Notes under the pieces: generated by a model
What the model saw: the letters and a program-made list of their open reading frames with translations, nothing else
Database searches by the model: none
What the model was told of the DNA's origin: nothing
Made by a program: the position numbers and the translations under genes
Source: Elusimicrobiota bacterium
GTDB taxonomy: Bacteria; Elusimicrobiota; Elusimicrobia; UBA1565
DNA length: 42,926 nucleotides
Direction: 5' to 3'
Assembly (NCBI GenBank): GCA_043819795.1
Contig: JBDREN010000032.1
Span: 1-42,926 of the forward strand
In this document: one piece after another, positions 1-42,926 of the stretch
How the letters are laid out: every line of letters starts with the position of its first letter
Position numbering within the stretch: position 1 is the stretch's first letter

Positions 1-141
1 CCGGGGCCTGCAATCGCCTGGAAGCGGCCTGCGCCTGCGTTGCTCCTCGGTCACATCCCGTCGAGGGATGCTCCCTCGTCGCGCCTTGGCTCGGCTCGCT
101 CCAGGCGATTTCGCCGTCCGAAATACTTTTGCCACGGGCTG

Positions 142-1047
142 CTAGCGGAAAACGGCCCGCCTGACCGGGCCGGGGCATTCCTTCTGCGGGATGTGGCCGC
201 ATTCCGCGACCGCCGTGAAGACGGAGCCCTTGATCAGGCGGTGGAACTCCTTTCCCTGCGCGACGGGGACCACTTTGTCCGCCTCGCCCCAGATGATCCG
301 CACCGGGATCGCGAGCCGCGAGATATCCCGGTCCAGGAAATCCTCGTTGGTGATCGAAGATATGACGGCCGTGGTCTTCCTTGCCCGGAGCCTTTCGGCC
401 AGCTCGATCCAGACCCGCGGAGGGGCCTTGGCCGGCCGGTAGTACGTCCGCCCGTGAAGCGCCTTCAGGCCCTCCGAGGTGGGGTCGGTTAGTATCCTGG
501 CCGCTTCCCGCGACGCTCCGCTGGGGTCGGACAAGCCCGCGGCCCCGATCAGCACGAGATCCTTGACCCCCTCCGGCCAATCCAGGGCCAACCAGGAGGC
601 GATCCAGCCTCCCAGACTGTTGCCCACCACCGTCCATTCCGGGCAGGCTTCGGCCAAGGCCGACCGGAGGATCTTGGCCTGGCTCCTCGGGCGGAAGCCG
701 TCCATGTCTTCCGGAGGGCGCGACCCATCGGTGGCGGGCAGGTTGAGGGCGTAGAGCCTGAATCCCCGAGGGGGCGGCCCGCTTTCGGTATCGCCGACGA
801 GGATGCGCCTCCACGCGGTCGCGTCGTCCCCCAGGCCGTGGATGAGGGCCACGCAGCGGCAGGTCTTCTCGCCGCCGCAGGTATCTTTCCGGAAACCGGT
901 CAGCCCGCCGACCGACACCCGCCGCGCGCCGCCTCTCCAGAGCAGGTGGCGGACGTGGAGGCTATGGGCCTTGAGCGGATGGAGCCATACCCACCCGCCG
1001 GCGGCGGCGAGGGATGCCGCCATAAGCGCGGCGAGCGCCGCCGCCAT
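142..1047 (-). CDS. Alpha/beta fold hydrolase with N-terminal hydrophobic anchor or signal
   Basis: HGLGD oxyanion motif, GNSLGG nucleophile elbow, IIWGEADKVVP acid motif, CGHIPQKE catalytic His. Start moved to ATG 1047 just after the upstream gene's stop; the ORF track start 1113 overlaps that gene. Confidence 0.85.
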   Translation of the reverse strand: MAAALAALMAASLAAAGGWVWLHPLKAHSLHVRHLLWRGGARRVSVGGLTGFRKDTCGGEKTCRCVALIHGLGDDATAWRRILVGDTESGPPPRGFRLYALNLPATDGSRPPEDMDGFRPRSQAKILRSALAEACPEWTVVGNSLGGWIASWLALDWPEGVKDLVLIGAAGLSDPSGASREAARILTDPTSEGLKALHGRTYYRPAKAPPRVWIELAERLRARKTTAVISSITNEDFLDRDISRLAIPVRIIWGEADKVVPVAQGKEFHRLIKGSVFTAVAECGHIPQKECPGPVRRAVFR

Positions 1048-1051
1048 TCTC

Positions 1052-1432
1052 CTACGCCCACCAGACGCCATGGCCCTCCGCTTTGAGGCTTTTCGCCAGC
1101 CTCGCCTCGGCATCCTCAGCCGCCTTCCGCGTTCTGAAAGGGTTCAGTCCCTCGAAGAGCCTGCGCCGTAGGTAGAGCCCGTACTTCCGGACGTACACAT
1201 TGGACCTGTTCTCGGCTATCAGGCCCGCCCGCGCGTCGCAGATGCACCGGAAGCGGATATCCTTCCCGTGGCAGACCTTGTGCTGCCTGTAGCGGCAGTC
1301 GGGATCGTGATAGGACTGGCCGACGTAGAAGCATCTGGCGCCCGGCTCCATGCCGGGATTGCGCTTGCGAAACCGGGCGGAGGCCGAGGCCACGGCGGGG
1401 TCGAGCTCGATCACGTAGACGTGGAACGGCAT
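1052..1432 (-). CDS. Small hypothetical protein, GIY-YIG-like
   Basis: HVYVIEL...CFYVGQS...YRQHK and C-terminal AEDAEARLA resemble GIY-YIG core elements; TACAAT lies 8 nt upstream of the ATG. Confidence 0.55.
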   Translation of the reverse strand: MPFHVYVIELDPAVASASARFRKRNPGMEPGARCFYVGQSYHDPDCRYRQHKVCHGKDIRFRCICDARAGLIAENRSNVYVRKYGLYLRRRLFEGLNPFRTRKAAEDAEARLAKSLKAEGHGVWWA

Positions 1433-1628
1433 GGGCCTCTATTGTAGTAGTCTGCCGCGTCTCGAGGCCAGCCCTTGTGAGTCCCGAAGAGCGGTCCCGC
1501 GCGGCGCGCCTTTCAGGCGGCCGACGGGCACGGTCTTCGATGCCGGGCTCTGTACGGGCTGACCCCTATAAGTTTAGTAGGATATAAGAAGAGTCGTTGA
1601 CGGCCGGAGGCGTCGGGGAGCCCTTCCC

Positions 1629-3437
1629 ATGACTGAGAACCCAACCACGAAGAAGGACGACGGCCGCAAGGACGTGCTCTCGGGCCTCCGCCACGACATC
1701 CGGACGTGCGTGGGGCACATCATCGGGTACAGCGAGCTGCTCCTGGAGGAGGCCAAGGACCTCAAGCCGGAGGAGATCGTCCCGGACCTGCAAAAGATCA
1801 AGGGCTCCGGCCAGCGCCTGCTCGAGCTCGTCGAGCTGGCGTTCGGCGGGCCCGGCCAGCGCGCGAGAGCCGGAGGCCGGACGGCCGCTCAGGAGGCGGG
1901 CTCGGGCGGTCCGGCAGGCCCGCGGTGGTCTCCCTCAGCGGCCCCTTCCGCCGGACAGTCCGCGCCGGCGGAAGCGGGCGTTCTCGAGGGAGCCGTATGC
2001 CGACAGGGCGGGCCGGGGCGAATTTTGGTGGCCGACGACAGCGAGATGAACCGCGACATGCTCGCGCGCCGGCTCGAGAGCGCGGGTTACGCGGTCGACA
2101 CGGCGGCGGACGGCCGCCAAGCCCTCGATATGATCGCCAAGGGGGAGTACGATCTCGTTCTCCTCGACGTCATGATGCCGGAGCTCAACGGCCTGGAGGT
2201 CCTTAAGGCCGTGCGCGAGAATAAGTCGATCGCCGAGCTTCCCGTGGTCATGGCCACGGCCAAGGGCGCCAGCAAGGATGTCGTCGAGGCGCTGAGGCTC
2301 GGGGCCAACGACTATGTCACCAAGCCCCTCGATTTTCCCGTCGTGCTGGCGCGGACCAGGTCCCAGCTGGCGCTCAAGTTCGCCACGGAGGAGGTCCGGA
2401 GGCTGGCGGCGGGCCTGGAGGTCCGCAACGAGTTCATACGCCGGACCTTCGGCCGCTACCTGAGCGACGAGGTGGTCTCGAGGATCCTGGAGAGCCCCGA
2501 AGGGCTCGAGCTCGGCGGGGAGACGAGGCAGGTGACCATCCTGATGTCGGACCTTCGCGGGTTCACCTCCATGTCCGAGCGGCTCAAACCCGAGGAAGTC
2601 GTGCGCATGCTCAACGACTATCTCGGGGCGATGACGGAGATCATCCTCGAGCACGAGGGAACCATCGACGAGTTCGTCGGCGACGCGATCCTGGCCATCT
2701 TCGGGGCTCCTATCTCCCGCGAGGACGACGCCCGGCGGGCTCTGGCCTGCGCGCTCTCGATGCAGGCGGCGCTGGAGAAGATCAGCCTCCGGCTCCGTGA
2801 CGAGGGGCTTCCGGCCCTCGATATGGGGATCGCGGTCCACACGGGGCCGGCCGTGGTGGGGAACATCGGCTCGCAAAGGCGGGCCAAATACGGGGTCGTG
2901 GGCCCTCCGGTCAATATGACCGGAAGGATCGAGAGCCACACTGTGGGCGGCCAGATCCTGGTCTCGGAGCAGACCGTCCGGCGGGCCGGGGACGACGTCG
3001 AGCTAGGCCGCCGGTTCGATCTGCGGGTCAAGGGGGCGTTGGAGCCCATGGCGGTCCACGAGTTGCTCGGGCTCGGGGGCGGCCGCGGTGTCCGTCTGCC
3101 GGAGAGGGGCCGCGGCCTGGTCCCGGTCCCAAAGGAGGTCTCGGTCCGGTTCACCCTTCTCGAAGGCAAGGAGGTGGGCGCCTCGGCGATGACAGGGATT
3201 CTCGTCAGGCTCTCCACGACGGACGCCGAGATCCGGTCGCAGGCCCGTCCCGAACCCTTGAGCGACTTCAAGCTCGCTTTCAGCGCCGACGAGGGCCGGA
3301 CCGTCGTCGAGAACGTATACGCGAAGGTGACGGACGCCCTGGAGGGGGGTCTGTTCCGGGTCCGCTTCACCTCCATGTCGCCGGTGGCCGGGGTCTGGAT
3401 CCGGGACGTCCTTCCCGGGGCGGCCAGCGACAGATGA
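1629..3437 (+). CDS. Class III adenylate/guanylate cyclase with N-terminal HisKA/DHp-like segment and receiver domain
   Basis: [18 protein letters not shown] (DHp-like); ILVADDSEMNR/LLDVMMP/YVTKP (REC); ILMSDLRGFT, IDEFVGDAILAIFGAP, VVGNIGS, VNMTGRIES (cyclase catalytic motifs). Confidence 0.92.
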   Translation: MTENPTTKKDDGRKDVLSGLRHDIRTCVGHIIGYSELLLEEAKDLKPEEIVPDLQKIKGSGQRLLELVELAFGGPGQRARAGGRTAAQEAGSGGPAGPRWSPSAAPSAGQSAPAEAGVLEGAVCRQGGPGRILVADDSEMNRDMLARRLESAGYAVDTAADGRQALDMIAKGEYDLVLLDVMMPELNGLEVLKAVRENKSIAELPVVMATAKGASKDVVEALRLGANDYVTKPLDFPVVLARTRSQLALKFATEEVRRLAAGLEVRNEFIRRTFGRYLSDEVVSRILESPEGLELGGETRQVTILMSDLRGFTSMSERLKPEEVVRMLNDYLGAMTEIILEHEGTIDEFVGDAILAIFGAPISREDDARRALACALSMQAALEKISLRLRDEGLPALDMGIAVHTGPAVVGNIGSQRRAKYGVVGPPVNMTGRIESHTVGGQILVSEQTVRRAGDDVELGRRFDLRVKGALEPMAVHELLGLGGGRGVRLPERGRGLVPVPKEVSVRFTLLEGKEVGASAMTGILVRLSTTDAEIRSQARPEPLSDFKLAFSADEGRTVVENVYAKVTDALEGGLFRVRFTSMSPVAGVWIRDVLPGAASDR

Positions 3438-3588
3438 TCGCTTTTTTCGTACGCTAGATGCGTGCCGCTTTCGTGAGCCGTTTTTGTAGGATGATGACCG
3501 GGCCGGCCCCGACGTTCCGTGCCGGAACCACGGGCCTGATCCTTCGGGGCCCAAGGCTTTCAGCGCGACGTTTCCGAGGAGGTGTTCG

Positions 3589-4527
3589 ATGTCTCTGACC
3601 CTGTACTGGATGCAGACCGGCTGCTGTTCGGGCGATTCGATGTCGTTGCTCAATACGGAGTCGCCCAACCTGGTGGAGGCCCTGAGCCTGCTGGACGTGG
3701 ATGTCCTTTGGCACCCGTCTTTGTCCAATCCGACACTTAATGACCGGCACGAGCTGCACGAGCATCTTCTGCTCGGCCGGAAGCCGCTGGACATCCTCTG
3801 CGTCGAGGGCGCCGTCCTCCGCGGGCCGGGCGGCACGGGGATGTACGACACCGTGGATGGAAAGCCGAAGAAGAACCTGGTTTCCGCGCTGGCCAAGAGG
3901 GCCCAGTACGTCGTGGCCGTGGGCACCTGCGCGAGCTTCGGAGGGATTGTCGCCGACGGGGAGGTGGAGGCCACGGGCCTGCAGTTCCATAAGACCGAGA
4001 AGGGCGGGTTCCTCGGCAAGGACTTTACCGCCGGCAGCGGGCTGCCCGTGATCAACCTGGCCGGCTGCCCTGTGCACTGCGAGGCGGTGGTGGGAGCCCT
4101 GAGCGCGCTGGCCGCGGGCACGCCCCTGGACCTCGACGATTACCACCGGCCGGTCCAGTGGTACGGGATGGTCGTCCACCAGGGCTGCACCCGGAACGAG
4201 TACCATGAATACCGCGTGGAGGAGAAGGACTTCGGCGAGAAGGGCTGCCTGTTCTTCCATATGGGCTGCCAGGGCCCCCTCACCTACGGCCCCTGCAACA
4301 AGCTCCTTTGGAACAGGCGCTCCTCGAAGACCCGGGTCGGGGTGCCCTGCCATGGCTGCACCCAGCCCGACTTTCCCAAGCGCCATCCGTTCTTCGAGAC
4401 GCGGAACATAGAAGGCATCCCCATCGACCTGCCGGACGGCGTGAAGCGCGCGCACTACATGGTCTACAAGGGGATGGCCGCGGTGGCGTCGCCGGAGCGT
4501 CTCAAGAAGAGGAAGACGGGGATATAG
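3589..4527 (+). CDS. [NiFe]-hydrogenase small subunit, HupU/HoxB-like sensory type (no Tat signal)
   Basis: GCCSGDSMS, VGTCASFGG, GCPVH, HQGCTRNEY, GCLFFHMGCQGP, GVPCHGC Fe-S ligands; no twin-arginine leader; GAGGAGG RBS. Confidence 0.93.
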   Translation: MSLTLYWMQTGCCSGDSMSLLNTESPNLVEALSLLDVDVLWHPSLSNPTLNDRHELHEHLLLGRKPLDILCVEGAVLRGPGGTGMYDTVDGKPKKNLVSALAKRAQYVVAVGTCASFGGIVADGEVEATGLQFHKTEKGGFLGKDFTAGSGLPVINLAGCPVHCEAVVGALSALAAGTPLDLDDYHRPVQWYGMVVHQGCTRNEYHEYRVEEKDFGEKGCLFFHMGCQGPLTYGPCNKLLWNRRSSKTRVGVPCHGCTQPDFPKRHPFFETRNIEGIPIDLPDGVKRAHYMVYKGMAAVASPERLKKRKTGI

Positions 4528-4536
4528 AGGCAAGAC

Positions 4537-6081
4537 ATGAAAGTCGAAACCTACGAGAAAGTCGTGAACATCCCGGCCAACCGAGTGGAGGGCGACCTCG
4601 AGGTGAAGGTGGCGTTCGAGAACGGCGCCGTCTCCGAGGCGTGGAGCGCCGGCATCATGTTCCGGGGGATCGAGAACATCCTGGTCGGCCGGGCCGCCAT
4701 GGACGCGCTGGTGCTGACCTCCCGCATCTGCGGGCTCTGCAGCGTATCCCATCTGACGGCCGCCGCCCGCGCCCTGGACATGATCTCCGGGGCCAAGGTG
4801 CCCGACAACGGGAAGAGGCTCAGGAACGTCTGCCTGATGACGGAGCACATCCAGGGCGACATGCGCCACGGGTTCCTCATGTTCACGGCGGACTTCGTCA
4901 ATCCGGCGTACAAGGACCTTCCCCTGTATGATGAGGCCGTGCGCCGCTACGAGCCCTTCAAGGGCGAGACGGTGATCGAGGCCATCAAGGAGACCAAGAG
5001 GGCCGTCGAGATCATCGCCATCCTCGGGGGTCAGTGGCCCCATTCGGCCTTCATGGTGCCCGGCGGCGTGGCGTGGAACCCCACGCCGGGCGACCTCCTC
5101 CAGTGCCGGAATCTGCTGGGGCGCTACCGGCAGTGGTACGAGGAGCGGGTCCTGGGCTGCTCCTTGGATCGCTGGCGGCAGGTGAAGAGCGCGTCGGACC
5201 TCGACGCGTGGCTCAAGGAGTCCGACGTCCACCGGGACAGCGACCTGGGCTTCTACATCCGTTTCTCTCGTCAGGCGGGCCTGGACAGGATCGGTAAGGG
5301 ATACGGGAACTTCCTCAGCTACGGGTCGCTGCCGATGCCGGACCGGACATCCATTTCCGTCAACGGCAAGGGCCCCCAGTTGACCCCCGCGGGGTTCGCC
5401 GAGGGAACGAAGGGGCGGCCCTTCGACGAGAAGAAGGTGAGCGAGCACGTGACCCATTCCTGGTTCAGGGACTACGAGGGCGGCCGCCATCCGTTCGAGG
5501 GGGAGACCAAGCCGTACGCCACGGGCGGGGAGGCGGAGAAGTACTCCTGGGCCAAGGCGCCCCGCTACGACGGAGCCCCGGCCGAGACGGGGCCCTTGGC
5601 GGAGAGGATGGTCGCCGGCGATCCCCTCTTCACCGACCTGGCCGGCAAAGACGGACCGAACGTCTTCGTGAGGGAGCTGGCCCGGCTGCTGCGCCCGGCC
5701 ACGCTGATGCCGGCCATGGACACCTGGCTGCGGGAGATGATGCAGGACCATGGCCCGTACTACGTGAAACCGGGAGAGATCAAAGACGGGCAAGGCTGCG
5801 GGCTGGTCCACGCGGCCCGGGGAGCCCTCGGCCATTGGGTCAAGGTCGAGGACGGCAAGATCAAGCATTACCAGGTCATCACGCCCACGGCGTGGCACGC
5901 GTCGCCGCGCGACTCCCAGCTTCGCCGGGGGCCGTGGGAGGAGGCCCTCGTCGGCACCAAGGTCCGCGACGTGGAGAACCCCGTGGAGGTCGGCCACGTG
6001 CTCCGGTCCTACGACCCCTGCATGGTGTGCTGCGTCCATACCCTCCGGAAGGGACGGCCGTCCGGGAAGGTCCGGGTATGA
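4537..6081 (+). CDS. [NiFe]-hydrogenase large subunit, HupV/HoxC-like (group 2b/2c)
   Basis: RVEGDL; L1 motif RICGLCSVSH; L2 motif DPCMVCCVH followed by a 13-aa C-terminal extension. Confidence 0.95.
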   Translation: MKVETYEKVVNIPANRVEGDLEVKVAFENGAVSEAWSAGIMFRGIENILVGRAAMDALVLTSRICGLCSVSHLTAAARALDMISGAKVPDNGKRLRNVCLMTEHIQGDMRHGFLMFTADFVNPAYKDLPLYDEAVRRYEPFKGETVIEAIKETKRAVEIIAILGGQWPHSAFMVPGGVAWNPTPGDLLQCRNLLGRYRQWYEERVLGCSLDRWRQVKSASDLDAWLKESDVHRDSDLGFYIRFSRQAGLDRIGKGYGNFLSYGSLPMPDRTSISVNGKGPQLTPAGFAEGTKGRPFDEKKVSEHVTHSWFRDYEGGRHPFEGETKPYATGGEAEKYSWAKAPRYDGAPAETGPLAERMVAGDPLFTDLAGKDGPNVFVRELARLLRPATLMPAMDTWLREMMQDHGPYYVKPGEIKDGQGCGLVHAARGALGHWVKVEDGKIKHYQVITPTAWHASPRDSQLRRGPWEEALVGTKVRDVENPVEVGHVLRSYDPCMVCCVHTLRKGRPSGKVRV

Positions 6082-6518
6082 TGGGACCGGGGGGGATCCG
6101 CCGGATCGTCTGCGTGGGCAACCGCCTGCTCCCCACCGATGACGCGGGGCCCAGAGTGTACGACCTCCTGAGCCGGAGGGCGCTGCCCGCGGGCGTGGAG
6201 ATCGTCGACGGAGGGCTTTCCGGGCTGGACCTGCTGCGCTGCGTCGAGGGCGCCGAGCGCGTGGTGTTCGTGGACTCCGTCCAGGGCTTCGCCCGGCCCG
6301 GGGAGATCGTGACCCTGGAGGCCGAGGACCTGTCGAGGCATGAGGCTCCCGAGTACGGCCACTCGGACGGGCTGGCCTACCTCCTTAATGCGCTTCCGGC
6401 CGTTTGCGAGGGGAAGGTTCCGGAGCTCGCCCTGGTGGGCGTGGAGGGGGCCGCGGACGGGCGGGGCCTTCGGGCCATGGCCGACGCGTCGGTGCGCCTG
6501 GCGACGCGAACCGACTGA
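6078..6518 (+). CDS. Hydrogenase maturation protease
   Basis: [27 protein letters not shown] and a conserved His (YGH); ATG overlaps the large-subunit TGA. Confidence 0.9.
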
Positions 6519-6592
6519 CGGGATGTCGCGGACGCAAGCGCCGCGAGGCGAGGCGGGCTTGCGGCGCCGGATCGACTGACCCGGGAACGGAT

Positions 6593-8701
6593 ATGGCAGA
6601 TATCGAAGAGAAGAACGCGCAGAGGCAAGAGATCGAGCTTCTGCGTGCGGAAATCCGCACCGCGCACGAGGCCGCGGACGTGAACGCCCAGCTGGTGGTG
6701 AATCAGTTCGAGGAGACCGAAAAGCTCCTCCACCGGTTCCAGATCGCCAACTCGCAGCGCGAGGCCGTGCTCGAGGCCGCCTCCAAGGTGTCGATCGTCG
6801 CGGCGGACCGGAAGGGCAATATCCAGCTTTTCAACAGCGGCGCCGAGAAGATGCTCGGCTACTCCCGCGACGAGGTGGTCGGCAAGCTGTCCCCCATCGC
6901 CTTGCACGTGGAGGAGGAGCTCTCGGCCCGCAGCGGCGAGCTGGGAAAGGAGCTCGATCGCGGGGTGGACGGCGTGGGGCTTTTCCTGGAGTACGCCAAG
7001 CGGGGGAAGTCCGGGGAGCGGGAGTGGACCTACGTGCGCAAGGACGGGTCCCGGTTTCCCGTTAGCATGTCCGTGACGCCGCTCTTGGACGAGGAGGGGA
7101 TCCCCGCCGGCTTCCTTTGCGCGGCCATGGACATCTCGGATAGCAAAAGGGTCGAGATCGAGCTCCAGAAGGCCAAGGACGCGGCGGAGGCGGCGAATCG
7201 CACGAAGAGCACCTTCCTGGCCAACATGAGCCACGAGTTGCGCACGCCCCTCAACGCCATCATCGGCTACAGCGAGTTGCTGCAGGAGGAGGCGGAGGAC
7301 CTCAAGCAGGAGGGGTTCATCACCGACCTCAAGAAGATCCGGAGCGCGGGCAAGCACCTGCTCTCGCTCATCAACGACGTGCTGGACCTCTCGAAGATCG
7401 AGGCCGGCAGGATGGACCTTTTCCTGGAGGATTTCGACGTTAAGAGGATGATCGACGACGTGGTGCCGATCGTCCAGCCGATGCTCGCCAAGAACTCCAA
7501 CCAGCTGAGGATCAACGCCGCTGAGGACTTGGGGGGCATGCGCGCCGACCTGACCCGCGTGCGCCAGGTGCTCTTGAACCTCCTCTCCAACGCCGCCAAG
7601 TTCACCGAGAAGGGGACGGTCACGCTCGACGCCGCGCGCAAAAAGGCGGACGGGGCGGACTGGCTCGAGTTGAGCGTGAGCGACTCGGGCATCGGGATGA
7701 AGCCGGAACAGATGCGGAGGCTCTTCGATGCCTTCTCCCAGGCCGACGCGTCGACCACGCGGAGGTTCGGGGGGACGGGGCTCGGGCTCGCCATCAGCCG
7801 GAACGTCTGCCGGATGATGGGGGGCGACGTCACGGCCGCGAGCGAGTACGGCAAGGGCTCGACCTTCACTATGCGCGTCCCGACCCGGGTCGATGCGGGG
7901 AAGCCGGCGCCGGAGGCTCCGGCGCCGGTCGTGCCCGCGGAGGAGGGGGAGGCGTTCACGGTCCTGGTCATCGACGACGACCCGGTGGTGCTCAACCTGA
8001 TGAGCCGCATGCTGGGCAAGGAGGGCTTCCGGGTGGTCACCGCGCCGAGCGGGGCCCAGGGACTGCATCTTGCCAAGCAGGCGCGCCCCAGCGTCATCAC
8101 CCTCGACGTGCTGATGCCCGAGATGGACGGCTGGGCCGTTCTCAAGGAGCTCAAGGCCGACGCCGGGCTGGCCGACGTCCCGGTGATCATGGTGACGATG
8201 ATCGACCAGCGCCAGATAGGCTACACGCTGGGCGCCTCGGACTATCTCATGAAGCCCATCGAGCGCGGGCGCCTGGTCAAGGTGGTGCAGAAATTCTGCC
8301 GCATCGATTCCGGCGAGCCGGTCCTGATCGTGGAGGACGACACGACCACGCGGGAGATGATCGCGGCCATGCTGAGGAAGTCCGGCTGGCAGGTGAGCGA
8401 GGCCGAGAACGGGCGGGTGGCCCTTCAGAGCGTGGCCCAGAAGAAGCCCGGGCTGATCCTGCTGGACTTGATGATGCCCGAGATGGACGGCTTCGAGTTC
8501 CTCGAGGAGTTCCGCAAGGGCGCTCTGTGGCCGTCGGTCCCCATCATCGTCATCACGGCCAAGGAGCTGACGGCCAAGGATCGCCTGCGTCTCGACGGCT
8601 TCGTGGAGAAGGTGATCCAGAAGGGACTCTGGAGCCAGGCCGACTTGCTCAAGGAGATCCGGAAGCTGGTGTTGGGCTACGCCCGGCAGAAGGCGAGTTA
8701 G
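6593..8701 (+). CDS. Hybrid sensor histidine kinase (coiled coil-PAS-HisKA-HATPase-REC-REC)
   Basis: [12 protein letters not shown] and RKDGSRFPV (PAS/PAC); [15 protein letters not shown]-box; [23 protein letters not shown]; two receiver domains; start MADIEEK at 6593. Confidence 0.95.
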
Positions 8702-8712
8702 GGAGACAAGCG

Positions 8713-9078
8713 ATGTCCAAGCTTCTTCTGATCGAGGACAACGAGATGAACCGGGACATGCTGTCGCGGCGGCTTCAGCGGCGCGGGTTCGAGGTCGTCG
8801 AGGCGGTGGACGGCAAGGAGGGGATGGCCAAGGCCCATGCCGAGTCCCCGGACCTGATCCTGATGGACCTGAGCCTGCCTGAGCTCGACGGCTGGCAGGT
8901 CACGCGCCTGCTCAAGGCGGACGACGCGACCCGGAAGATCCCCGTCATCGCGCTGACGTCGCACGCGATGGCGGGCGACCGCGAGAAGGCGCTCGAGGCC
9001 GGGGCGGACGAGTACGAGCCCAAGCCCATCGAGTTCACGCGGCTGCTGGAGAAGATGCAGGCGCTGCTGGGAAAGTGA
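8713..9078 (+). CDS. Single-domain response regulator (DivK/CheY-like)
   Basis: LLIEDNEMNRDML, ILMDLSLP, IPVIALTSHAM, KPI; GGAG upstream of ATG 8713. Confidence 0.93.
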   Translation: MSKLLLIEDNEMNRDMLSRRLQRRGFEVVEAVDGKEGMAKAHAESPDLILMDLSLPELDGWQVTRLLKADDATRKIPVIALTSHAMAGDREKALEAGADEYEPKPIEFTRLLEKMQALLGK

Positions 9079-9109
9079 GCCGCCGGGGCGAGACCCGGGG
9101 CGACGAGAG

Positions 9110-9592
9110 GTGACGGTGAAAAAGCTGAAGATGGCGGCGGTCGATTTCGAGCGTCTCGGGCAATTGCTGCGCAAGGTGGACTTCTTCGAGTCTCTGACCG
9201 TCCGGGAGATGGAGAAGATCCTCCCCTATGTCACGCTGTACCAGTACAAGGCCGGGGAGAAGGTGTTCAAGGAAGGGACCGAAGGGGACGCCTTCTACAT
9301 CATCTACGACGGCTGCGTCAGCGTCCGGGCCAAGGACAAGAAGAGTTTCTTCGGTTTCTCCCAGGAGGTGGACCGGATCGAGGCGGGGGACTGCTTCGGC
9401 GAGATGGCGCTTCTCAGCAACGCCAAGCGCAACGCCGCCATCGTCTGCGAGGCGCCCACGCGCCTGTTCATGCTGTTGGCTTCGGATTTCAACTACGTGC
9501 TGAACCAGAACCCGGCGTTCGCGGACAAGATCGCGAAGATCGCGGAGCAGCGGCGCGTGCATCGCCGCGAGGTCGACAGCCAGGTGGATTAG
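9110..9592 (+). CDS. Stand-alone cyclic nucleotide-binding domain protein
   Basis: VFKEGTEGDAFYIIYDG and GDCFGEMALL...RNA phosphate-binding cassette; no HTH. Confidence 0.9.
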   Translation: MTVKKLKMAAVDFERLGQLLRKVDFFESLTVREMEKILPYVTLYQYKAGEKVFKEGTEGDAFYIIYDGCVSVRAKDKKSFFGFSQEVDRIEAGDCFGEMALLSNAKRNAAIVCEAPTRLFMLLASDFNYVLNQNPAFADKIAKIAEQRRVHRREVDSQVD

Positions 9593-9597
9593 GCGTA

Positions 9598-10320
9598 CTA
9601 CTTCTTCCTGCAGAGGAAGTGGAAGTAGGGCATGAACAGGAACAGGGCCGGGTCCTCGCGCAGATCCTCGAGGGCTTTCCCGCCCGGACTCCTTTCGGCG
9701 CCCAGTTCGCGGGCCAGAGCGTATTCCTCATCCAGCGAGTCGCCGAGCCTGTCCCGGTCGAGCAAAGAGGGATGCAGGCCGGACTCGACCTCCAAGCCCG
9801 CCTCCATCATGAGCCCGCGCAGCCTGCGCCCAATGAACGGGTCGGCTCCCTGACTGCGCAGGCCTCGGACGAGAGCCTCGGTGAGGGCGAAGGACTCGGG
9901 ATGCTCGATGCGGCCCCCGTAGTCCGGCTCGGCCGCGGCCACGAGGACCCCGCCGGGCTCAAGGACGCGGACGATCTCGGAGACGGCCTTCACCGGATCG
10001 CGCGCCCAGAGGAAGAACATCTGAGTGAACGCCAGGTCGAACGCGCCGTCCTCGAAGGGAAGGTCTTCGGCCCGGGCGGCCGTCCGCTCCACGCCCTCGA
10101 AATTGGCGGGAGCCTCCCGGAACACGCCGGGATCGGCGTCGCAGGCCGTGACGCGGCCGCGGCACCTGCGCCGCAGCTCCCGGGTGACGACCCCGGTTCC
10201 GCAGCCGAGGTCCAGGACTCGTCGCCGCTCCCGGATCCCGGCCCGTAGAAGAAGACGGGACCGGACGGGATAGAACCAGCGGCCCTGGCGCGCGTAGCGC
10301 TCGCGGCGGGCGGAAGGGAT
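9598..10320 (-). CDS. Class I SAM-dependent methyltransferase
   Basis: VLDLGCGTG motif I, AEDLPFEDGAFD, VLEPGG. Start uncertain: an in-frame ATC at 10320 follows GGAGG; the ORF track start is 10365. Confidence 0.85.
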   Translation of the reverse strand: MPSARRERYARQGRWFYPVRSRLLLRAGIRERRRVLDLGCGTGVVTRELRRRCRGRVTACDADPGVFREAPANFEGVERTAARAEDLPFEDGAFDLAFTQMFFLWARDPVKAVSEIVRVLEPGGVLVAAAEPDYGGRIEHPESFALTEALVRGLRSQGADPFIGRRLRGLMMEAGLEVESGLHPSLLDRDRLGDSLDEEYALARELGAERSPGGKALEDLREDPALFLFMPYFHFLCRKK

Positions 10321-10331
10321 GGCGGCCTCCG

Positions 10332-12176
10332 CTACCGGCCCCCGCCCGCGCAGGCGCACGCGCACGCGCAGCCGGCGCAGGCGCAGCCCCCGCCGCCTCC
10401 TCCGCCCGAGCCGGAGGCCATGGACTCGATCGCGTCCATGGTGAGCTTATCGAAGGCCGAGAGGTCGACGTGCGTCGTTTTCGGGGCTCCGATCGACGAC
10501 ATGAAGGAGTCCACCGGCGAGGCGAGGGAGTCGCCGACGCTCTCCATCCTGGACGCGAAGGAGTGCGTCACGTCCGACAGGCCCACGTCGGAGGGAGCGG
10601 CGGGGGCCGGCGCGGGCGATAAGGGGACGGCCCCGCCCGCGCTCGCGGGCGCGTGATGGCCGTAGAACCATCGCGGGCGGTAGCGCCAGCCTCCGGTCTC
10701 GACCTCTTCCCAGCGCGAGCCGAAGCGCTCCTCCATGAGCATCCATCCCAGGTTGTGGTTGACGAGCTCCTCGCGCTTGCCGAGGTCCACCGCGGACTTG
10801 GCCTGGCTCCAGGCGCGCCCCACGATGCGCCGGTAGTACTCCCGCGTGCGATCGAGGTCGAAGCCCCGCATCTTCTTCTTGACGGAGCCGATGAGGCTCT
10901 TGATGGCGTCCTTGAAGTCCGCGTCGGCGACCTTCGCGGGCCGCTTCTTGAGCGCGTCCATGAACCGCCCTTCGTAGGCGTGCACGCCGACCGGGAACCC
11001 GTCGGGGCGCGTCACGGTGAGAGGCTTCGTGCGCTCGCCGTTGATGTCCACGGTGAAGGGCTCGCGCGCGACGGTCTTGAGGACCCCCTTCTTGAGCATG
11101 CCGAAAAAGACCATGCTGACGACCTTCTTGAGGGGCAGCTCCAGGAGCACCGCGGCCTCCACCGCGGTCAGCCCCCGCTTGATCTGGCCGTTCTCCACGC
11201 AGAGGTTCGCCCGGAAGTACTTCGGGCGGGGACCATGGGACCCGCGATACCACAGCCAGATCCAGAACGGGATGAAGAGCCACAGGCCCAGCTGGACCAG
11301 GGGATGCTTGTAGAAGACGTAGCTCGCCACGCCCAGGATGACGAGGAAGAGCGACCAGCCCGTGAACCGGGTCATCAGGAAGAAGAACAACCCGAAGACG
11401 AGGAAGAACGCCAGGGCGGCCCACATGCGGGCTCCCGGGTCGCCCAGCCACCAACGGATGAAGAGCTTCCAGAGCGTCATGCGCTGGATGCCGCTCACGT
11501 GCTTCTTCGGGAAGGAGACCCCGAACATATGGGGCTCCGTGAAGCGCACGTCTTGCACCCAGGCCACGGCCGGGCGGTCGCCGCGATCCGGGCGGTAGCC
11601 CTTCCAAGTGTAGGGAGGGTGTCCCTGCTGCCAGCGGATGGCCTCGGGGTCCACGCCCTCGGGCAGGACTATGGAGAGGGCCAGCTTGGTCCTGCCGACG
11701 ACGTATCGGCTCCCGAACCAGGTGGGGGTGAACCGGAAGGCGGCGTATTCCTTGTCCGTAGTGTCCTGCCAGACGAGGCCGGGCCCGACCTCCGCCACGA
11801 CCCGCACGACCCCCTCCTCGCCCGCCGCGATGGCGTTGGCCCCGAGCGGTATCTCCGGGCCGATCTCGACGTATTTGGAGGGGCTCCAGCCACCGGGGAT
11901 CACCCTGTCTCCGACCTGCGCCTTGATGACCCGGTAATCCTTGATCGGCATCCCCACGTCCACGAAGTCGATGGCGTGCGCCCCGGGCATGTTCTTGAAC
12001 GTGAAGGCGTAGTGGATCCTCGCGCTCCCGTCCGGCTCGACCAGGACGTCGCAGCTGACCCTGGGGACCGTGAACTTGTAGTCTTGGGCCGCGGCCGGCC
12101 GCGCTGAGGCGGAGGCCAAGACCAGGGCCAGGATTGCGGCGATGCGGTACAAGAGCAGGGATCGTTTCCTCATCAT
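10332..12176 (-). CDS. Exported/membrane protein (DUF2207-like architecture) with C-terminal Gly/Cys-Ala tail
   Basis: Signal peptide (AAILALVLASASARPAAAQD), extracytoplasmic beta-rich region, about 3 TM helices, GLTAVEAAVLLE motif, ends GSGGGGGGGCACAGCACACACAGGGR; ATG overlaps the upstream TGA. Confidence 0.8.
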   Translation of the reverse strand: MMRKRSLLLYRIAAILALVLASASARPAAAQDYKFTVPRVSCDVLVEPDGSARIHYAFTFKNMPGAHAIDFVDVGMPIKDYRVIKAQVGDRVIPGGWSPSKYVEIGPEIPLGANAIAAGEEGVVRVVAEVGPGLVWQDTTDKEYAAFRFTPTWFGSRYVVGRTKLALSIVLPEGVDPEAIRWQQGHPPYTWKGYRPDRGDRPAVAWVQDVRFTEPHMFGVSFPKKHVSGIQRMTLWKLFIRWWLGDPGARMWAALAFFLVFGLFFFLMTRFTGWSLFLVILGVASYVFYKHPLVQLGLWLFIPFWIWLWYRGSHGPRPKYFRANLCVENGQIKRGLTAVEAAVLLELPLKKVVSMVFFGMLKKGVLKTVAREPFTVDINGERTKPLTVTRPDGFPVGVHAYEGRFMDALKKRPAKVADADFKDAIKSLIGSVKKKMRGFDLDRTREYYRRIVGRAWSQAKSAVDLGKREELVNHNLGWMLMEERFGSRWEEVETGGWRYRPRWFYGHHAPASAGGAVPLSPAPAPAAPSDVGLSDVTHSFASRMESVGDSLASPVDSFMSSIGAPKTTHVDLSAFDKLTMDAIESMASGSGGGGGGGCACAGCACACACAGGGR

Positions 12177-13525
12177 CCCTCCGAGGTGCTGTCGCCGCAG
12201 TGCAGGACGCCGTTCTCGCGGTCGAGCGGGCAGCCGCCTCCGCACACGTCGAAGTCCGGGCAGCCGCGGCAGTCCTCCGGCACGCTGAGCCGCTCGCGGA
12301 AGTCGCGGAAGAGCGGGCTTTCCCAGATGCTCTTCCAGGGATCGCGCAGGATGTTCCCCGCGGCCTTGAAGTAGGACTGGCAGGGGAGCACGTCCCCGTT
12401 GGGCTCCACGCAGATGTTGTACTCCCCCGCCGTGCAGCGCTTGTGCCCGATGTCGAGCTCGCTGGGGTTGAACCGGCAGTACTGGGTGGGCGAGTACCAG
12501 ATGAAGCGCATCCCGTGCTCGTGCGAGCGCGAGACAACCCTCTCGAGCACGCCCTCAAGGTCCTCCTCGGGGATGCCGATGCCGCTCGTCCGGCCGCCGC
12601 CCGAGTAGATAATCGAGTTGCACGCGAAGTGCCCGACGCCGAGCCCGTGCAGGAAGTCGATGGTTCGCTCGACGTCCGGGGCGTTGAGGGTGGTCAGCGT
12701 CGTGTTCGTGACGACGTGGATGTCCGCGGCCAGGGCGTTCTTGATCCCCTCGACCGTCTCGGCGAAGGCTTTGGCGCCCACCATCCGGTCGTGGACCTCC
12801 GCGTCGTGGGACTCGATGGTGATCTGCACGTGGTCGAGGCCCGCTCCCACGAGGCGCTCCACGTACTCCTTGTCCTTGAGCCTCCGGCCGTTGGTGAGGA
12901 GCCCGGCGACCATGCCGAGGTCCTCGGCGTGCTCGATGAGCTCGACTAAGTGAGGGCTTCCGGTCGCCTCGCCGCCCGTGAAGCAGACGTGAGGGATGCC
13001 GGCGGCCCAAAGACGCTCCAAGACGGTCCGCCACTTCGCGAGGGGCAAAGACTTCATGTCCTTGTCGCGTCCGACGTAGCAATGCGAGCAGTCGTTGCCG
13101 CAGCCGTAAGTCAAGGCCAGGTCCGCGCGGAGCGGGGCCGAGACTTTGCGGCTGAAGGGCTCGGCGTCCGCGGAAGCCAGGCTCTCGAAGGGGCAGCGGT
13201 CCTCGATCTTCTCGGGAGGGAAGACGACGGCGTGGACTTTCCGGAAGTCCTCCTCCACCTGGGAGCGGTCCGCCTCGGAGTACTTCTCCCGGAGGCGGGC
13301 GTATGTGGCGTCGAGGTCGCGGCCTTCCAGGATGCAACGGGCGATGTCCATGGCGGTGGCGTTGACGTGCACCACGACGGCGGCGTTGATGATCATGACC
13401 CCGGAGCCGTCCGGCTCCTCGCGCAGGTGCACGCGGGCGAGGTAGTCGTCCTTCTCGACGCGGTAGGACTTGAGGCGCTCGGCTCCGGCGGGCTTCTTCC
13501 GGAACATGTCCAATAGGGCTACCAT
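12173..13525 (-). CDS. Radical SAM/SPASM protein with N-terminal PqqD/RRE-like domain
   Basis: CGNDCSHC, FTGGEA, LLTNGR; SPASM motifs CTAG..CVEPNGDVLPCQS and CRGCPDFDVCGGGCP; N-terminal VNATAMDIARCILEG...YARLREKY...VEEDF is PqqD-like; GGAGGAG RBS. Confidence 0.9.
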   Translation of the reverse strand: MVALLDMFRKKPAGAERLKSYRVEKDDYLARVHLREEPDGSGVMIINAAVVVHVNATAMDIARCILEGRDLDATYARLREKYSEADRSQVEEDFRKVHAVVFPPEKIEDRCPFESLASADAEPFSRKVSAPLRADLALTYGCGNDCSHCYVGRDKDMKSLPLAKWRTVLERLWAAGIPHVCFTGGEATGSPHLVELIEHAEDLGMVAGLLTNGRRLKDKEYVERLVGAGLDHVQITIESHDAEVHDRMVGAKAFAETVEGIKNALAADIHVVTNTTLTTLNAPDVERTIDFLHGLGVGHFACNSIIYSGGGRTSGIGIPEEDLEGVLERVVSRSHEHGMRFIWYSPTQYCRFNPSELDIGHKRCTAGEYNICVEPNGDVLPCQSYFKAAGNILRDPWKSIWESPLFRDFRERLSVPEDCRGCPDFDVCGGGCPLDRENGVLHCGDSTSEG

Positions 13526-13866
13526 TTGGGCTTCTCCTCCATCTGATAGGACGTCTTGCAGTACGGGCAGGTCACGAAGATGGCCCCCTCCCGCATCGCG
13601 ACGCTCTTTTCGTCGAGGGCCGCGCCGCAGCTCCGGCATTTGAGGCTCTCGAGGCCCACGTCGCCGGTGAGGTCCACCTTGTGGGTGACGTGCAGCCGAG
13701 TTTCCGGGACCCGCATACGGATCGCCGCCACGAGCCCGACGCCTCCGGCGATGATGACGCAGCCGATGACCAGGCGCGGCAGGGTGTTCGCGGAGCCGGC
13801 CGCGATCAGGAAGACGAGGCCCAGGAGCATGAGCAGGACCGCGAAAAGATAGCCGAGGAATCTCAT
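13519..13866 (-). CDS. Small two-TM membrane protein with C-terminal Zn ribbon
   Basis: Two hydrophobic helices, then CRSC...CPYC and EEKPKW; GGAGG RBS before ATG 13866. Confidence 0.8.
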   Translation of the reverse strand: MRFLGYLFAVLLMLLGLVFLIAAGSANTLPRLVIGCVIIAGGVGLVAAIRMRVPETRLHVTHKVDLTGDVGLESLKCRSCGAALDEKSVAMREGAIFVTCPYCKTSYQMEEKPKW

Positions 13867-13893
13867 AGGCGCCTCCGGGAAGCTATAGGTTAG

Positions 13894-13902
13894 ATTATAA
13901 CA
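13894..13902 (-). promoter_or_regulatory. Extended -10 promoter (TGtTATAAT) for the radical SAM/Cys-tail operon
   Basis: Minus-strand TGTTATAAT about 28 nt upstream of ATG 13866. Confidence 0.6.
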
Positions 13903-14030
13903 GACCCGCGGCGCACGCAACGACGGCCCTTCCCCATGGTCATGCGGCCCCGGATTCCGGGAAAAACACGGGCTTGGCGGGTGCCTAAGCCCGTCGTTGT
14001 GTTGTATTATAGCCATGAGAGGATACAGTC

Positions 14031-15254
14031 ATGATGACCGAGAACCAGCCTGAGGGCGCACCTGAGAACGAAGACAGCTTCGAGGAGCTGTTCAACAAGA
14101 GCTTCCAAGAGCAGGCCCGGCTCGAGCCGGGCCAGATGATCGAGGCCGTGGTCGTGAACATCACTCCGGATTGGATATTCCTAGACGTGGGCCGGAAGGG
14201 CGAGGGGTACCTGGACAAGAAGGAGATGCTCGACAAGGCCGGGAACCTGAGCGTCAAAGAGGGGGATAAAGTCCGCGCCTACTATCTGCCCGCGGCGGGC
14301 CAGGAGATGCACTTCACCACGAAGATCGGTTCGGGCCCCATCCAGCACGCGCAGCTCGAGGACGCATGGAGAAACGGCATCCCGGTGGAGGGAACGGTCG
14401 TCAAAGAGACGAAGGGCGGTTTCGAGGTCAAGATCGGCGGCGGCGTGCGCGCCTTCTGCCCCTTCTCCCAGAGCGGCCTTCGGCGGGAGGAGGACCGGGC
14501 GGGGTATATCGGCAAGTCCCTGGAGTTCAAGATCATCGAGTGCGCCGCGCGCAACGTCGTCCTTTCCCGGAAGGCCATCCTGGATAGCGAGAAGCAGGAC
14601 AAGGCCCGGGCGTTGCAGGAATCGTTGAAGGAGGGGATGAAGGTCGACGGGACCGTGACCTCCATCCAGGCGTTCGGCGCCTTCGTCGATATCGGCGGCT
14701 TTGAAGGGCTGATCCCGATCTCCGAGATCGCTTGGGACCGGACGGAGAAGGTCGAGGACAAGCTCTCGGTGGGCGAGGCCGTCGAGGTGGTCGTCAAGAA
14801 GCTGGACTGGGAGAACGGCCGGATCTCCTTCAGCCGGAAGGACGCGCTGCCCGATCCCTGGGATCGCGCCCAGGAGACCTGGGCCCTGGGATCCTATCAC
14901 AACGGGGCCGTCACCCGTCTCGCCCCTTTCGGGGCGTTCGTCGCCATGGGAGAGGGGGTGGAGGGACTCATCCATATCTCCAAGCTGGGAGCGGGCAAGA
15001 GGATCTCCCACCCGCGTGAAGTGCTCCGGGAAGGCCAGGCCGTCGAGGTGCGGGTGGAATCGGTCGACCGGGAGACGAGGAGGCTCGCTCTCTCTTTGGG
15101 GGATATCAGCCGAGGCGAGGAAGAGGACGCGGCCTTCTTGAAGGTCTACCAGGAGCGGTCGTCGGCGGCTCCCGAGAACCTGGGGACGCTTGGGGATATG
15201 CTCAAGGCGCGCATGGAGCAGGAAGGAAAGGACGAAGAAGACGAGGAGGGGTAG
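14031..15254 (+). CDS. rpsA: 30S ribosomal protein S1 family protein, short form (about 4 S1 domains)
   Basis: SFEELFNKS, IFLDVGRKGEG, AFGAFVDIGGFEGLIPISEI, PFGAFVAMGEGVEGLIHISKL repeats; C-terminal LGTLGDMLK. Confidence 0.88.
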   Translation: MMTENQPEGAPENEDSFEELFNKSFQEQARLEPGQMIEAVVVNITPDWIFLDVGRKGEGYLDKKEMLDKAGNLSVKEGDKVRAYYLPAAGQEMHFTTKIGSGPIQHAQLEDAWRNGIPVEGTVVKETKGGFEVKIGGGVRAFCPFSQSGLRREEDRAGYIGKSLEFKIIECAARNVVLSRKAILDSEKQDKARALQESLKEGMKVDGTVTSIQAFGAFVDIGGFEGLIPISEIAWDRTEKVEDKLSVGEAVEVVVKKLDWENGRISFSRKDALPDPWDRAQETWALGSYHNGAVTRLAPFGAFVAMGEGVEGLIHISKLGAGKRISHPREVLREGQAVEVRVESVDRETRRLALSLGDISRGEEEDAAFLKVYQERSSAAPENLGTLGDMLKARMEQEGKDEEDEEG

Positions 15255-15263
15255 CGCCCCTCC
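15245..15263. terminator. Hairpin at the convergent rpsA/efp junction, possible terminator
   Basis: GGAGGGG-TAGCG-CCCCTCC 7-bp stem; pyrimidine-rich tail on the minus strand but no clean U-tract. Confidence 0.35.
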
Positions 15264-15293
15264 GAAGAAAACCAGCCTCTGGAACCCGGCGCG

Positions 15294-15851
15294 CTACGCG
15301 CGCTCGATATACTCCCCGGTCGTCGTGTTGACCTTGACCTTCTCGCCGATGTCTATAAACAACGGCACCTGTATCTGGGCCCCGGTCTCGATCGTCGCCG
15401 TCTTCTTGGTGCCCTGCGCGGTATTGCCTTTTATGCCGGGCTCGGTATGCGTGATCTCATAGACGACGTTGATGGGGACCTCGACCGAAGTGAACTTATC
15501 GTCGATATAGACCCCGATGACCTCCATATTCTCCTTCATGAACTGGGCGAGATCCCCGATCGCTTCGGGCGAAAGGAACGCCTGATCGTAGGTCTCCTGG
15601 TCCATGAAATGGAAGCCGTTGCCGTCCTTGTATAGGTAGGTCTTCTGCCTGCGCGTCACTTCCACTTCGCGGAACTTCACTTCGGGCTTGATCGTCTTTT
15701 CGACGGTCGTGCCGCGCTTCATGTTCTTGATCTTCAGGCGCACGGTGGCCCCGCCCTTGCCGGGCTTGTGGTGCTGGAACCAGAGCACGGTGAAGATATC
15801 GTCTCCGTCGGCGAAGACCGTCCCGTTCTTGAAGTCGCCCGCTCGAATCAT
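15294..15851 (-). CDS. efp: Elongation factor P
   Basis: MIRAGDFKNG start, HHKPGKGGA signature, FMDQETYDQ, TEPGIKGNTA, VPLFI...GEYIERA; AAGGAG RBS. Confidence 0.97.
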   Translation of the reverse strand: MIRAGDFKNGTVFADGDDIFTVLWFQHHKPGKGGATVRLKIKNMKRGTTVEKTIKPEVKFREVEVTRRQKTYLYKDGNGFHFMDQETYDQAFLSPEAIGDLAQFMKENMEVIGVYIDDKFTSVEVPINVVYEITHTEPGIKGNTAQGTKKTATIETGAQIQVPLFIDIGEKVKVNTTTGEYIERA

Positions 15852-15936
15852 GGTTTGTCCGCTCCTTGGTATCGGATCCCGGCTCGACTGGGACTCCCTC
15901 CTCTCGCCGGGGAAATCCTGCCGCTGTGGATGCCTT

Positions 15937-15965
15937 AGTATAGCGTACCGGGAGGAGGGGGTCAA
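15937..15965 (-). promoter_or_regulatory. Sigma70 promoter of efp
   Basis: Minus strand TTGACC-17 nt-TATACT, about 85 nt upstream of the efp ATG. Confidence 0.8.
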
Positions 15966-16042
15966 TTCCGGCGGAGCGCTGGAAGACAGGAGCGTGGAAA
16001 TAGTTTAATCCCCCAGAGCAGGTCGACCGCTCGTGGGTTTGT

Positions 16043-16130
16043 GGAGGGGTGCGTGAGCGGTTGAAACGGCCGGTCTTGAAAACCGGTAGCCAGCGATCCT
16101 GGCTCGAGGGTTCGAATCCCTCCCCCTCCG
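16043..16130 (+). tRNA. tRNA-Ser (anticodon TGA), CCA not encoded
   Basis: Acceptor stem GGAGGGG/CCCCTCC plus discriminator G; anticodon arm CCGGT-CTTGAAA-ACCGG; long variable arm; T-loop GGTTCGAATCC. Confidence 0.95.
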
Positions 16131-16215
16131 CTCCTTCGCGGCACTTCTCAAACTTTCTTGAGAGGTGTCGCTCTTTTTTGGGAACCAATTCGAGGGGCCA
16201 TTCGTATATATGGGT

Positions 16216-16749
16216 ATGGTGAAGGAAGCCCCTCTGGTCCCTGCCCTTGAGATCGGTAGGCGAATATTCCTCATCCGCGGAAGGCGGGTGATGTTGGATT
16301 CTGACTTGGCCGTCATGTATGGGGTCACTACGGGGCGGCTCAACCAGCAGGTCAGGCGCAATATCAAGCGGTTTCCTGCCGACTTCATGCTCGAGTTGAG
16401 CCGGGAGGAGTTCCAGGGTTTGATGTTGCAGTCTGCAACATCAAAGAAAGGCCGCGGAGGACGGCGGAAATTGCCCTTGGCGTTTACGCAGGAGGGCGCC
16501 TCGATGCTCGCGGGGATATTGCAGAGCCCGCGGGCCATCGACGCCCATATCGCGATTATGCGGGCTTTCGTGAAATTGCGCCAGATGGTCTGTGCGCACA
16601 AGGAGCTGGCGGCCAAGCTTGCGGAGCTCGAACGGAAGATCGAGATGCACGATGAGGGTATCCGAAGCCTGTTCGAAGCCATCCGGGGACTCATGGCCCC
16701 GCCGGTCCGTCCCAGGCCAAGGATCGGATTCAAGCCGAAGTCCGAATGA
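16216..16749 (+). CDS. ORF6N domain DNA-binding protein
   Basis: IFLIRGRRVMLDSDLAVMYGV, LNQQVRRNIKRFPADFM, GGRRKLPLAFTQEG, IMRAFV; C-terminal RIGF. Confidence 0.9.
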   Translation: MVKEAPLVPALEIGRRIFLIRGRRVMLDSDLAVMYGVTTGRLNQQVRRNIKRFPADFMLELSREEFQGLMLQSATSKKGRGGRRKLPLAFTQEGASMLAGILQSPRAIDAHIAIMRAFVKLRQMVCAHKELAAKLAELERKIEMHDEGIRSLFEAIRGLMAPPVRPRPRIGFKPKSE

Positions 16750-16877
16750 GTCGCGCGGGTCATCGGACCGCGCTCCAGAAATCCGGGATGATCTCTGTGG
16801 GCCGATTTGGTCTCTTCATTATTTTGAAGCGGAATCTGTCCAGGAGGGTGAGGCCGGGAGCGGTTTGAGAACTGTTA

Positions 16878-16891
16878 CTCCCCCTCCGCCA
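16878..16891 (+). repeat. Copy of the tRNA-Ser 3' end (att-like direct repeat)
   Basis: CTCCCCCTCCGC is identical to 16120-16131 and here continues as ...CCGCCA; it precedes the second ORF6N cassette. Confidence 0.6.
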
Positions 16892-16973
16892 CTTTACGAC
16901 GCGGTTCAAAACTCTTTGAGCCGCGTTGTGCTTTTCAGGGAAACAAATCAGGGGTTCGATCGTATATATGGGT

Positions 16974-17294
16974 ATGGCGAAGGAAGCGCCCGCGAACGCA
17001 GCGTCAGAAATCGAGCGGCGTATATTCCTCATTCGCGGACATAAGGTCATGCTGGATCGGGACCTAGCGGAGCTGTATGGTGTAACGACCTTCAATCTGA
17101 ACAAGGCGGCCAAGAGGAATATCGGCCGCTTTCCATCGGATTTTATGTTCGAGCTGAACAAGGTGGAGTATCGGGCTCTAAGATTCCAGATTGGAATCTT
17201 AGAGAAGGGACGCCATTCCAAGTAATCTCCACGCGTTTTCACCGAGCAGGGCGTGGCGATGCTGTCTAGCGTCCTCCGGAGCGAACGGGCAATA
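16974..17294 (+). pseudogene. ORF6N domain pseudogene (in-frame TAA, truncated)
   Basis: IFLIRGHKVMLDRDLAELYGV...GRHSK, TAA at 17223-17225, then in-frame SPRVFTEQGVAMLSSVLRSERAI, after which homology is lost. Confidence 0.85.
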
Positions 17295-17410
17295 CCTGTC
17301 CGGGCTCGGCACTCACTATCGAGACCGGCCGCGGTTTGGATTCCCGGACTTCGCTCCGCGGTGGCGCCGCCTCCATTGTCCGGCTATAATTAGGCTCTAG
17401 GAAGCGGACG

Positions 17411-17929
17411 ATGAAAGGCAAGCGCGATCTCTACGTGATCGGGGCCGTCTTCCTGGTCCTGCTGGCGTTGTTCCTCATCACGCGCCGCTCCGGCGAGCTG
17501 CCCGGGGCGGAGTCTTTCTCCGGAGTGAAGCTCGCGGCCGTGGGCTCCTCCGAGGGCGTCGAGCTGGGATCGTGCCCCACCCCCAAATGCCTGACGGTCT
17601 ACGTGGCTCCCTGGTGCGGGGTCTGCCGGTCGTCCACGGCCCTGATCAACGGACTCAAGGCCTGGCTGGGTGAGCGCGGCGTACAGACGCGGGTGGTGGT
17701 CGGCATGGGCCAGCCCGCCGAGGTCGAGGAGTACGCCCGGGAGTTCGGCCCCGAGACCCTCGTGGACCCCGCCGGCCAGGTGCCGGTCGCGGGCGGCGTC
17801 CCGCAGTTCATCGTCTCGGACGCTTCGGGCGAGATACTGAAGCGCATGCCGGGCGTGCCGCGGATCATCAGACCCCCCATCCCCGAAGAGGATCTCAGGT
17901 CTCTGGCCGATTATTTGGGCCTTCCGTGA
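17411..17929 (+). CDS. Membrane-anchored thioredoxin-fold (TlpA-like) protein
   Basis: N-terminal TM, APWCGVC active site, GVPQF cis-Pro loop; TATAAT at 17385-17390. Confidence 0.75.
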   Translation: MKGKRDLYVIGAVFLVLLALFLITRRSGELPGAESFSGVKLAAVGSSEGVELGSCPTPKCLTVYVAPWCGVCRSSTALINGLKAWLGERGVQTRVVVGMGQPAEVEEYAREFGPETLVDPAGQVPVAGGVPQFIVSDASGEILKRMPGVPRIIRPPIPEEDLRSLADYLGLP

Positions 17930-18825
17930 AGGAGGTCGCGAAGGCGTACTGGGCCCTCGCCGCGGTCTGCCTTTTCTGGGGCATGACCTACATCGCGATC
18001 CGTATCGGCGTGCGCGACACCCCTCCGTTTCTTTTCGCCTCGACGCGATTCTTGCTCGCCGGCTGCGCCCTGCTGGGTTACGCGCTGGTGCGCGGCCAGA
18101 AGCTGCCCAAGGGCCGGGAATGGTTCGACCTGGCCGTGATCGCCTTTCTTCTTCTCGGCATGGGCAACGGGATCCTGACCTGGGCCGAGCAGTGGGTGCC
18201 CGCGGGGATCGCCTCGCTCATCATCGCGTTCATCCCGTTCTGGATGGTGGGCTTCGCGCGGCTATCCGGGGAGACGGTCACGAGGCGCGCGGTCGGCGGG
18301 CTCGCGATCGGGCTGCTGGGACTGGCCGTTCTGGTCTGGCCCGACCTGCGGATGAGCGGCCTTGACTCCGGTTTCGCGCGGGGAGCCGGGATGCTTCTTT
18401 TCGGTTCGGCCGCCTGGTCGTTCGGTTCTGTCTACGCCAAATGGCGCCAACCCAGGACGGGACCCGTCATGACGATCGCGCTGCAGCAATTCGTGGGTGG
18501 GAGCTTTCTGGGCGCCGTGGGGCTCTTCAGGGGGGAGTGGGCCATGTGGGACCCGAGCGCGGCGAGCTGGGCGGCTCTCCTTTTCTTGGTCGTGTTCGGA
18601 TCGATCGTGGGCTATAGTTGCTACATCTACTCTCTGGAGAAGCTCCCCACCGAGCGGGTGGCCATCTACGCCTACGCCAACCCGGTCGTGGCCGTGGCGC
18701 TGGGAGTCCTGCTGCTCGGCGAGCGCCTGGACGCCTACATGCTTCTGGGGACGCCTTTGGTGCTCGCGGGCATATACATCGTGAACACGGCCAGGCGCGC
18801 GCAGCGGGAGGCCGTGGTCCCTTAG
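17926..18825 (+). CDS. EamA/DMT family transporter
   Basis: FWGMTYIAIRIG, RFLLAG, YAYANPVVAVALGVLLLGE; about 10 TM helices. Confidence 0.92.
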   Translation: MKEVAKAYWALAAVCLFWGMTYIAIRIGVRDTPPFLFASTRFLLAGCALLGYALVRGQKLPKGREWFDLAVIAFLLLGMGNGILTWAEQWVPAGIASLIIAFIPFWMVGFARLSGETVTRRAVGGLAIGLLGLAVLVWPDLRMSGLDSGFARGAGMLLFGSAAWSFGSVYAKWRQPRTGPVMTIALQQFVGGSFLGAVGLFRGEWAMWDPSAASWAALLFLVVFGSIVGYSCYIYSLEKLPTERVAIYAYANPVVAVALGVLLLGERLDAYMLLGTPLVLAGIYIVNTARRAQREAVVP

Positions 18826-18877
18826 AGAGCCTAAAGAAACTTGCGTGGGCCTTGGTGAGGCTGATTTTGAGCCGCGC

Positions 18878-19264
18878 TTAATCCCACCTTTTCACGCGCT
18901 GGCGGAGCTTCTTGGTCTCGGACCTCCGCTTCTTCGCCTTCAGGATACTCTCCTTGAGCGCTCTCGGGCGCTTGCGCTTTCTTCTGCGCTCCTTTTCCGC
19001 CGCGGCGCGCCGGGCGGCGCGGGCGGCCCGCCGTCGCTCTTCGATCTTGTCCAAGAGCCTCTTCCAGGCGAGCGCGCGGTTGCGGCTCTGGCTTCTTTCC
19101 GTGTCGCAGCGGACGACGACGCCGGTGGGGAGGTGGCGCACGACCACGCAGGTCGAGACCTTGTTGACGTGCTGCCCGCCCTTGCCGCCGGAGCGGGTGA
19201 AGGTCTCCTGGACTTCATCGCGGGAGATGCCGAGGTCCCGCATGCGTCCTTCAAGCTCGTCCAT
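18878..19264 (-). CDS. Peptidyl-tRNA hydrolase of the RF-1/GGQ family (ArfB-like ribosome rescue factor)
   Basis: [27 protein letters not shown] and a highly basic C-terminal tail; no codon-recognition domains. Confidence 0.85.
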
Positions 19265-19271
19265 CGCTTCT

Positions 19272-19329
19272 AGTCTAACGGGAGGACACCGCCAAAGTCA
19301 AGGCGTGTCCGCGACCGATTTTCTATACT
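19272..19329. promoter_or_regulatory. Divergent promoters yielding probable leaderless mRNAs
   Basis: Minus strand: TTGACT-18 nt-TAGACT-7 nt-ATG(19264). Plus strand: TATACT(19324-19329)-6 nt-GTG(19336). Neither gene has an SD sequence. Confidence 0.65.
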
Positions 19330-19335
19330 GCATCC

Positions 19336-20319
19336 GTGGAATACCGCGAGATCGGCCGATCGGGGCTCAAGGTCAGCGCGCTGGGCCTGGGCACCATGAA
19401 CTTCGGCTCGGACTGGCACGGCATAGGCGAGGTTGGCGAGAAGACCGCGCGGAGACTTGTGGACATGGCCGCGGAGGCGGGCGTGAACCTCATTGACACG
19501 GCCGACGTCTACGGCTACGGCGCGGCCGAGAAGCTACTGGGCAAGATCCTGAAGGGACGGCGGGACAAGTTCGTCATCGCCACCAAGGTCCTGGGCCACA
19601 TGCGGCCGGGGGACCCTTCCTCCGGCGGGCTCTCCCGCAAGCACATCCAGAAAGGCCTCGACGAGAGCCTCGCTCGGCTCGGGACCGACTACGTGGACCT
19701 CTACATGCCGCACGGTCCGGATCCCAAAGTGCCGCTCGAGGAATCCCTAGAGGCCTTCGACCGCGCGGTCCGGGCCGGCAAGGCGCGGGTCCTGGGCTGC
19801 TCGAACTTCGACGCCGGCGCCTGGCGCTGCTCCTTGTCCTGGGCCCGGGAGCACGAGGCGCCCCGGTTCGAGTTCGATCAGGTCCAGTTCAGCTTGGCGG
19901 CTCCCTGCGCCGGCGTGGACCTGGCCCCGGTGTGCCGGAAGGAAGGGACATCGCTTCTGGCGTGGAGCCCCTTGGGAGGAGGTCTTCTCTCGGGCAAGTA
20001 CATGGGCGGCCGGAGGCGGCCGGCCGGAAGGCGCAAGGAGCCGCGCGACGCGTTTCCCTACTTCCCGGAAAAGAGGCTGGCCGGCATGCTCCGGCTCCTC
20101 GAAAAAGTGGCGCGTTTGGAAGGGGTTTCCATGGCACGGGCGGCTCTCGGCTGGGTCCTCGCGAAGTCATGGGTCTGCGGCGTCATCGTGGGGGCCCGGA
20201 CCCCCCGGCAGCTTGCCGAAAGCATCAAGGCCGGGCCCGTCTCGGGACGCTCCCTGGACCTTCTGGACCGGGGCGCGGCGGTCTTGACGGAGAGGCCGGC
20301 GGCCTCGCGCGGGGCCTGA
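19336..20319 (+). CDS. Aldo/keto reductase
   Basis: SGLKVSALGLGTMNFG, IDTADVYG, IATKV, SLARLGTDYVDLY, WSPLGGGLLSGKY. Confidence 0.95.
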   Translation: MEYREIGRSGLKVSALGLGTMNFGSDWHGIGEVGEKTARRLVDMAAEAGVNLIDTADVYGYGAAEKLLGKILKGRRDKFVIATKVLGHMRPGDPSSGGLSRKHIQKGLDESLARLGTDYVDLYMPHGPDPKVPLEESLEAFDRAVRAGKARVLGCSNFDAGAWRCSLSWAREHEAPRFEFDQVQFSLAAPCAGVDLAPVCRKEGTSLLAWSPLGGGLLSGKYMGGRRRPAGRRKEPRDAFPYFPEKRLAGMLRLLEKVARLEGVSMARAALGWVLAKSWVCGVIVGARTPRQLAESIKAGPVSGRSLDLLDRGAAVLTERPAASRGA

Positions 20320-20417
20320 GCGCCCGGACAAGCCCCGCTGGCCTTTTCGTTGCTTGCCATTATCTGCTATACAGTTAATACCGGCGTACGCACGCGTACG
20401 CGGGCGCGAACTTTTCC

Positions 20418-21248
20418 ATGGCCCTCCACCTGCCCATCAACGCCGACTGCAACCTTCGCTGCGTGTTCTGCTCCGCCGCGGGAAGAAACGGCGACTTCCA
20501 GCTGAGCTCGCTGATCGCGATGATCGACGAGGACCAGACCGGGCACGTGCAGATATCAGGCGGGGACCCCATGCTCAAGGACCCGCTCGAGCTGCTGGAG
20601 ATCCTGCTGCGCTGCCGCAAGAAGAAGAAGCTCATCGAGCTCCAGACCAACGCCCTGCTGGTCCCCGCCTACGACGCCAAGCGGTTCCGGCTGATCGCGG
20701 GGCTGGTGGACTACTTCAACGTCAATCTCTCCGCCCACACGCCGGAGCTCGACGAGGCCGTGACGGGCGCGGCGGGCGGCTTCGAGAAGCGCCTCGACGG
20801 GGTTCGCCGCATGCTCTCGCACGGCGCGCCGGTCCGGCTCACCTACGTCGTCTGCCAGGCCAACTACCGGCACTGCGTGGACTTCGCCGACTTCGTGGCG
20901 TGCGAGCTCAAGGGCGTGGAGTGGATCCAGTTCAGCTTCGTGAAGGGCGTGGGCCGGGCCAGGGGGAGCGCCCGGATCATCCCGCGCTTCCGCGAGGCGG
21001 CGCCGCACCTCAACGAGGCGCTCGCCTTCTGCCGCGACAGCGGGATCCGGTTCGAGGTGGACCACATCCCGGTCTGCTTCGTCCGGGAGTTTGAAGACAA
21101 CCACGTCGACTACCGCAAGATGCTCGCGGAGCAGCCGGGGGCGCATCTCGCCGAGAAGCAGCGGGTCGCCGACTGCGACGGCTGCTCCCTGCGTTTGTGG
21201 TGCCCCGGTCCCCGCAAGGACTACATCGAGCTCTACGGGGAGCTCTGA
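20418..21248 (+). CDS. Radical SAM protein (HxsC-like)
   Basis: CNLRCVFC, ISGGDP, QTNA, DHIPVC; C-terminal CDGCSLRLWCPG. Confidence 0.85.
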   Translation: MALHLPINADCNLRCVFCSAAGRNGDFQLSSLIAMIDEDQTGHVQISGGDPMLKDPLELLEILLRCRKKKKLIELQTNALLVPAYDAKRFRLIAGLVDYFNVNLSAHTPELDEAVTGAAGGFEKRLDGVRRMLSHGAPVRLTYVVCQANYRHCVDFADFVACELKGVEWIQFSFVKGVGRARGSARIIPRFREAAPHLNEALAFCRDSGIRFEVDHIPVCFVREFEDNHVDYRKMLAEQPGAHLAEKQRVADCDGCSLRLWCPGPRKDYIELYGEL

Positions 21249-22522
21249 TGCCGTCCTCCCCCTCGACCGAGACGCTCGACGTCGGGGCTTTGCGCGCCCA
21301 TTACCCGGCCCTCGACAACCGCGTGGACGGCAAGCGCCTCGTCTATCTCGACAGCGCCTGCACCGCGCTCAAGCCCCGCTGCGTGGCCGAGCGTCTGGGG
21401 GAGTTCTACCTGAACTGGGGCGGCTGCGGCGGCAAGCGTTCGACCCACCTGCTCTCGCAGCGCGTCGAGGAGTGGTTCCAGGACGCCCGCCGCGAGACGG
21501 CCGACTTCCTGGGCGCCGAGCGCGCCGAGGAGATCGTTTTCACCTCCGGGACGACCGAGGCGGTCAACCTCGTGGCGCGCGCCTTCCCGTTCGAGGGGGA
21601 CCGCCGCGAGGTGGTGTTGACCGACATGGAGCACAACAGCGTGCTCCTGCCCCTGCTCGAGCTCGAGAAGCGGGGCGAGGCCTCGCTCAAGTTCTGCCCG
21701 GTGAAAGGGGGGCAGCTCGACCTAGAGGCCATGGAGCGCCTCATAACGCGCCGGACCGCCCTGGTGGCCGTGGCGCGCTCCTCCAACGTGCTGGGCGGGC
21801 TGTTTCCCGTCGCGCGGGTCGCGCGCATGGCCCGCTCCCGGGGAGCCCGCATCCTCGTGGACGACGCGCAGTACCTTTCCTCGCACCGGGAGGACGTCCG
21901 GGAGACCGACGCCGACTTCGTGGCCTTCTCCTCGCACAAGCTCGGCGGGCCCTTCGGGGTGGGGGTGCTCTACGGCAAGGAGAACCTTCTCAACCGCCTG
22001 GGCGTCTATAAGGTCGGGGGCGGGACGGTGAAGGACGTGTCGTGGAACGGCTCCGGGGCGGAGGCCGTCTATTTGGACGCGCCCATGCGCTTCGAGGCCG
22101 GCGTCCAGGACCTGGCGGGCGTGGCGGCTTTCGGGGACGCTCTGCGTTTTTTCAGGGCGATCCCGGAACGGGCCTTGCGGGCCCACATCGCGGGCCTGGT
22201 GCGCCGGACCGCGGAGGGCGTCGCGCGCTTCGAGGAGGTAGGGCTCCTCGGAGAGATCGAGGACCTGGAGCGGGGCTCGATCGTCTCGTTCGCGCCGAGG
22301 CATCCGGGCTTCTCGATCGCCGATTTCAACCTCTACCTCAACCACGAGCTCGACGGCCGCTTCATCGCCGTGCGGGCGGGCGAGCACTGCGCGCATCTGC
22401 TGCACCACAAGCTGGGCGTCCCCGGCACGGTCCGGGTCTCGTTCTTCGCCTACAACACGTTGGAGGAGGCGGACTTGTTCCTGGACGCGCTGGGGGGCTA
22501 CATCCGGGAGGCGTGCCGGTGA
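21248..22522 (+). CDS. PLP-dependent cysteine desulfurase, SufS-like (class V aminotransferase)
   Basis: YLDSACTALKP, FTSGTTEAVN, MEHNS, DDAQ, SSHK (PLP Lys), RAGEHCA (SufS-type catalytic Cys), RVSFFAYNT; TGATG overlap with the upstream gene. Confidence 0.9.
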   Translation: MPSSPSTETLDVGALRAHYPALDNRVDGKRLVYLDSACTALKPRCVAERLGEFYLNWGGCGGKRSTHLLSQRVEEWFQDARRETADFLGAERAEEIVFTSGTTEAVNLVARAFPFEGDRREVVLTDMEHNSVLLPLLELEKRGEASLKFCPVKGGQLDLEAMERLITRRTALVAVARSSNVLGGLFPVARVARMARSRGARILVDDAQYLSSHREDVRETDADFVAFSSHKLGGPFGVGVLYGKENLLNRLGVYKVGGGTVKDVSWNGSGAEAVYLDAPMRFEAGVQDLAGVAAFGDALRFFRAIPERALRAHIAGLVRRTAEGVARFEEVGLLGEIEDLERGSIVSFAPRHPGFSIADFNLYLNHELDGRFIAVRAGEHCAHLLHHKLGVPGTVRVSFFAYNTLEEADLFLDALGGYIREACR

Positions 22523-23817
22523 AGCGGGACGGCGCCCTCGACCGGGAGGGGGGGGCGGGCGCGCCCGCCGAAGACGCGGCCGCCGAGCGCAGCGGCCGCG
22601 AGGCCTTCGACGAGCCGAAGTGCTTCGACATCCTGCTCCACTACGCCTGCCAGGCCAAGTGCCTGTTCTGCTCGCAGGACTTCGGCTGGCGCGAGGAGCC
22701 CAACCTCATGCCATTCCGGGCGGCGGCGGAGAAGATCTTCTGGGCCCACCAGCACGGCTTCCGGCGTCTGGGCTTCACGGGCGGCGAGCCCACGCTGCGC
22801 AAGGACCTGGCCAAGCTCCTCGTCCTCGCGCGCAAGGTGGGCTTCACGTACACCCGCATCCAGACCAACGGGGTCCGGCTCGCGGACCCGGACTACGCCG
22901 GCGCGCTCGCGGACGCGGGTCTCACCTTCGTCAAGCTCTCGGTCCACGGCCACGACGCCGAGACCCACGACGGCCTGGCGGGGATGCCAGGCTCCTTCGA
23001 CGCCTGCCTGAAGGCTATCGAGAACCTCAAGAGGCTCAAGATCGGGGTCGGCGTCAACATCGTCCTCAATAAGCGCAATTATCAACGCCTGGTCGAGTTC
23101 TACGAGCTGTTCTTGCTCAAGCTGCGCCTGTCGAACTTCGTCATCATCGCGCCGCTCTACGAGGGGAACATGACGCGGAACGTCGCCGGGATGGGCGCGC
23201 GGCTGACGGACATGGCGTCCCACATCAGGCGCGCCTACGAGGTGTTCGAGAGGATCGACTTCCCGAAGCCGCCGCTCCTGCTGCATTTCACCCCGTGCGT
23301 CCTTCCCGGCTACGAGCAGCAGATGCTCGGCTGGTCGTCCTTCAACACCATGGTCGTCAATCCCGACGGGGAGCAGAAGGACCTCGACGAGACGATGACG
23401 CAGCACACGGTCAAGACCAAGGCCTGCCGGGCGTGCGTGTACAACGACCGCTGCATCGGGCTCGACAGGAGCTACGCCGAGCGCTTCGGCACCGGCGAGC
23501 TCTCGCCGCTCAAGGCGGTCCCGGAGCGCTACGGCCGGGCGCGGCGGGGCGAGGGGCCGCACGAGGGGCGGCCGGTGCTGACCGACAACGAGACCTGCGC
23601 GATCGAAGTGCTCAAGCACAAGAGCGGCGTGAGCACTTCGGAGTTCCTGAGGATCGCCGAGCGCTTCCCAATCTGCAAGGACTGCGGCGACGAGAACGCG
23701 GTGATCAACGCGGCGGAGACTTTGATCAAGATGGGGCTGGTGAAACGGCGGTTCCAAAAGGGGAAGTACGTATGGTCGCTGCAAGAGGCGGCGCTGCGGG
23801 CGAGCGTCTTCAGCTAA
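22519..23817 (+). CDS. Radical SAM protein (HxsC-like) with extra C-terminal domain
   Basis: CQAKCLFC, FTGGEPT, IQTNG, FTPC, CRACVYNDRCIG; C-terminal extension with ICKDC and a helix-wing-like end; GTGA overlap. Confidence 0.88.
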   Translation: MKRDGALDREGGAGAPAEDAAAERSGREAFDEPKCFDILLHYACQAKCLFCSQDFGWREEPNLMPFRAAAEKIFWAHQHGFRRLGFTGGEPTLRKDLAKLLVLARKVGFTYTRIQTNGVRLADPDYAGALADAGLTFVKLSVHGHDAETHDGLAGMPGSFDACLKAIENLKRLKIGVGVNIVLNKRNYQRLVEFYELFLLKLRLSNFVIIAPLYEGNMTRNVAGMGARLTDMASHIRRAYEVFERIDFPKPPLLLHFTPCVLPGYEQQMLGWSSFNTMVVNPDGEQKDLDETMTQHTVKTKACRACVYNDRCIGLDRSYAERFGTGELSPLKAVPERYGRARRGEGPHEGRPVLTDNETCAIEVLKHKSGVSTSEFLRIAERFPICKDCGDENAVINAAETLIKMGLVKRRFQKGKYVWSLQEAALRASVFS

Positions 23818-24005
23818 GCCTCCGGGGCGGCACGAGCCTCTGGCTCGCCGGCGGGGGAGGCATCTTCGGCCTGCCCGCCGAGGTCGTCGAGAAGGGCCGG
23901 CCGGAGCTCTCGGGAGCGGGCATCGCGGAGGGCCTGGACGAGACGCGCCGCGCGCTCGACAAGCTGGCGGACTACGAGATCGATATGGAGGCGCTGTGCG
24001 CGTGA
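23772..24005 (+). CDS. Small hypothetical protein (77 aa)
   Basis: Fills the 23817-24002 gap; protein-like composition (…GLDETRRALDKLADYEIDMEALCA); TGA overlaps the next GTG; start uncertain. Confidence 0.45.
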   Translation: MVAARGGAAGERLQLSLRGGTSLWLAGGGGIFGLPAEVVEKGRPELSGAGIAEGLDETRRALDKLADYEIDMEALCA

Positions 24006-25021
24006 ATGCGGGCCCCGGGTCGAAGCGCCGGGAGAGGGAGGCCCCCCGAGGGAGGATACAGAAGCTGGTCATCTTCACCGGCTTCTCGTGCAACAACCGA
24101 TGCCGCTTCTGCATCGACATGCACAAGCGCGACATCCCCGACAAGACGACCCAGCGGATCGTGCGCGAGATGGCCGACGCCAAGTCCCAGGGCGTCGAGT
24201 ACCTCGAGATGATCGGCGGGGAGACGACTATCCGCGGCGACTTCCTGCCCCTGGTCCGCACGGCCCGGAAGCTCGGCTTCGAGCGCGTCGTCGTGGCGAC
24301 CAACGGGCGGATGTTCTCGTATCCCGAGTTCGCGAAGCGGACCCTGGATGCCGGCGTGACCGACCTGATCTTCTCGATTCACGGCCACGACGCACGGCTG
24401 CACGAGGCCATGACTTCCGTGCCGGGGAGCTTCGCGGAGCTTCTCAAGGGAGTCGAGAACCTGCGGGCTCTCGGCTTCAAGCGTATCAACGCGAACTGCA
24501 CGGTGGTCAAGCCCAACATGGGGAGCCTGCCCGACATCGGGAGGCTGCTTCTGAGGCTCGGGATCCGCAACGCCGAGCTCATCTTCGTGGACCCCAACAT
24601 CGGGGGGGCCAACTCGGACTTCGGCGGGCTCGTCCCGCGAATCTCTGAGGCCGCGCCCTTCATGCGCGAGACGCTCGACGTCGGCCGCGCGGGCGGCACT
24701 CGCCACTGGACCGCGCGGTACGTGCCGTTGTGCCGCTTCGCGGGTTACCTGGATCAGATTTCGGAGATCCGCGAGGTTTCCGTATTCCATACGCGCCATT
24801 GGGCGCCGGATTTCAAGAACGAGGACGTGTCCGCCTCGCGGGCCTCCGCCGGAAGGATGAAGACGGAGCGCTGCGCCGGGTGCGCGCTCCACGGGGCCTG
24901 CGAGGGGCTCTGGAAGGAGTACCTCGATCGCTACGGCGACGCGGAGCTCGTCCCGGTCGAGGGGCCGGTTGAGATCCCGGACTGGCGGAAGCTGCCAGGG
25001 GCTGGAAACAACGACCGATGA
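24002..25021 (+). CDS. Radical SAM protein (HxsC-like)
   Basis: CNNRCRFC, IGGETT, ATNGRMFSY, YVPLC, CAGCALHGACEG; GGAGG RBS. Confidence 0.88.
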   Translation: MNAGPGSKRREREAPRGRIQKLVIFTGFSCNNRCRFCIDMHKRDIPDKTTQRIVREMADAKSQGVEYLEMIGGETTIRGDFLPLVRTARKLGFERVVVATNGRMFSYPEFAKRTLDAGVTDLIFSIHGHDARLHEAMTSVPGSFAELLKGVENLRALGFKRINANCTVVKPNMGSLPDIGRLLLRLGIRNAELIFVDPNIGGANSDFGGLVPRISEAAPFMRETLDVGRAGGTRHWTARYVPLCRFAGYLDQISEIREVSVFHTRHWAPDFKNEDVSASRASAGRMKTERCAGCALHGACEGLWKEYLDRYGDAELVPVEGPVEIPDWRKLPGAGNNDR

Positions 25022-25046
25022 AACGACGATCCGCCCCCGCAACGAT

Positions 25047-25078
25047 GCGCAATCCCTCCCCGCGGGGGAGGGATGCGC
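25047..25078. repeat. Strong GC-rich inverted repeat in an intergenic gap
   Basis: GCGCAATCCCTCCCC-GC-GGGGGAGGGATGCGC near-perfect hairpin. Confidence 0.7.
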
Positions 25079-25099
25079 GCATGGAGGGACGCGGGTAAC

Positions 25100-26065
25100 A
25101 TGCCCGACTTCTCCATCTGGCCTCAGTGCAACATCGGCTGCGTGTTCTGCTCGAACCCCGCCAAGGGGTTCCGGCGGACCACGGACAAGTACTCCTACGC
25201 GGAGATCGCCCGTAAGGTCGAGAAGTACAAGCGGGGGCTCAAGACCTTCGTGAAGTTCGACAGCGTGCGCGACTACTTCAACCTGACCGGCGGCGAGCCG
25301 ACGCTGCACCCGGAGTTCCTGAGGATCGTCGCGCACATCCGCCGCGAGTTCCCGAAGGGCCTCATCCGCGTGCTCTCCAACGGCCGCATGTTCGCCTACG
25401 AGGACTTCGCCCGGCGGACCCTGGGCATCGGCATGTCGCCTTTCGAGGTGGCGGTCCCGGTATTCGGCTACGACGCGAGGACCCACGAGAGCGTCTCTCG
25501 CGCGCCGAAAAGCTTCGAGCAGACGGCCCGGGGGCTCGAGAACCTACGCCGCCACCGCGCGGAGGGCCAGCGGATCGAGCTCCGGATCATCCTGACGAAG
25601 ATCCAGATGCGCTCGCTCGACGGCCTGCTCGACTATGTCCTCGCCGAGCTTTCCTGGGTCGACAGGGTGGTGCTGCTGTTCGTGGAGCTGGAGGGTTTCG
25701 CCGAGCTCTATCGCGGGCAGGTCGCCTTGACGATGAGCGAGTGCGCCGCCCGCCTCGACCGCAATTACGCCAAGCTCCGCCGGCTTCCCCAGGCGCGGCT
25801 CTACCATTTCCCGCTTTGCGTATTGCCGCCGCGGCTGTGGCCCTTCGTCTACAACACGCTGGACTCCTTCAAGGTCACGCACCTGGAGCGCTGCCGCAAG
25901 AGCTGCATGTACCGCGAGGCGTGCGTGGGCGTTCACCGCAGCTACGAGAAGCACATGGGGGCGCCCGACATCCGGCCGCTCACCGAGCCCCAGCCGGTCG
26001 AGCTTTCCGGCAACCGCTACCATCCGGTCTGCGGGGTGAGGATGGAGACCCCGAGCTATGGTTAA
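25100..26065 (+). CDS. Radical SAM protein (HxsC-like)
   Basis: MPDFSIWPQCNIGCVFC, LTGGEPTLHP, LSNGRMF, HESVSRAPKSF, LYHFPLCVLP, CRKSCMYREACVG. Confidence 0.88.
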   Translation: MPDFSIWPQCNIGCVFCSNPAKGFRRTTDKYSYAEIARKVEKYKRGLKTFVKFDSVRDYFNLTGGEPTLHPEFLRIVAHIRREFPKGLIRVLSNGRMFAYEDFARRTLGIGMSPFEVAVPVFGYDARTHESVSRAPKSFEQTARGLENLRRHRAEGQRIELRIILTKIQMRSLDGLLDYVLAELSWVDRVVLLFVELEGFAELYRGQVALTMSECAARLDRNYAKLRRLPQARLYHFPLCVLPPRLWPFVYNTLDSFKVTHLERCRKSCMYREACVGVHRSYEKHMGAPDIRPLTEPQPVELSGNRYHPVCGVRMETPSYG

Positions 26066-26486
26066 GGTGTCCTTGGGCCCCGCGGCCGACCGCGTGGCGG
26101 CCTACGGCGCGGCCCACGCCATGACGCATCGCGCCTACGCGGCGCTCGCGCGCGAGGGCAAGGATACCGTCGTGTGCCTTTGGCCCAAGCCGGGCCGGGG
26201 GGGGCGGCCCGCCATGGACGCGCGCGCCCTCGAGCGCGCCTGCCGGCTCGAGTACGAGAACCAGCTCCACCGGTGGGAGATCGCGCGCAACAACGAGTCG
26301 GTGCGCGCGCAGATCGCGCGCCGCATGCTGGACCTCGCCGGGGGCGTGCGGGGCGAGGGCGGGGTGCGGGTCGTGGAGCGGCTCGCTCCCGAGCAGGAGG
26401 CCGCGATCGAGCGCCTGCTCGAGGAGGCCGGGAAGGGGCCCAAGGACCCGCTCGGCATCGCCACGCCCTGGGGGGGCGCGAAGTGA
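26058..26486 (+). CDS. HxsD-like protein
   Basis: AAHAMTHRAY corresponds to the AAYxLTDRAY motif of 28274 and 31463; C-terminal DPLGIATPW motif. Confidence 0.7.
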   Translation: MVKVSLGPAADRVAAYGAAHAMTHRAYAALAREGKDTVVCLWPKPGRGGRPAMDARALERACRLEYENQLHRWEIARNNESVRAQIARRMLDLAGGVRGEGGVRVVERLAPEQEAAIERLLEEAGKGPKDPLGIATPWGGAK

Positions 26487-26932
26487 GGCCGATGATCGAC
26501 GCCGCCGGCGGAGAGGCGGTCGTCCGTCTTCCGAAGGCGTTCTACGAGAAGGCGAGCCTCAAGGCCGCGGCCGACGCCTTCGTGGGGCGGGCGAAGATCG
26601 GGCTGCTGCAGGGCGAACGGGGCGAGCATCGCGTCCTGCTGCGGCCGTCCCGGAGGAAGCTCTTTGATCGCGCCTTCCGCCGGGATCGAGAAGGCCTGCT
26701 CGCCCTGGCCGGCGAGTTCATCAACGAGGCGCTCAGCCACCAGCTCCGCCAGGAAGTGATCCGCTTCAACAACGGCCTGACCGCGCCGGTGCTGGGCCGG
26801 CTTTACGAGAAGGGCTTTCTCTGCGTACCGTGGGACCCGCTCGAGGAGATGGACCGGGGCCTGGCCGGGCGGCGCGGTGCCGAGACCGAGGCGCTCATCG
26901 AAGAGGCCATCCGCATGGGGCGCCGCCGATGA
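26483..26932 (+). CDS. HxsD-like protein
   Basis: LPKAFYEKASLKAAADAF...LAGEFINEALSHQLRQ, matching the EF.NE.L...LR helix of HxsD; GTGA overlap. Confidence 0.7.
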   Translation: MRPMIDAAGGEAVVRLPKAFYEKASLKAAADAFVGRAKIGLLQGERGEHRVLLRPSRRKLFDRAFRRDREGLLALAGEFINEALSHQLRQEVIRFNNGLTAPVLGRLYEKGFLCVPWDPLEEMDRGLAGRRGAETEALIEEAIRMGRRR

Positions 26933-28272
26933 GCTCCAAGCTGACCTGCCTCAAGGAGCTGCCGAAGCTCGACCGCCGCAGCGTCGGCCCGCACCGCTAC
27001 CGTGCGCTCGGCGACAAGGTCCTTGTGACCGGCGATGCCGGGCACTACGCGTTCCTCTCTCCCGGGGAGTACCGCGCGTACCTGCGCGGGATGGACGAGG
27101 GGCATCCGCGCTTCGAGGAGCTGCGCCTCAAGGGCTTTATACGCCACTACATGGAGTTCGACCTCATCGCTTCGGAGGCGCTCGAATCGAGCCTGCTGAG
27201 CTGGGAGGGAGCGAAGAACCACGTGGTCTTCCTGGAGCGGGGCGGGGTCCGCATGGACCCCGATACGGCTCGCGAGGCCGTGGACTTTATCTTCACCGTG
27301 CCCGGCCCGGTGGTGCAGATCGAGATGGTCGCCGGGGACGTCGACGCCTGCTGGCCCGCGGTCTGGCTGCTGGTCCGTTACGCGCGGCGCCGGGCCGAAT
27401 GGAACTCCCGGCTCCTGCGGCTCTGGCTGCGGACCGGGCCCGAGGGTCCGGAGCCGAAGAAGCTCAAGTTCCTCCTCGATCATTCGGTCGGCCTCCGCGT
27501 GGCGTTCGACGGCGCCGCCGGGCCGGGGCGCAAGCCGGCGTGGCGGCGCAAGGTCTCGGAGGCCAGAAGACGCGCGGAGGACATGCCCATGCCTCGCGCG
27601 CTCCTGCGCGTGGCGGCGCGGACGACGCGCCCCCGCGCCTGGGTGGAGCACTGGAAGAGCCTGGGCTGCGGCTCGGTGCGCCTGGCGCCCTCGCCGGAGC
27701 TTCTCGACGAGGGGCGCCTGGAGCCTTTCCTGGATTTCTACGCGCGCGCGCTCGACCGCATGATCGCCGAGCCCGAGCCGGCCCTCCGCGAGGAGTGGGC
27801 CGCGGCGTTCCTGCGCCGCGTGCCTCCCGAGGCTCACCTGCCGCGCGAGGAGCGCGGCGGCCCGCTTCCGGGGCACGACGTGGTCGGCGAGCTGGCGTAC
27901 AGCCCGGAGGGGGGCATCTTCACCAATTCCAACGGGCTCGATCTCGCGCGCAAGGATATGCCGGTCTTCAAGCTCGGCATCGTCGAGAAGACGGCCTACG
28001 AGGAGTTCCCGGACAAGGACCTCGTCCGGCTCAGCCTGGCTGCGCTGGAGGGTGCGCATCAACCGCTCTGCTTCCATTGCGCCTACAAGCCGTACTGCGC
28101 CGTGGCGCCGTCGCAGAACATGCTCGCGCAGGGCTCGTTCTGGGGGCAGATCCCATCGAGCCCGCACTGCGCGGCGCAGATGGGCGTGCTCGACATCCTG
28201 TTCGAGCGGCTCAAGCGCCCCCGGAGCCGGGAGGTCCTTCTGGAATGGACGCATCAATGGAGTTACCTCTGA
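26929..28272 (+). CDS. HxsB paralog lacking the radical SAM CxxxCxxC motif
   Basis: Aligns by eye to HxsB (VTGDAGH, LKGFIR, AVDFIF, LAYSPEGGIFT, CFHCAYKPYC, HC..MGVLDILFERL), but the CxxxCxxC loop is missing and GGE is replaced by AGD. Confidence 0.82.
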   Translation: MSSKLTCLKELPKLDRRSVGPHRYRALGDKVLVTGDAGHYAFLSPGEYRAYLRGMDEGHPRFEELRLKGFIRHYMEFDLIASEALESSLLSWEGAKNHVVFLERGGVRMDPDTAREAVDFIFTVPGPVVQIEMVAGDVDACWPAVWLLVRYARRRAEWNSRLLRLWLRTGPEGPEPKKLKFLLDHSVGLRVAFDGAAGPGRKPAWRRKVSEARRRAEDMPMPRALLRVAARTTRPRAWVEHWKSLGCGSVRLAPSPELLDEGRLEPFLDFYARALDRMIAEPEPALREEWAAAFLRRVPPEAHLPREERGGPLPGHDVVGELAYSPEGGIFTNSNGLDLARKDMPVFKLGIVEKTAYEEFPDKDLVRLSLAALEGAHQPLCFHCAYKPYCAVAPSQNMLAQGSFWGQIPSSPHCAAQMGVLDILFERLKRPRSREVLLEWTHQWSYL

Positions 28273-28273
28273 G

Positions 28274-28939
28274 ATGAAGAGAAAGACGAAATCAGCCAAG
28301 AAGCCCAAGGCCGCGGGAAAAACGCCGAAAGCCGCACCGCGCTCCAAACGCACTTCCCAAAAGGGCGCGGCACGGCCCGGCTCCGCGGTCGAGGCCGCCC
28401 CGCCGTTCATGAAGGACGTGCCGGGCTCCGGCGTCTCGCTGGACCTGGACGCGAGCCTTCACGGCCTCGAGCCGATCCTGGGCGCCGCCTACGCCCTGAC
28501 CGACCGGGCCTATGCGCGGCTCGACGGAGACAAGGGGGGCCGGCTGCGGGTCAGCCTGCGCTCGAAGCGGAGGCTTTCGGCGGAGGGCCTCGACGAACTC
28601 GGCGAGCTTTTCTGGTGCGAGCTCAAGACCCAGAAGATCCGCTGGGCCATCGCCAAGAACAACCTGCCGGTGCGCCAAGCCTTGGTGGAGAAGGCCGTGC
28701 TCCTGGCGCAGGGACGGCTTCCCGAGGAGCCGGTCCCGGCGCCCGCGGCGGCCGCGGCAAGCGAGCCGCCGCCCGAGCAGAAGCTCACCGAGGAGCAGCT
28801 CGCCGAGGTCTCCCGCCTGATCGCCGAGGTGGAGGATGAGATCAAGGACCTCAAGTCCGGGAAGGGGCTCGAGGACCCGGAGCGCATCGCCGCGACCTGG
28901 GAGGAGAAGCACGGCCAGCCCGGGGGAGGGTCCAAATGA
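28274..28939 (+). CDS. HxsD-like protein with Lys-rich N-terminus
   Basis: GAAYALTDRAY, VSLRSK, C-terminal EDPERIAATWEEK. Confidence 0.78.
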   Translation: MKRKTKSAKKPKAAGKTPKAAPRSKRTSQKGAARPGSAVEAAPPFMKDVPGSGVSLDLDASLHGLEPILGAAYALTDRAYARLDGDKGGRLRVSLRSKRRLSAEGLDELGELFWCELKTQKIRWAIAKNNLPVRQALVEKAVLLAQGRLPEEPVPAPAAAAASEPPPEQKLTEEQLAEVSRLIAEVEDEIKDLKSGKGLEDPERIAATWEEKHGQPGGGSK

Positions 28940-29373
28940 CCAAGCTCACGGTGTCGAAGAGGGTCTATTCGGAGGAGGCGCTCAAGCTCGCCGCGAACGT
29001 CTTCTCGCGGCGCGCCCAGGCGGAGTTCGCGGAGGCCGAGAATGGCTGGGAGGTGACGCTCCTGCCGCGGTCCCGGCGCGCATCCAAAGGGGGCCGGGTA
29101 CGGCGCCCCCCCGGGGTCGACGCCGGTCCGCGGGCGCGCGGCTTGGCGGAACTCAAGGCCCTCGAAGGGGAATTCCTCAACGAGCTCTTGAGCCAGGAGT
29201 ACCGCGTCCTCGTGAGCGGCTTCAATAAGCGCATCGCCGGGGTCCTCGTGACCCAGGCGCTCTTCTCCGCGCGGGGGGGCGAGAACCCTCCGAAGCCGCC
29301 GAAGGAGTCCGCGGCTTTCAAGAAGGAGGCCGCCAAGCTGCTGCGGGAAGCGAAGGAGGAGACCCATGGCTGA
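28936..29373 (+). CDS. HxsD-like protein
   Basis: VSKRVYSEEALKLAANVF...LEGEFLNELLSQEYR; ATGA overlap. Confidence 0.72.
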   Translation: MTKLTVSKRVYSEEALKLAANVFSRRAQAEFAEAENGWEVTLLPRSRRASKGGRVRRPPGVDAGPRARGLAELKALEGEFLNELLSQEYRVLVSGFNKRIAGVLVTQALFSARGGENPPKPPKESAAFKKEAAKLLREAKEETHG

Positions 29374-30652
29374 GACGCGCCTGACGAATCCGCCGCTCGA
29401 AGGGTCTGCGCACCAGGAGCGGGTGGCCGGTCACAACTTCCGCCGCGTCGCCGACAAGATCCTGATCACCAACGACGCCGGGCACGGGGTCCTGCTCGGG
29501 GACGCGGATTTCCTGCGCTATCTCAAGGGCGGCGTCTCGAACGAGGAGCCGCTCGGCACGGAGCTGCGCCGCAAGGGTTTCTTCCGTAATTATCTCGACT
29601 TCCGCGCCCTGGCGGGCTGTATGGTGGAGCGTTGGCTGCTGGACTGGAAGGGGCCCGCGATCCATACGATCGCCGTGTCGGGCCGCGCGCCCGGCTCGGC
29701 CAAGCGCATGAGCCCCGCGACCGCCAAGAAGGCGGTGGACTTCGTCTTCTCTGGCGCCGCTCCCGCGCTGCTCATCGAGCTTCGGGGCGGCGGACGGCGC
29801 GCCTGGCCGGTGGTTCGGTTCATCGTCCGCTACGCGAAGAAGAAGAGCGAGGTCCAAAAGCGGTCGCTCTGCCTGCGGCTTTTGGCGGAGCCCGCCGCGC
29901 TCGACGGCGAGAGGGCGCGCTGGCTCGACGAGCAGGGGGTGACCGTATGCGCGCTGCTCGCCGGCGACGGCGTGCCGGCGCCGCCCAAGGGCGCGCGCGA
30001 GGCCGTCTTCACCGTTACGCGGGCCGCCCTGTCCGAGCCCGAGAAGACCGTGGAGCGCCTCATCGCGGCGGGGATCGAGTCGGTGGAGTTTCGCCGCTCA
30101 GAGGAAGGCGACGTCCCGGTGGGCCGGTATCTGGAGTTCTACCGCAAGGCGCTTGCCGCCGTCGTGGAGGCCTGCCGCGGCGGCAAGAAGCTGCGCGAGA
30201 CGGCGGCCGCCGCCCTGCTGGCGAGGATCACGGGCGGCGGCCGCGGCAGCCGCCCGGATGGCGAGGGGCTCTGCTCGCTCGCCTACGGTCCCGACGGGGA
30301 TATCTATACGAGCGACGAGGGGCTGCTCCTGGGCGAGGCTGGAGACCCGCTGTTCCGGATCGGCCGGCTCGGCGAGACGGGATACGACGAGGCCCTCGGC
30401 CACCCCATGGTCCGGGCGGCGCTCCTGGCCGCGAGCCCGTCCACGCAGCCCTTCTGCTTCCAGTGCGCCTACCAGCCCTACTGCCGGGTCCGCCCGGTTT
30501 ACAACTACCGGACCCAGGGAGGCCTCTGGGGCCACATGCCGTCGAACGCCTGGTGCGAGACGATGATGGGGATCTTCGACATCCTCGTCGAGGGGCTGCA
30601 GGGCCGGGAGGGGCCGGAGACGCTGAAGTCCTGGGCCCGGGAGGTCGCTTGA
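29366..30652 (+). CDS. Second HxsB paralog lacking CxxxCxxC
   Basis: ITNDAGH, LRRKGFFR, MSPATAKKAVDFVF, LAYGPDGDIYTSDEG, CFQCAYQPYC, WGHMPSNAWC..MGIFDIL; no CxxxCxxC. Confidence 0.82.
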   Translation: MAETRLTNPPLEGSAHQERVAGHNFRRVADKILITNDAGHGVLLGDADFLRYLKGGVSNEEPLGTELRRKGFFRNYLDFRALAGCMVERWLLDWKGPAIHTIAVSGRAPGSAKRMSPATAKKAVDFVFSGAAPALLIELRGGGRRAWPVVRFIVRYAKKKSEVQKRSLCLRLLAEPAALDGERARWLDEQGVTVCALLAGDGVPAPPKGAREAVFTVTRAALSEPEKTVERLIAAGIESVEFRRSEEGDVPVGRYLEFYRKALAAVVEACRGGKKLRETAAAALLARITGGGRGSRPDGEGLCSLAYGPDGDIYTSDEGLLLGEAGDPLFRIGRLGETGYDEALGHPMVRAALLAASPSTQPFCFQCAYQPYCRVRPVYNYRTQGGLWGHMPSNAWCETMMGIFDILVEGLQGREGPETLKSWAREVA

Positions 30653-30764
30653 CTTTTGGCCTGGACAGGGGGGGCGGTGCTTTGCTTTACTGGCGGCATA
30701 CGTAAATCGGGCCCGGATCGGGCCGAAAACACAGGGAAACCCTCCCCAGGATAGAGTCACAACC

Positions 30765-31466
30765 ATGAGCAAAAGACAAGGCATTTCAAGGCGGGCACGC
30801 CGGTCGGAGCCGGAGGACGGATCCGTACAAGATGGCGGACTCATGCAGCCGGACGAATCCGGCCAGCCCGGCCAGTCCGACCGGACCGGCGAGCCCGCGC
30901 GGCCGGCGGGTCCCACGCAGACGGAGATGCCCGCCGGGGACGAGAAGGTCGTCTCCTCGGTGACCGTGGCCGTCGAGGTGTCCGCTCCCGCGAAGAGCTG
31001 CTTCGCGGTGGCCGCGAACCATTTCAACCTGCCCAAGTGGGCGCATCCTATTAAGGAAGTGCGGCTCGACGAGGGCCGGCGCGAAGTCGACTACCTGCTC
31101 CCGGACGGCATCGTCACCTGCCAGACGCAGAGCCGCACCGACATGAAGCGCGGGGTCGTGGACTGGACGGTGCGCCTGCCCAAGGGCGAGCCGATCCAGG
31201 TATTCTCGCGGGTGGTGCCTCTCGATCCGAGCCGTTCCGTCTACATCTTTACGCTGCTCTCGCCGCCCATGCCGCGCCGGCGGCTCAAGGACGCCTACGG
31301 CGTGGTGGAGAAGAACCTGGTCAAGGACCTCGAGAAGTTCCGGGAGCTGGTGAGGAAGGAGAGCCAGAAGGGCCCCGACGCGCTCGAAGCCGAGCTGCAG
31401 GAGGCTCAGCAGGCGGCCGGCGGGGGCGCGCCGACGCGCTCCAAGGGGGCGAGGAGGAAGAGTTGA
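30765..31466 (+). CDS. SRPBCC/START-like domain protein with low-complexity N-terminus
   Basis: VTVAVEVSAPAKSCFAVAANHFNLPKWAHPIKEV and C-terminal helix LVKDLEKFRELV are typical of the SRPBCC fold. Confidence 0.65.
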   Translation: MSKRQGISRRARRSEPEDGSVQDGGLMQPDESGQPGQSDRTGEPARPAGPTQTEMPAGDEKVVSSVTVAVEVSAPAKSCFAVAANHFNLPKWAHPIKEVRLDEGRREVDYLLPDGIVTCQTQSRTDMKRGVVDWTVRLPKGEPIQVFSRVVPLDPSRSVYIFTLLSPPMPRRRLKDAYGVVEKNLVKDLEKFRELVRKESQKGPDALEAELQEAQQAAGGGAPTRSKGARRKS

Positions 31467-31978
31467 GGTTCAAAGTCTCGCTTCGCTCGGGAGAGGTAGT
31501 CTTCCCGATCCAGAAGAAGCTTTATCCCCTGGAGATCATCCAGGGGGCGGCCTATGTGCTGACCGACCGGGCCTACGCCTACGTCGAGGAGAAGCGGGGC
31601 CTCGGCATCTACGAGCTCACGCTGAGGTCCAGGAAGAAGGCGACGAAGGAGGGGCTCGAGGCGCTCGCCGGGGACTTCCTCAACGAGGTGCTCAACCAGG
31701 CGCTGCGCCAGAGGCTGCTGGCCGACAACCGCTCCGTCATGGAGCACATCATCTCGCGCGCCATGGTCTCGGCGCGCCGGAACGACGAGGACCCGGTCCA
31801 GCGCCGGGAGGCCCCGGACGAGGCGCTCAGCGCCGGGCAACAGGCCGAGATGGAGAAGCTCATCGCCGAGGCGGACGCCGAGATCGCGGCCCGCGCCAAG
31901 GGCAACGGGGAGGGCGATCCCCGCGGCATCAAAAGGACCTGGGAGGAGCGCTTTGGCAAGCCGCGCGCCGGCCGCTGA
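31463..31978 (+). CDS. hxsD: His-Xaa-Ser system protein HxsD
   Basis: LYPLEIIQGAAYVLTDRAY, LAGDFLNEVLNQALRQ, DPRGIKRTWEE; immediately upstream of hxsB; TTGA overlap. Confidence 0.82.
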   Translation: MRFKVSLRSGEVVFPIQKKLYPLEIIQGAAYVLTDRAYAYVEEKRGLGIYELTLRSRKKATKEGLEALAGDFLNEVLNQALRQRLLADNRSVMEHIISRAMVSARRNDEDPVQRREAPDEALSAGQQAEMEKLIAEADAEIAARAKGNGEGDPRGIKRTWEERFGKPRAGR

Positions 31979-33491
31979 GGGGAGCCGACTCACGCAGTAT
32001 CTCCACGTAGGTCGCGTGGACGTCCGTCGCGGGAAGGTCGCGGCCGCCGCCTACCGCCGGGTCGGGAAGCGCTGGCTCATCACCAACGACGCGGGCCACT
32101 TCGCCCAGCTCGACGCGGGGGAGTTCGCGGCGTACCTCGGCGGCAGGCTCGAGAGCGGCGGCGCCCTCTGGAACGACCTGCAGCGCAAGGGCTTCATACG
32201 CGACCACCTGGACTTCGACGCGCTCGTCGACACCTACCGGGAGAAGAACTCGTTCTTGTTCCAGGCCGCGCGGCTCCACATCATCGTCACCACGCTGCGC
32301 TGCAACCACAACTGCGTCTACTGCCACTCGAGCTCCGTGGCCCCCGACCGGTTCGATAAGGACATGTCGGTCGAGACCGCGAGGAAGACGGTCGACTTCA
32401 TCTTCCAGTGCCCGAACCCCACGCTGATCCTCGAGTTCCAGGGGGGCGAGTCGCTGCTCAACTGGCCGGTGCTCAAGTTCATCACGCGCTACGCGAAGCT
32501 CAAGAACGAGGCCGCCAGGCGCAACCTTTTCGTGACGCTGGTCTCCAACTTCAGCATGATGGACGAGGAGAAGTTCCGCTTCCTGGTCTCGGAGATGGTG
32601 GGCGTCTGCACCTCGCTCGACGGCCCGGCGGACGTCCACAACGCCAACCGCGTCTTCACTGGCGGGGACAGCCACGACCGGGTCGTGCGGTGGCTGCGCC
32701 GCTTCCAGGAGGCGGCCGACGGCGGGCTCGACGGCAAGCGGCACTTCAAGCCGGGGGCCCTGATGTCGACGACGCGCCTCAGCCTCGGACACGCCGAGCG
32801 CATCGTCGACGAGTACGTCCGGCTCGGCCTGCCCGGGATCTTCGTGCGGCAGCTCAATCCGATCGGCTACGCCCGCCGCAAGTGGGAGAAGGTCGGATAC
32901 ACGGCGGACGAGTTCCTGGCGTTCTATCGGGAAATGCTGGACCACATCCTCGAGGTCAACCGGGGCGGGACCGTGTTCTACGAGAGGGCGGCGCTCACGA
33001 TGCTGACGAAGATCCTGCTGCTCCAGGATCCCGGCTACGTGGACATGCGCTCGCCCAGCGGCAGCGGCTTCGGCGTGCTGACCTACAACCACGACGGGGG
33101 CGTCTACACGGGCGACGAGGCGCGGATGGTGGCCCGTGAGGGCGACTCCCTCTTCCGGGTGGGCCACGTGGCCGAGAGCCGCTACAACGACATCTTCGAT
33201 CACCCCGTTCTCAAGGCCGCGGCGGTGGCTACCCTGCTCGAGAACCAGCCGTTGTGCTCGCAGTGCGTCTATAAGCCCTACTGCGGGATCGACCCGGTCT
33301 ACAACCGCGAGATCCAGCGGAACATCTGGGGCCATATGCCGGACAACGACCGGTGCCGGCTGTACATGGGGATGTTCGACGTAATCTTCGAAAAGCTGCA
33401 GGACTCCTCTAACAGAAGGGTCTTCGAGTCCTGGCTGAAGGCTGTCGGCCCCGCCGCCCCGGCGGAGCCGGAGGCGACGGAGGTCAGATGA
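31953..33491 (+). CDS. hxsB: His-Xaa-Ser system radical SAM/SPASM maturase HxsB
   Basis: LHIIVTTLRCNHNCVYCH, LEFQGGESLLN, TSLDGPADVHNANR, YVDMRSPSG, YNHDGGVYTGDEARM, CSQCVYKPYCGIDPV; GGAGGAG RBS before TTG. Confidence 0.92.
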   Translation: MASRAPAAEGSRLTQYLHVGRVDVRRGKVAAAAYRRVGKRWLITNDAGHFAQLDAGEFAAYLGGRLESGGALWNDLQRKGFIRDHLDFDALVDTYREKNSFLFQAARLHIIVTTLRCNHNCVYCHSSSVAPDRFDKDMSVETARKTVDFIFQCPNPTLILEFQGGESLLNWPVLKFITRYAKLKNEAARRNLFVTLVSNFSMMDEEKFRFLVSEMVGVCTSLDGPADVHNANRVFTGGDSHDRVVRWLRRFQEAADGGLDGKRHFKPGALMSTTRLSLGHAERIVDEYVRLGLPGIFVRQLNPIGYARRKWEKVGYTADEFLAFYREMLDHILEVNRGGTVFYERAALTMLTKILLLQDPGYVDMRSPSGSGFGVLTYNHDGGVYTGDEARMVAREGDSLFRVGHVAESRYNDIFDHPVLKAAAVATLLENQPLCSQCVYKPYCGIDPVYNREIQRNIWGHMPDNDRCRLYMGMFDVIFEKLQDSSNRRVFESWLKAVGPAAPAEPEATEVR

Positions 33492-34510
33492 GGAAAACGG
33501 CATTCGTGCTGATGGCGGCCCTGGGGGCCCCGGCGGTATTCGCCGCCGAGGCCGAGGCGCCCAAGCCGCCGCCCGGGGCCGTGGCGCCCGCACCCAGCCC
33601 GGACTATTGGTCGATCTGCCTGGAGGACGTCAAGACCGACGAGGAGTTGATCCGGCAGGGCTTCTTCTGGATGGGCGACGCCAAGGTCGTGAAGCGGGTG
33701 ACGGGGCGGCTGGCGGGCCACCTGGCCTGTCAAGGCCGGGCCAAGCGCCAGAAGGACCCCTGCAAGGACCTCGACCGCATGCAGCCCGCGTTCCGATACG
33801 AGAAGGAGATCGGCACGCTCAAGTCCCAATGCCGGTGGCTCAACCGCTACGCGGACTTCTGGTGGGAGATGATGCGGGCTAAGAAGCGGCAGAGGAAGTT
33901 CCCGGCCTGCATCGCCTACCTCGACTCGCTCGTCGAGCCGGTCAAGTTCTTCGACGTCAACGCCGAAGCCCCCCGCAGCGAGTCCGCGGACCCGGAGAAC
34001 GCCAAAGAGGGGACCGACGAGGGGAAGTTCTGGAACGTCTGCAGCGTGCTCTCCAAGCGCTTCCAGGCCGGGAAGGCCGATGTCTGCCGCGCCGATCCGC
34101 GCATCAAGTACTACAAGGGGAAGGACGTCACGGATGAAAAGTGGGACATGGTCTGCGCGAAGGTCGGCCGCATGTGGGTGAAGGGTGAGGAGGATTTCTG
34201 CGACTGGCTGAAGCCGCACGATGAGAACTGCCGTGCGGAGGCCGCGATGACGAGGGCCTTTTTGAAGCTCGACCACCGGGCCTGCCCGCAGAGCGGCGTC
34301 GAATACGGGATATGCTCCTACTACCTCAAGACGAAGCGGAGCGGGGGCTGCCGGCCCGTATGGGAGACGTTGGTGTCCGATTTCTGCTCCGAGCGCTCGA
34401 AATACGGTTTCGACGAGCTGCCGAAGAACCCGAAGTCGGCGCAGGAAGAGCCTGGGAAGACCCCGAGTGAGACGCCGAAGCCGTCGCCGAAACAGAGGCG
34501 CCGGAGATAA
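33488..34510 (+). CDS. Secreted cysteine-rich hypothetical protein
   Basis: Sec signal MRKTAFVLMAALGAPAVFA, Pro/Ala linker, 14 Cys; ATGA overlap with hxsB. Confidence 0.8.
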   Translation: MRKTAFVLMAALGAPAVFAAEAEAPKPPPGAVAPAPSPDYWSICLEDVKTDEELIRQGFFWMGDAKVVKRVTGRLAGHLACQGRAKRQKDPCKDLDRMQPAFRYEKEIGTLKSQCRWLNRYADFWWEMMRAKKRQRKFPACIAYLDSLVEPVKFFDVNAEAPRSESADPENAKEGTDEGKFWNVCSVLSKRFQAGKADVCRADPRIKYYKGKDVTDEKWDMVCAKVGRMWVKGEEDFCDWLKPHDENCRAEAAMTRAFLKLDHRACPQSGVEYGICSYYLKTKRSGGCRPVWETLVSDFCSERSKYGFDELPKNPKSAQEEPGKTPSETPKPSPKQRRRR

Positions 34511-34524
34511 CTGAGGAGATTGAA

Positions 34525-34833
34525 ATGGCTGCCAAGAAAGGGAAGAAGAAGACGAAGCGTGTCAGCAAGAAGAAGCTGATCGGCGGGGTGAAGAAGGGGG
34601 CCGAGATGTTCTTGACGTCGGAGGAAGGCAAAGTGGTCAAGCAGGACGTGGTCAAGACCGCCACGGCGCTCGGGATCATCGGGACGGCCCTCCTGAAGAG
34701 CGCCCACGATCTGCCGGCCGCGCCGCACTCCAACTACCTGCACAGCTCGGGAGGCGTGGGCGGCCATACCAGCCACGCCAGCCACGGCTCGCACGGGAGC
34801 CACGGCTCGCACGGGAGCCATTTCTCGTTCTAA
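34525..34833 (+). CDS. hxsA: His-Xaa-Ser repeat precursor peptide (HxsA family)
   Basis: GAGGAG RBS; Lys-rich N-terminus, FLTSEEGK motif, hydrophobic stretch, core HSNYLHSSGGVGG-HTS-HAS-HGS-HGS-HGS-HGS-HFS-F. Confidence 0.92.
   Translation: MAAKKGKKKTKRVSKKKLIGGVKKGAEMFLTSEEGKVVKQDVVKTATALGIIGTALLKSAHDLPAAPHSNYLHSSGGVGGHTSHASHGSHGSHGSHGSHFSF
34780..34820 (+). repeat. 18-bp tandem repeat encoding (SHGSHG)n within the precursor
   Basis: AGCCACGGCTCGCACGGG occurs twice exactly, followed by AGCCA. Confidence 0.9.
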
Positions 34834-34851
34834 GCCGCCGTTCGAGGCGGT
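34834..34851 (+). promoter_or_regulatory. Hairpin directly after the precursor stop (possible mRNA-stabilising or attenuating element)
   Basis: GCCGCC-GTTCGA-GGCGGT stem-loop with no U-tract. Confidence 0.4.
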
Positions 34852-34886
34852 GATGGCGGGCGACGGGCCCGCCGGGGTGTGCGGAC

Positions 34887-35966
34887 GTGCTGCATCCAAA
34901 CGACGCGATCAGAGTCTATGAGCTGCTCGTGGGCTACGCCTGCAACGCGAAGTGCCTGTTCTGCTCGCAGGAGTTCGCGTGGCGCGGCCTGCCCGCGCTC
35001 ACCTTCGAGCAGATGGCCTCGAAGGTCTACCAGGCCTACCGCGAGGGGACCCGGGTCCTCGTGATCGACGGGGGGGAGCCCACGGTCCATCCCGACCTCC
35101 CCAAGCTCGTCGCCTTTAGCCGGCGCGCCGGCTTCCGTGAGATCCACATCCAGACCAACGGGATACGCTTCGGCGACCGGGCCTACGCCGACGCCCTGAC
35201 GGAGGTCGGGCTCAACCTGGCCCGGATCTCGATACACGCCCACACCCCCGAGCTCCACGACGCGCTGCTGATGGCGCCGGGGGCGTTCAGGAAGGCTCTC
35301 GCCGGGATCGAGAACCTGCGCCGCCGCGGGGCCCATGTGGCGGCCAACATCCTCGTCAACCGGATGAACTATAGGACCCTGCCCGACTACTTCCGGTTTT
35401 TCTACGATGAGATCGGGCTGCGCGACTTCGGCATCATCTTCCCGCTCTACGAGGGGGACATGGCAGTCAACGCCGGCCGGATCGGCGTGAGGATGAGCGA
35501 GGCCGCGCCCTACGTGCGGGAGTCGTTCGAGCTGTTCCGGGAGCGCGGGGCGGAGCCGCCGTTCCTGCTGAACTTCATCCCCTGCGGGGTCCCGGGCTAC
35601 GAGAGCCGGATGCTGCGCTGGTCGGGCGACAGCGCGGGGATCTACGACTTCGAGAAGAAGCTGCTCTTCGACCCGGAGCGCTACACCCTCGAGCATCCGA
35701 CGGGCCTGAAGGCGGGGCTGGACGCGGTCGCGCGCAAGAACAAGGTGATGATCGGCGCGTGCCGCGGCTGCGCATACTCCGAGCGGTGCCTCGGCTGCGA
35801 GAAGGACTACGCGGAGCGGTTTGGAGGCTCGGAGTTCACGGCCTTCAAACGTGAGCCCGAGCCCTTCGACGGCGGCTGGGGCGCGGAGGCCGGCAGGTGG
35901 CGCCGCATCCTCACCCCCGAGGAGCACCGCTCGCTGCGGGAAAAGCGGGCGGCGGAGAGGGCATGA
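34887..35966 (+). CDS. Radical SAM protein (HxsC-like), paralog of 22519
   Basis: YACNAKCLFCSQEFAWR, DGGEPT, IQTNG, PLYEGDM, NFIPC, CRGCAYSERCLG. Confidence 0.88.
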   Translation: MLHPNDAIRVYELLVGYACNAKCLFCSQEFAWRGLPALTFEQMASKVYQAYREGTRVLVIDGGEPTVHPDLPKLVAFSRRAGFREIHIQTNGIRFGDRAYADALTEVGLNLARISIHAHTPELHDALLMAPGAFRKALAGIENLRRRGAHVAANILVNRMNYRTLPDYFRFFYDEIGLRDFGIIFPLYEGDMAVNAGRIGVRMSEAAPYVRESFELFRERGAEPPFLLNFIPCGVPGYESRMLRWSGDSAGIYDFEKKLLFDPERYTLEHPTGLKAGLDAVARKNKVMIGACRGCAYSERCLGCEKDYAERFGGSEFTAFKREPEPFDGGWGAEAGRWRRILTPEEHRSLREKRAAERA

Positions 35967-37111
35967 TCGCCTTCGAGGTGGGGCTCGGCTACGGCTGCGG
36001 GGTGAAATGCCGCTTCTGCGCGCAGAAGCGCGAATGGCGGCGCATCCCCCCCCTGCCCTTCGATCTCATCGCGCGGCAGATGTACATGGCCCACGCGGAC
36101 GGCTACCGGAGCGTCTGCTTCACCGGGGGCGAGCCCACGCTCTACAACGACCTTCCGAAGATGGCGGCGCTGGCCCGGCGCATCGGGTTCACCTACATCC
36201 GGGTGCAGTCCAACGGCATGCGGCTGGCCGATCCCGCCTACGCGGGGCGGCTCATCGACGCCGGAGTGAACTTCTTCCGGGTCTCGGGCCACGGACACAC
36301 GGCGGAGCTGCACGACTGGCTCGTGCAGACGCCCGGCGCCCTGGAAAGGCTCTTCGCGGCGGCGGAGAACATCCGCTCGCGCGGCGTCGAGGTCGGCGTC
36401 AATTTCCTGATCAACGCCAGGAACCACGCGACGCTCCCCGAGTTCTGCGACGAGTTCCTCGGCCGGGGCTTCACCGATTTCGTGATCGTCTACCCGCTTT
36501 ACGAGGGCGACCTGGCGGAGAACGCCGGGGAGCTGGGCGTGCTCATGGCGGAGGCGGCGCGCGGCTTGCGGCGGGCGCTCGAAGTGTTCGACCGCCGCCG
36601 AGCGGACTATCCGAGAGTGCTCAACTTCACGCCGTGCGCGGCGCCGGACCTGATCCCGATCATGGTGGCGTGGTCGCCGCATTCCTCCATCATGGCGGGC
36701 GGCGACGGGGTCCCCGCGGACTTCTACGTGGCCGCCAACGAGTCCCGCGTCAAGACCGCCGCGTGCCGGGGATGCGCGTTCGGCGCGGAGTGCCGGGGCT
36801 TCAACGCCGGCTACCTGAAGCGCTTCCCGGACGAGGGGCTGGGGGCGGTGGCTTCGGAGCACGAGGGCGCGGCCAAGGTCGCGCGTCGGCTGGGCGGTCG
36901 CCGCATCCTGCGCGCCGGCGACGCCTTCTTCGACGAGGAGCGGCGGGAGGTCGCCCGGCTGGTGCAGCCCCTGGTGGACCAGGAGGTGTGCAAGACGGAG
37001 GTCCAGGTCGAGCGGATGGCGCTGGCGTTCGACGCGGAGGAGAGCGGGCTCGTGCAGCAGCGCTCCGTATGGCGCGAACCTCTGTCTTCGAAGGAGGCGG
37101 CACGTGCCTGA
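35963..37111 (+). CDS. Radical SAM protein (HxsC-like), paralog of 22519 and 34887
   Basis: YGCGVKCRFCAQKREWR, FTGGEPT, VQSNG, PLYEGDL, NFTPC, CRGCAFGAECRG; ATGA overlap. Confidence 0.88.
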   Translation: MIAFEVGLGYGCGVKCRFCAQKREWRRIPPLPFDLIARQMYMAHADGYRSVCFTGGEPTLYNDLPKMAALARRIGFTYIRVQSNGMRLADPAYAGRLIDAGVNFFRVSGHGHTAELHDWLVQTPGALERLFAAAENIRSRGVEVGVNFLINARNHATLPEFCDEFLGRGFTDFVIVYPLYEGDLAENAGELGVLMAEAARGLRRALEVFDRRRADYPRVLNFTPCAAPDLIPIMVAWSPHSSIMAGGDGVPADFYVAANESRVKTAACRGCAFGAECRGFNAGYLKRFPDEGLGAVASEHEGAAKVARRLGGRRILRAGDAFFDEERREVARLVQPLVDQEVCKTEVQVERMALAFDAEESGLVQQRSVWREPLSSKEAARA

Positions 37112-38126
37112 CGCGCCTTTCTGGCAGAAGTGCAACAGCCACTGCGTGATGTGCACGAACTCCGACGCGTACATCAACGAGCCCGACGCGAGGTACGGGC
37201 TCGCCAAGCACCTGCGCAAGATCGCCGAGTTCAAGGCGGACCCGGGCGACCGTAACGTGTACTACCAGAACGGCGAGCACGGCGGCTACTTCCTCTTCAC
37301 CGGGGGGGAGCCCACCCTCAACCCCGATTTCCTGCGCCTTCTCGCCGAGTACCGGAAGAGCTTCCCAGGGACGCCTATTACGCTTCTGACCAACGGGCGG
37401 CTCTTCTGCTACGAGGACTTCGCCCGGGAGACGATGCTCGCCGGCGGGAACCCGTTCGAGGTGGCGGTCGCGGTCCACGGCCCGGACGCCGCGGCGCACG
37501 ACGCGGTCACCCGGACGCCGGGCAGCTTCGCGGAGACCGTCGAGGGGCTCGGACACGCGCTCAAGCACCGCGGCCCGGGGCAGGCCGTGGAGATCCGCGT
37601 GGTCCTGCACCGGCGCACCGCCGGGATGCTCGAGCGCACTTTGCGTTTCCTCCTCGAGACCTTCCCGGACGCCTCGGGCTACCGCCTCACGCTCGTCTAT
37701 TTCGAGGCCGAGGGGCAGGCCGCCAAGAACTTCGAGCGCATCCGGATCACGCTCACGGACTGCGCCGCGCGCGTCGCCGCTTGCCGCGGCCTGCTGGGAC
37801 GGTTCCGGGAGCTGCGCCTCTACCATTTCCCCCTGTGCGTGCTCCCGGAGACGCTCTGGCCGCACGCGTGGCGCTCGCTGCCGCGCTACGAGATCATGCA
37901 CGTGAAGGCATGCGGCGCGTGCGCGCTCAACGACGTGTGCGTGGGGCCCCACGATTGGTACGCGGAGCGCTTCGGCGTCTCCGAGTTCAAGCCGTTTCAG
38001 GCCCGGCGCAGCCTGGTCTTGAGCGGGAACCCCTTTCACCCCATCGCCTCCGTCGGCGAGGGGACCGTTCCCTGGACGCCCGCGCGGGTCGTCGACGAGA
38101 AGAAGGATGAGGCCGTACGCTGGTAG
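37104..38126 (+). CDS. Radical SAM protein (HxsC-like), paralog of 25100
   Basis: MPDAPFWQKCNSHCVMC, FTGGEPTLNP, LTNGRLF, HDAVTRTPGSF, LYHFPLCVLP, CGACALNDVCVG; AAGGAGG RBS. Confidence 0.88.
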   Translation: MPDAPFWQKCNSHCVMCTNSDAYINEPDARYGLAKHLRKIAEFKADPGDRNVYYQNGEHGGYFLFTGGEPTLNPDFLRLLAEYRKSFPGTPITLLTNGRLFCYEDFARETMLAGGNPFEVAVAVHGPDAAAHDAVTRTPGSFAETVEGLGHALKHRGPGQAVEIRVVLHRRTAGMLERTLRFLLETFPDASGYRLTLVYFEAEGQAAKNFERIRITLTDCAARVAACRGLLGRFRELRLYHFPLCVLPETLWPHAWRSLPRYEIMHVKACGACALNDVCVGPHDWYAERFGVSEFKPFQARRSLVLSGNPFHPIASVGEGTVPWTPARVVDEKKDEAVRW

Positions 38127-38138
38127 AGGAGGAGCATC

Positions 38139-39623
38139 GTGAGCCGCGTCACTAAGAAAGCCAAGGCCGGGAAGATAACAGCGGGGACCTACGACGCCAT
38201 CGTGTTCGGGGGCGGGCCGGCGGGCAGTACGGCCGGGAACCTCCTGGCGCACAAGGGATACCGAGTGCTGGTCATCGAGAAGGACCGCTTCCCCCGCCAC
38301 CACATCGGGGAGTCCCTGCTTCCGGGTCTCAACTCGCTCTACCGGCGCCTGGGCGTTGAGAAGCGTCTCATGCGCTCGAATTTCTTCCTGAAGACCGGCG
38401 GCACCTACATCTGGGGACCCACGCGCAAGCCCTGGTCGATCTGGTTCATGGACCTGAGCGAGGCCCCCACGTACCTGGACGAGCGGAGCCAGACCTGGGC
38501 CTACCATGTGGACCGGGACCGCTTCGACAAGATCCTCCTCGACCAGTGCGCCCGGCGAGGGGCCGAGGTGGTCCAGCCCGCGCTCGTGAAGGACGTGGGC
38601 ATGCGCGGCAGGACGATCACGCACGTGGACTACGCGACGGAGGATGGGAAGACGCATCGCGCGCGGGCCAAGTTCTACTTCGACGCGACGGGCCTGGCGG
38701 GGCTGATGGCCCGCAAGATGCGCTGGCGCGTCTTCGAGAAGCAGCTGCGGCACATCGCGGTCTACTCCTACTTCGAGGGAGCGCGCCTGCTGCCCGGCGA
38801 GCACCGCTACCAGATCTTCGTGGTGAACAACCCCGACGGCTGGATCTGGTACATCCCGCTGGCCAAGAACCGCGTGAGCGTGGGGGTCGTGACCTCATCC
38901 AAGCGCCTCGCCGAGGCCAAGAAGGACATGGCGGGCTTCCTCATGCGCAGCATCGAGCGCGCCCCCGAGGTGGCCAAGCTCCTCAAGCGCGCCAAGCGGA
39001 CCCAGCCCATGCGCATCGACCGGGACTGGTCCTACTGCGCTCGCCGGTTCATCGGCGACAACTTCCTTTTGATCGGCGACGCGGCGTCCTTCATCGACCC
39101 GCTGCTCACCTACGGGGTGGCCATGGCCATGCACGCGTCGGCGCTCGCGGCCGACTGCGTGGACCTAGCCCTGCGCGAGCCCAAGCGGGGCAAGGAGTTC
39201 CTGGAGCACTTCGAGAAGGTGCACCGTCACCGCTACAAGGACATCCTCGACTTCGTGAAGTTCTTCTACAGCGGCAACCGCCAGCGGAAGGAGTATTTCT
39301 GGAAGGCCCGGCGGATCCTCAACTATCCGGGCAACAGCTACGCGAAGTACGCCTTCACGTTCATGGCCTCGGCGCACTACCTCTGGAAGTCGTACCTGTA
39401 CGTGGCCTACTTCCGGCAGATCTTCCAGCCGATCGGCCTGCCCGTCGAGCGCCTGCGCAAAGACCGCAAGTTCCTCGAGGAGGTCAAGCGGATCCGCACG
39501 ATGGACCTGGCGTTCATCGACGAGCCCCTGCTGCGGCCCGGGGAGAGGCGGTCGCTGGTGGCCGAGGAGGCGAAGTTGGCGAGGCTCGTGGAAAAGGAGG
39601 TCAAAAGGCGGATGCGCCGATGA
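38139..39623 (+). CDS. Flavin-dependent halogenase
   Basis: GGGPAG FAD motif, FPRHHIGESL, FFLKTGG (candidate catalytic Lys), GWIWYIPL (WxWxIP), GDAASFIDPL; GAGGAGGAG RBS. Confidence 0.87.
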   Translation: MSRVTKKAKAGKITAGTYDAIVFGGGPAGSTAGNLLAHKGYRVLVIEKDRFPRHHIGESLLPGLNSLYRRLGVEKRLMRSNFFLKTGGTYIWGPTRKPWSIWFMDLSEAPTYLDERSQTWAYHVDRDRFDKILLDQCARRGAEVVQPALVKDVGMRGRTITHVDYATEDGKTHRARAKFYFDATGLAGLMARKMRWRVFEKQLRHIAVYSYFEGARLLPGEHRYQIFVVNNPDGWIWYIPLAKNRVSVGVVTSSKRLAEAKKDMAGFLMRSIERAPEVAKLLKRAKRTQPMRIDRDWSYCARRFIGDNFLLIGDAASFIDPLLTYGVAMAMHASALAADCVDLALREPKRGKEFLEHFEKVHRHRYKDILDFVKFFYSGNRQRKEYFWKARRILNYPGNSYAKYAFTFMASAHYLWKSYLYVAYFRQIFQPIGLPVERLRKDRKFLEEVKRIRTMDLAFIDEPLLRPGERRSLVAEEAKLARLVEKEVKRRMRR

Positions 39624-40576
39624 GGACCGACGAGTGCTTCGAGTGGGCCCGGCGGCACCATGGCCTCGGGCGGACCAGGGCCGTGGAAGAGGTCCGCGCG
39701 GTCCTGGACGCCCTCGCGTCCAGCGCGCCGCCGGGGCGGCTGGCCACGAACCATTTTCAGGCGTGCCTCAACGACCGGGACCTGTTCGGGGTCGTGAAGC
39801 TGGTTCATGTGGCTGAGCCACCGGCGCCCCCCCCGCGGGGGGGCGCCCATGTAGGGGGGGCTGATTTGGTTCTTGGCCGCCGCAAGGCTCTGCGCGCGGT
39901 CTTCCGCCGGCTCAACCGGGAGCGCGGCACGCGCTTCGACGACTCTTTGCTCGACCGGGTCTACGGGGCCATCGTCGAGGGCGGGGCCGGGGGCTGGTAT
40001 CCGATCTTCGGCTTCGAGTTCCATCCCGACGGAGAGCTGTTCCCCGAGATCAGCCTCTACGCCGAGCATCGCGCGCCGCAGGCGGCTCTCGCGGCCGCCC
40101 GGGCCATGCCCGGCGTGGACGTCGCGCGGGTGGAGGGCCAGCGGGACCGGATTTTCGCCCTCGGTCTCGACTTCCTCGCGGACGGGGGGGCGCGGTTCAA
40201 GCTCTATCTGGACACGGAGCCGGCCGCGGCGGCCGGACTCCTGCACGAGCTCGACGCCCGGCTTCATCCGGCCCGGTCGCTCACCTTGCTGCGCACGCGG
40301 CCCGAGGGAGGGTTCGAGGAGCGGAGCAAGGCCTATGTCCCGCTCCAGGCTCGGGAGCCCGGGCGGATCACCGATCTGGCCGGCGAGGATTTTCCAAACG
40401 TCGCGCGCGGCCGCCTGCTCGCGTTCGCCCGGCGCGTGGCCCGGGCGGTATACGGCTACCACCTGTTCTATATCGGCGCTTCGGAGGAGAAGATCGAGGT
40501 CTATTTCGGCAGCGGCAACCCCGTGGGCGATCCCATGATCCGCCGCGCGGCCGAGGCCCGGGAGTCCGGAAGGTGA
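39620..40576 (+). CDS. Hypothetical protein, possible ABBA/PT-barrel (cyanobactin F-like) prenyltransferase fold
   Basis: ATGA overlap; repeated beta-strand motifs FGFEF..EISLY, ALGLDF..ARFKLY, YIG..KIEVYF; paralog of 40573. The CDS is well supported; the fold call is tentative. Confidence 0.6.
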   Translation: MRTDECFEWARRHHGLGRTRAVEEVRAVLDALASSAPPGRLATNHFQACLNDRDLFGVVKLVHVAEPPAPPPRGGAHVGGADLVLGRRKALRAVFRRLNRERGTRFDDSLLDRVYGAIVEGGAGGWYPIFGFEFHPDGELFPEISLYAEHRAPQAALAAARAMPGVDVARVEGQRDRIFALGLDFLADGGARFKLYLDTEPAAAAGLLHELDARLHPARSLTLLRTRPEGGFEERSKAYVPLQAREPGRITDLAGEDFPNVARGRLLAFARRVARAVYGYHLFYIGASEEKIEVYFGSGNPVGDPMIRRAAEARESGR

Positions 40577-41520
40577 ACGCCACCGACATCCTGAACTGGA
40601 CGCGGCATCACTACGGGGCCGCGGTCCGCCCCATCATGCGGGACTTGGAGCGGCAGATCGACCTGCTCACGAGCGCGGGCGGGGAGGGCGTGTTCATCCT
40701 CGAGTTCTTCGAGGCGGCGATGAACAACCACGACCTCTTCAACCGCGTCAAGCTCGTGCACGTGGCGCAGTTCTACGAGCAGATCCGGGAGCAGCGCAAG
40801 CGCGAGATCGCGCGGCGCCGCCGGCAGTGCCTCCGCGAGATCTTCGACAAATGGGGAATGAACCCGGAGCCGCTCGAGCGCATGTACGACCACGTCTTCG
40901 CCCACGGGCTCCACACCTATTACCCGGTCGCGAGCGTGGAGTGGGACGTGCCCTCGGGGAAGTTTCAGGAGGTGAGCATCTACACCGAGACCGACTGCGC
41001 GCGCGTCGCGGCCGCCATCGCCAGAGGCCTGGGGGTGCCCAAGAAGGGCCTGGCGCGCACGCTCGGGCTCGACCGGATGTTCGCGGTGGGCTACGATTTC
41101 CGTCCCGGCAAGCCAAGCCGCTTCAAGCTCTATCATACCCATCCCCTCACAGTGGAACGCCTGCGCCGCTACTCCTCGGCCAAGCCGTACTTCACCATGC
41201 CGAAACGGATGCTCCCGAAGGAGTACCTCGTGCTCAAGCGCAAAACCGAGGGGGAGGACTTCGAGGACACGCGGAAGGTGTACCTGCCGTACCTGGCCCG
41301 GCGGTCGATCAACGAGGGGCACACGATCTTCGGGATGGCCGCCCATTGCCGGAAGGGCATACTGAAGGATTTCTTCAAGAACATCCGCCACACGGCCGAC
41401 GGGACGTTCCTCGACTATATCGGCTGTGAGGGCACCAAGATCGAGGTCTATTACGGGAAGCCGTCTTTGGGCTGGTCGGAGGAGTCGTTCAAGTCCGGCC
41501 GCGCCATGAGGGGGATATAG
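40573..41520 (+). CDS. Hypothetical protein, paralog of 39620 (possible ABBA prenyltransferase fold)
   Basis: Shared motifs W.R.H.G, N..DLF..VKLVHVA, YP...E...E.S.Y, FA.G.DF....RFKLY, K.Y.P, YIG...KIEVY.G; GTGA overlap. Confidence 0.6.
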   Translation: MNATDILNWTRHHYGAAVRPIMRDLERQIDLLTSAGGEGVFILEFFEAAMNNHDLFNRVKLVHVAQFYEQIREQRKREIARRRRQCLREIFDKWGMNPEPLERMYDHVFAHGLHTYYPVASVEWDVPSGKFQEVSIYTETDCARVAAAIARGLGVPKKGLARTLGLDRMFAVGYDFRPGKPSRFKLYHTHPLTVERLRRYSSAKPYFTMPKRMLPKEYLVLKRKTEGEDFEDTRKVYLPYLARRSINEGHTIFGMAAHCRKGILKDFFKNIRHTADGTFLDYIGCEGTKIEVYYGKPSLGWSEESFKSGRAMRGI

Positions 41521-41522
41521 CC

Positions 41523-42926
41523 GTGGACATCATCCGGGACCTATCGAAGATCGTGGGCAAGTCGCGCGTCACGATCGCGGACAGCGTCGTCAGGGAGTTC
41601 TCGCGCGACTTCGCCAAGTACGACATGGGCAAGGCCCGCGCGGTCGTCCAGCCGGTCACCGAGGAGCAGGTGGTCCAGCTCGTACGCTGGGCGCGCAAGA
41701 CCAAGATCCCCCTGGTGCCCGTGGGCTCGCGCTCGAGCTTCTGGGGCGCCACCAAGGTCGGAGGGCGCGTCGCGGTGGATATGCGCGGCATGAACCGCGT
41801 GCTGAGCATCGACGAGACGGAGGGGATCGTCCGCGCTCAGGCCGGCATACAGATCTCGGAGCTCGACGCCATCCTCCGCAGGAGGGGCTTCTACCTGCCG
41901 ATGTGCCCCGACGGCTTCGGGGACCCGGTGCTCGCCTCCATGATCGCCAACGACACCATCGCGGGGCTCGGGATGTTCAACGCCCCGGGCTCGGCCCTTT
42001 TCGTCACCATGAACGCCGTGCTGGGCACGGGCGAGGTCTTCCGGTTCCCGGGCTCCTCGCACGTCATAGGGCTGCCCGACTACGCGCGCGACGGCTTCCC
42101 GGACATGTCGAGCGTGTTCTTCGCCTCGGAAGGCGCTTTCGGGATCATCACCGAGATGTCGATGCGCTTCGCCGGGATCCCCGTGACCCGAACCTGCGTG
42201 CTCAGCTTCCCTCCCGGGCTCGACGGCTTCCGCCGCATCCTCGACGTGGGCATGTCGCTGCGGGGCCAGCCCATATGCACGTACTGGCGCAACCATTCCT
42301 GGATCTCCATGCAGGCGGATACGGTGGAGATCGAGGTCGCCGGGCGGCCGGAGGAGGTGGGCGTGAAGGTCCGCCGCCTGCAGAAGGCCTGCCGGGACGG
42401 GGGGCTGCAGGAGCCCCAGGTGCTCCTGGAGGAGCCTCCGCGCTGGGAGGAGCGGCCGCGCGACAGCGAGCATTGGATGGGGGTCTCGATGCACGTGCCC
42501 TTCACCCACGCCGAGCGGATCTACTCCCTCTGGCTCGACCGCTTCCGCGGAAGGATGTCGGCCATCGCGCAGCCCGACGGCTTCCTGAGGTGGTACATCG
42601 GGGCGGGAGGGATGGCGGCCCTGTTCGCCTGGAACTACACTCCGGGCGACGCGCAGATGGCGGCCAGCATCGCCCTAGCCGACGAGATCCGCGAGACCGT
42701 CTCGGAGTTCGCCTTCCCCTACCGCATCGGGACGGTATGGCGGCCGAACCTGGAAGGGCGGCTCGATCCGCTGTACTGCCGGATCATCAAAGAGCTCAAG
42801 GACATGTTCGACCCCGACAACATCCTGAACCCGGGAGTCGGGATCTTCGACCTGGCCCCCGCCGGCGCCGTCGCCGGCCGAGCCCTGCGCGGCAGGCGCA
42901 AGCCCACGCCGCTTCCTCGGCCCCGG
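41523..42926 (+). CDS. FAD-binding oxidoreductase (GlcD/VAO family), 3' end runs off the window
   Basis: Not in the ORF track because it has no stop. Translates as (M)DIIRDLSKIVG..AVVQPVTEEQV..IPLVPVGSRSS..VDMRGMNRVLSID..AQAG..FASEGAFGIITE..LKDMFDPDNILNPG. Confidence 0.88.
   Translation, partial: MDIIRDLSKIVGKSRVTIADSVVREFSRDFAKYDMGKARAVVQPVTEEQVVQLVRWARKTKIPLVPVGSRSSFWGATKVGGRVAVDMRGMNRVLSIDETEGIVRAQAGIQISELDAILRRRGFYLPMCPDGFGDPVLASMIANDTIAGLGMFNAPGSALFVTMNAVLGTGEVFRFPGSSHVIGLPDYARDGFPDMSSVFFASEGAFGIITEMSMRFAGIPVTRTCVLSFPPGLDGFRRILDVGMSLRGQPICTYWRNHSWISMQADTVEIEVAGRPEEVGVKVRRLQKACRDGGLQEPQVLLEEPPRWEERPRDSEHWMGVSMHVPFTHAERIYSLWLDRFRGRMSAIAQPDGFLRWYIGAGGMAALFAWNYTPGDAQMAASIALADEIRETVSEFAFPYRIGTVWRPNLEGRLDPLYCRIIKELKDMFDPDNILNPGVGIFDLAPAGAVAGRALRGRRKPTPLPRPR

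Follow-up and report, generated by a model that had tools for sequence, protein, structure and literature searches.

Positions 20418-42926 of contig JBDREN010000032.1 from an uncultured Elusimicrobiota bacterium (GCA_043819795.1) carry 23 genes and one gene remnant, all on the + strand, and the 23 genes probably form one conserved, expanded His-Xaa-Ser system. Judged from the sequences, this system likely matures the precursor HxsA into an exported, multiply crosslinked His-rich peptide of the cell envelope, which is probably prenylated and halogenated. The sequence-only reading had suggested a more elaborate Hxs variant whose product is a His/Ser-rich peptide with heavy modification; gene co-occurrence supports this as the best reading, with the product being a proposal.

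The window analysed is the entire contig (C32; 42,926 nt). Contigs C120, C208 and C4 belong to the same assembly, which is 90% complete, and G-numbers denote other genomes. All parts named by the sequence-only reading were recovered on the + strand where it had placed them (Table 1). With the remnant counted, 16 of the 23 gene junctions overlap and 20 of the 23 are at most 15 bp, in agreement with the start/stop overlaps described for most genes. CxxxCxxC proteins make up 60 of the 3807 genes called genome-wide; their share in the cluster (8/23) is therefore far over chance (binomial 5e-10, a descriptive value, the region having been picked post hoc). The cluster had been said to continue past the window. 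The window is already the whole contig, therefore the last gene (FAD oxidase) is cut by the assembly, and the locus probably carries on in contigs C208, which holds duplicated blocks, and C4, a link taken from synteny in relatives only.

Co-occurrence of the extra genes with hxsA and hxsB in other genomes, which had been named as a test, was found. Locus G001:C43 holds collinear orthologs of all 23 genes (38-80% identity; B*11 by tblastn). The front block C1-SufS-C3-C4-C5 is collinear at >=55% in 13 other genomes from six genera and two families, and also on one named contig that is possibly a duplicate of one of these genomes; the survey behind this count covered 60 contigs from 49 genomes, retrieved for the surroundings of precursors or of partner genes. 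The system is near-core in three families (7/9, 34/48 and 41/47), and the median number of CxxxCxxC proteins within 20 kb of a precursor is 9 over 41 loci; expansion of the locus is the rule, not the exception, in this lineage. Near-core presence and stable flanks are a better fit to a vertically kept trait than to a mobile defence island. G015 is without the block from D6 to B*11, G001 has a truncated B*11, and one gene is reduced to a remnant here; therefore, some parts are dispensable or decaying. The remnant is an addition to the parts named earlier, and its parent gene (250-300 aa) is whole at the same place in G001, G010 and G015.

Table 1. Features of the expanded His-Xaa-Ser locus on contig C32.
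Feature	Position	Strand	Basis
Radical SAM C1, divergent HxsC-like	20418..21248	+	Pfam Radical_SAM; TIGR03977 74.8 bits
SufS-type PLP cysteine desulfurase variant	21248..22522	+	TIGR01979 325.7 < 475.1
Radical SAM C3, HxsC4-like	22519..23817	+	65-71% identity to orthologs
77-aa C-terminal remnant	23772..24005	+	15/35 identical, E 7e-8
Radical SAM C4, HxsC4-like	23996..25021 (start may be 24002)	+	NCBIfam, Pfam, tree
Radical SAM C5	25073..26065 (start may be 25100)	+	TIGR03977 164.9 < 267.9; tree, BLAST
HxsD-like D6	26058..26486	+	BLAST to D9; profile
HxsD-like D7	26483..26932	+	NCBIfam, BLAST, profile
Pseudo-HxsB B*8	26929..28272	+	TIGR03978 below cut-off; without CxxxCxxC
HxsD-like D9	28274..28939	+	TIGR03976 33.9 bits
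HxsD-like D10	28936..29373	+	TIGR03976 31.8 bits
Pseudo-HxsB B*11	29366..30652	+	TIGR03978 below cut-off; without CxxxCxxC
SRPBCC-fold protein	30765..31466	+	Pfam Polyketide_cyc2 32.7 > 27.4
HxsD D13	31463..31978	+	TIGR03976 52 > 50; model pLDDT 89.5
Intact HxsB	31953..33491 (start may be 32016)	+	TIGR03978 480.5 > 370
Signal-peptide-bearing Cys-rich protein	33488..34510	+	14 invariant Cys in alignment
HxsA precursor, 102 aa	34525..34833	+	NF038313 38.7 < 55
Radical SAM C17, C3 clade	34887..35966	+	NCBIfam, Pfam, tree
Radical SAM C18, C3 clade	35963..37111	+	NCBIfam, Pfam, tree
Radical SAM C19	37104..38126	+	TIGR03977 148.8; tree
Flavin-dependent halogenase-like enzyme	38139..39623	+	Pfam Trp_halogenase
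ABBA prenyltransferase-fold PT21 (by homology)	39620..40576	+	29% identity to PT22; shared invariant K-x-Y pairs
ABBA prenyltransferase-fold PT22 (by model)	40573..41520	+	model pLDDT 89.3; Foldseek E 1.4e-8; Atlas
FAD-linked oxidase, VAO/PCMH family	41523..42926, open at contig end	+	Pfam FAD_binding_4, weak FAD-oxidase_C

Precursor and core proteins

HxsA consists of a Lys-rich N-terminus, an FLxSEEG motif, a 13-residue hydrophobic stretch, a linker, seven tandem His-x-Ser triads and a terminal Phe, the chain stopping one residue past the repeats. It has no peptidoglycan-binding domain and no Pfam match, and it fails every HxsA model cut-off (best NCBIfam matches HxsA4 and HxsA3; TIGR03979 gives no match). 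The hydrophobic stretch has a mean hydropathy of 1.76 (1.8-2.6 across 19 precursors), and the last residue of the leader motif is Gly in 16 of the 19 and Ala in three. The test for a class III signal peptide failed (2-5 charged residues in the 21 after the Gly; Glu+5 in 5/19), no Flp_Fap match indicating a Flp pilin was found in the genome, and a leader profile recognises neither canonical HxsA (E 0.23) nor HxsA2 (E 1.9). Repeat counts range from 7 to about 40 across precursors, and the type of tail follows the set of enzymes; the four genomes in which the precursor lies beside or close to the three-prenyltransferase module are those with an FSF tail. The claim of a single precursor holds within the window but not for the genome, since contig C120 carries a second HxsA.

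The single intact HxsB shows 35-39% identity to three annotated HxsB proteins, has the Cys pattern of two of the three canonical HxsB compared and passes the family cut-off, as expected from the earlier claim; the two degenerate paralogs reported beside it match the same model with lower scores (Table 1). In B*8 the SAM-cluster loop is deleted and GGE is gone, and the N-terminal domain and the auxiliary Cys are retained. CxxxCxxC and GGE are missing from all 15 orthologs, which carry CxxCxxxxxC. The greatest resemblance to intact HxsB lies in the N-terminal part (27/63 vs 50/200 in the core). The dN/dS of B*8 is 0.23-0.33 in three close pairs; the comparison with G001 gives a weak 0.61 (HxsB 0.49), an estimate limited by high GC. 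By these sequence measures B*8 is a conserved pseudo-HxsB under purifying selection. The SAM loop of B*11 is deleted in G001 too, and an intact gene lies at the same position in family f2. A third HxsB, encoded on contig C120, has its motif Cys replaced.

Five HxsD-like proteins had been counted, and all five give E <= 1.4e-33 with a profile that was built including them. D13 alone passes TIGR03976; two others match it weakly, one has only a weak HxsD_rel match and D6 has no NCBIfam match.

The count of eight intact radical SAM proteins was likewise correct: all eight ORFs have CxxxCxxC and a Pfam Radical_SAM match above cut-off. For the seven besides HxsB, the best NCBIfam match is HxsC or HxsC4, always below cut-off; HxsC4 is the best match for four, with scores far under its cut-off, and the highest TIGR03977 (HxsC) scores are those of C5 and C19. 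In a quick tree these two form a clade sister to canonical HxsC (SH-aLRT 99), of which they lack about 100 N-terminal residues. C1, with CxxxCxxC and a C-terminal auxiliary Cys set, forms its own clade and has orthologs in two families. Both Cys sets are retained in all seven HxsC-like proteins. The paralogs share 22-43% identity among themselves vs 56-74% with their own orthologs, and lie in separate clades of the tree.

Tailoring and partner proteins

The two paralogs described as unknown are indeed paralogs, but they can be assigned as ABBA prenyltransferase-fold proteins. The PT22 model aligns with ABBA prenyltransferases at a best Z of 17.5 (rmsd 4.3, 285 aligned); 19 prenyltransferases lead the ranking with Z 12.6-17.5, and the next fold reaches 6.8. 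According to this model, PT22 has a ten-stranded ABBA barrel fold with outer helices, and PT21 is assigned to the fold through homology alone. K60, K185, Y187, R223, K235, Y237 and Y293 are invariant in 19/19, and the K185-x-Y187 and K235-x-Y237 pairs resemble, at the level of sequence pattern, those of AuraA, where they bind the diphosphate and shield the cation (PMC11696170).

The halogenase-like enzyme has GxGxxG, a Lys at the catalytic position and WxWxIP, all aligned to 8ZOP and 3E1T, which together with CmlS are its best solved relatives. Because two flavoprotein maturases related to it, QhpG and LodB, likewise match below cut-off, hydroxylation instead of halogenation is possible. Phe is an unusual halogenase substrate. 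Orthologs of the truncated FAD-linked oxidase have 442-451 aa.

In the SufS variant the PLP Lys, the active-site His and the catalytic Cys in RxGxHC are invariant in 20/20 orthologs and align with solved SufS structures; the same alignment shows a further two invariant Cys close to the substrate site. For a SufBCD partner, the assembly (90% complete) yielded no SUFBD match (controls 14/14). The SRPBCC-fold protein has 60-64% identity in G001, G010 and G015. The Cys-rich protein belongs to no Pfam, NCBIfam or Atlas family and is homologous to the HxsB-following protein of a second locus type (hhalign 96.4%, E 1.2e-9).

An A24-like aspartyl membrane protease is encoded on contigs C4 and C120, and no such gene lies in the window. 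It is present in 38/38 precursor-positive genomes; of the 61 genomes, 19 are without both and four have the protease alone. Asp26 and Asp104 are invariant in 13/13, and 11 of 14 proteins match PF01478 weakly at E < 0.05, with one reaching the cut-off.

Proposed pathway and its alternatives

The proposed pathway starts from HxsA, with its conserved leader and its triads. The leader would be captured by the N-terminal domain of HxsB together with the HxsD proteins, and the two pseudo-HxsBs, with that N-terminal domain and auxiliary cluster Cys but no SAM loop, may act as optional non-catalytic adaptors. By analogy with E. coli HXS, the His-x-Ser repeats would be the target of HxsB and the two HxsC-clade enzymes C5 and C19. 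Further radical modifications could come from the remaining five radical SAM paralogs, each an old clade, and the SufS variant might be the sulfur source for the numerous Fe-S clusters or for sulfur insertion. The prenyltransferase-fold proteins, halogenase and FAD oxidase, recognised by fold and motifs, would decorate His or Tyr, and a prenyl group would tether the peptide to the membrane. The co-occurring A24-like protease (contig C4 or C120) may remove the leader during export, and the secreted Cys-rich protein might receive the product.

One alternative, which we consider improbable, divides the locus into two adjoining units. Positions 20418-38126 would encode a His-Xaa-Ser peptide system, and the halogenase, prenyltransferases, FAD oxidase, SRPBCC and FG-GAP/UnbV proteins would form a small-molecule module of their own that makes a halogenated meroterpenoid-type product and leaves HxsA untouched. 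The module is confined to 6/61 genomes vs 38 with the precursor; the PT21/PT22-type prenyltransferases could act on another substrate. G004 has the module with no precursor found (84% complete, 680 contigs). However, the gap between C19 and the halogenase is 12 bp, the remaining junctions overlap and the module order is kept in three genera. The best prenyltransferase fold matches work on free Trp or small aromatics, but the peptide prenyltransferases PagF, PatF, DciF, PirF and LimF lie in the same score range. In addition, distant prenyltransferase homologs adjoin HxsA in G060 and lie a few genes away in G031, halogenase-like genes recur within 20 kb in 11/41 precursor loci, and NCBIfam and Pfam reveal no scaffold-building enzyme among the 23 genes.

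It is even less probable that the product is metal- or cofactor-related, with the His-Gly-Ser repeats being a periplasmic metal sponge or the scaffold for a new cofactor. The variable repeat number (as in a dose-type binder), the extra Cys of the SufS variant and NifH/NifD-like genes in other precursor loci of relatives would agree with it, as would the tetrapyrrole reduction proposed for group VI nitrogenase loci (Meheust et al., 10.1101/765248). Against this, no NifH-like match was found at E 1e-5 in the 90% complete assembly, in which the locus is cut (queries: two relatives' proteins), crosslinking would use up the His ligands, and the enzymes are relatives of HxsB and HxsC, whose sole tested substrate is an HxS protein. 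A decaying heap of radical SAM gene copies that share no function, as the remnant, the two loopless HxsB copies, the altered C120 HxsB and the C208 duplications could suggest, is very improbable and already largely refuted by dN/dS and cross-family gene order: frames are open with 56-74% identity, the order is fixed in two families, selection is purifying even on a pseudo-enzyme, and neither Cys set is lost from any of the seven HxsC-like proteins.

For the single expanded system, the role of the peptide is the least sure part. We raise with reserve the possibility that it acts at the envelope to keep phage DNA out, as HXS does, and HxsA here is without the domain needed in E. coli. An antagonistic or signalling peptide ranks behind it and appears doubtful; some other role is unlikely, and metal binding is less likely still. 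All parts together might tentatively be seen as a lineage-wide peptide assembly line of at least 40 genes in free-living Elusimicrobia. HxsD dimers and dead HxsB copies would serve as a scaffold that places as many as a dozen radical SAM enzymes on poly(His-Gly-Ser), the leader would be cut by a dedicated prepilin-type protease, and cassettes specific to each tail would finish a membrane-anchored, polycrosslinked envelope peptide. The FSF tail would call on prenyltransferases and halogenase, and other tails on B12 enzymes, SPASM enzymes or nitrogenase-like reductases. If true, this would amount to a new class of RiPP whose leader protease is intramembrane, and it would place the 'group VI' nitrogenase paralogs in a peptide setting. 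New here are the ABBA fold of the 'unknowns', the conserved pseudo-HxsB, the A24-like protease co-occurrence and the probable C208/C4 continuation.

Comparison with known systems

An expanded His-Xaa-Ser locus of this kind was not found in the published literature searched. The basic system was correctly described as a compact four-gene cassette (hxsD-hxsB-hxsC-hxsA, TIGR03976-03979), and its function, antiphage, is now known (Li et al., Nat Commun 2026, PMC13128918). As reported there, HXS blocks phage DNA entry in E. coli, HxsB/C/D are required for a +8 Da change on the SHRSS motif and for N-terminal processing, HxsA requires its peptidoglycan-binding domain, and over 99.8% of the surveyed systems have four genes and 99.7% are in Pseudomonadota. 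Both systems have HxsB and HxsD above cut-off with hxsD immediately 5' of hxsB, and a precursor that combines tandem His-x-Ser with a hydrophobic segment in its N-terminal part; HxsC is matched here by two sister enzymes. Compared with HXS as described in that paper, the Elusimicrobiota locus has 23 or more genes in another order, an HxsA without the peptidoglycan-binding domain and with Gly instead of basic residues in the repeats, and shorter HxsC relatives. That description has nothing equivalent to the pseudo-HxsBs, the SufS variant, the prenyltransferases, the halogenase, the FAD oxidase, the TPR arrays or the A24-like protease, and HXS is patchy whereas the Elusimicrobiota system is near-core. 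The HxsA2, HxsA3, HxsA4, HxsC4 and HxsD_rel models, compared by score and model name, are matched far below cut-off; HxsA2 of a Nostoc plasmid (96 aa) likewise ends after the repeats.

Groundwater Elusimicrobia have radical-SAM-rich loci with group VI nitrogenase paralogs, with up to 13 radical SAM genes per cluster and a proposed tetrapyrrole substrate (Meheust et al., 10.1101/765248; PMC13474568). The phylum is the same and Nif paralogs lie in some relatives' precursor loci, whereas the assembly studied here has no NifH-like match. The words 'peptide', 'His-Xaa' and 'repeat' are absent from the main text of that study; its supplementary Fig. S6 may show such genes.

The partner protease resembles A24 prepilin peptidases in its two invariant Asp and weak family matches, and the leader shares the Gly/Ala end with class III signal peptides but differs in the charges after the Gly and the rare Glu+5 (PMC4471445). 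With 7-15% identity to known ABBA prenyltransferases and no Pfam family, the PT proteins resemble, in the predicted barrel and the pattern of K-x-Y pairs, the DMATS type (CymD, MpnD, AuraA, FunA) and the cyanobactin F type (PagF, PatF, LimF, DciF), of which LimF geranylates His C2 in peptides (PMC11696170).

Layout and conservation of the cluster

The window is the whole of contig C32 of the source assembly (4.99 Mb, 90% complete), and up to the contig end the cluster comprises 23 genes in one orientation plus one 77-aa remnant. Overlaps were found at 16 of the 23 gene junctions, and 20 of 23 are 15 bp or shorter; a promoter scan returned 0 promoters and a terminator scan 10 terminators vs. 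10.5 in shuffles. Eight cluster proteins carry CxxxCxxC and match Pfam Radical_SAM, which confirms the eight intact radical SAM enzymes of the sequence-only reading; genome-wide, 60 of 3807 genes encode the motif (our own gene calling). Above cut-off, NCBIfam models identify one HxsB and one HxsD. Matches below cut-off are seven HxsC/HxsC4-like proteins, two HxsB-like proteins (the pseudo-HxsBs, termed B*8 and B*11) and the precursor, which resembles HxsA4 and HxsA3. PADLOC 2023 yielded generic matches only (viperin and the DndA/SspA superfamily). The remnant retains only a C-terminal helix and is still coupled to the next gene; its whole form has 250-300 aa in three related genomes (G001, G010 and G015) and is without Pfam family.

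The sequence-only reading would have been refuted if the extra genes did not co-occur with hxsA and hxsB in other genomes, and synteny did not refute it. For each of the 23 genes, one contig of a related genome (G001:C43) carries an ortholog in collinear order. The front block, consisting of the SufS-like gene and the genes for the HxsC-like proteins C1, C3, C4 and C5 (order C1-SufS-C3-C4-C5), is collinear with at least 55% identity in 13 genomes (six genera, two families) and on one named contig; the sample, 60 contigs belonging to 49 genomes, is not random because its contigs were fetched around precursors or partner genes. Flanking genes are common to the source genome and G015, a member of the source family, and among genomes of the second family. 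Within the order, 38 of 61 genomes have relatives of the precursor. Across the phylum, a leader profile detected the precursor in 84 of 401 genomes, nearly all from three families (7/9, 34/48 and 41/47 genomes); the two largest families sampled gave 1/118 and 0/89. The expanded system is kept by the majority of genomes in three uncultured families. In 5/5 loci, the relatives of the first gene are titled Elusimicrobiota, and a search of viral contigs with one pattern found no relatives of the precursor. Within 20 kb of 41 precursor loci a median of nine CxxxCxxC proteins is encoded (at least four in 39/41), a count that may include unrelated neighbours; HxsB is found in 38 of these loci, the SufS variant in 17, an A24-like protease gene in 16 and a halogenase-like gene in 11. 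Since the 41 loci show such enzyme numbers, the expansion is typical of the lineage. The proposed greatly expanded His-Xaa-Ser cluster is a real, conserved variant of the system.

Locations of the cluster, its probable continuation, the second system and further features of the genomes
Feature	Location	Strand	Content
Expanded His-Xaa-Ser cluster	C32 20418-42926	+	
Remnant	C32 23772-24005		
Pseudo-HxsB B*8	C32 26929-28272	+	
Pseudo-HxsB B*11	C32 29366-30652	+	
Probable cluster continuation	G000:C208 76-21017		eight TPR-rich proteins and two further FAD oxidase paralogs (one a fusion with TPRs, 61% to that of the window), partly duplicated
Second His-Xaa-Ser system	G000:C120 67271-77987; C96 20801-27153; contig C4 161-2091		
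Separate three-gene unit, outside the cluster	C32 10332-13866	-	radical SAM protein of 450 aa with an additional N-terminal domain, the ninth with CxxxCxxC; membrane protein with Zn-finger-like end; large exported protein
[NiFe]-hydrogenase-like genes	C32 1629-9592		small and large subunits and maturation protease (inspection of translations) among genes for a sensor kinase and response regulators; may form an H2-sensing unit
Two short related ORFs	C32 16288-17225		lower-GC stretch (0.58-0.60); presumably similar to ORF6N-type phage DNA-binding domains
Called ORF	G000:C19 2352-32348		9998 aa, FG-GAP-like stretches
AbiEi-type toxin-antitoxin-like pair	L022:3615-5391 (G001:C43)		within the orthologous cluster, adjoining a shortened B*11
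NifH/NifD-like genes	L028:13485-16109 (G047:C45)		in another precursor locus

Radical SAM proteins and tailoring enzymes

Each of the seven HxsC-like proteins contains the SAM motif and a set of four C-terminal Cys. A quick tree resolves C5 and C19 as the sister group of three annotated HxsC proteins (SH-aLRT 99) and places C1, C4 and C3/C17/C18 in separate clades, each with its own orthologs. The seven paralogs are likely to differ in their radical chemistry on His-x-Ser.

In both pseudo-HxsBs the CxxxCxxC loop is deleted and GGE is gone, and CxxCxxxxxC...C is retained; the same state was found in 15/15 orthologs of B*8. For three close pairs dN/dS is 0.23, 0.33 and 0.32 for B*8 and 0.09, 0.16 and 0.27 for intact HxsB, and between the source genome and G001 the values are 0.61 and 0.49, respectively. 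The N-terminal part of B*8 is closest to intact HxsB (27/63 vs. 50/200 in the core); from the domain layout, and with no model match, we take this part to be a putative leader-binding RRE-like domain. A complex prediction for B*8 and the precursor leader gave a score of 0.01 and a mark of 0.32. B*11 is degenerate in the source genome and G001, and the gene at its place in the second family is intact; in a quick HxsB tree the position of B*11 is intermediate, with the pseudo-enzyme clade on one side and the intact enzymes on the other. The block from the HxsD-like D6 to B*11 is entirely absent from G015 and is therefore optional. For an HxsD model, Foldseek gave no match at E ≤ 0.001 and the best Z was 7.9; its weak resemblance to Rpb11/RpoL-type dimerisation domains can serve as a lead at most. 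That the intact HxsB is specially short of one auxiliary cluster was rejected, because the Novosphingobium and Nostoc HxsB proteins have the same Cys pattern.

The two paralogs that had been listed as unknown, PT21 and PT22, turned out to have a prenyltransferase fold, PT21 by homology and PT22 by its model. The PT22 model is a ten-stranded barrel (pLDDT 89.3), and with Foldseek and VIA-align all top ranks are ABBA prenyltransferases (E 1.4e-8; Z 17.5, rmsd 4.3, 285 aligned; next-best fold Z 6.8), including the peptide-modifying PagF, PatF, DciF, PirF and LimF. The Atlas agrees with this assignment; at the sequence level, the family profile found no significant match in the PDB (best DMATS, E 0.53). 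The family was found in 6 of 61 genomes, and K185-x-Y187, R223 and K235-x-Y237 are invariant in 19/19 members; the K-x-Y pairs and R223 resemble the diphosphate ligands and Tyr shield of AuraA (PMC11696170). Aligned to 8ZOP and 3E1T, the halogenase-like protein has preserved GxGxxG, the Lys and WxWxIP. The PLP Lys and catalytic Cys are retained in the SufS-like protein, which has two extra Cys that are invariant in 20/20 orthologs and missing from the two solved SufS proteins compared; SufBD had no match in the source assembly (90% complete), and a second desulfurase-like gene is located on contig C139. Fourteen Cys are invariant in 7/7 members of the secreted protein family. The secreted protein has no Atlas family, and its homolog in the second locus type is the protein that follows HxsB (hhalign 96.4%).

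Precursor, candidate protease and second system

The F, S and E of FLxSEEG and LGxxG are invariant in the leaders of 19/19 precursors. His-x-Ser repeats range from seven here to about 40 (approximately 37-40 in L008, L104 and other loci), numbers subject to mis-counting of such repeats by assemblies. The tails vary by locus type (FSF, CRGGWCxPRC, SGT, GQW, GAW, GSW, GSY, GGWC), and the tail sequence tracks the accessory enzyme set (L008, L104 and others). Two other readings were rejected: the leader as a class III pilin signal, on the tested leader features (compared with PMC4471445), and HxsA as a Flp-like pilin, after a Flp pilin search and leader comparison.

An A24-like protease with two invariant Asp was found in 38/38 precursor-positive genomes, 26 of which were not used in building its profile, in four more genomes without precursor and in 0/19 others, these genomes being kin and not independent. 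In G035 the locus is unbroken from C1 through this protease (approximately 46 kb). It is a candidate leader protease; our literature search found no RiPP precedent for an A24-type enzyme in this function.

The genes following the FAD oxidase in G001 (TPR, FG-GAP/UnbV, third prenyltransferase, protease), which have the same order in G004 and G015, find their best matches on contigs C208 and C4, where the cluster probably continues, judging from these matches. The end of C32 overlaps no other contig of the assembly, and neither the contig end nor the repeat was bridged by contigs from two DNA runs of one sample, which spanned only short stretches.

The claim of a single precursor is correct for the window and incorrect for the genome, as a second HxsA is encoded on C120, together with HxsD, an HxsB with replaced motif Cys, two B12 radical SAM proteins and an A24-like protease. 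The C96 part encodes HxsD, HxsB and an HxsC-like protein, and the system further includes a tetrapyrrole-methylase-TPR fusion and a thioredoxin-reductase-like gene. The second precursor has an SGT tail and more repeats than HxsA of the window. Because of this second system, enzymes may be shared between two precursors.

Comparison with known His-Xaa-Ser systems

The cluster probably encodes one maturation pathway leading to an exported, crosslinked and decorated peptide. The HXS core has grown here to a peptide-modifying cluster that ranks among the most enzyme-rich to be expected. Several of its parts are small and tractable: a substrate of 102 residues that lacks a folded domain, the seven HxsC paralogs, ABBA prenyltransferases that are new, the SufS variant, conserved radical SAM pseudo-enzymes and the candidate A24-type protease. 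Groundwater Elusimicrobia were reported to have radical-SAM-rich loci beside group VI nitrogenase paralogs (Meheust et al., 10.1101/765248), and the main text of that report does not mention a peptide. NifH/NifD-like genes also lie in precursor loci of G005:C9, G027:C4, G034:C10 and G052:C8, and tie these paralogs to His-Xaa-Ser peptides. For radical-SAM-rich Elusimicrobia loci, the cluster provides an alternative to the tetrapyrrole reading that is based on a peptide.

A literature search, with most subscription journals outside its scope, found no paper on expanded HXS loci, and PMC9062424 lists HxsB and HxsC as no more than putative. For the four-gene HXS of E. coli, a block to the entry of phage DNA was demonstrated in 2026; 110 of 113 phages were resisted via delayed entry (PMC13128918). 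Its HxsA combines a signal peptide and five HxS repeats with a peptidoglycan-binding domain that is required; HxsA cleavage requires HxsB, HxsC and HxsD, HxsC binds HxsD, and the SHRSS motif of HxsA shows a +8 Da change whose chemistry could not be rebuilt in vitro (PMC13128918). Antiphage action is the leading role to consider for the cluster, albeit a tentative one, and it is weakened by the near-core, vertically kept distribution. More than 99.8% of HXS systems consist of four genes (PMC13128918). The cluster differs from this tested type in gene order and in the absence of a peptidoglycan-binding domain from its HxsA, and therefore lies outside it. Taken together, the comparison suggests that the cluster works like HXS in its core, yet it does not belong to the four-gene antiphage type examined in E. 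coli.

Follow-up and report, generated by a model that had tools for sequence, protein, structure and literature searches.

HxsB paralogues without a radical SAM site in an expanded His-Xaa-Ser cluster: candidate docking subunits of a multi-subunit maturase

Introduction

What is left for an HxsB protein to do once its radical SAM site has gone? The question is raised by two HxsB paralogues, B1 and B2, which lie in an expanded His-Xaa-Ser cluster within the window analysed here, a stretch of 42,926 nucleotides from an Elusimicrobiota bacterium (Table 1). While more than 99.8% of HXS systems have four genes (PMC13128918), this cluster holds three HxsB, five HxsD and seven HxsC-like genes. In the sole experimental study of an HXS system, that of E. 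coli, the first cluster of HxsB was essential, HxsD was found to bind HxsC, and the chemistry was assigned to HxsC-HxsD with HxsB left without a partner; the bait was HxsC, on which a pull-down brought no HxsB, and the mixes included HxsB and HxsD (PMC13128918). A first-pass annotation of the window, made from the letters alone, had read B1 and B2 as maintained pseudo-enzymes that act as precursor-binding scaffolds, electron relays or subunits of a heteromeric maturase.

Table 1. Features of the His-Xaa-Ser cluster, with positions in the window
Feature	Position	Strand	Remarks
Four HxsC-like radical SAM genes (20418, 22519, 23996, 25073)	within 20418..26065	+	
SufS-type cysteine desulfurase	starts 21245, within 20418..26065	+	
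D0	26058..26486	+	HxsD-like with tail helix; no family match; resembles Db
Da	26483..26932	+	HxsD-like; overlaps B1 start; B1 is predicted to pair with its C-terminal tail
B1	26929..28272	+	HxsB paralogue lacking the radical SAM site; an N-terminal domain precedes a partial barrel and a four-Cys site at the C-terminus
B1 strand 1 to helix 1 region	27217..27265	+	Site of the deleted CX3CX2C loop (18 residues)
B1 C381, C384, C390, C414 (CX2CX5CX23C)	28069..28170	+	In 50/50 B1-type sequences
Db	28274..28939	+	HxsD-like; in most relatives an HxsB comes next, here absent
Dc	28936..29373	+	HxsD-like; overlaps B2 start; tail helix present
B2	29366..30652	+	Second motif-less HxsB paralogue; occupies the position of the sister family's motif-bearing By
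B2 C364, C367, C373, C397	30455..30556	+	
Polyketide-cyclase/START-like protein	30765..31466	+	B2 on one side, Dd on the other
Dd	31463..31978	+	HxsD; TIGR03976 score exceeds cut-off
Intact HxsB	31953..33491	+	CNHNCVYC and GGE present; three proximal SPASM Cys absent
His-Xaa-Ser repeat precursor	34525..34833	+	HxsA4-like, 38.7 bits against a cut-off of 55; no Pfam domain
Three further HxsC-like radical SAM genes (34887, 35963, 37104)	within 34887..39623	+	
Flavin halogenase-like gene	starts 38139, within 34887..39623	+	

Results

Sequence identity and loss of the catalytic site

The reading frames of B1 and B2 are unbroken (447 and 428 amino acids), and their GC3 of 0.91 is similar to that of the neighbour genes. 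The best NCBIfam match of both was the HxsB model TIGR03978, at 110 bits for B1 and 183 bits for B2, both below the curated cut-off of 370 bits, in comparison to 480 bits for the intact HxsB of the cluster; no Pfam match was found for either at E≤0.01, while the intact HxsB matches Radical_SAM. Over nearly the full length, identity to the intact HxsB is 27% for B1 and 32% for B2. The family match and the aligned deletions bore out the earlier description of both as full-length HxsB homologues lacking the CNHNCVYC loop and GGE: the loop has lost 18 residues in B1 and 14 in B2, GGE is replaced by AGD in B1 and by GGG in B2, and the CTSLDGP..H...R segment is gone from both as well, with C219, T220, S221 and P225 retained in at most 6% of the B1 rows. 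The other HxsB motifs quoted earlier are present in both, except that B1 reads GDAGH rather than NDAGH. None of the 50 B1-type rows had C117, C121 or C124, and an alternative Cys motif in B1, which the first-pass annotation had named as a ground for rejecting its reading, was ruled out, the remaining cysteines (7, 141 and 247) falling outside the conserved columns. An assembly artefact was likewise ruled out, the same deletion being found in 19 genomes; at B2, contigs from two other runs cross the shortened loop with no gap listed. B1 and B2 thus appear unable to cleave SAM, the SAM and cluster site being gone, and to judge from the best family match, the place in the tree beside the motif-bearing By, and the gene order, both descend from HxsB.

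The conserved cysteines retained are just four in each protein (Table 1). This distal, AuxII-type SPASM set was found in all 50 B1 rows and in both B2 rows, and its spacing presumably matches that of the distal auxiliary cluster of anSME. A four-Cys metal site appears to be retained in B1. Of 50 intact database HxsB, 35 have the three proximal SPASM cysteines, which B1, B2 and the intact HxsB of this cluster all lack, and 49 of 50 B1 rows have none of them; the SPASM models PF13186 and TIGR04085 did not match B1 or B2. The claim that SPASM-type cysteines were kept therefore holds for the distal four only.

B1 was the copy modelled, and its structure (pLDDT 88.5) showed a partial barrel fold, with CteB (E 1.7e-13), ChlB, TigE and anSME as the top fold matches and a TM of 0.86 against an HxsB cluster model, suggesting that the HxsB fold is intact in the prediction. 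The model shares the barrel and SPASM-like C-terminal fold with CteB, anSME and PapB, which differ in being active enzymes with three clusters; in B1 and B2 the ligands of a single cluster are left.

B1 begins before the HxsD-like gene upstream of it has ended, and 1 nt separates its own end from the next gene; B2 has an 8-nt overlap upstream and a 112-nt gap downstream, so that the coupling to neighbours noted earlier stands on both sides of B1 but only upstream of B2. A promoter and terminator scan was uninformative, giving no promoter-like site (0.5 expected) and nine terminator-like sites (8.4 expected).

Conservation and selection of B1 across relatives

Orthologues of B1 lacked the motif in all 19 related loci, and the reading frame was unbroken in 18; in the remaining one (genome G055) there were two frameshifts with the neighbour genes unbroken, the one instance of the frameshifted orthologues that the first-pass annotation had counted against itself. 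The dN/dS check it had proposed gave 0.22 to 0.38 for B1 (9 pairs), in comparison to 0.07 to 0.35 for the intact Bx (7 pairs). An intact HxsB was found within the same fetched region at 18 of the 19 B1 loci. In most of the searched genomes with HxsB-like genes no B1 was found (19 of 39 relatives with a match), and in a phylum sample of 300 genomes, scored on the best five candidates per genome at E≤1e-40, B1-type genes occurred in the source's own order only, the four matches outside that order being intact HxsB. B1 is a conserved clade under purifying selection.

The pattern of conservation differed between the faces of the protein. For the catalytic-face loops the values were 0.58 for intact HxsB (n=50), 0.35 for B1 (n=50) and 0.34 for a second group of dead HxsB (n=29), whereas for the opposite-face loops they were 0.46, 0.58 and 0.53, respectively; conservation is inverted between faces in the dead copies, and the loss face-specific. 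This restriction, together with the dN/dS well under 1 in all nine B1 pairs and the B1 frames that stay open across two families at 33% to 51% identity, makes it improbable that the copies are slowly decaying duplicates with no function of their own, whose frames persist through translational coupling or an inherited interface. What such decay would account for is the G055 frameshifts, the N-terminal domain that is absent or truncated in 4 of 19 B1 orthologues retaining the remainder, and the faster divergence of B1 in every region (mean identity 0.38 to 0.50, against 0.51 to 0.86 for intact paralogues). It fits B2 best.

The positional counterpart of B2, By, was motif-bearing in 13 of 13 sister-family loci, while in its own family B2 is motif-less in two genomes and gone from the locus in two others (G010 and G004); in G001 it is reduced to about 290 amino acids, with helix 2 lost. 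In comparison with a close strain, codons 1-161 of B2 showed 12 silent and 6 replacement changes (ratio about 0.17, from one contig), which argues against decay. Judged by gene order and by identity (44% to By against 33% to B1), B2 is the likelier counterpart of By, but the trees join B2 with B1 and the AU test rejected B2 with By (p=0.027), long branches being present. B1 and B2 as equivalents were ruled out, their histories being different. The best reading is that B2 is the more labile copy, dispensable in some relatives and possibly decaying, and B1 a long-fixed subunit; the earlier view of maintained pseudo-enzymes is thus upheld for B1 and weaker for B2.

The N-terminal domain of the B1 model consists of three strands followed by three helices, and CteB, the top fold match, carries an RRE. 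A precursor-binding chaperone, in which this RRE-like domain would hold the HxsA leader and pass it to other enzymes, could also account for contig C120 of genome G000, where a dead HxsB shares its locus with a precursor and no intact HxsB. However, we consider it quite improbable, and the precursor binding proposed earlier is weakened, because the domain is absent or truncated in those 4 of 19 orthologues; it is also less conserved (0.47) than the helix 1-2 face (0.58), and the surroundings of the second dead group showed no evident precursor-like ORF.

Repeated loss of the motif

According to the tree, HxsB lost the motif independently at least five times, one of them in the second dead group, from Myxococcota, in which the fold and the motifs of helices 1-2 are retained. 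Its members lie downstream of hxsD in 7 of 8 loci, and their HxsD tail aligns poorly with the docking helix described below. They are encoded with the genome's sole hxsD, beside pcnB, often without metal ligands, and the catalytic genes are dispersed over the chromosome.

This group has none of the four Cys in 12 of 29 members and all four in 8 of 29, with the fold retained, so that electron relay, possible for B1, cannot be a general role. That B1 is mainly a relay, its four Cys holding a distal [4Fe-4S] that would feed electrons to the eight intact HxsB-/HxsC-like enzymes of the cluster or shuttle them from one to another, would suit several observations: the four Cys are among just 8 invariant columns in 50 B1 sequences, the shrunken B2 of G001 still has all four, the second auxiliary cluster of PapB was reported as an inter-protein electron carrier (PMC10470005), and mutating the matching CxxC in E. 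coli HxsB gave less HxsA cleavage (PMC13128918). Nevertheless, the four Cys could bind Zn equally well and a 440-aa protein is more than a relay needs, and we regard the relay as an unlikely main function, although one compatible with docking.

Predicted docking on HxsD

On balance, the reading we lean towards is that B1 and B2 belong to a multi-subunit His-Xaa-Ser maturase as subunits that do no catalysis but dock the upstream HxsD. On each dead copy, the outer surface of barrel helices 1 and 2 would receive the tail helix at the C-terminus of the HxsD that is encoded directly upstream. In E. coli HxsD reportedly binds HxsC, so that a dead HxsB would help to hold or order HxsD-HxsC units at work on the precursor and would leave the HxsB chemistry to the intact HxsB. 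The four-Cys site most likely serves a structural purpose, a redox role being optional. The B1-Da complex model scored 0.63, in comparison to 0.00 for the best of three controls, with at least 65% contact agreement between runs and a partner pLDDT of at least 64; among solved complexes 116 of 157 attained the score mark, and among mismatched pairs 2 of 215 did, figures that are approximate with the alignments used here. In the model the invariant W158 of B1 contacts the invariant R131 of Da, but conservation of this interface is not independent support because the conserved columns fed the predictor. A sequence search of solved structures found no pair like B1-Da. The Dc of G001, where B2 is without helix 2, is the only one of 16 to have lost the tail. 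The complex model lends support to the heteromeric maturase subunit of the first-pass annotation, with HxsD as the predicted partner.

Several observations weigh against docking, among them the G055 frameshifts, the relatives in which no B1 was found, the poorly aligned HxsD tail of Myxococcota and the E. coli pull-down that brought no HxsB. In addition, G010 retains the Dc tail though B2/By is gone from the locus, this cluster retains Db without Bx, and the HxsD groove is also conserved in intact HxsB, so that docking alone does not explain the need for a dead copy. The shared site would suit a regulator or decoy, in which dead copies titrate HxsD off the active HxsB or soak up phage inhibitors of HxsB, as would the repeated independent origin, which fits simple competition, and the anti-phage activity of the E. 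coli HXS system (PMC13128918). We nonetheless hold this to be the most remote of the readings considered: dN/dS gave no sign of fast adaptive change, neither B1, B2 nor the precursor was matched in PADLOC, whose library is older than PMC13128918, and the precursor (102 aa) has no peptidoglycan-binding or any other Pfam domain, which sets it apart from the precursors of anti-phage HXS systems.

Discussion

In comparison with the HxsB of the HXS system (PMC13128918), B1 and B2 have full-length homology, the same predicted fold, a C-terminal CxxC site and hxsD/hxsC/hxsA neighbours, but lack CX3CX2C, GGE and the ribose-site motif. Pseudo-radical-SAM proteins as such are already known elsewhere, and we take IPR026418 and TIGR04150 of Bacteroidales to be one family. 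These pseudo-rSAM proteins (PMC10352776; PMC4573289) lie, like B1 and B2, beside an active maturase and precursor, as does the radical SAM-like pseudo-SAM/SPASM protein of halophiles (TIGR04347), and a partnership between pseudo-radical-SAM proteins and active maturases has been put forward (PMC10352776). B1 and B2 differ in that they derive from HxsB itself, sit by HxsD and match neither TIGR04150 nor TIGR04347 (NCBIfam, E≤0.01), and their motif loss is traceable because close motif-bearing relatives such as By exist. No dead HxsB was described in the literature searched, the account of Haft and Basu (2011) lying outside that search.

A broader reading, which we offer tentatively and find somewhat doubtful, is that docking of HxsD is an old second job of HxsB, whose hub function was split off into enzyme-dead subunits at least five times; His-Xaa-Ser maturases would then be built from HxsB of both kinds, active and dead, with the tails of HxsD as bridges to several HxsC enzymes, and the dead HxsB of Myxococcota would organise a machine encoded by the dispersed catalytic genes.

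The natural dead copies separate the catalytic from the structural role of HxsB and point to a specific HxsB-HxsD interface, for which the motif-bearing By and the motif-less B2 offer a matched pair. Because proteins of the B1/B2 type are annotated as 'hypothetical' in their source records and have no Pfam match, clusters rebuilt from such annotation could omit a needed subunit.

Loss of the SAM site in B1 and B2

Both B1 and B2 are real ORFs, open throughout and of normal codon composition. Their best match was HxsB TIGR03978, at 110 and 183 bits, respectively, far below the cut-off of 370; no Pfam family was matched, and among named homologues those closest to them come from Elusimicrobia and are labelled hypothetical. 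The first-pass annotation had described them as radical-dead HxsB paralogs keeping the N-terminal domain and the SPASM-type cysteines. The alignment demonstrates, at the level of sequence, that the SAM site is lost, with the CNHNCVYC region deleted (18 residues in B1, 14 in B2) and GGE gone, and the loss is wider than had been described: judged on columns whose conservation across 50 intact HxsB is 80% or more, the strand-4 CTSLDGP segment, H229, R233, D388 and R391 are also mostly missing in B1-type rows. Four SPASM-type cysteines are indeed kept in both, in a spacing like that of the distal auxiliary cluster of anSME, while the three proximal ones are missing. The window's third copy, a full HxsB, is also without them; 35 of the 50 intact rows have them and 14 lack all three, so HxsB with a single auxiliary cluster is a common form.

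Features of the window and of related loci
Feature	Location	Strand	Remark
B1, dead HxsB-like ORF	window 26929-28272	+	
B2, dead HxsB-like ORF	window 29366-30652	+	
Intact HxsB	window 31953-33491		reads GGES
SufS-type cysteine desulfurase	window 21245-22522		fixed cluster part in both families
Cluster gene, no Pfam or NCBIfam match	window 33488-34510		retained in four relatives, between hxsB and hxsA
Cluster gene, no Pfam or NCBIfam match	window 39620-40576		
Cluster gene, no Pfam or NCBIfam match	window 40573-41520		
Cluster gene, no Pfam or NCBIfam match	window 23817-24005		
NiFe hydrogenase small and large subunit genes	window 3589-6081		below family cut-offs; flanked by two signal-transduction-like ORFs (judged by eye)
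tRNA-Ser(tga)	window 16043-16131		upstream of cluster; lower-GC stretch (0.58-0.63 over 14-18 kb)
Third dead HxsB of the window's genome	contig C120, 70000-78100	-	RGGE
Intact hxsB, then directly dead hxsB	locus L095, 8397-11380		no hxsD nearby

The His-Xaa-Ser cluster of the window is much expanded, with seven HxsC-like, five HxsD-like and three HxsB-like genes, an HxsA4-like precursor, a halogenase-like gene and the SufS-type desulfurase, which probably supplies sulfur for the many Fe-S enzymes. Sister-family precursors (L025-L040) have about 10 to 40 HxS matches each, many with a CRGGWC-type end, and are followed by two more SPASM-type radical SAM genes.

Conservation of B1 and the history of B2

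Among 60 relatives searched, 39 had an HxsB-like match, and 60 regions around the listed matches were examined, with 30 weaker matches lying outside them. In these regions a B1-type gene was found in 19 genomes of two families, most commonly in the order D0-Da-B1-Db (the D genes being HxsD-like). The CX3CX2C motif of the SAM-binding cluster was missing in all 19; at 18 of them the region also contains an intact HxsB, the remaining contig stopping after Db. By a simple counting method, dN/dS was 0.22-0.38 for B1 (9 non-independent pairs) in comparison to 0.07-0.35 for Bx, the intact HxsB after Db in most relatives, and 0.10-0.25 for By, the motif-bearing HxsB after Dc in the sister family, a GC3 near 0.9 probably shrinking dS. 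With 18 of 19 copies unbroken, the earlier view that B1 is maintained rather than decayed is supported, and comparison of the coding sequences demonstrates selection on it. Decay of B1 and B2 is improbable; the one broken copy (G055), split over three frames beside unsplit SufS, Bx, By and four HxsC-like genes, may reflect decay or sequencing error.

The status of B2 is less settled. All 13 full-length loci of the sister family have the motif in By; in the window's family the gene after Dc is motif-less in the window and in G001, where it is reduced to about 290 aa. In G010 and G004 the locus lacks this gene, and in G015 it is cut by the contig end. B2 shares 44% identity with By and 33% with B1, whereas trees group it with B1 and the AU test rejects B2 with By (p=0.027, long branches being involved), so motif loss in B1 and B2 may have been either a single or a double event. 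A close-strain contig covering B2 codons 1-161 (25 of 27 differences listed, 18 of these within B2) carries 12 silent and 6 replacement changes, a ratio of about 0.17, and B2 thus still looks constrained in the window.

Recurrent motif loss in HxsB

Of 150 HxsB-like proteins (the best 150 of 955 matches, a set biased by the dead query and containing B2 itself and copies of the locus genes), 88 lacked the motif, 50 had it and 12 were too partial. In a 248-row FastTree, motif-less rows fell in at least five separate places, four adjoining sisters that bear the motif (support 95 or more); on this tree, motif loss in HxsB is recurrent. The lesions vary, the loop being deleted in B1 and retained with its cysteines replaced in the C120 copy. 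The C120 locus has hxsD and an HxsA4-like precursor and no intact HxsB; this type of dead HxsB also occurs in G002 and G011, where locus L050 has a B12-dependent radical SAM gene close by.

A large motif-less group bears Myxococcota or Deltaproteobacteria names. Here hxsD was upstream at 7 of 8 loci, an HxsC-like gene was found at none of the 8, and pcnB came next at 4 of 5 loci with the following gene scanned. In 4 of 5 such genomes TIGR03976 matched only beside the dead copy, and an HxsB above cut-off was present in 4 of 5. At four loci (L088, L090, L092, L094) the operon runs hxsD, a short hxsD-like gene, dead hxsB and pcnB, the short gene scoring above the NF038315 cut-off in L088 and L092, with catalytic Hxs genes elsewhere in the genome; one genome has two copies of this operon (L089, L091), the dead hxsB of L091 being split over frames. 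Among 29 hand-picked members, all four cysteines were kept in 8 and none in 12. An electron relay through a putative remaining cluster, for which PapB (PMC10470005) provides a precedent, would be impossible for copies without cysteines and seems unlikely for B1 and B2.

Fold and predicted HxsD docking

The predicted fold of B1 was confident (pLDDT 88.5), with an N-terminal domain, a partial barrel and a SPASM-like domain, and its top match was CteB. Retention of the N-terminal domain holds for this model and not throughout the orthologues, 4 of 19 (G049, G019, G008, G035) having it missing or shortened; leader binding by B1 and B2 we regard as very improbable. The only invariant residues in 50 B1-type sequences are W92, W158, G315, Y386 and the four cysteines. 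On segments defined on the B1 model, catalytic-face loop conservation was 0.58 in intact HxsB and 0.35 and 0.34 in the dead sets, and the opposite face was reversed (0.46 in comparison to 0.58 and 0.53), the sets differing in diversity so that only the within-set direction is readable. The nearest ESM Atlas neighbour of B1, according to its summary, is a cluster of 88 members that lacks a Pfam family and in which Acidobacteriota are commonest.

Because dead HxsB genes nearly always come after an hxsD, B1 and Da, directly upstream, were chosen for complex modelling. The model scored 0.63 in comparison to 0.00 for the best control. Of 157 solved complexes 116 attained this mark, as did 2 of 215 mismatched pairs, rates that apply only approximately to our own alignments. 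Runs shared at least 65% of contacts, with partner pLDDT of at least 64. The model supports a predicted B1-Da binding; a sequence search of solved structures found no such pair (best E 0.61 and 0.079). The predicted interface places B1 helices 1 and 2 (residues 110-125 and 142-159) against the Da tail (108-145), with W158 of B1 contacting R131 of Da, both invariant, and interface conservation exceeded the average (0.59 vs 0.47; 0.76 vs 0.55) in alignments that were the model's input. A similar tail helix occurs in all five window HxsD paralogues, and the groove is also kept in B2 and intact HxsB. As a single matching case, B2 of G001 is without helix 2 and the G001 Dc, alone among 16, has no tail. 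Strict pairing is opposed by G010, where Dc has its tail though the gene after it is gone, and by the poor alignment of the HxsD tail from Myxococcota.

We consider it most likely, with moderate confidence, that B1 and B2 are non-catalytic HxsD-docking subunits. They would dock HxsD, as predicted by the model, and the docked HxsD would bridge to HxsC, by analogy with E. coli, where HxsC binds HxsD and an HxsC pull-down brought no HxsB (PMC13128918). A decoy or titration role is the least probable reading.

Relation to known systems

PMC13128918, the one experimental study of the HXS system, reports on an E. coli anti-phage system of four genes, where the first cluster of HxsB is essential; its main text does not contain the words paralog, Elusimicrobi or Myxococc. 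No peptidoglycan-binding domain was found by Pfam in the window precursor, and we therefore assume no anti-phage role. The accessible text of PMC9062424 mentions HxsB as annotation only. Pseudo-rSAM proteins of Bacteroidales adjoin active maturases and are left functionally unassigned in the available portions of PMC10352776 and PMC4573289, and NCBIfam includes TIGR04347; neither family is matched by B1 or B2. A search short of most subscription papers found none on motif-less HxsB. Dead HxsB is a real form of pseudo-radical-SAM protein, with one concrete, testable predicted interface.

Follow-up and report, generated by a model that had tools for sequence, protein, structure and literature searches.

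The window, by which we mean the whole 42,926-nucleotide stretch of DNA analysed here, carries a co-directional gene cluster that runs from position 20418 to the contig end (Table 1). Within the cluster lies a short ORF whose product, hereafter the precursor, ends in a His-rich repeat array. As the preliminary description had read it, residues 81-101 form seven consecutive HxS triplets in the order HTS-HAS-(HGS)x4-HFS, followed by Phe102 and preceded by the separate motifs H68-S-N and H73-S-S, and the translation contains no Cys and no Trp. The basic N-terminus (12 K/R in residues 1-28), the FLTSEEG motif and the uncharged stretch behind it were likewise found where they had been described. 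Residues 64-102 contain no K or R, and the last 39 residues hold nine His at a period of three and carry no net charge apart from His.

A six-frame scan of the 4.99 Mb genome yielded 38 runs of two HxS triplets, no runs of three to six and two longer runs, namely those of the precursor (seven) and of a paralogue on contig C120 (12). None of 100,000 residue shuffles reached four or more consecutive triplets. These counts and shuffles show that the HxS array is not due to chance. The ORF has a GC3 of 0.91 at the third codon position and is a genuine small gene. The longest HxS run in its relatives ranged from 2 to 39 (median 9), so the count of seven is no constant of the family and could reflect assembly collapse. 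Within part of the array, an 18-bp unit is repeated exactly in tandem. A search for a sigma-70 promoter of the precursor found none, and the one terminator-like hairpin inside the repeat was at chance level.

Table 1. Features of the cluster and of the precursor gene, with two protease genes on other contigs of the genome.
Feature	Coordinates	Strand	Basis and remarks
HxsC/HxsC4-like radical SAM genes, four (20418, 22519, 23996, 25073)	within 20418..26065	+	none passes the HxsC cut-off; gene at 20418 assigned solely by BLAST to other HxsC-like genes and by Pfam
SufS-like cysteine desulfurase	21197-22522	+	
HxsD-like genes, four (26058-26486, 26492-26932, 28274-28939, 28936-29373)	26058..29373	+	two below TIGR03976 cut-off
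HxsB-like pseudo-enzyme without CxxxCxxC	26830..28272 (true start near 26930)	+	
HxsB-like pseudo-enzyme without CxxxCxxC, C-terminal Cys cluster kept	29366..30652	+	
SRPBCC/polyketide-cyclase-fold protein	30765..31466	+	PF10604
HxsD	31463..31978	+	TIGR03976, 52 bits (cut-off 50)
HxsB radical SAM maturase, CxxxCxxC intact	31953..33491	+	TIGR03978, 480.5 bits (cut-off 370)
Cys-rich protein (14 Cys), signal-peptide-like N-terminus	33488..34510	+	no Pfam or NCBIfam match
Shine-Dalgarno-like GAGGAG, 6 nt 5' of ATG	34513..34518	+	sequence
HxsA4-like precursor, 102 aa	34525..34833	+	ORF; NCBIfam NF038313 38.7 bits (cut-off 55), NF038309 22 bits (cut-off 65)
FLTSEEG motif, residues 29-35, end of basic amphipathic segment	34609..34629	+	putative protease recognition site, predicted cut after Gly35
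Uncharged stretch T45-L57, 13 residues	34657..34695	+	conserved small residue at +11 (A46); G50/G53
Pre-core motif H-S-N-Y-L-H-S-S-G	34726..34752	+	family consensus HxNxLHNSG, 60/100 leaders
Seven consecutive HxS triplets	34765..34827	+	in part an 18-bp tandem repeat
HxsC/HxsC4-like radical SAM genes, three, directly 3' of precursor	34887..38126	+	best TIGR03977 score 148.8 (cut-off 267.9)
FAD-dependent halogenase/monooxygenase-like protein	38139..39623	+	PF04820; CmlS 248 bits, below cut-off
Paralogous pair (39620-40576, 40573-41520)	39620..41520	+	29% mutual identity
FAD-linked oxidase, cut by contig end	41523..42926	+	PF01565
FlaK-like GxGD protease	C4:15983-17311		outside the window
Protease paralogue	C120:68492-69883		next gene after the paralogous precursor

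The cluster contains one true HxsB, about 1 kb upstream of the precursor, two HxsB copies that lack CxxxCxxC, five HxsD-like genes and seven HxsC-like genes. Four of the HxsD-like genes are interspersed with the dead HxsB copies, and all four match a purpose-built HxsD profile. The best HxsC score in the cluster was 164.9 bits on TIGR03977, below the cut-off of 267.9. The row for window 26931 was left out of alignment A5, being in the wrong frame. The arrangement of the cluster is syntenic in the related genomes G001 and G010. In a BLAST recount (the ORF caller was crude, and profile labels mixed radical-SAM subtypes), 42 of the 47 homologous loci contained an HxsB-like gene; the other five comprise three loci cut by the contig start, one orphan and one Poribacteria locus. 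The idea that the precursor is a radical-SAM substrate gains from this linkage and from the upstream HxsB that scores over its cut-off, and points to a substrate of the Hxs type. Judging from its sequence and neighbours, the precursor is probably modified by the adjacent radical-SAM enzymes.

Three HxsB-like proteins without CxxxCxxC are encoded in the genome (window 26830-30652; L002:5969-7531), and they retain the C-terminal Cys cluster. Their positional counterparts in genomes G010, G034 and G035 are intact.

Two other kinds of cluster protein drew our attention. The paralogous pair near the contig end had no library match. The product of the second gene was modelled as an ABBA aromatic prenyltransferase barrel (pLDDT 87.8), for which Foldseek returned DMATS (E 1e-8) and PirF, a cyanobactin F enzyme (4e-7). 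Enzymes of the cyanobactin type include some that prenylate His. A third relative of the pair sits on contig C4. The Cys-rich protein directly upstream of the precursor is one of an unnamed family whose members neighbour HxsB/HxsA in many loci, with cross-HMM E-values of 3e-7 to 7e-8 against its positional counterparts. It is probably secreted and is a candidate periplasmic partner of the peptide. Atlas searches gave no family name for either this protein or the precursor.

Ahead of the cluster, the window contains further features. Window 16043-17225 holds a tRNA-Ser(TGA) between two ORF6N-type genes, one of them confirmed by Pfam, which both match the PADLOC candidate PDC-S05; the region is a possible integration site, 3 kb ahead of the cluster. 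On the minus strand, window 10332-13639 encodes a PqqD-radical SAM/SPASM protein and then a membrane protein whose Cys-rich tail, GCACAGCACACACAGGGR, may be a substrate of that enzyme. To judge from the translations, window 1629-9592 encodes an adenylate-cyclase/response-regulator protein, a hybrid histidine kinase, and the small and large subunits of a NiFe hydrogenase with a maturation protease.

We then asked to which known peptides the precursor is related. Its match to NF038313 (HxsA4) covers residues 23-101 with an E-value of 1.4e-9, and both this score and that on NF038309 (HxsA3) lie below the model cut-offs. Among 50 family members, 49 matched both models at E <= 0.1. The precursor resembles HxsA4 and HxsA3 in being a short HxS-repeat protein, and it differs in staying under both cut-offs and in its neighbours, the best of which scored 137 against a cut-off of 500 on the accompanying HxsC4 model (NF038332). 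Near relatives of the precursor are already catalogued in NCBIfam; a literature search found no published paper that names the HxsA4, HxsA3 and HxsC4 models. In the broad sense the precursor belongs to the Hxs type, having tandem HxS triplets (seven consecutive plus one) and adjacent HxsB and HxsD genes that score over their cut-offs.

A protein search identified 49 relatives among 313 candidates, and a genome scan identified 47 precursor loci. Most of the latter come from records titled Elusimicrobia, and the rest from Patescibacteria-type and Spirochaetes records, one Gammaproteobacteria record and one Poribacteria record; the host is accordingly taken to be a member of the Elusimicrobiota. 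Of 41 related genomes, 25 carried the precursor (23 of the 30 of high quality), and so did 20 of 201 genomes sampled across the phylum, where it was confined to three families. Cys occurred in 41 and Trp in 71 of 100 family cores, so the absence of both from the precursor is not a family trait. Family-wide, K and R together make up 160 of 5,198 core residues, and the middle residue of HxS is mostly G (842), A (176) or S (146).

The chemistry of the core can be compared with two characterised systems. The only HxsA system studied is the four-gene HXS of E. coli (PMC13128918), in which one SHRSS motif of HxsA is changed by +8 Da (+C/-4H). In triceptides, the enzymes HtkB, HaaB and YhhB crosslink the His-C2 of His-x-x motifs to a C-beta (PMC11499958). 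The precursor shares with triceptides the His-first aromatic-X-X motifs beside radical-SAM enzymes, and it differs from them in its maturase families and its membrane-targeting leader, its own crosslinks being putative. The preliminary description had considered a poly-cyclophane plausible, to be checked by a loss of 2 Da per triplet. Such a poly-cyclophane, with one His-C2 to C-beta crosslink per HxS or HxN triplet, would suit the small X residue and the precedent of the three enzymes, and -2.016 Da changes were allowed in the HXS mass search of PMC13128918. Nevertheless, we regard it as doubtful. The one HxsA examined bears +8 Da on one motif, and the window HxsB scored 480 bits as HxsB against 41 and 45 bits on the triceptide synthase models (XyeB 41/450, YhhB 45/445), the neighbours in general scoring far better as HxsB/HxsC than as XyeB/YhhB. 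In addition, eight intact radical-SAM enzymes together with flavin and prenyltransferase-fold proteins suggest several reactions. Crosslinking of the core is plausible, and a loss of 2 Da per triplet is one option among several.

We next considered the leader, which the preliminary description had likened to that of Flp/class III prepilins. In an unanchored alignment of relatives, drawn from a search that favours sequences sharing words with the query, L30 and E33 were invariant and F29, E34 and G35 were conserved in at least 90%. FLxxEEG is therefore conserved among homologous precursors. A motif-anchored profile of 100 distinct leaders, in which positions -7, -6, -3, -2 and -1 are constrained by the anchor pattern, had K after the Gly in 84%, followed by I/V, D/N at +6 and K at +9 (88%); position +11 was always A, G or S. 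The same leader sequence was not found in any other protein of the genome (two matches in 61,483 frames).

Like the leaders of Flp/class III prepilins, that of the precursor is hydrophilic and ends in Gly (G35). The F-L-x-x-E-x-G register is also shared: F-7, L-6 and E-3 occur in the same register in 9 of 51 Flp-like proteins of the same phylum, which were chosen by a pattern that fixes G/A at -1 and E at +5. According to reviews (PMC4471445, PMC12075869), the class III signal consists of Gly-1, about 21 hydrophobic residues that follow it directly, and Glu+5, and is served by FlaK/PibD-type peptidases; processing can do without Glu+5, whereas polymerisation requires it (PMC4471445). In contrast to Flp/Tad prepilins, the precursor has Q40 in place of Glu+5, which occurs in only 14 of 100 leaders, and no Tyr+6. 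Positions +1 to +9 hold about four charged residues in these leaders versus about one in Flp, and the uncharged stretch starts only at +10, with a median length of 13. The precursor thus does not qualify as a pilin, yet it can still serve as a protease substrate. A true Flp-like pilin, polymerising to display the His array, would explain the register and the prepilin-type protease described below, but it is very improbable: the precursor lacks Glu+5, its hydrophobic stretch has 13 rather than about 21 residues, the genome has no PF04964 match and the cluster proteins scanned include no pilus assembly genes. By pattern, the genome contains 13 class III prepilin-like ORFs. Two other export routes were rejected, since the RR of Tat substrates occurred in 2 and a lipobox in 0 of 100 leaders.

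Besides a normal prepilin peptidase on contig C92, the genome encodes two longer A24-like proteins, on C120 and C4. The whole-protein Pfam A24 score of the protease was 21.5, below the cut-off of 26.5. Both Asp motifs (D23, and D92 in AGDxK) were invariant among 18 protease sequences. The top structural match of the C4 protease model (pLDDT 88) was FlaK (3s0x), with 176 of 186 residues aligned at an rmsd of 3.4 and a Z of 11.7, short of the value of about 13 below which the tool advises caution with helical bundles; the next-best match had a Z of 6.1. This FlaK match was resolved by the wide VIA search alone, since Foldseek found FlaK only at E = 2 and nothing under E 0.001, and a PDB sequence search with the protease profile returned only designed helical proteins.

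The protease is inherited together with the precursor. Among the 41 relatives it was present in 25 of 25 precursor genomes and 2 of 16 others, and in the phylum sample in 20 of 20 and 2 of 181, respectively; the two samples overlap and the genomes are kin, hence these counts are not independent. Two genomes in each sample thus carry the protease without a detected precursor, and one of the two among the 41 relatives is 84% complete and has HxsB. Physical linkage is looser. No more than 10 kb separate protease and precursor in 9 of 47 loci (7 of the 21 that span at least 19 kb), and in one other family the two genes share a contig and strand in 10 of 10 cases, 5-66 kb apart. We link the C4 protease to the window locus through its orthologue (49% over 429 aa), the only such protease in G001, where it is encoded 67 kb downstream of that genome's cluster syntenic to the window. 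In G001 and G000, a fibronectin protein and ASPIC/UnbV proteins are encoded between or beside the Hxs cluster and the protease; a 4,351-aa fibronectin type III repeat protein occurs at L096:9-13064 (loci L096, L095, L047 and L042). HxsB was present in 26 of the 41 relatives and tracks the precursor as well as the protease does, so the Elusimicrobiota counts alone cannot separate protease from maturase. They show only that the protease is a member of the system.

The separation came from a second peptide family. The leader profile matched 92 times in the loci, and a single match, in a Poribacteria genome, lacked an HxS core. This genome encodes six or seven precursors with the FLxSEEG leader and Cys-rich, non-HxS cores, several of which adjoin a protease of the FlaK-like type. 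The Poribacteria proteases match Pfam A24, all but one below the cut-off, and two of the matches include the archaeal C-terminal domain. The best HxsB score in the genome was 90 bits against the cut-off of 370. The Elusimicrobiota and Poribacteria leader profiles aligned over 22 columns around the motif with an hhalign probability of 95.9%. In a survey with a single-protein query, 15 of 41 genomes contained the Poribacteria precursor, and the protease was found in 13 of these 15 and in none of the 26 without it, so that 39 of 41 genomes were concordant. Since this pairing occurs where no HxsB reaches the cut-off, the leader travels with the protease and not with the core or the maturase family, although binding to a common recognition domain may also play a part. 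Conversely, three canonical HXS loci, all on plasmids, had neither the FLxSEEG motif nor the protease. We conclude that the link between the FLxSEEG leader and the FlaK-like protease is well supported, and that cleavage of the one by the other is a prediction from these sequences. The earlier comparison with prepilins is thereby better supported than before, since in two unrelated peptide systems the leader is inherited together with a FlaK-fold GxGD protease. What stands is the leader register and its protease; the precursor itself is not such a prepilin, and no assembly machinery was found with it.

The Poribacteria FLxSEEG Cys-rich peptides are apparently an undescribed family. They share the leader motif and the adjacent FlaK-like protease with the precursor and differ in their Cys-rich cores and in having glycosyltransferases and a methyltransferase instead of HxsB/C/D. 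The srp proteusins of Poribacteria have NHLP leaders and therefore appear distinct from this family. Two Poribacteria operons encode glycosyltransferases with PqqD-like N-termini together with a methyltransferase, and the motif could accordingly be the ligand of a recognition element. Poribacteria loci include L094:7979-9288, L153:9939-19521 and L155:275-8794 (G229), and a single genome can hold as many as 18 precursor matches; besides the two PqqD-like-domain glycosyltransferases and the methyltransferase, a UshA-like multiheme/thioredoxin protein is encoded there.

We propose that the precursor is a radical-SAM-modified HxS peptide with a dedicated membrane protease, a model that we hold to be probable. 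HxsB, HxsD and several HxsC-like enzymes, whose genes surround the precursor, would act in the cytoplasm on the HxN/HxS core, probably crosslinking His to side chains and/or adding carbon as reported for E. coli HxsA, and the prenyltransferase-fold and flavin enzymes may decorate the core further. The 13-residue hydrophobic stretch would then enter the inner membrane and leave the basic N-terminus on the cytoplasmic side. The FlaK-like GxGD protease, either that of C4 or its C120 paralogue, is predicted to recognise the FLxSEEG helix and to cut on the cytoplasmic side. A cut between G35 and K36 is the favoured site, at somewhat better than even confidence, because the motif before the Gly is the part common to Flp and the Poribacteria family. 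The small residue at +11 in both families makes a cut between A46 and T47 conceivable, if rather improbable. The modified His-rich core would come to lie outside the inner membrane, tethered or freed by a second cut, where it may be bound by the adjacent Cys-rich protein, and no pilus would be polymerised.

A different division of labour would make FLxSEEG a mere docking site for the N-terminal domain of HxsB (or for HxsD), with export by Sec and signal peptidase I and with the GxGD protease cutting another protein of the cluster. The leader does have a layout of basic n-region, short h-region and Ala-rich c-region, Ala-Gln stands just ahead of the pre-core motif in 36 of 60 leaders, and two canonical HxsA2-type leaders also contain 'FL'. 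The N-terminal domains of HxsB and of the Poribacteria glycosyltransferases furthermore resemble radical-SAM N-termini or PqqD. Against this, the maturases of the two systems are wholly different, yet the leader motif and the protease persist in both. AxA sites were no commoner in the leaders than in shuffles (65 vs 64.5 of 100, by a crude core-start rule that can pick a linker His). Another protein for the protease to cut was also not apparent, as no further protein bears the leader and screening C32, C4, C96 and C208 by pattern revealed no convincing class III substrate. We therefore consider this arrangement unlikely.

A conserved, unnamed family, c7 (L077:6171-6857, L051:6009-6977 and about 20 other loci), lies upstream of HxsD-HxsB-HxsA in many Elusimicrobiota loci and is not found in the window. 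It has a motif like TLTTYYPAP and a C-terminal Cys-Cys. Despite a weak PilS match (E 0.015) it was not accepted as the protease substrate, since inspection by eye revealed no class III motif in its sequences.

Returning to the leader with its protease, we attach about equal weight for and against to a broader proposal. FLxSEEG and the FlaK-like protease may form a portable module for leader removal and membrane targeting, co-opted from Flp pilin processing and common to unrelated peptide classes, namely the radical-SAM His-repeat peptides of Elusimicrobiota, Patescibacteria and Spirochaetota and the glycosylated Cys-rich peptides of Poribacteria. In the present genome the module would yield an envelope-delivered, multiply crosslinked and possibly prenylated His-Gly-Ser polymer, with dead HxsB copies as scaffolds and a network of loci.

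Further Hxs genes lie on contigs C96, C120 and C4, which suggests cross-talk among the Hxs loci of the genome. The second locus (C120:67279-77990; L001, L002) encodes HxsD, a dead HxsB, a Cys-rich secreted protein, two B12 radical-SAM proteins, the 12-repeat precursor, the protease and a methylase-TPR protein. The third (C96:20800-25300; L041) contains HxsD, an intact HxsB and HxsC-like genes, and no precursor was found there; by eye, the gene ahead of it resembles one for a DtxR/FeoA-type metal regulator.

HxS-repeat systems, whose original prediction is credited to Haft and Basu in PMC9062424, had no assigned function until a 2026 paper linked the four-gene form to a block of phage DNA entry. 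In that paper (PMC13128918), E. coli HXS delays the entry of phage DNA. [quoted passage not shown] The window cluster shares with canonical HXS (HxsD-HxsB-HxsC-HxsA; TIGR03976-03979; PMC13128918) the HxS repeats and an HxsB and one HxsD that score over their cut-offs. N-terminal processing and envelope targeting are expected in both. In contrast, the window cluster has about 20 genes rather than four, includes two dead HxsB copies, has no HxsC over the cut-off and adds the FLxSEEG leader and FlaK-like protease that were missing from all three canonical loci. In a quick, unfinished tree with long branches, which was used for this point only, the three canonical HxsBs formed their own supported clade.

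The predicted role is an envelope function, and among such functions defence against phage entry is the single likeliest, though still tentative, with metal handling close behind. In its strictest form, the former would equate the precursor in function with the HXS antiphage effector, that is, a periplasmic peptide binding incoming phage DNA. The HxsB/HxsD/HxsC-type machinery, the HxS repeats (as in PMC13128918) and the membrane-targeting leader favour this. However, the HXS model needs basic repeats, and the C-terminal core of the precursor has no K or R and no peptidoglycan-binding domain (no Pfam match), so that the DNA-binding model is harder to carry over directly. The precursor also had no PADLOC match (in a 2023 library that predates HXS), and its near-fixed presence in three families looks like a lineage trait rather than a patchy defence island. 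We therefore regard direct equivalence as possible at best.

The alternative is that the His array is a Cu-, Ni- or Zn-binding peptide, a chelator or cofactor scaffold, sent to the cell envelope. The periodic His residues of the core and the variable repeat number of the family agree with it, as do the nitrogenase-component-like genes flanking one related locus, where two nitrogenase component 1-like genes (L040:5793-8499) adjoin Hxs genes. Conversely, neither a metal transporter nor a metal regulator was recognised among those cluster proteins that were scanned, His-C2 crosslinks could alter coordination, and unmodified poly-His needs no maturases. On balance we judge metal binding to be somewhat unlikely. 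A structural role of the core in the envelope may be a further option beside it.

A literature search that covered few subscription papers found no description of this variant or of a prepilin-type leader protease. What the variant adds for HxS peptides is a candidate dedicated protease together with a conserved, predicted cleavage motif. If this is true, a prepilin-type intramembrane protease would join the known means by which modified peptides lose their leaders. The leader and protease together also provide a simple handle for genome mining, which has already exposed the Poribacteria peptide family. An unusual leader inherited with a dedicated pilin-type membrane protease thus points to an undescribed membrane processing of such peptides.
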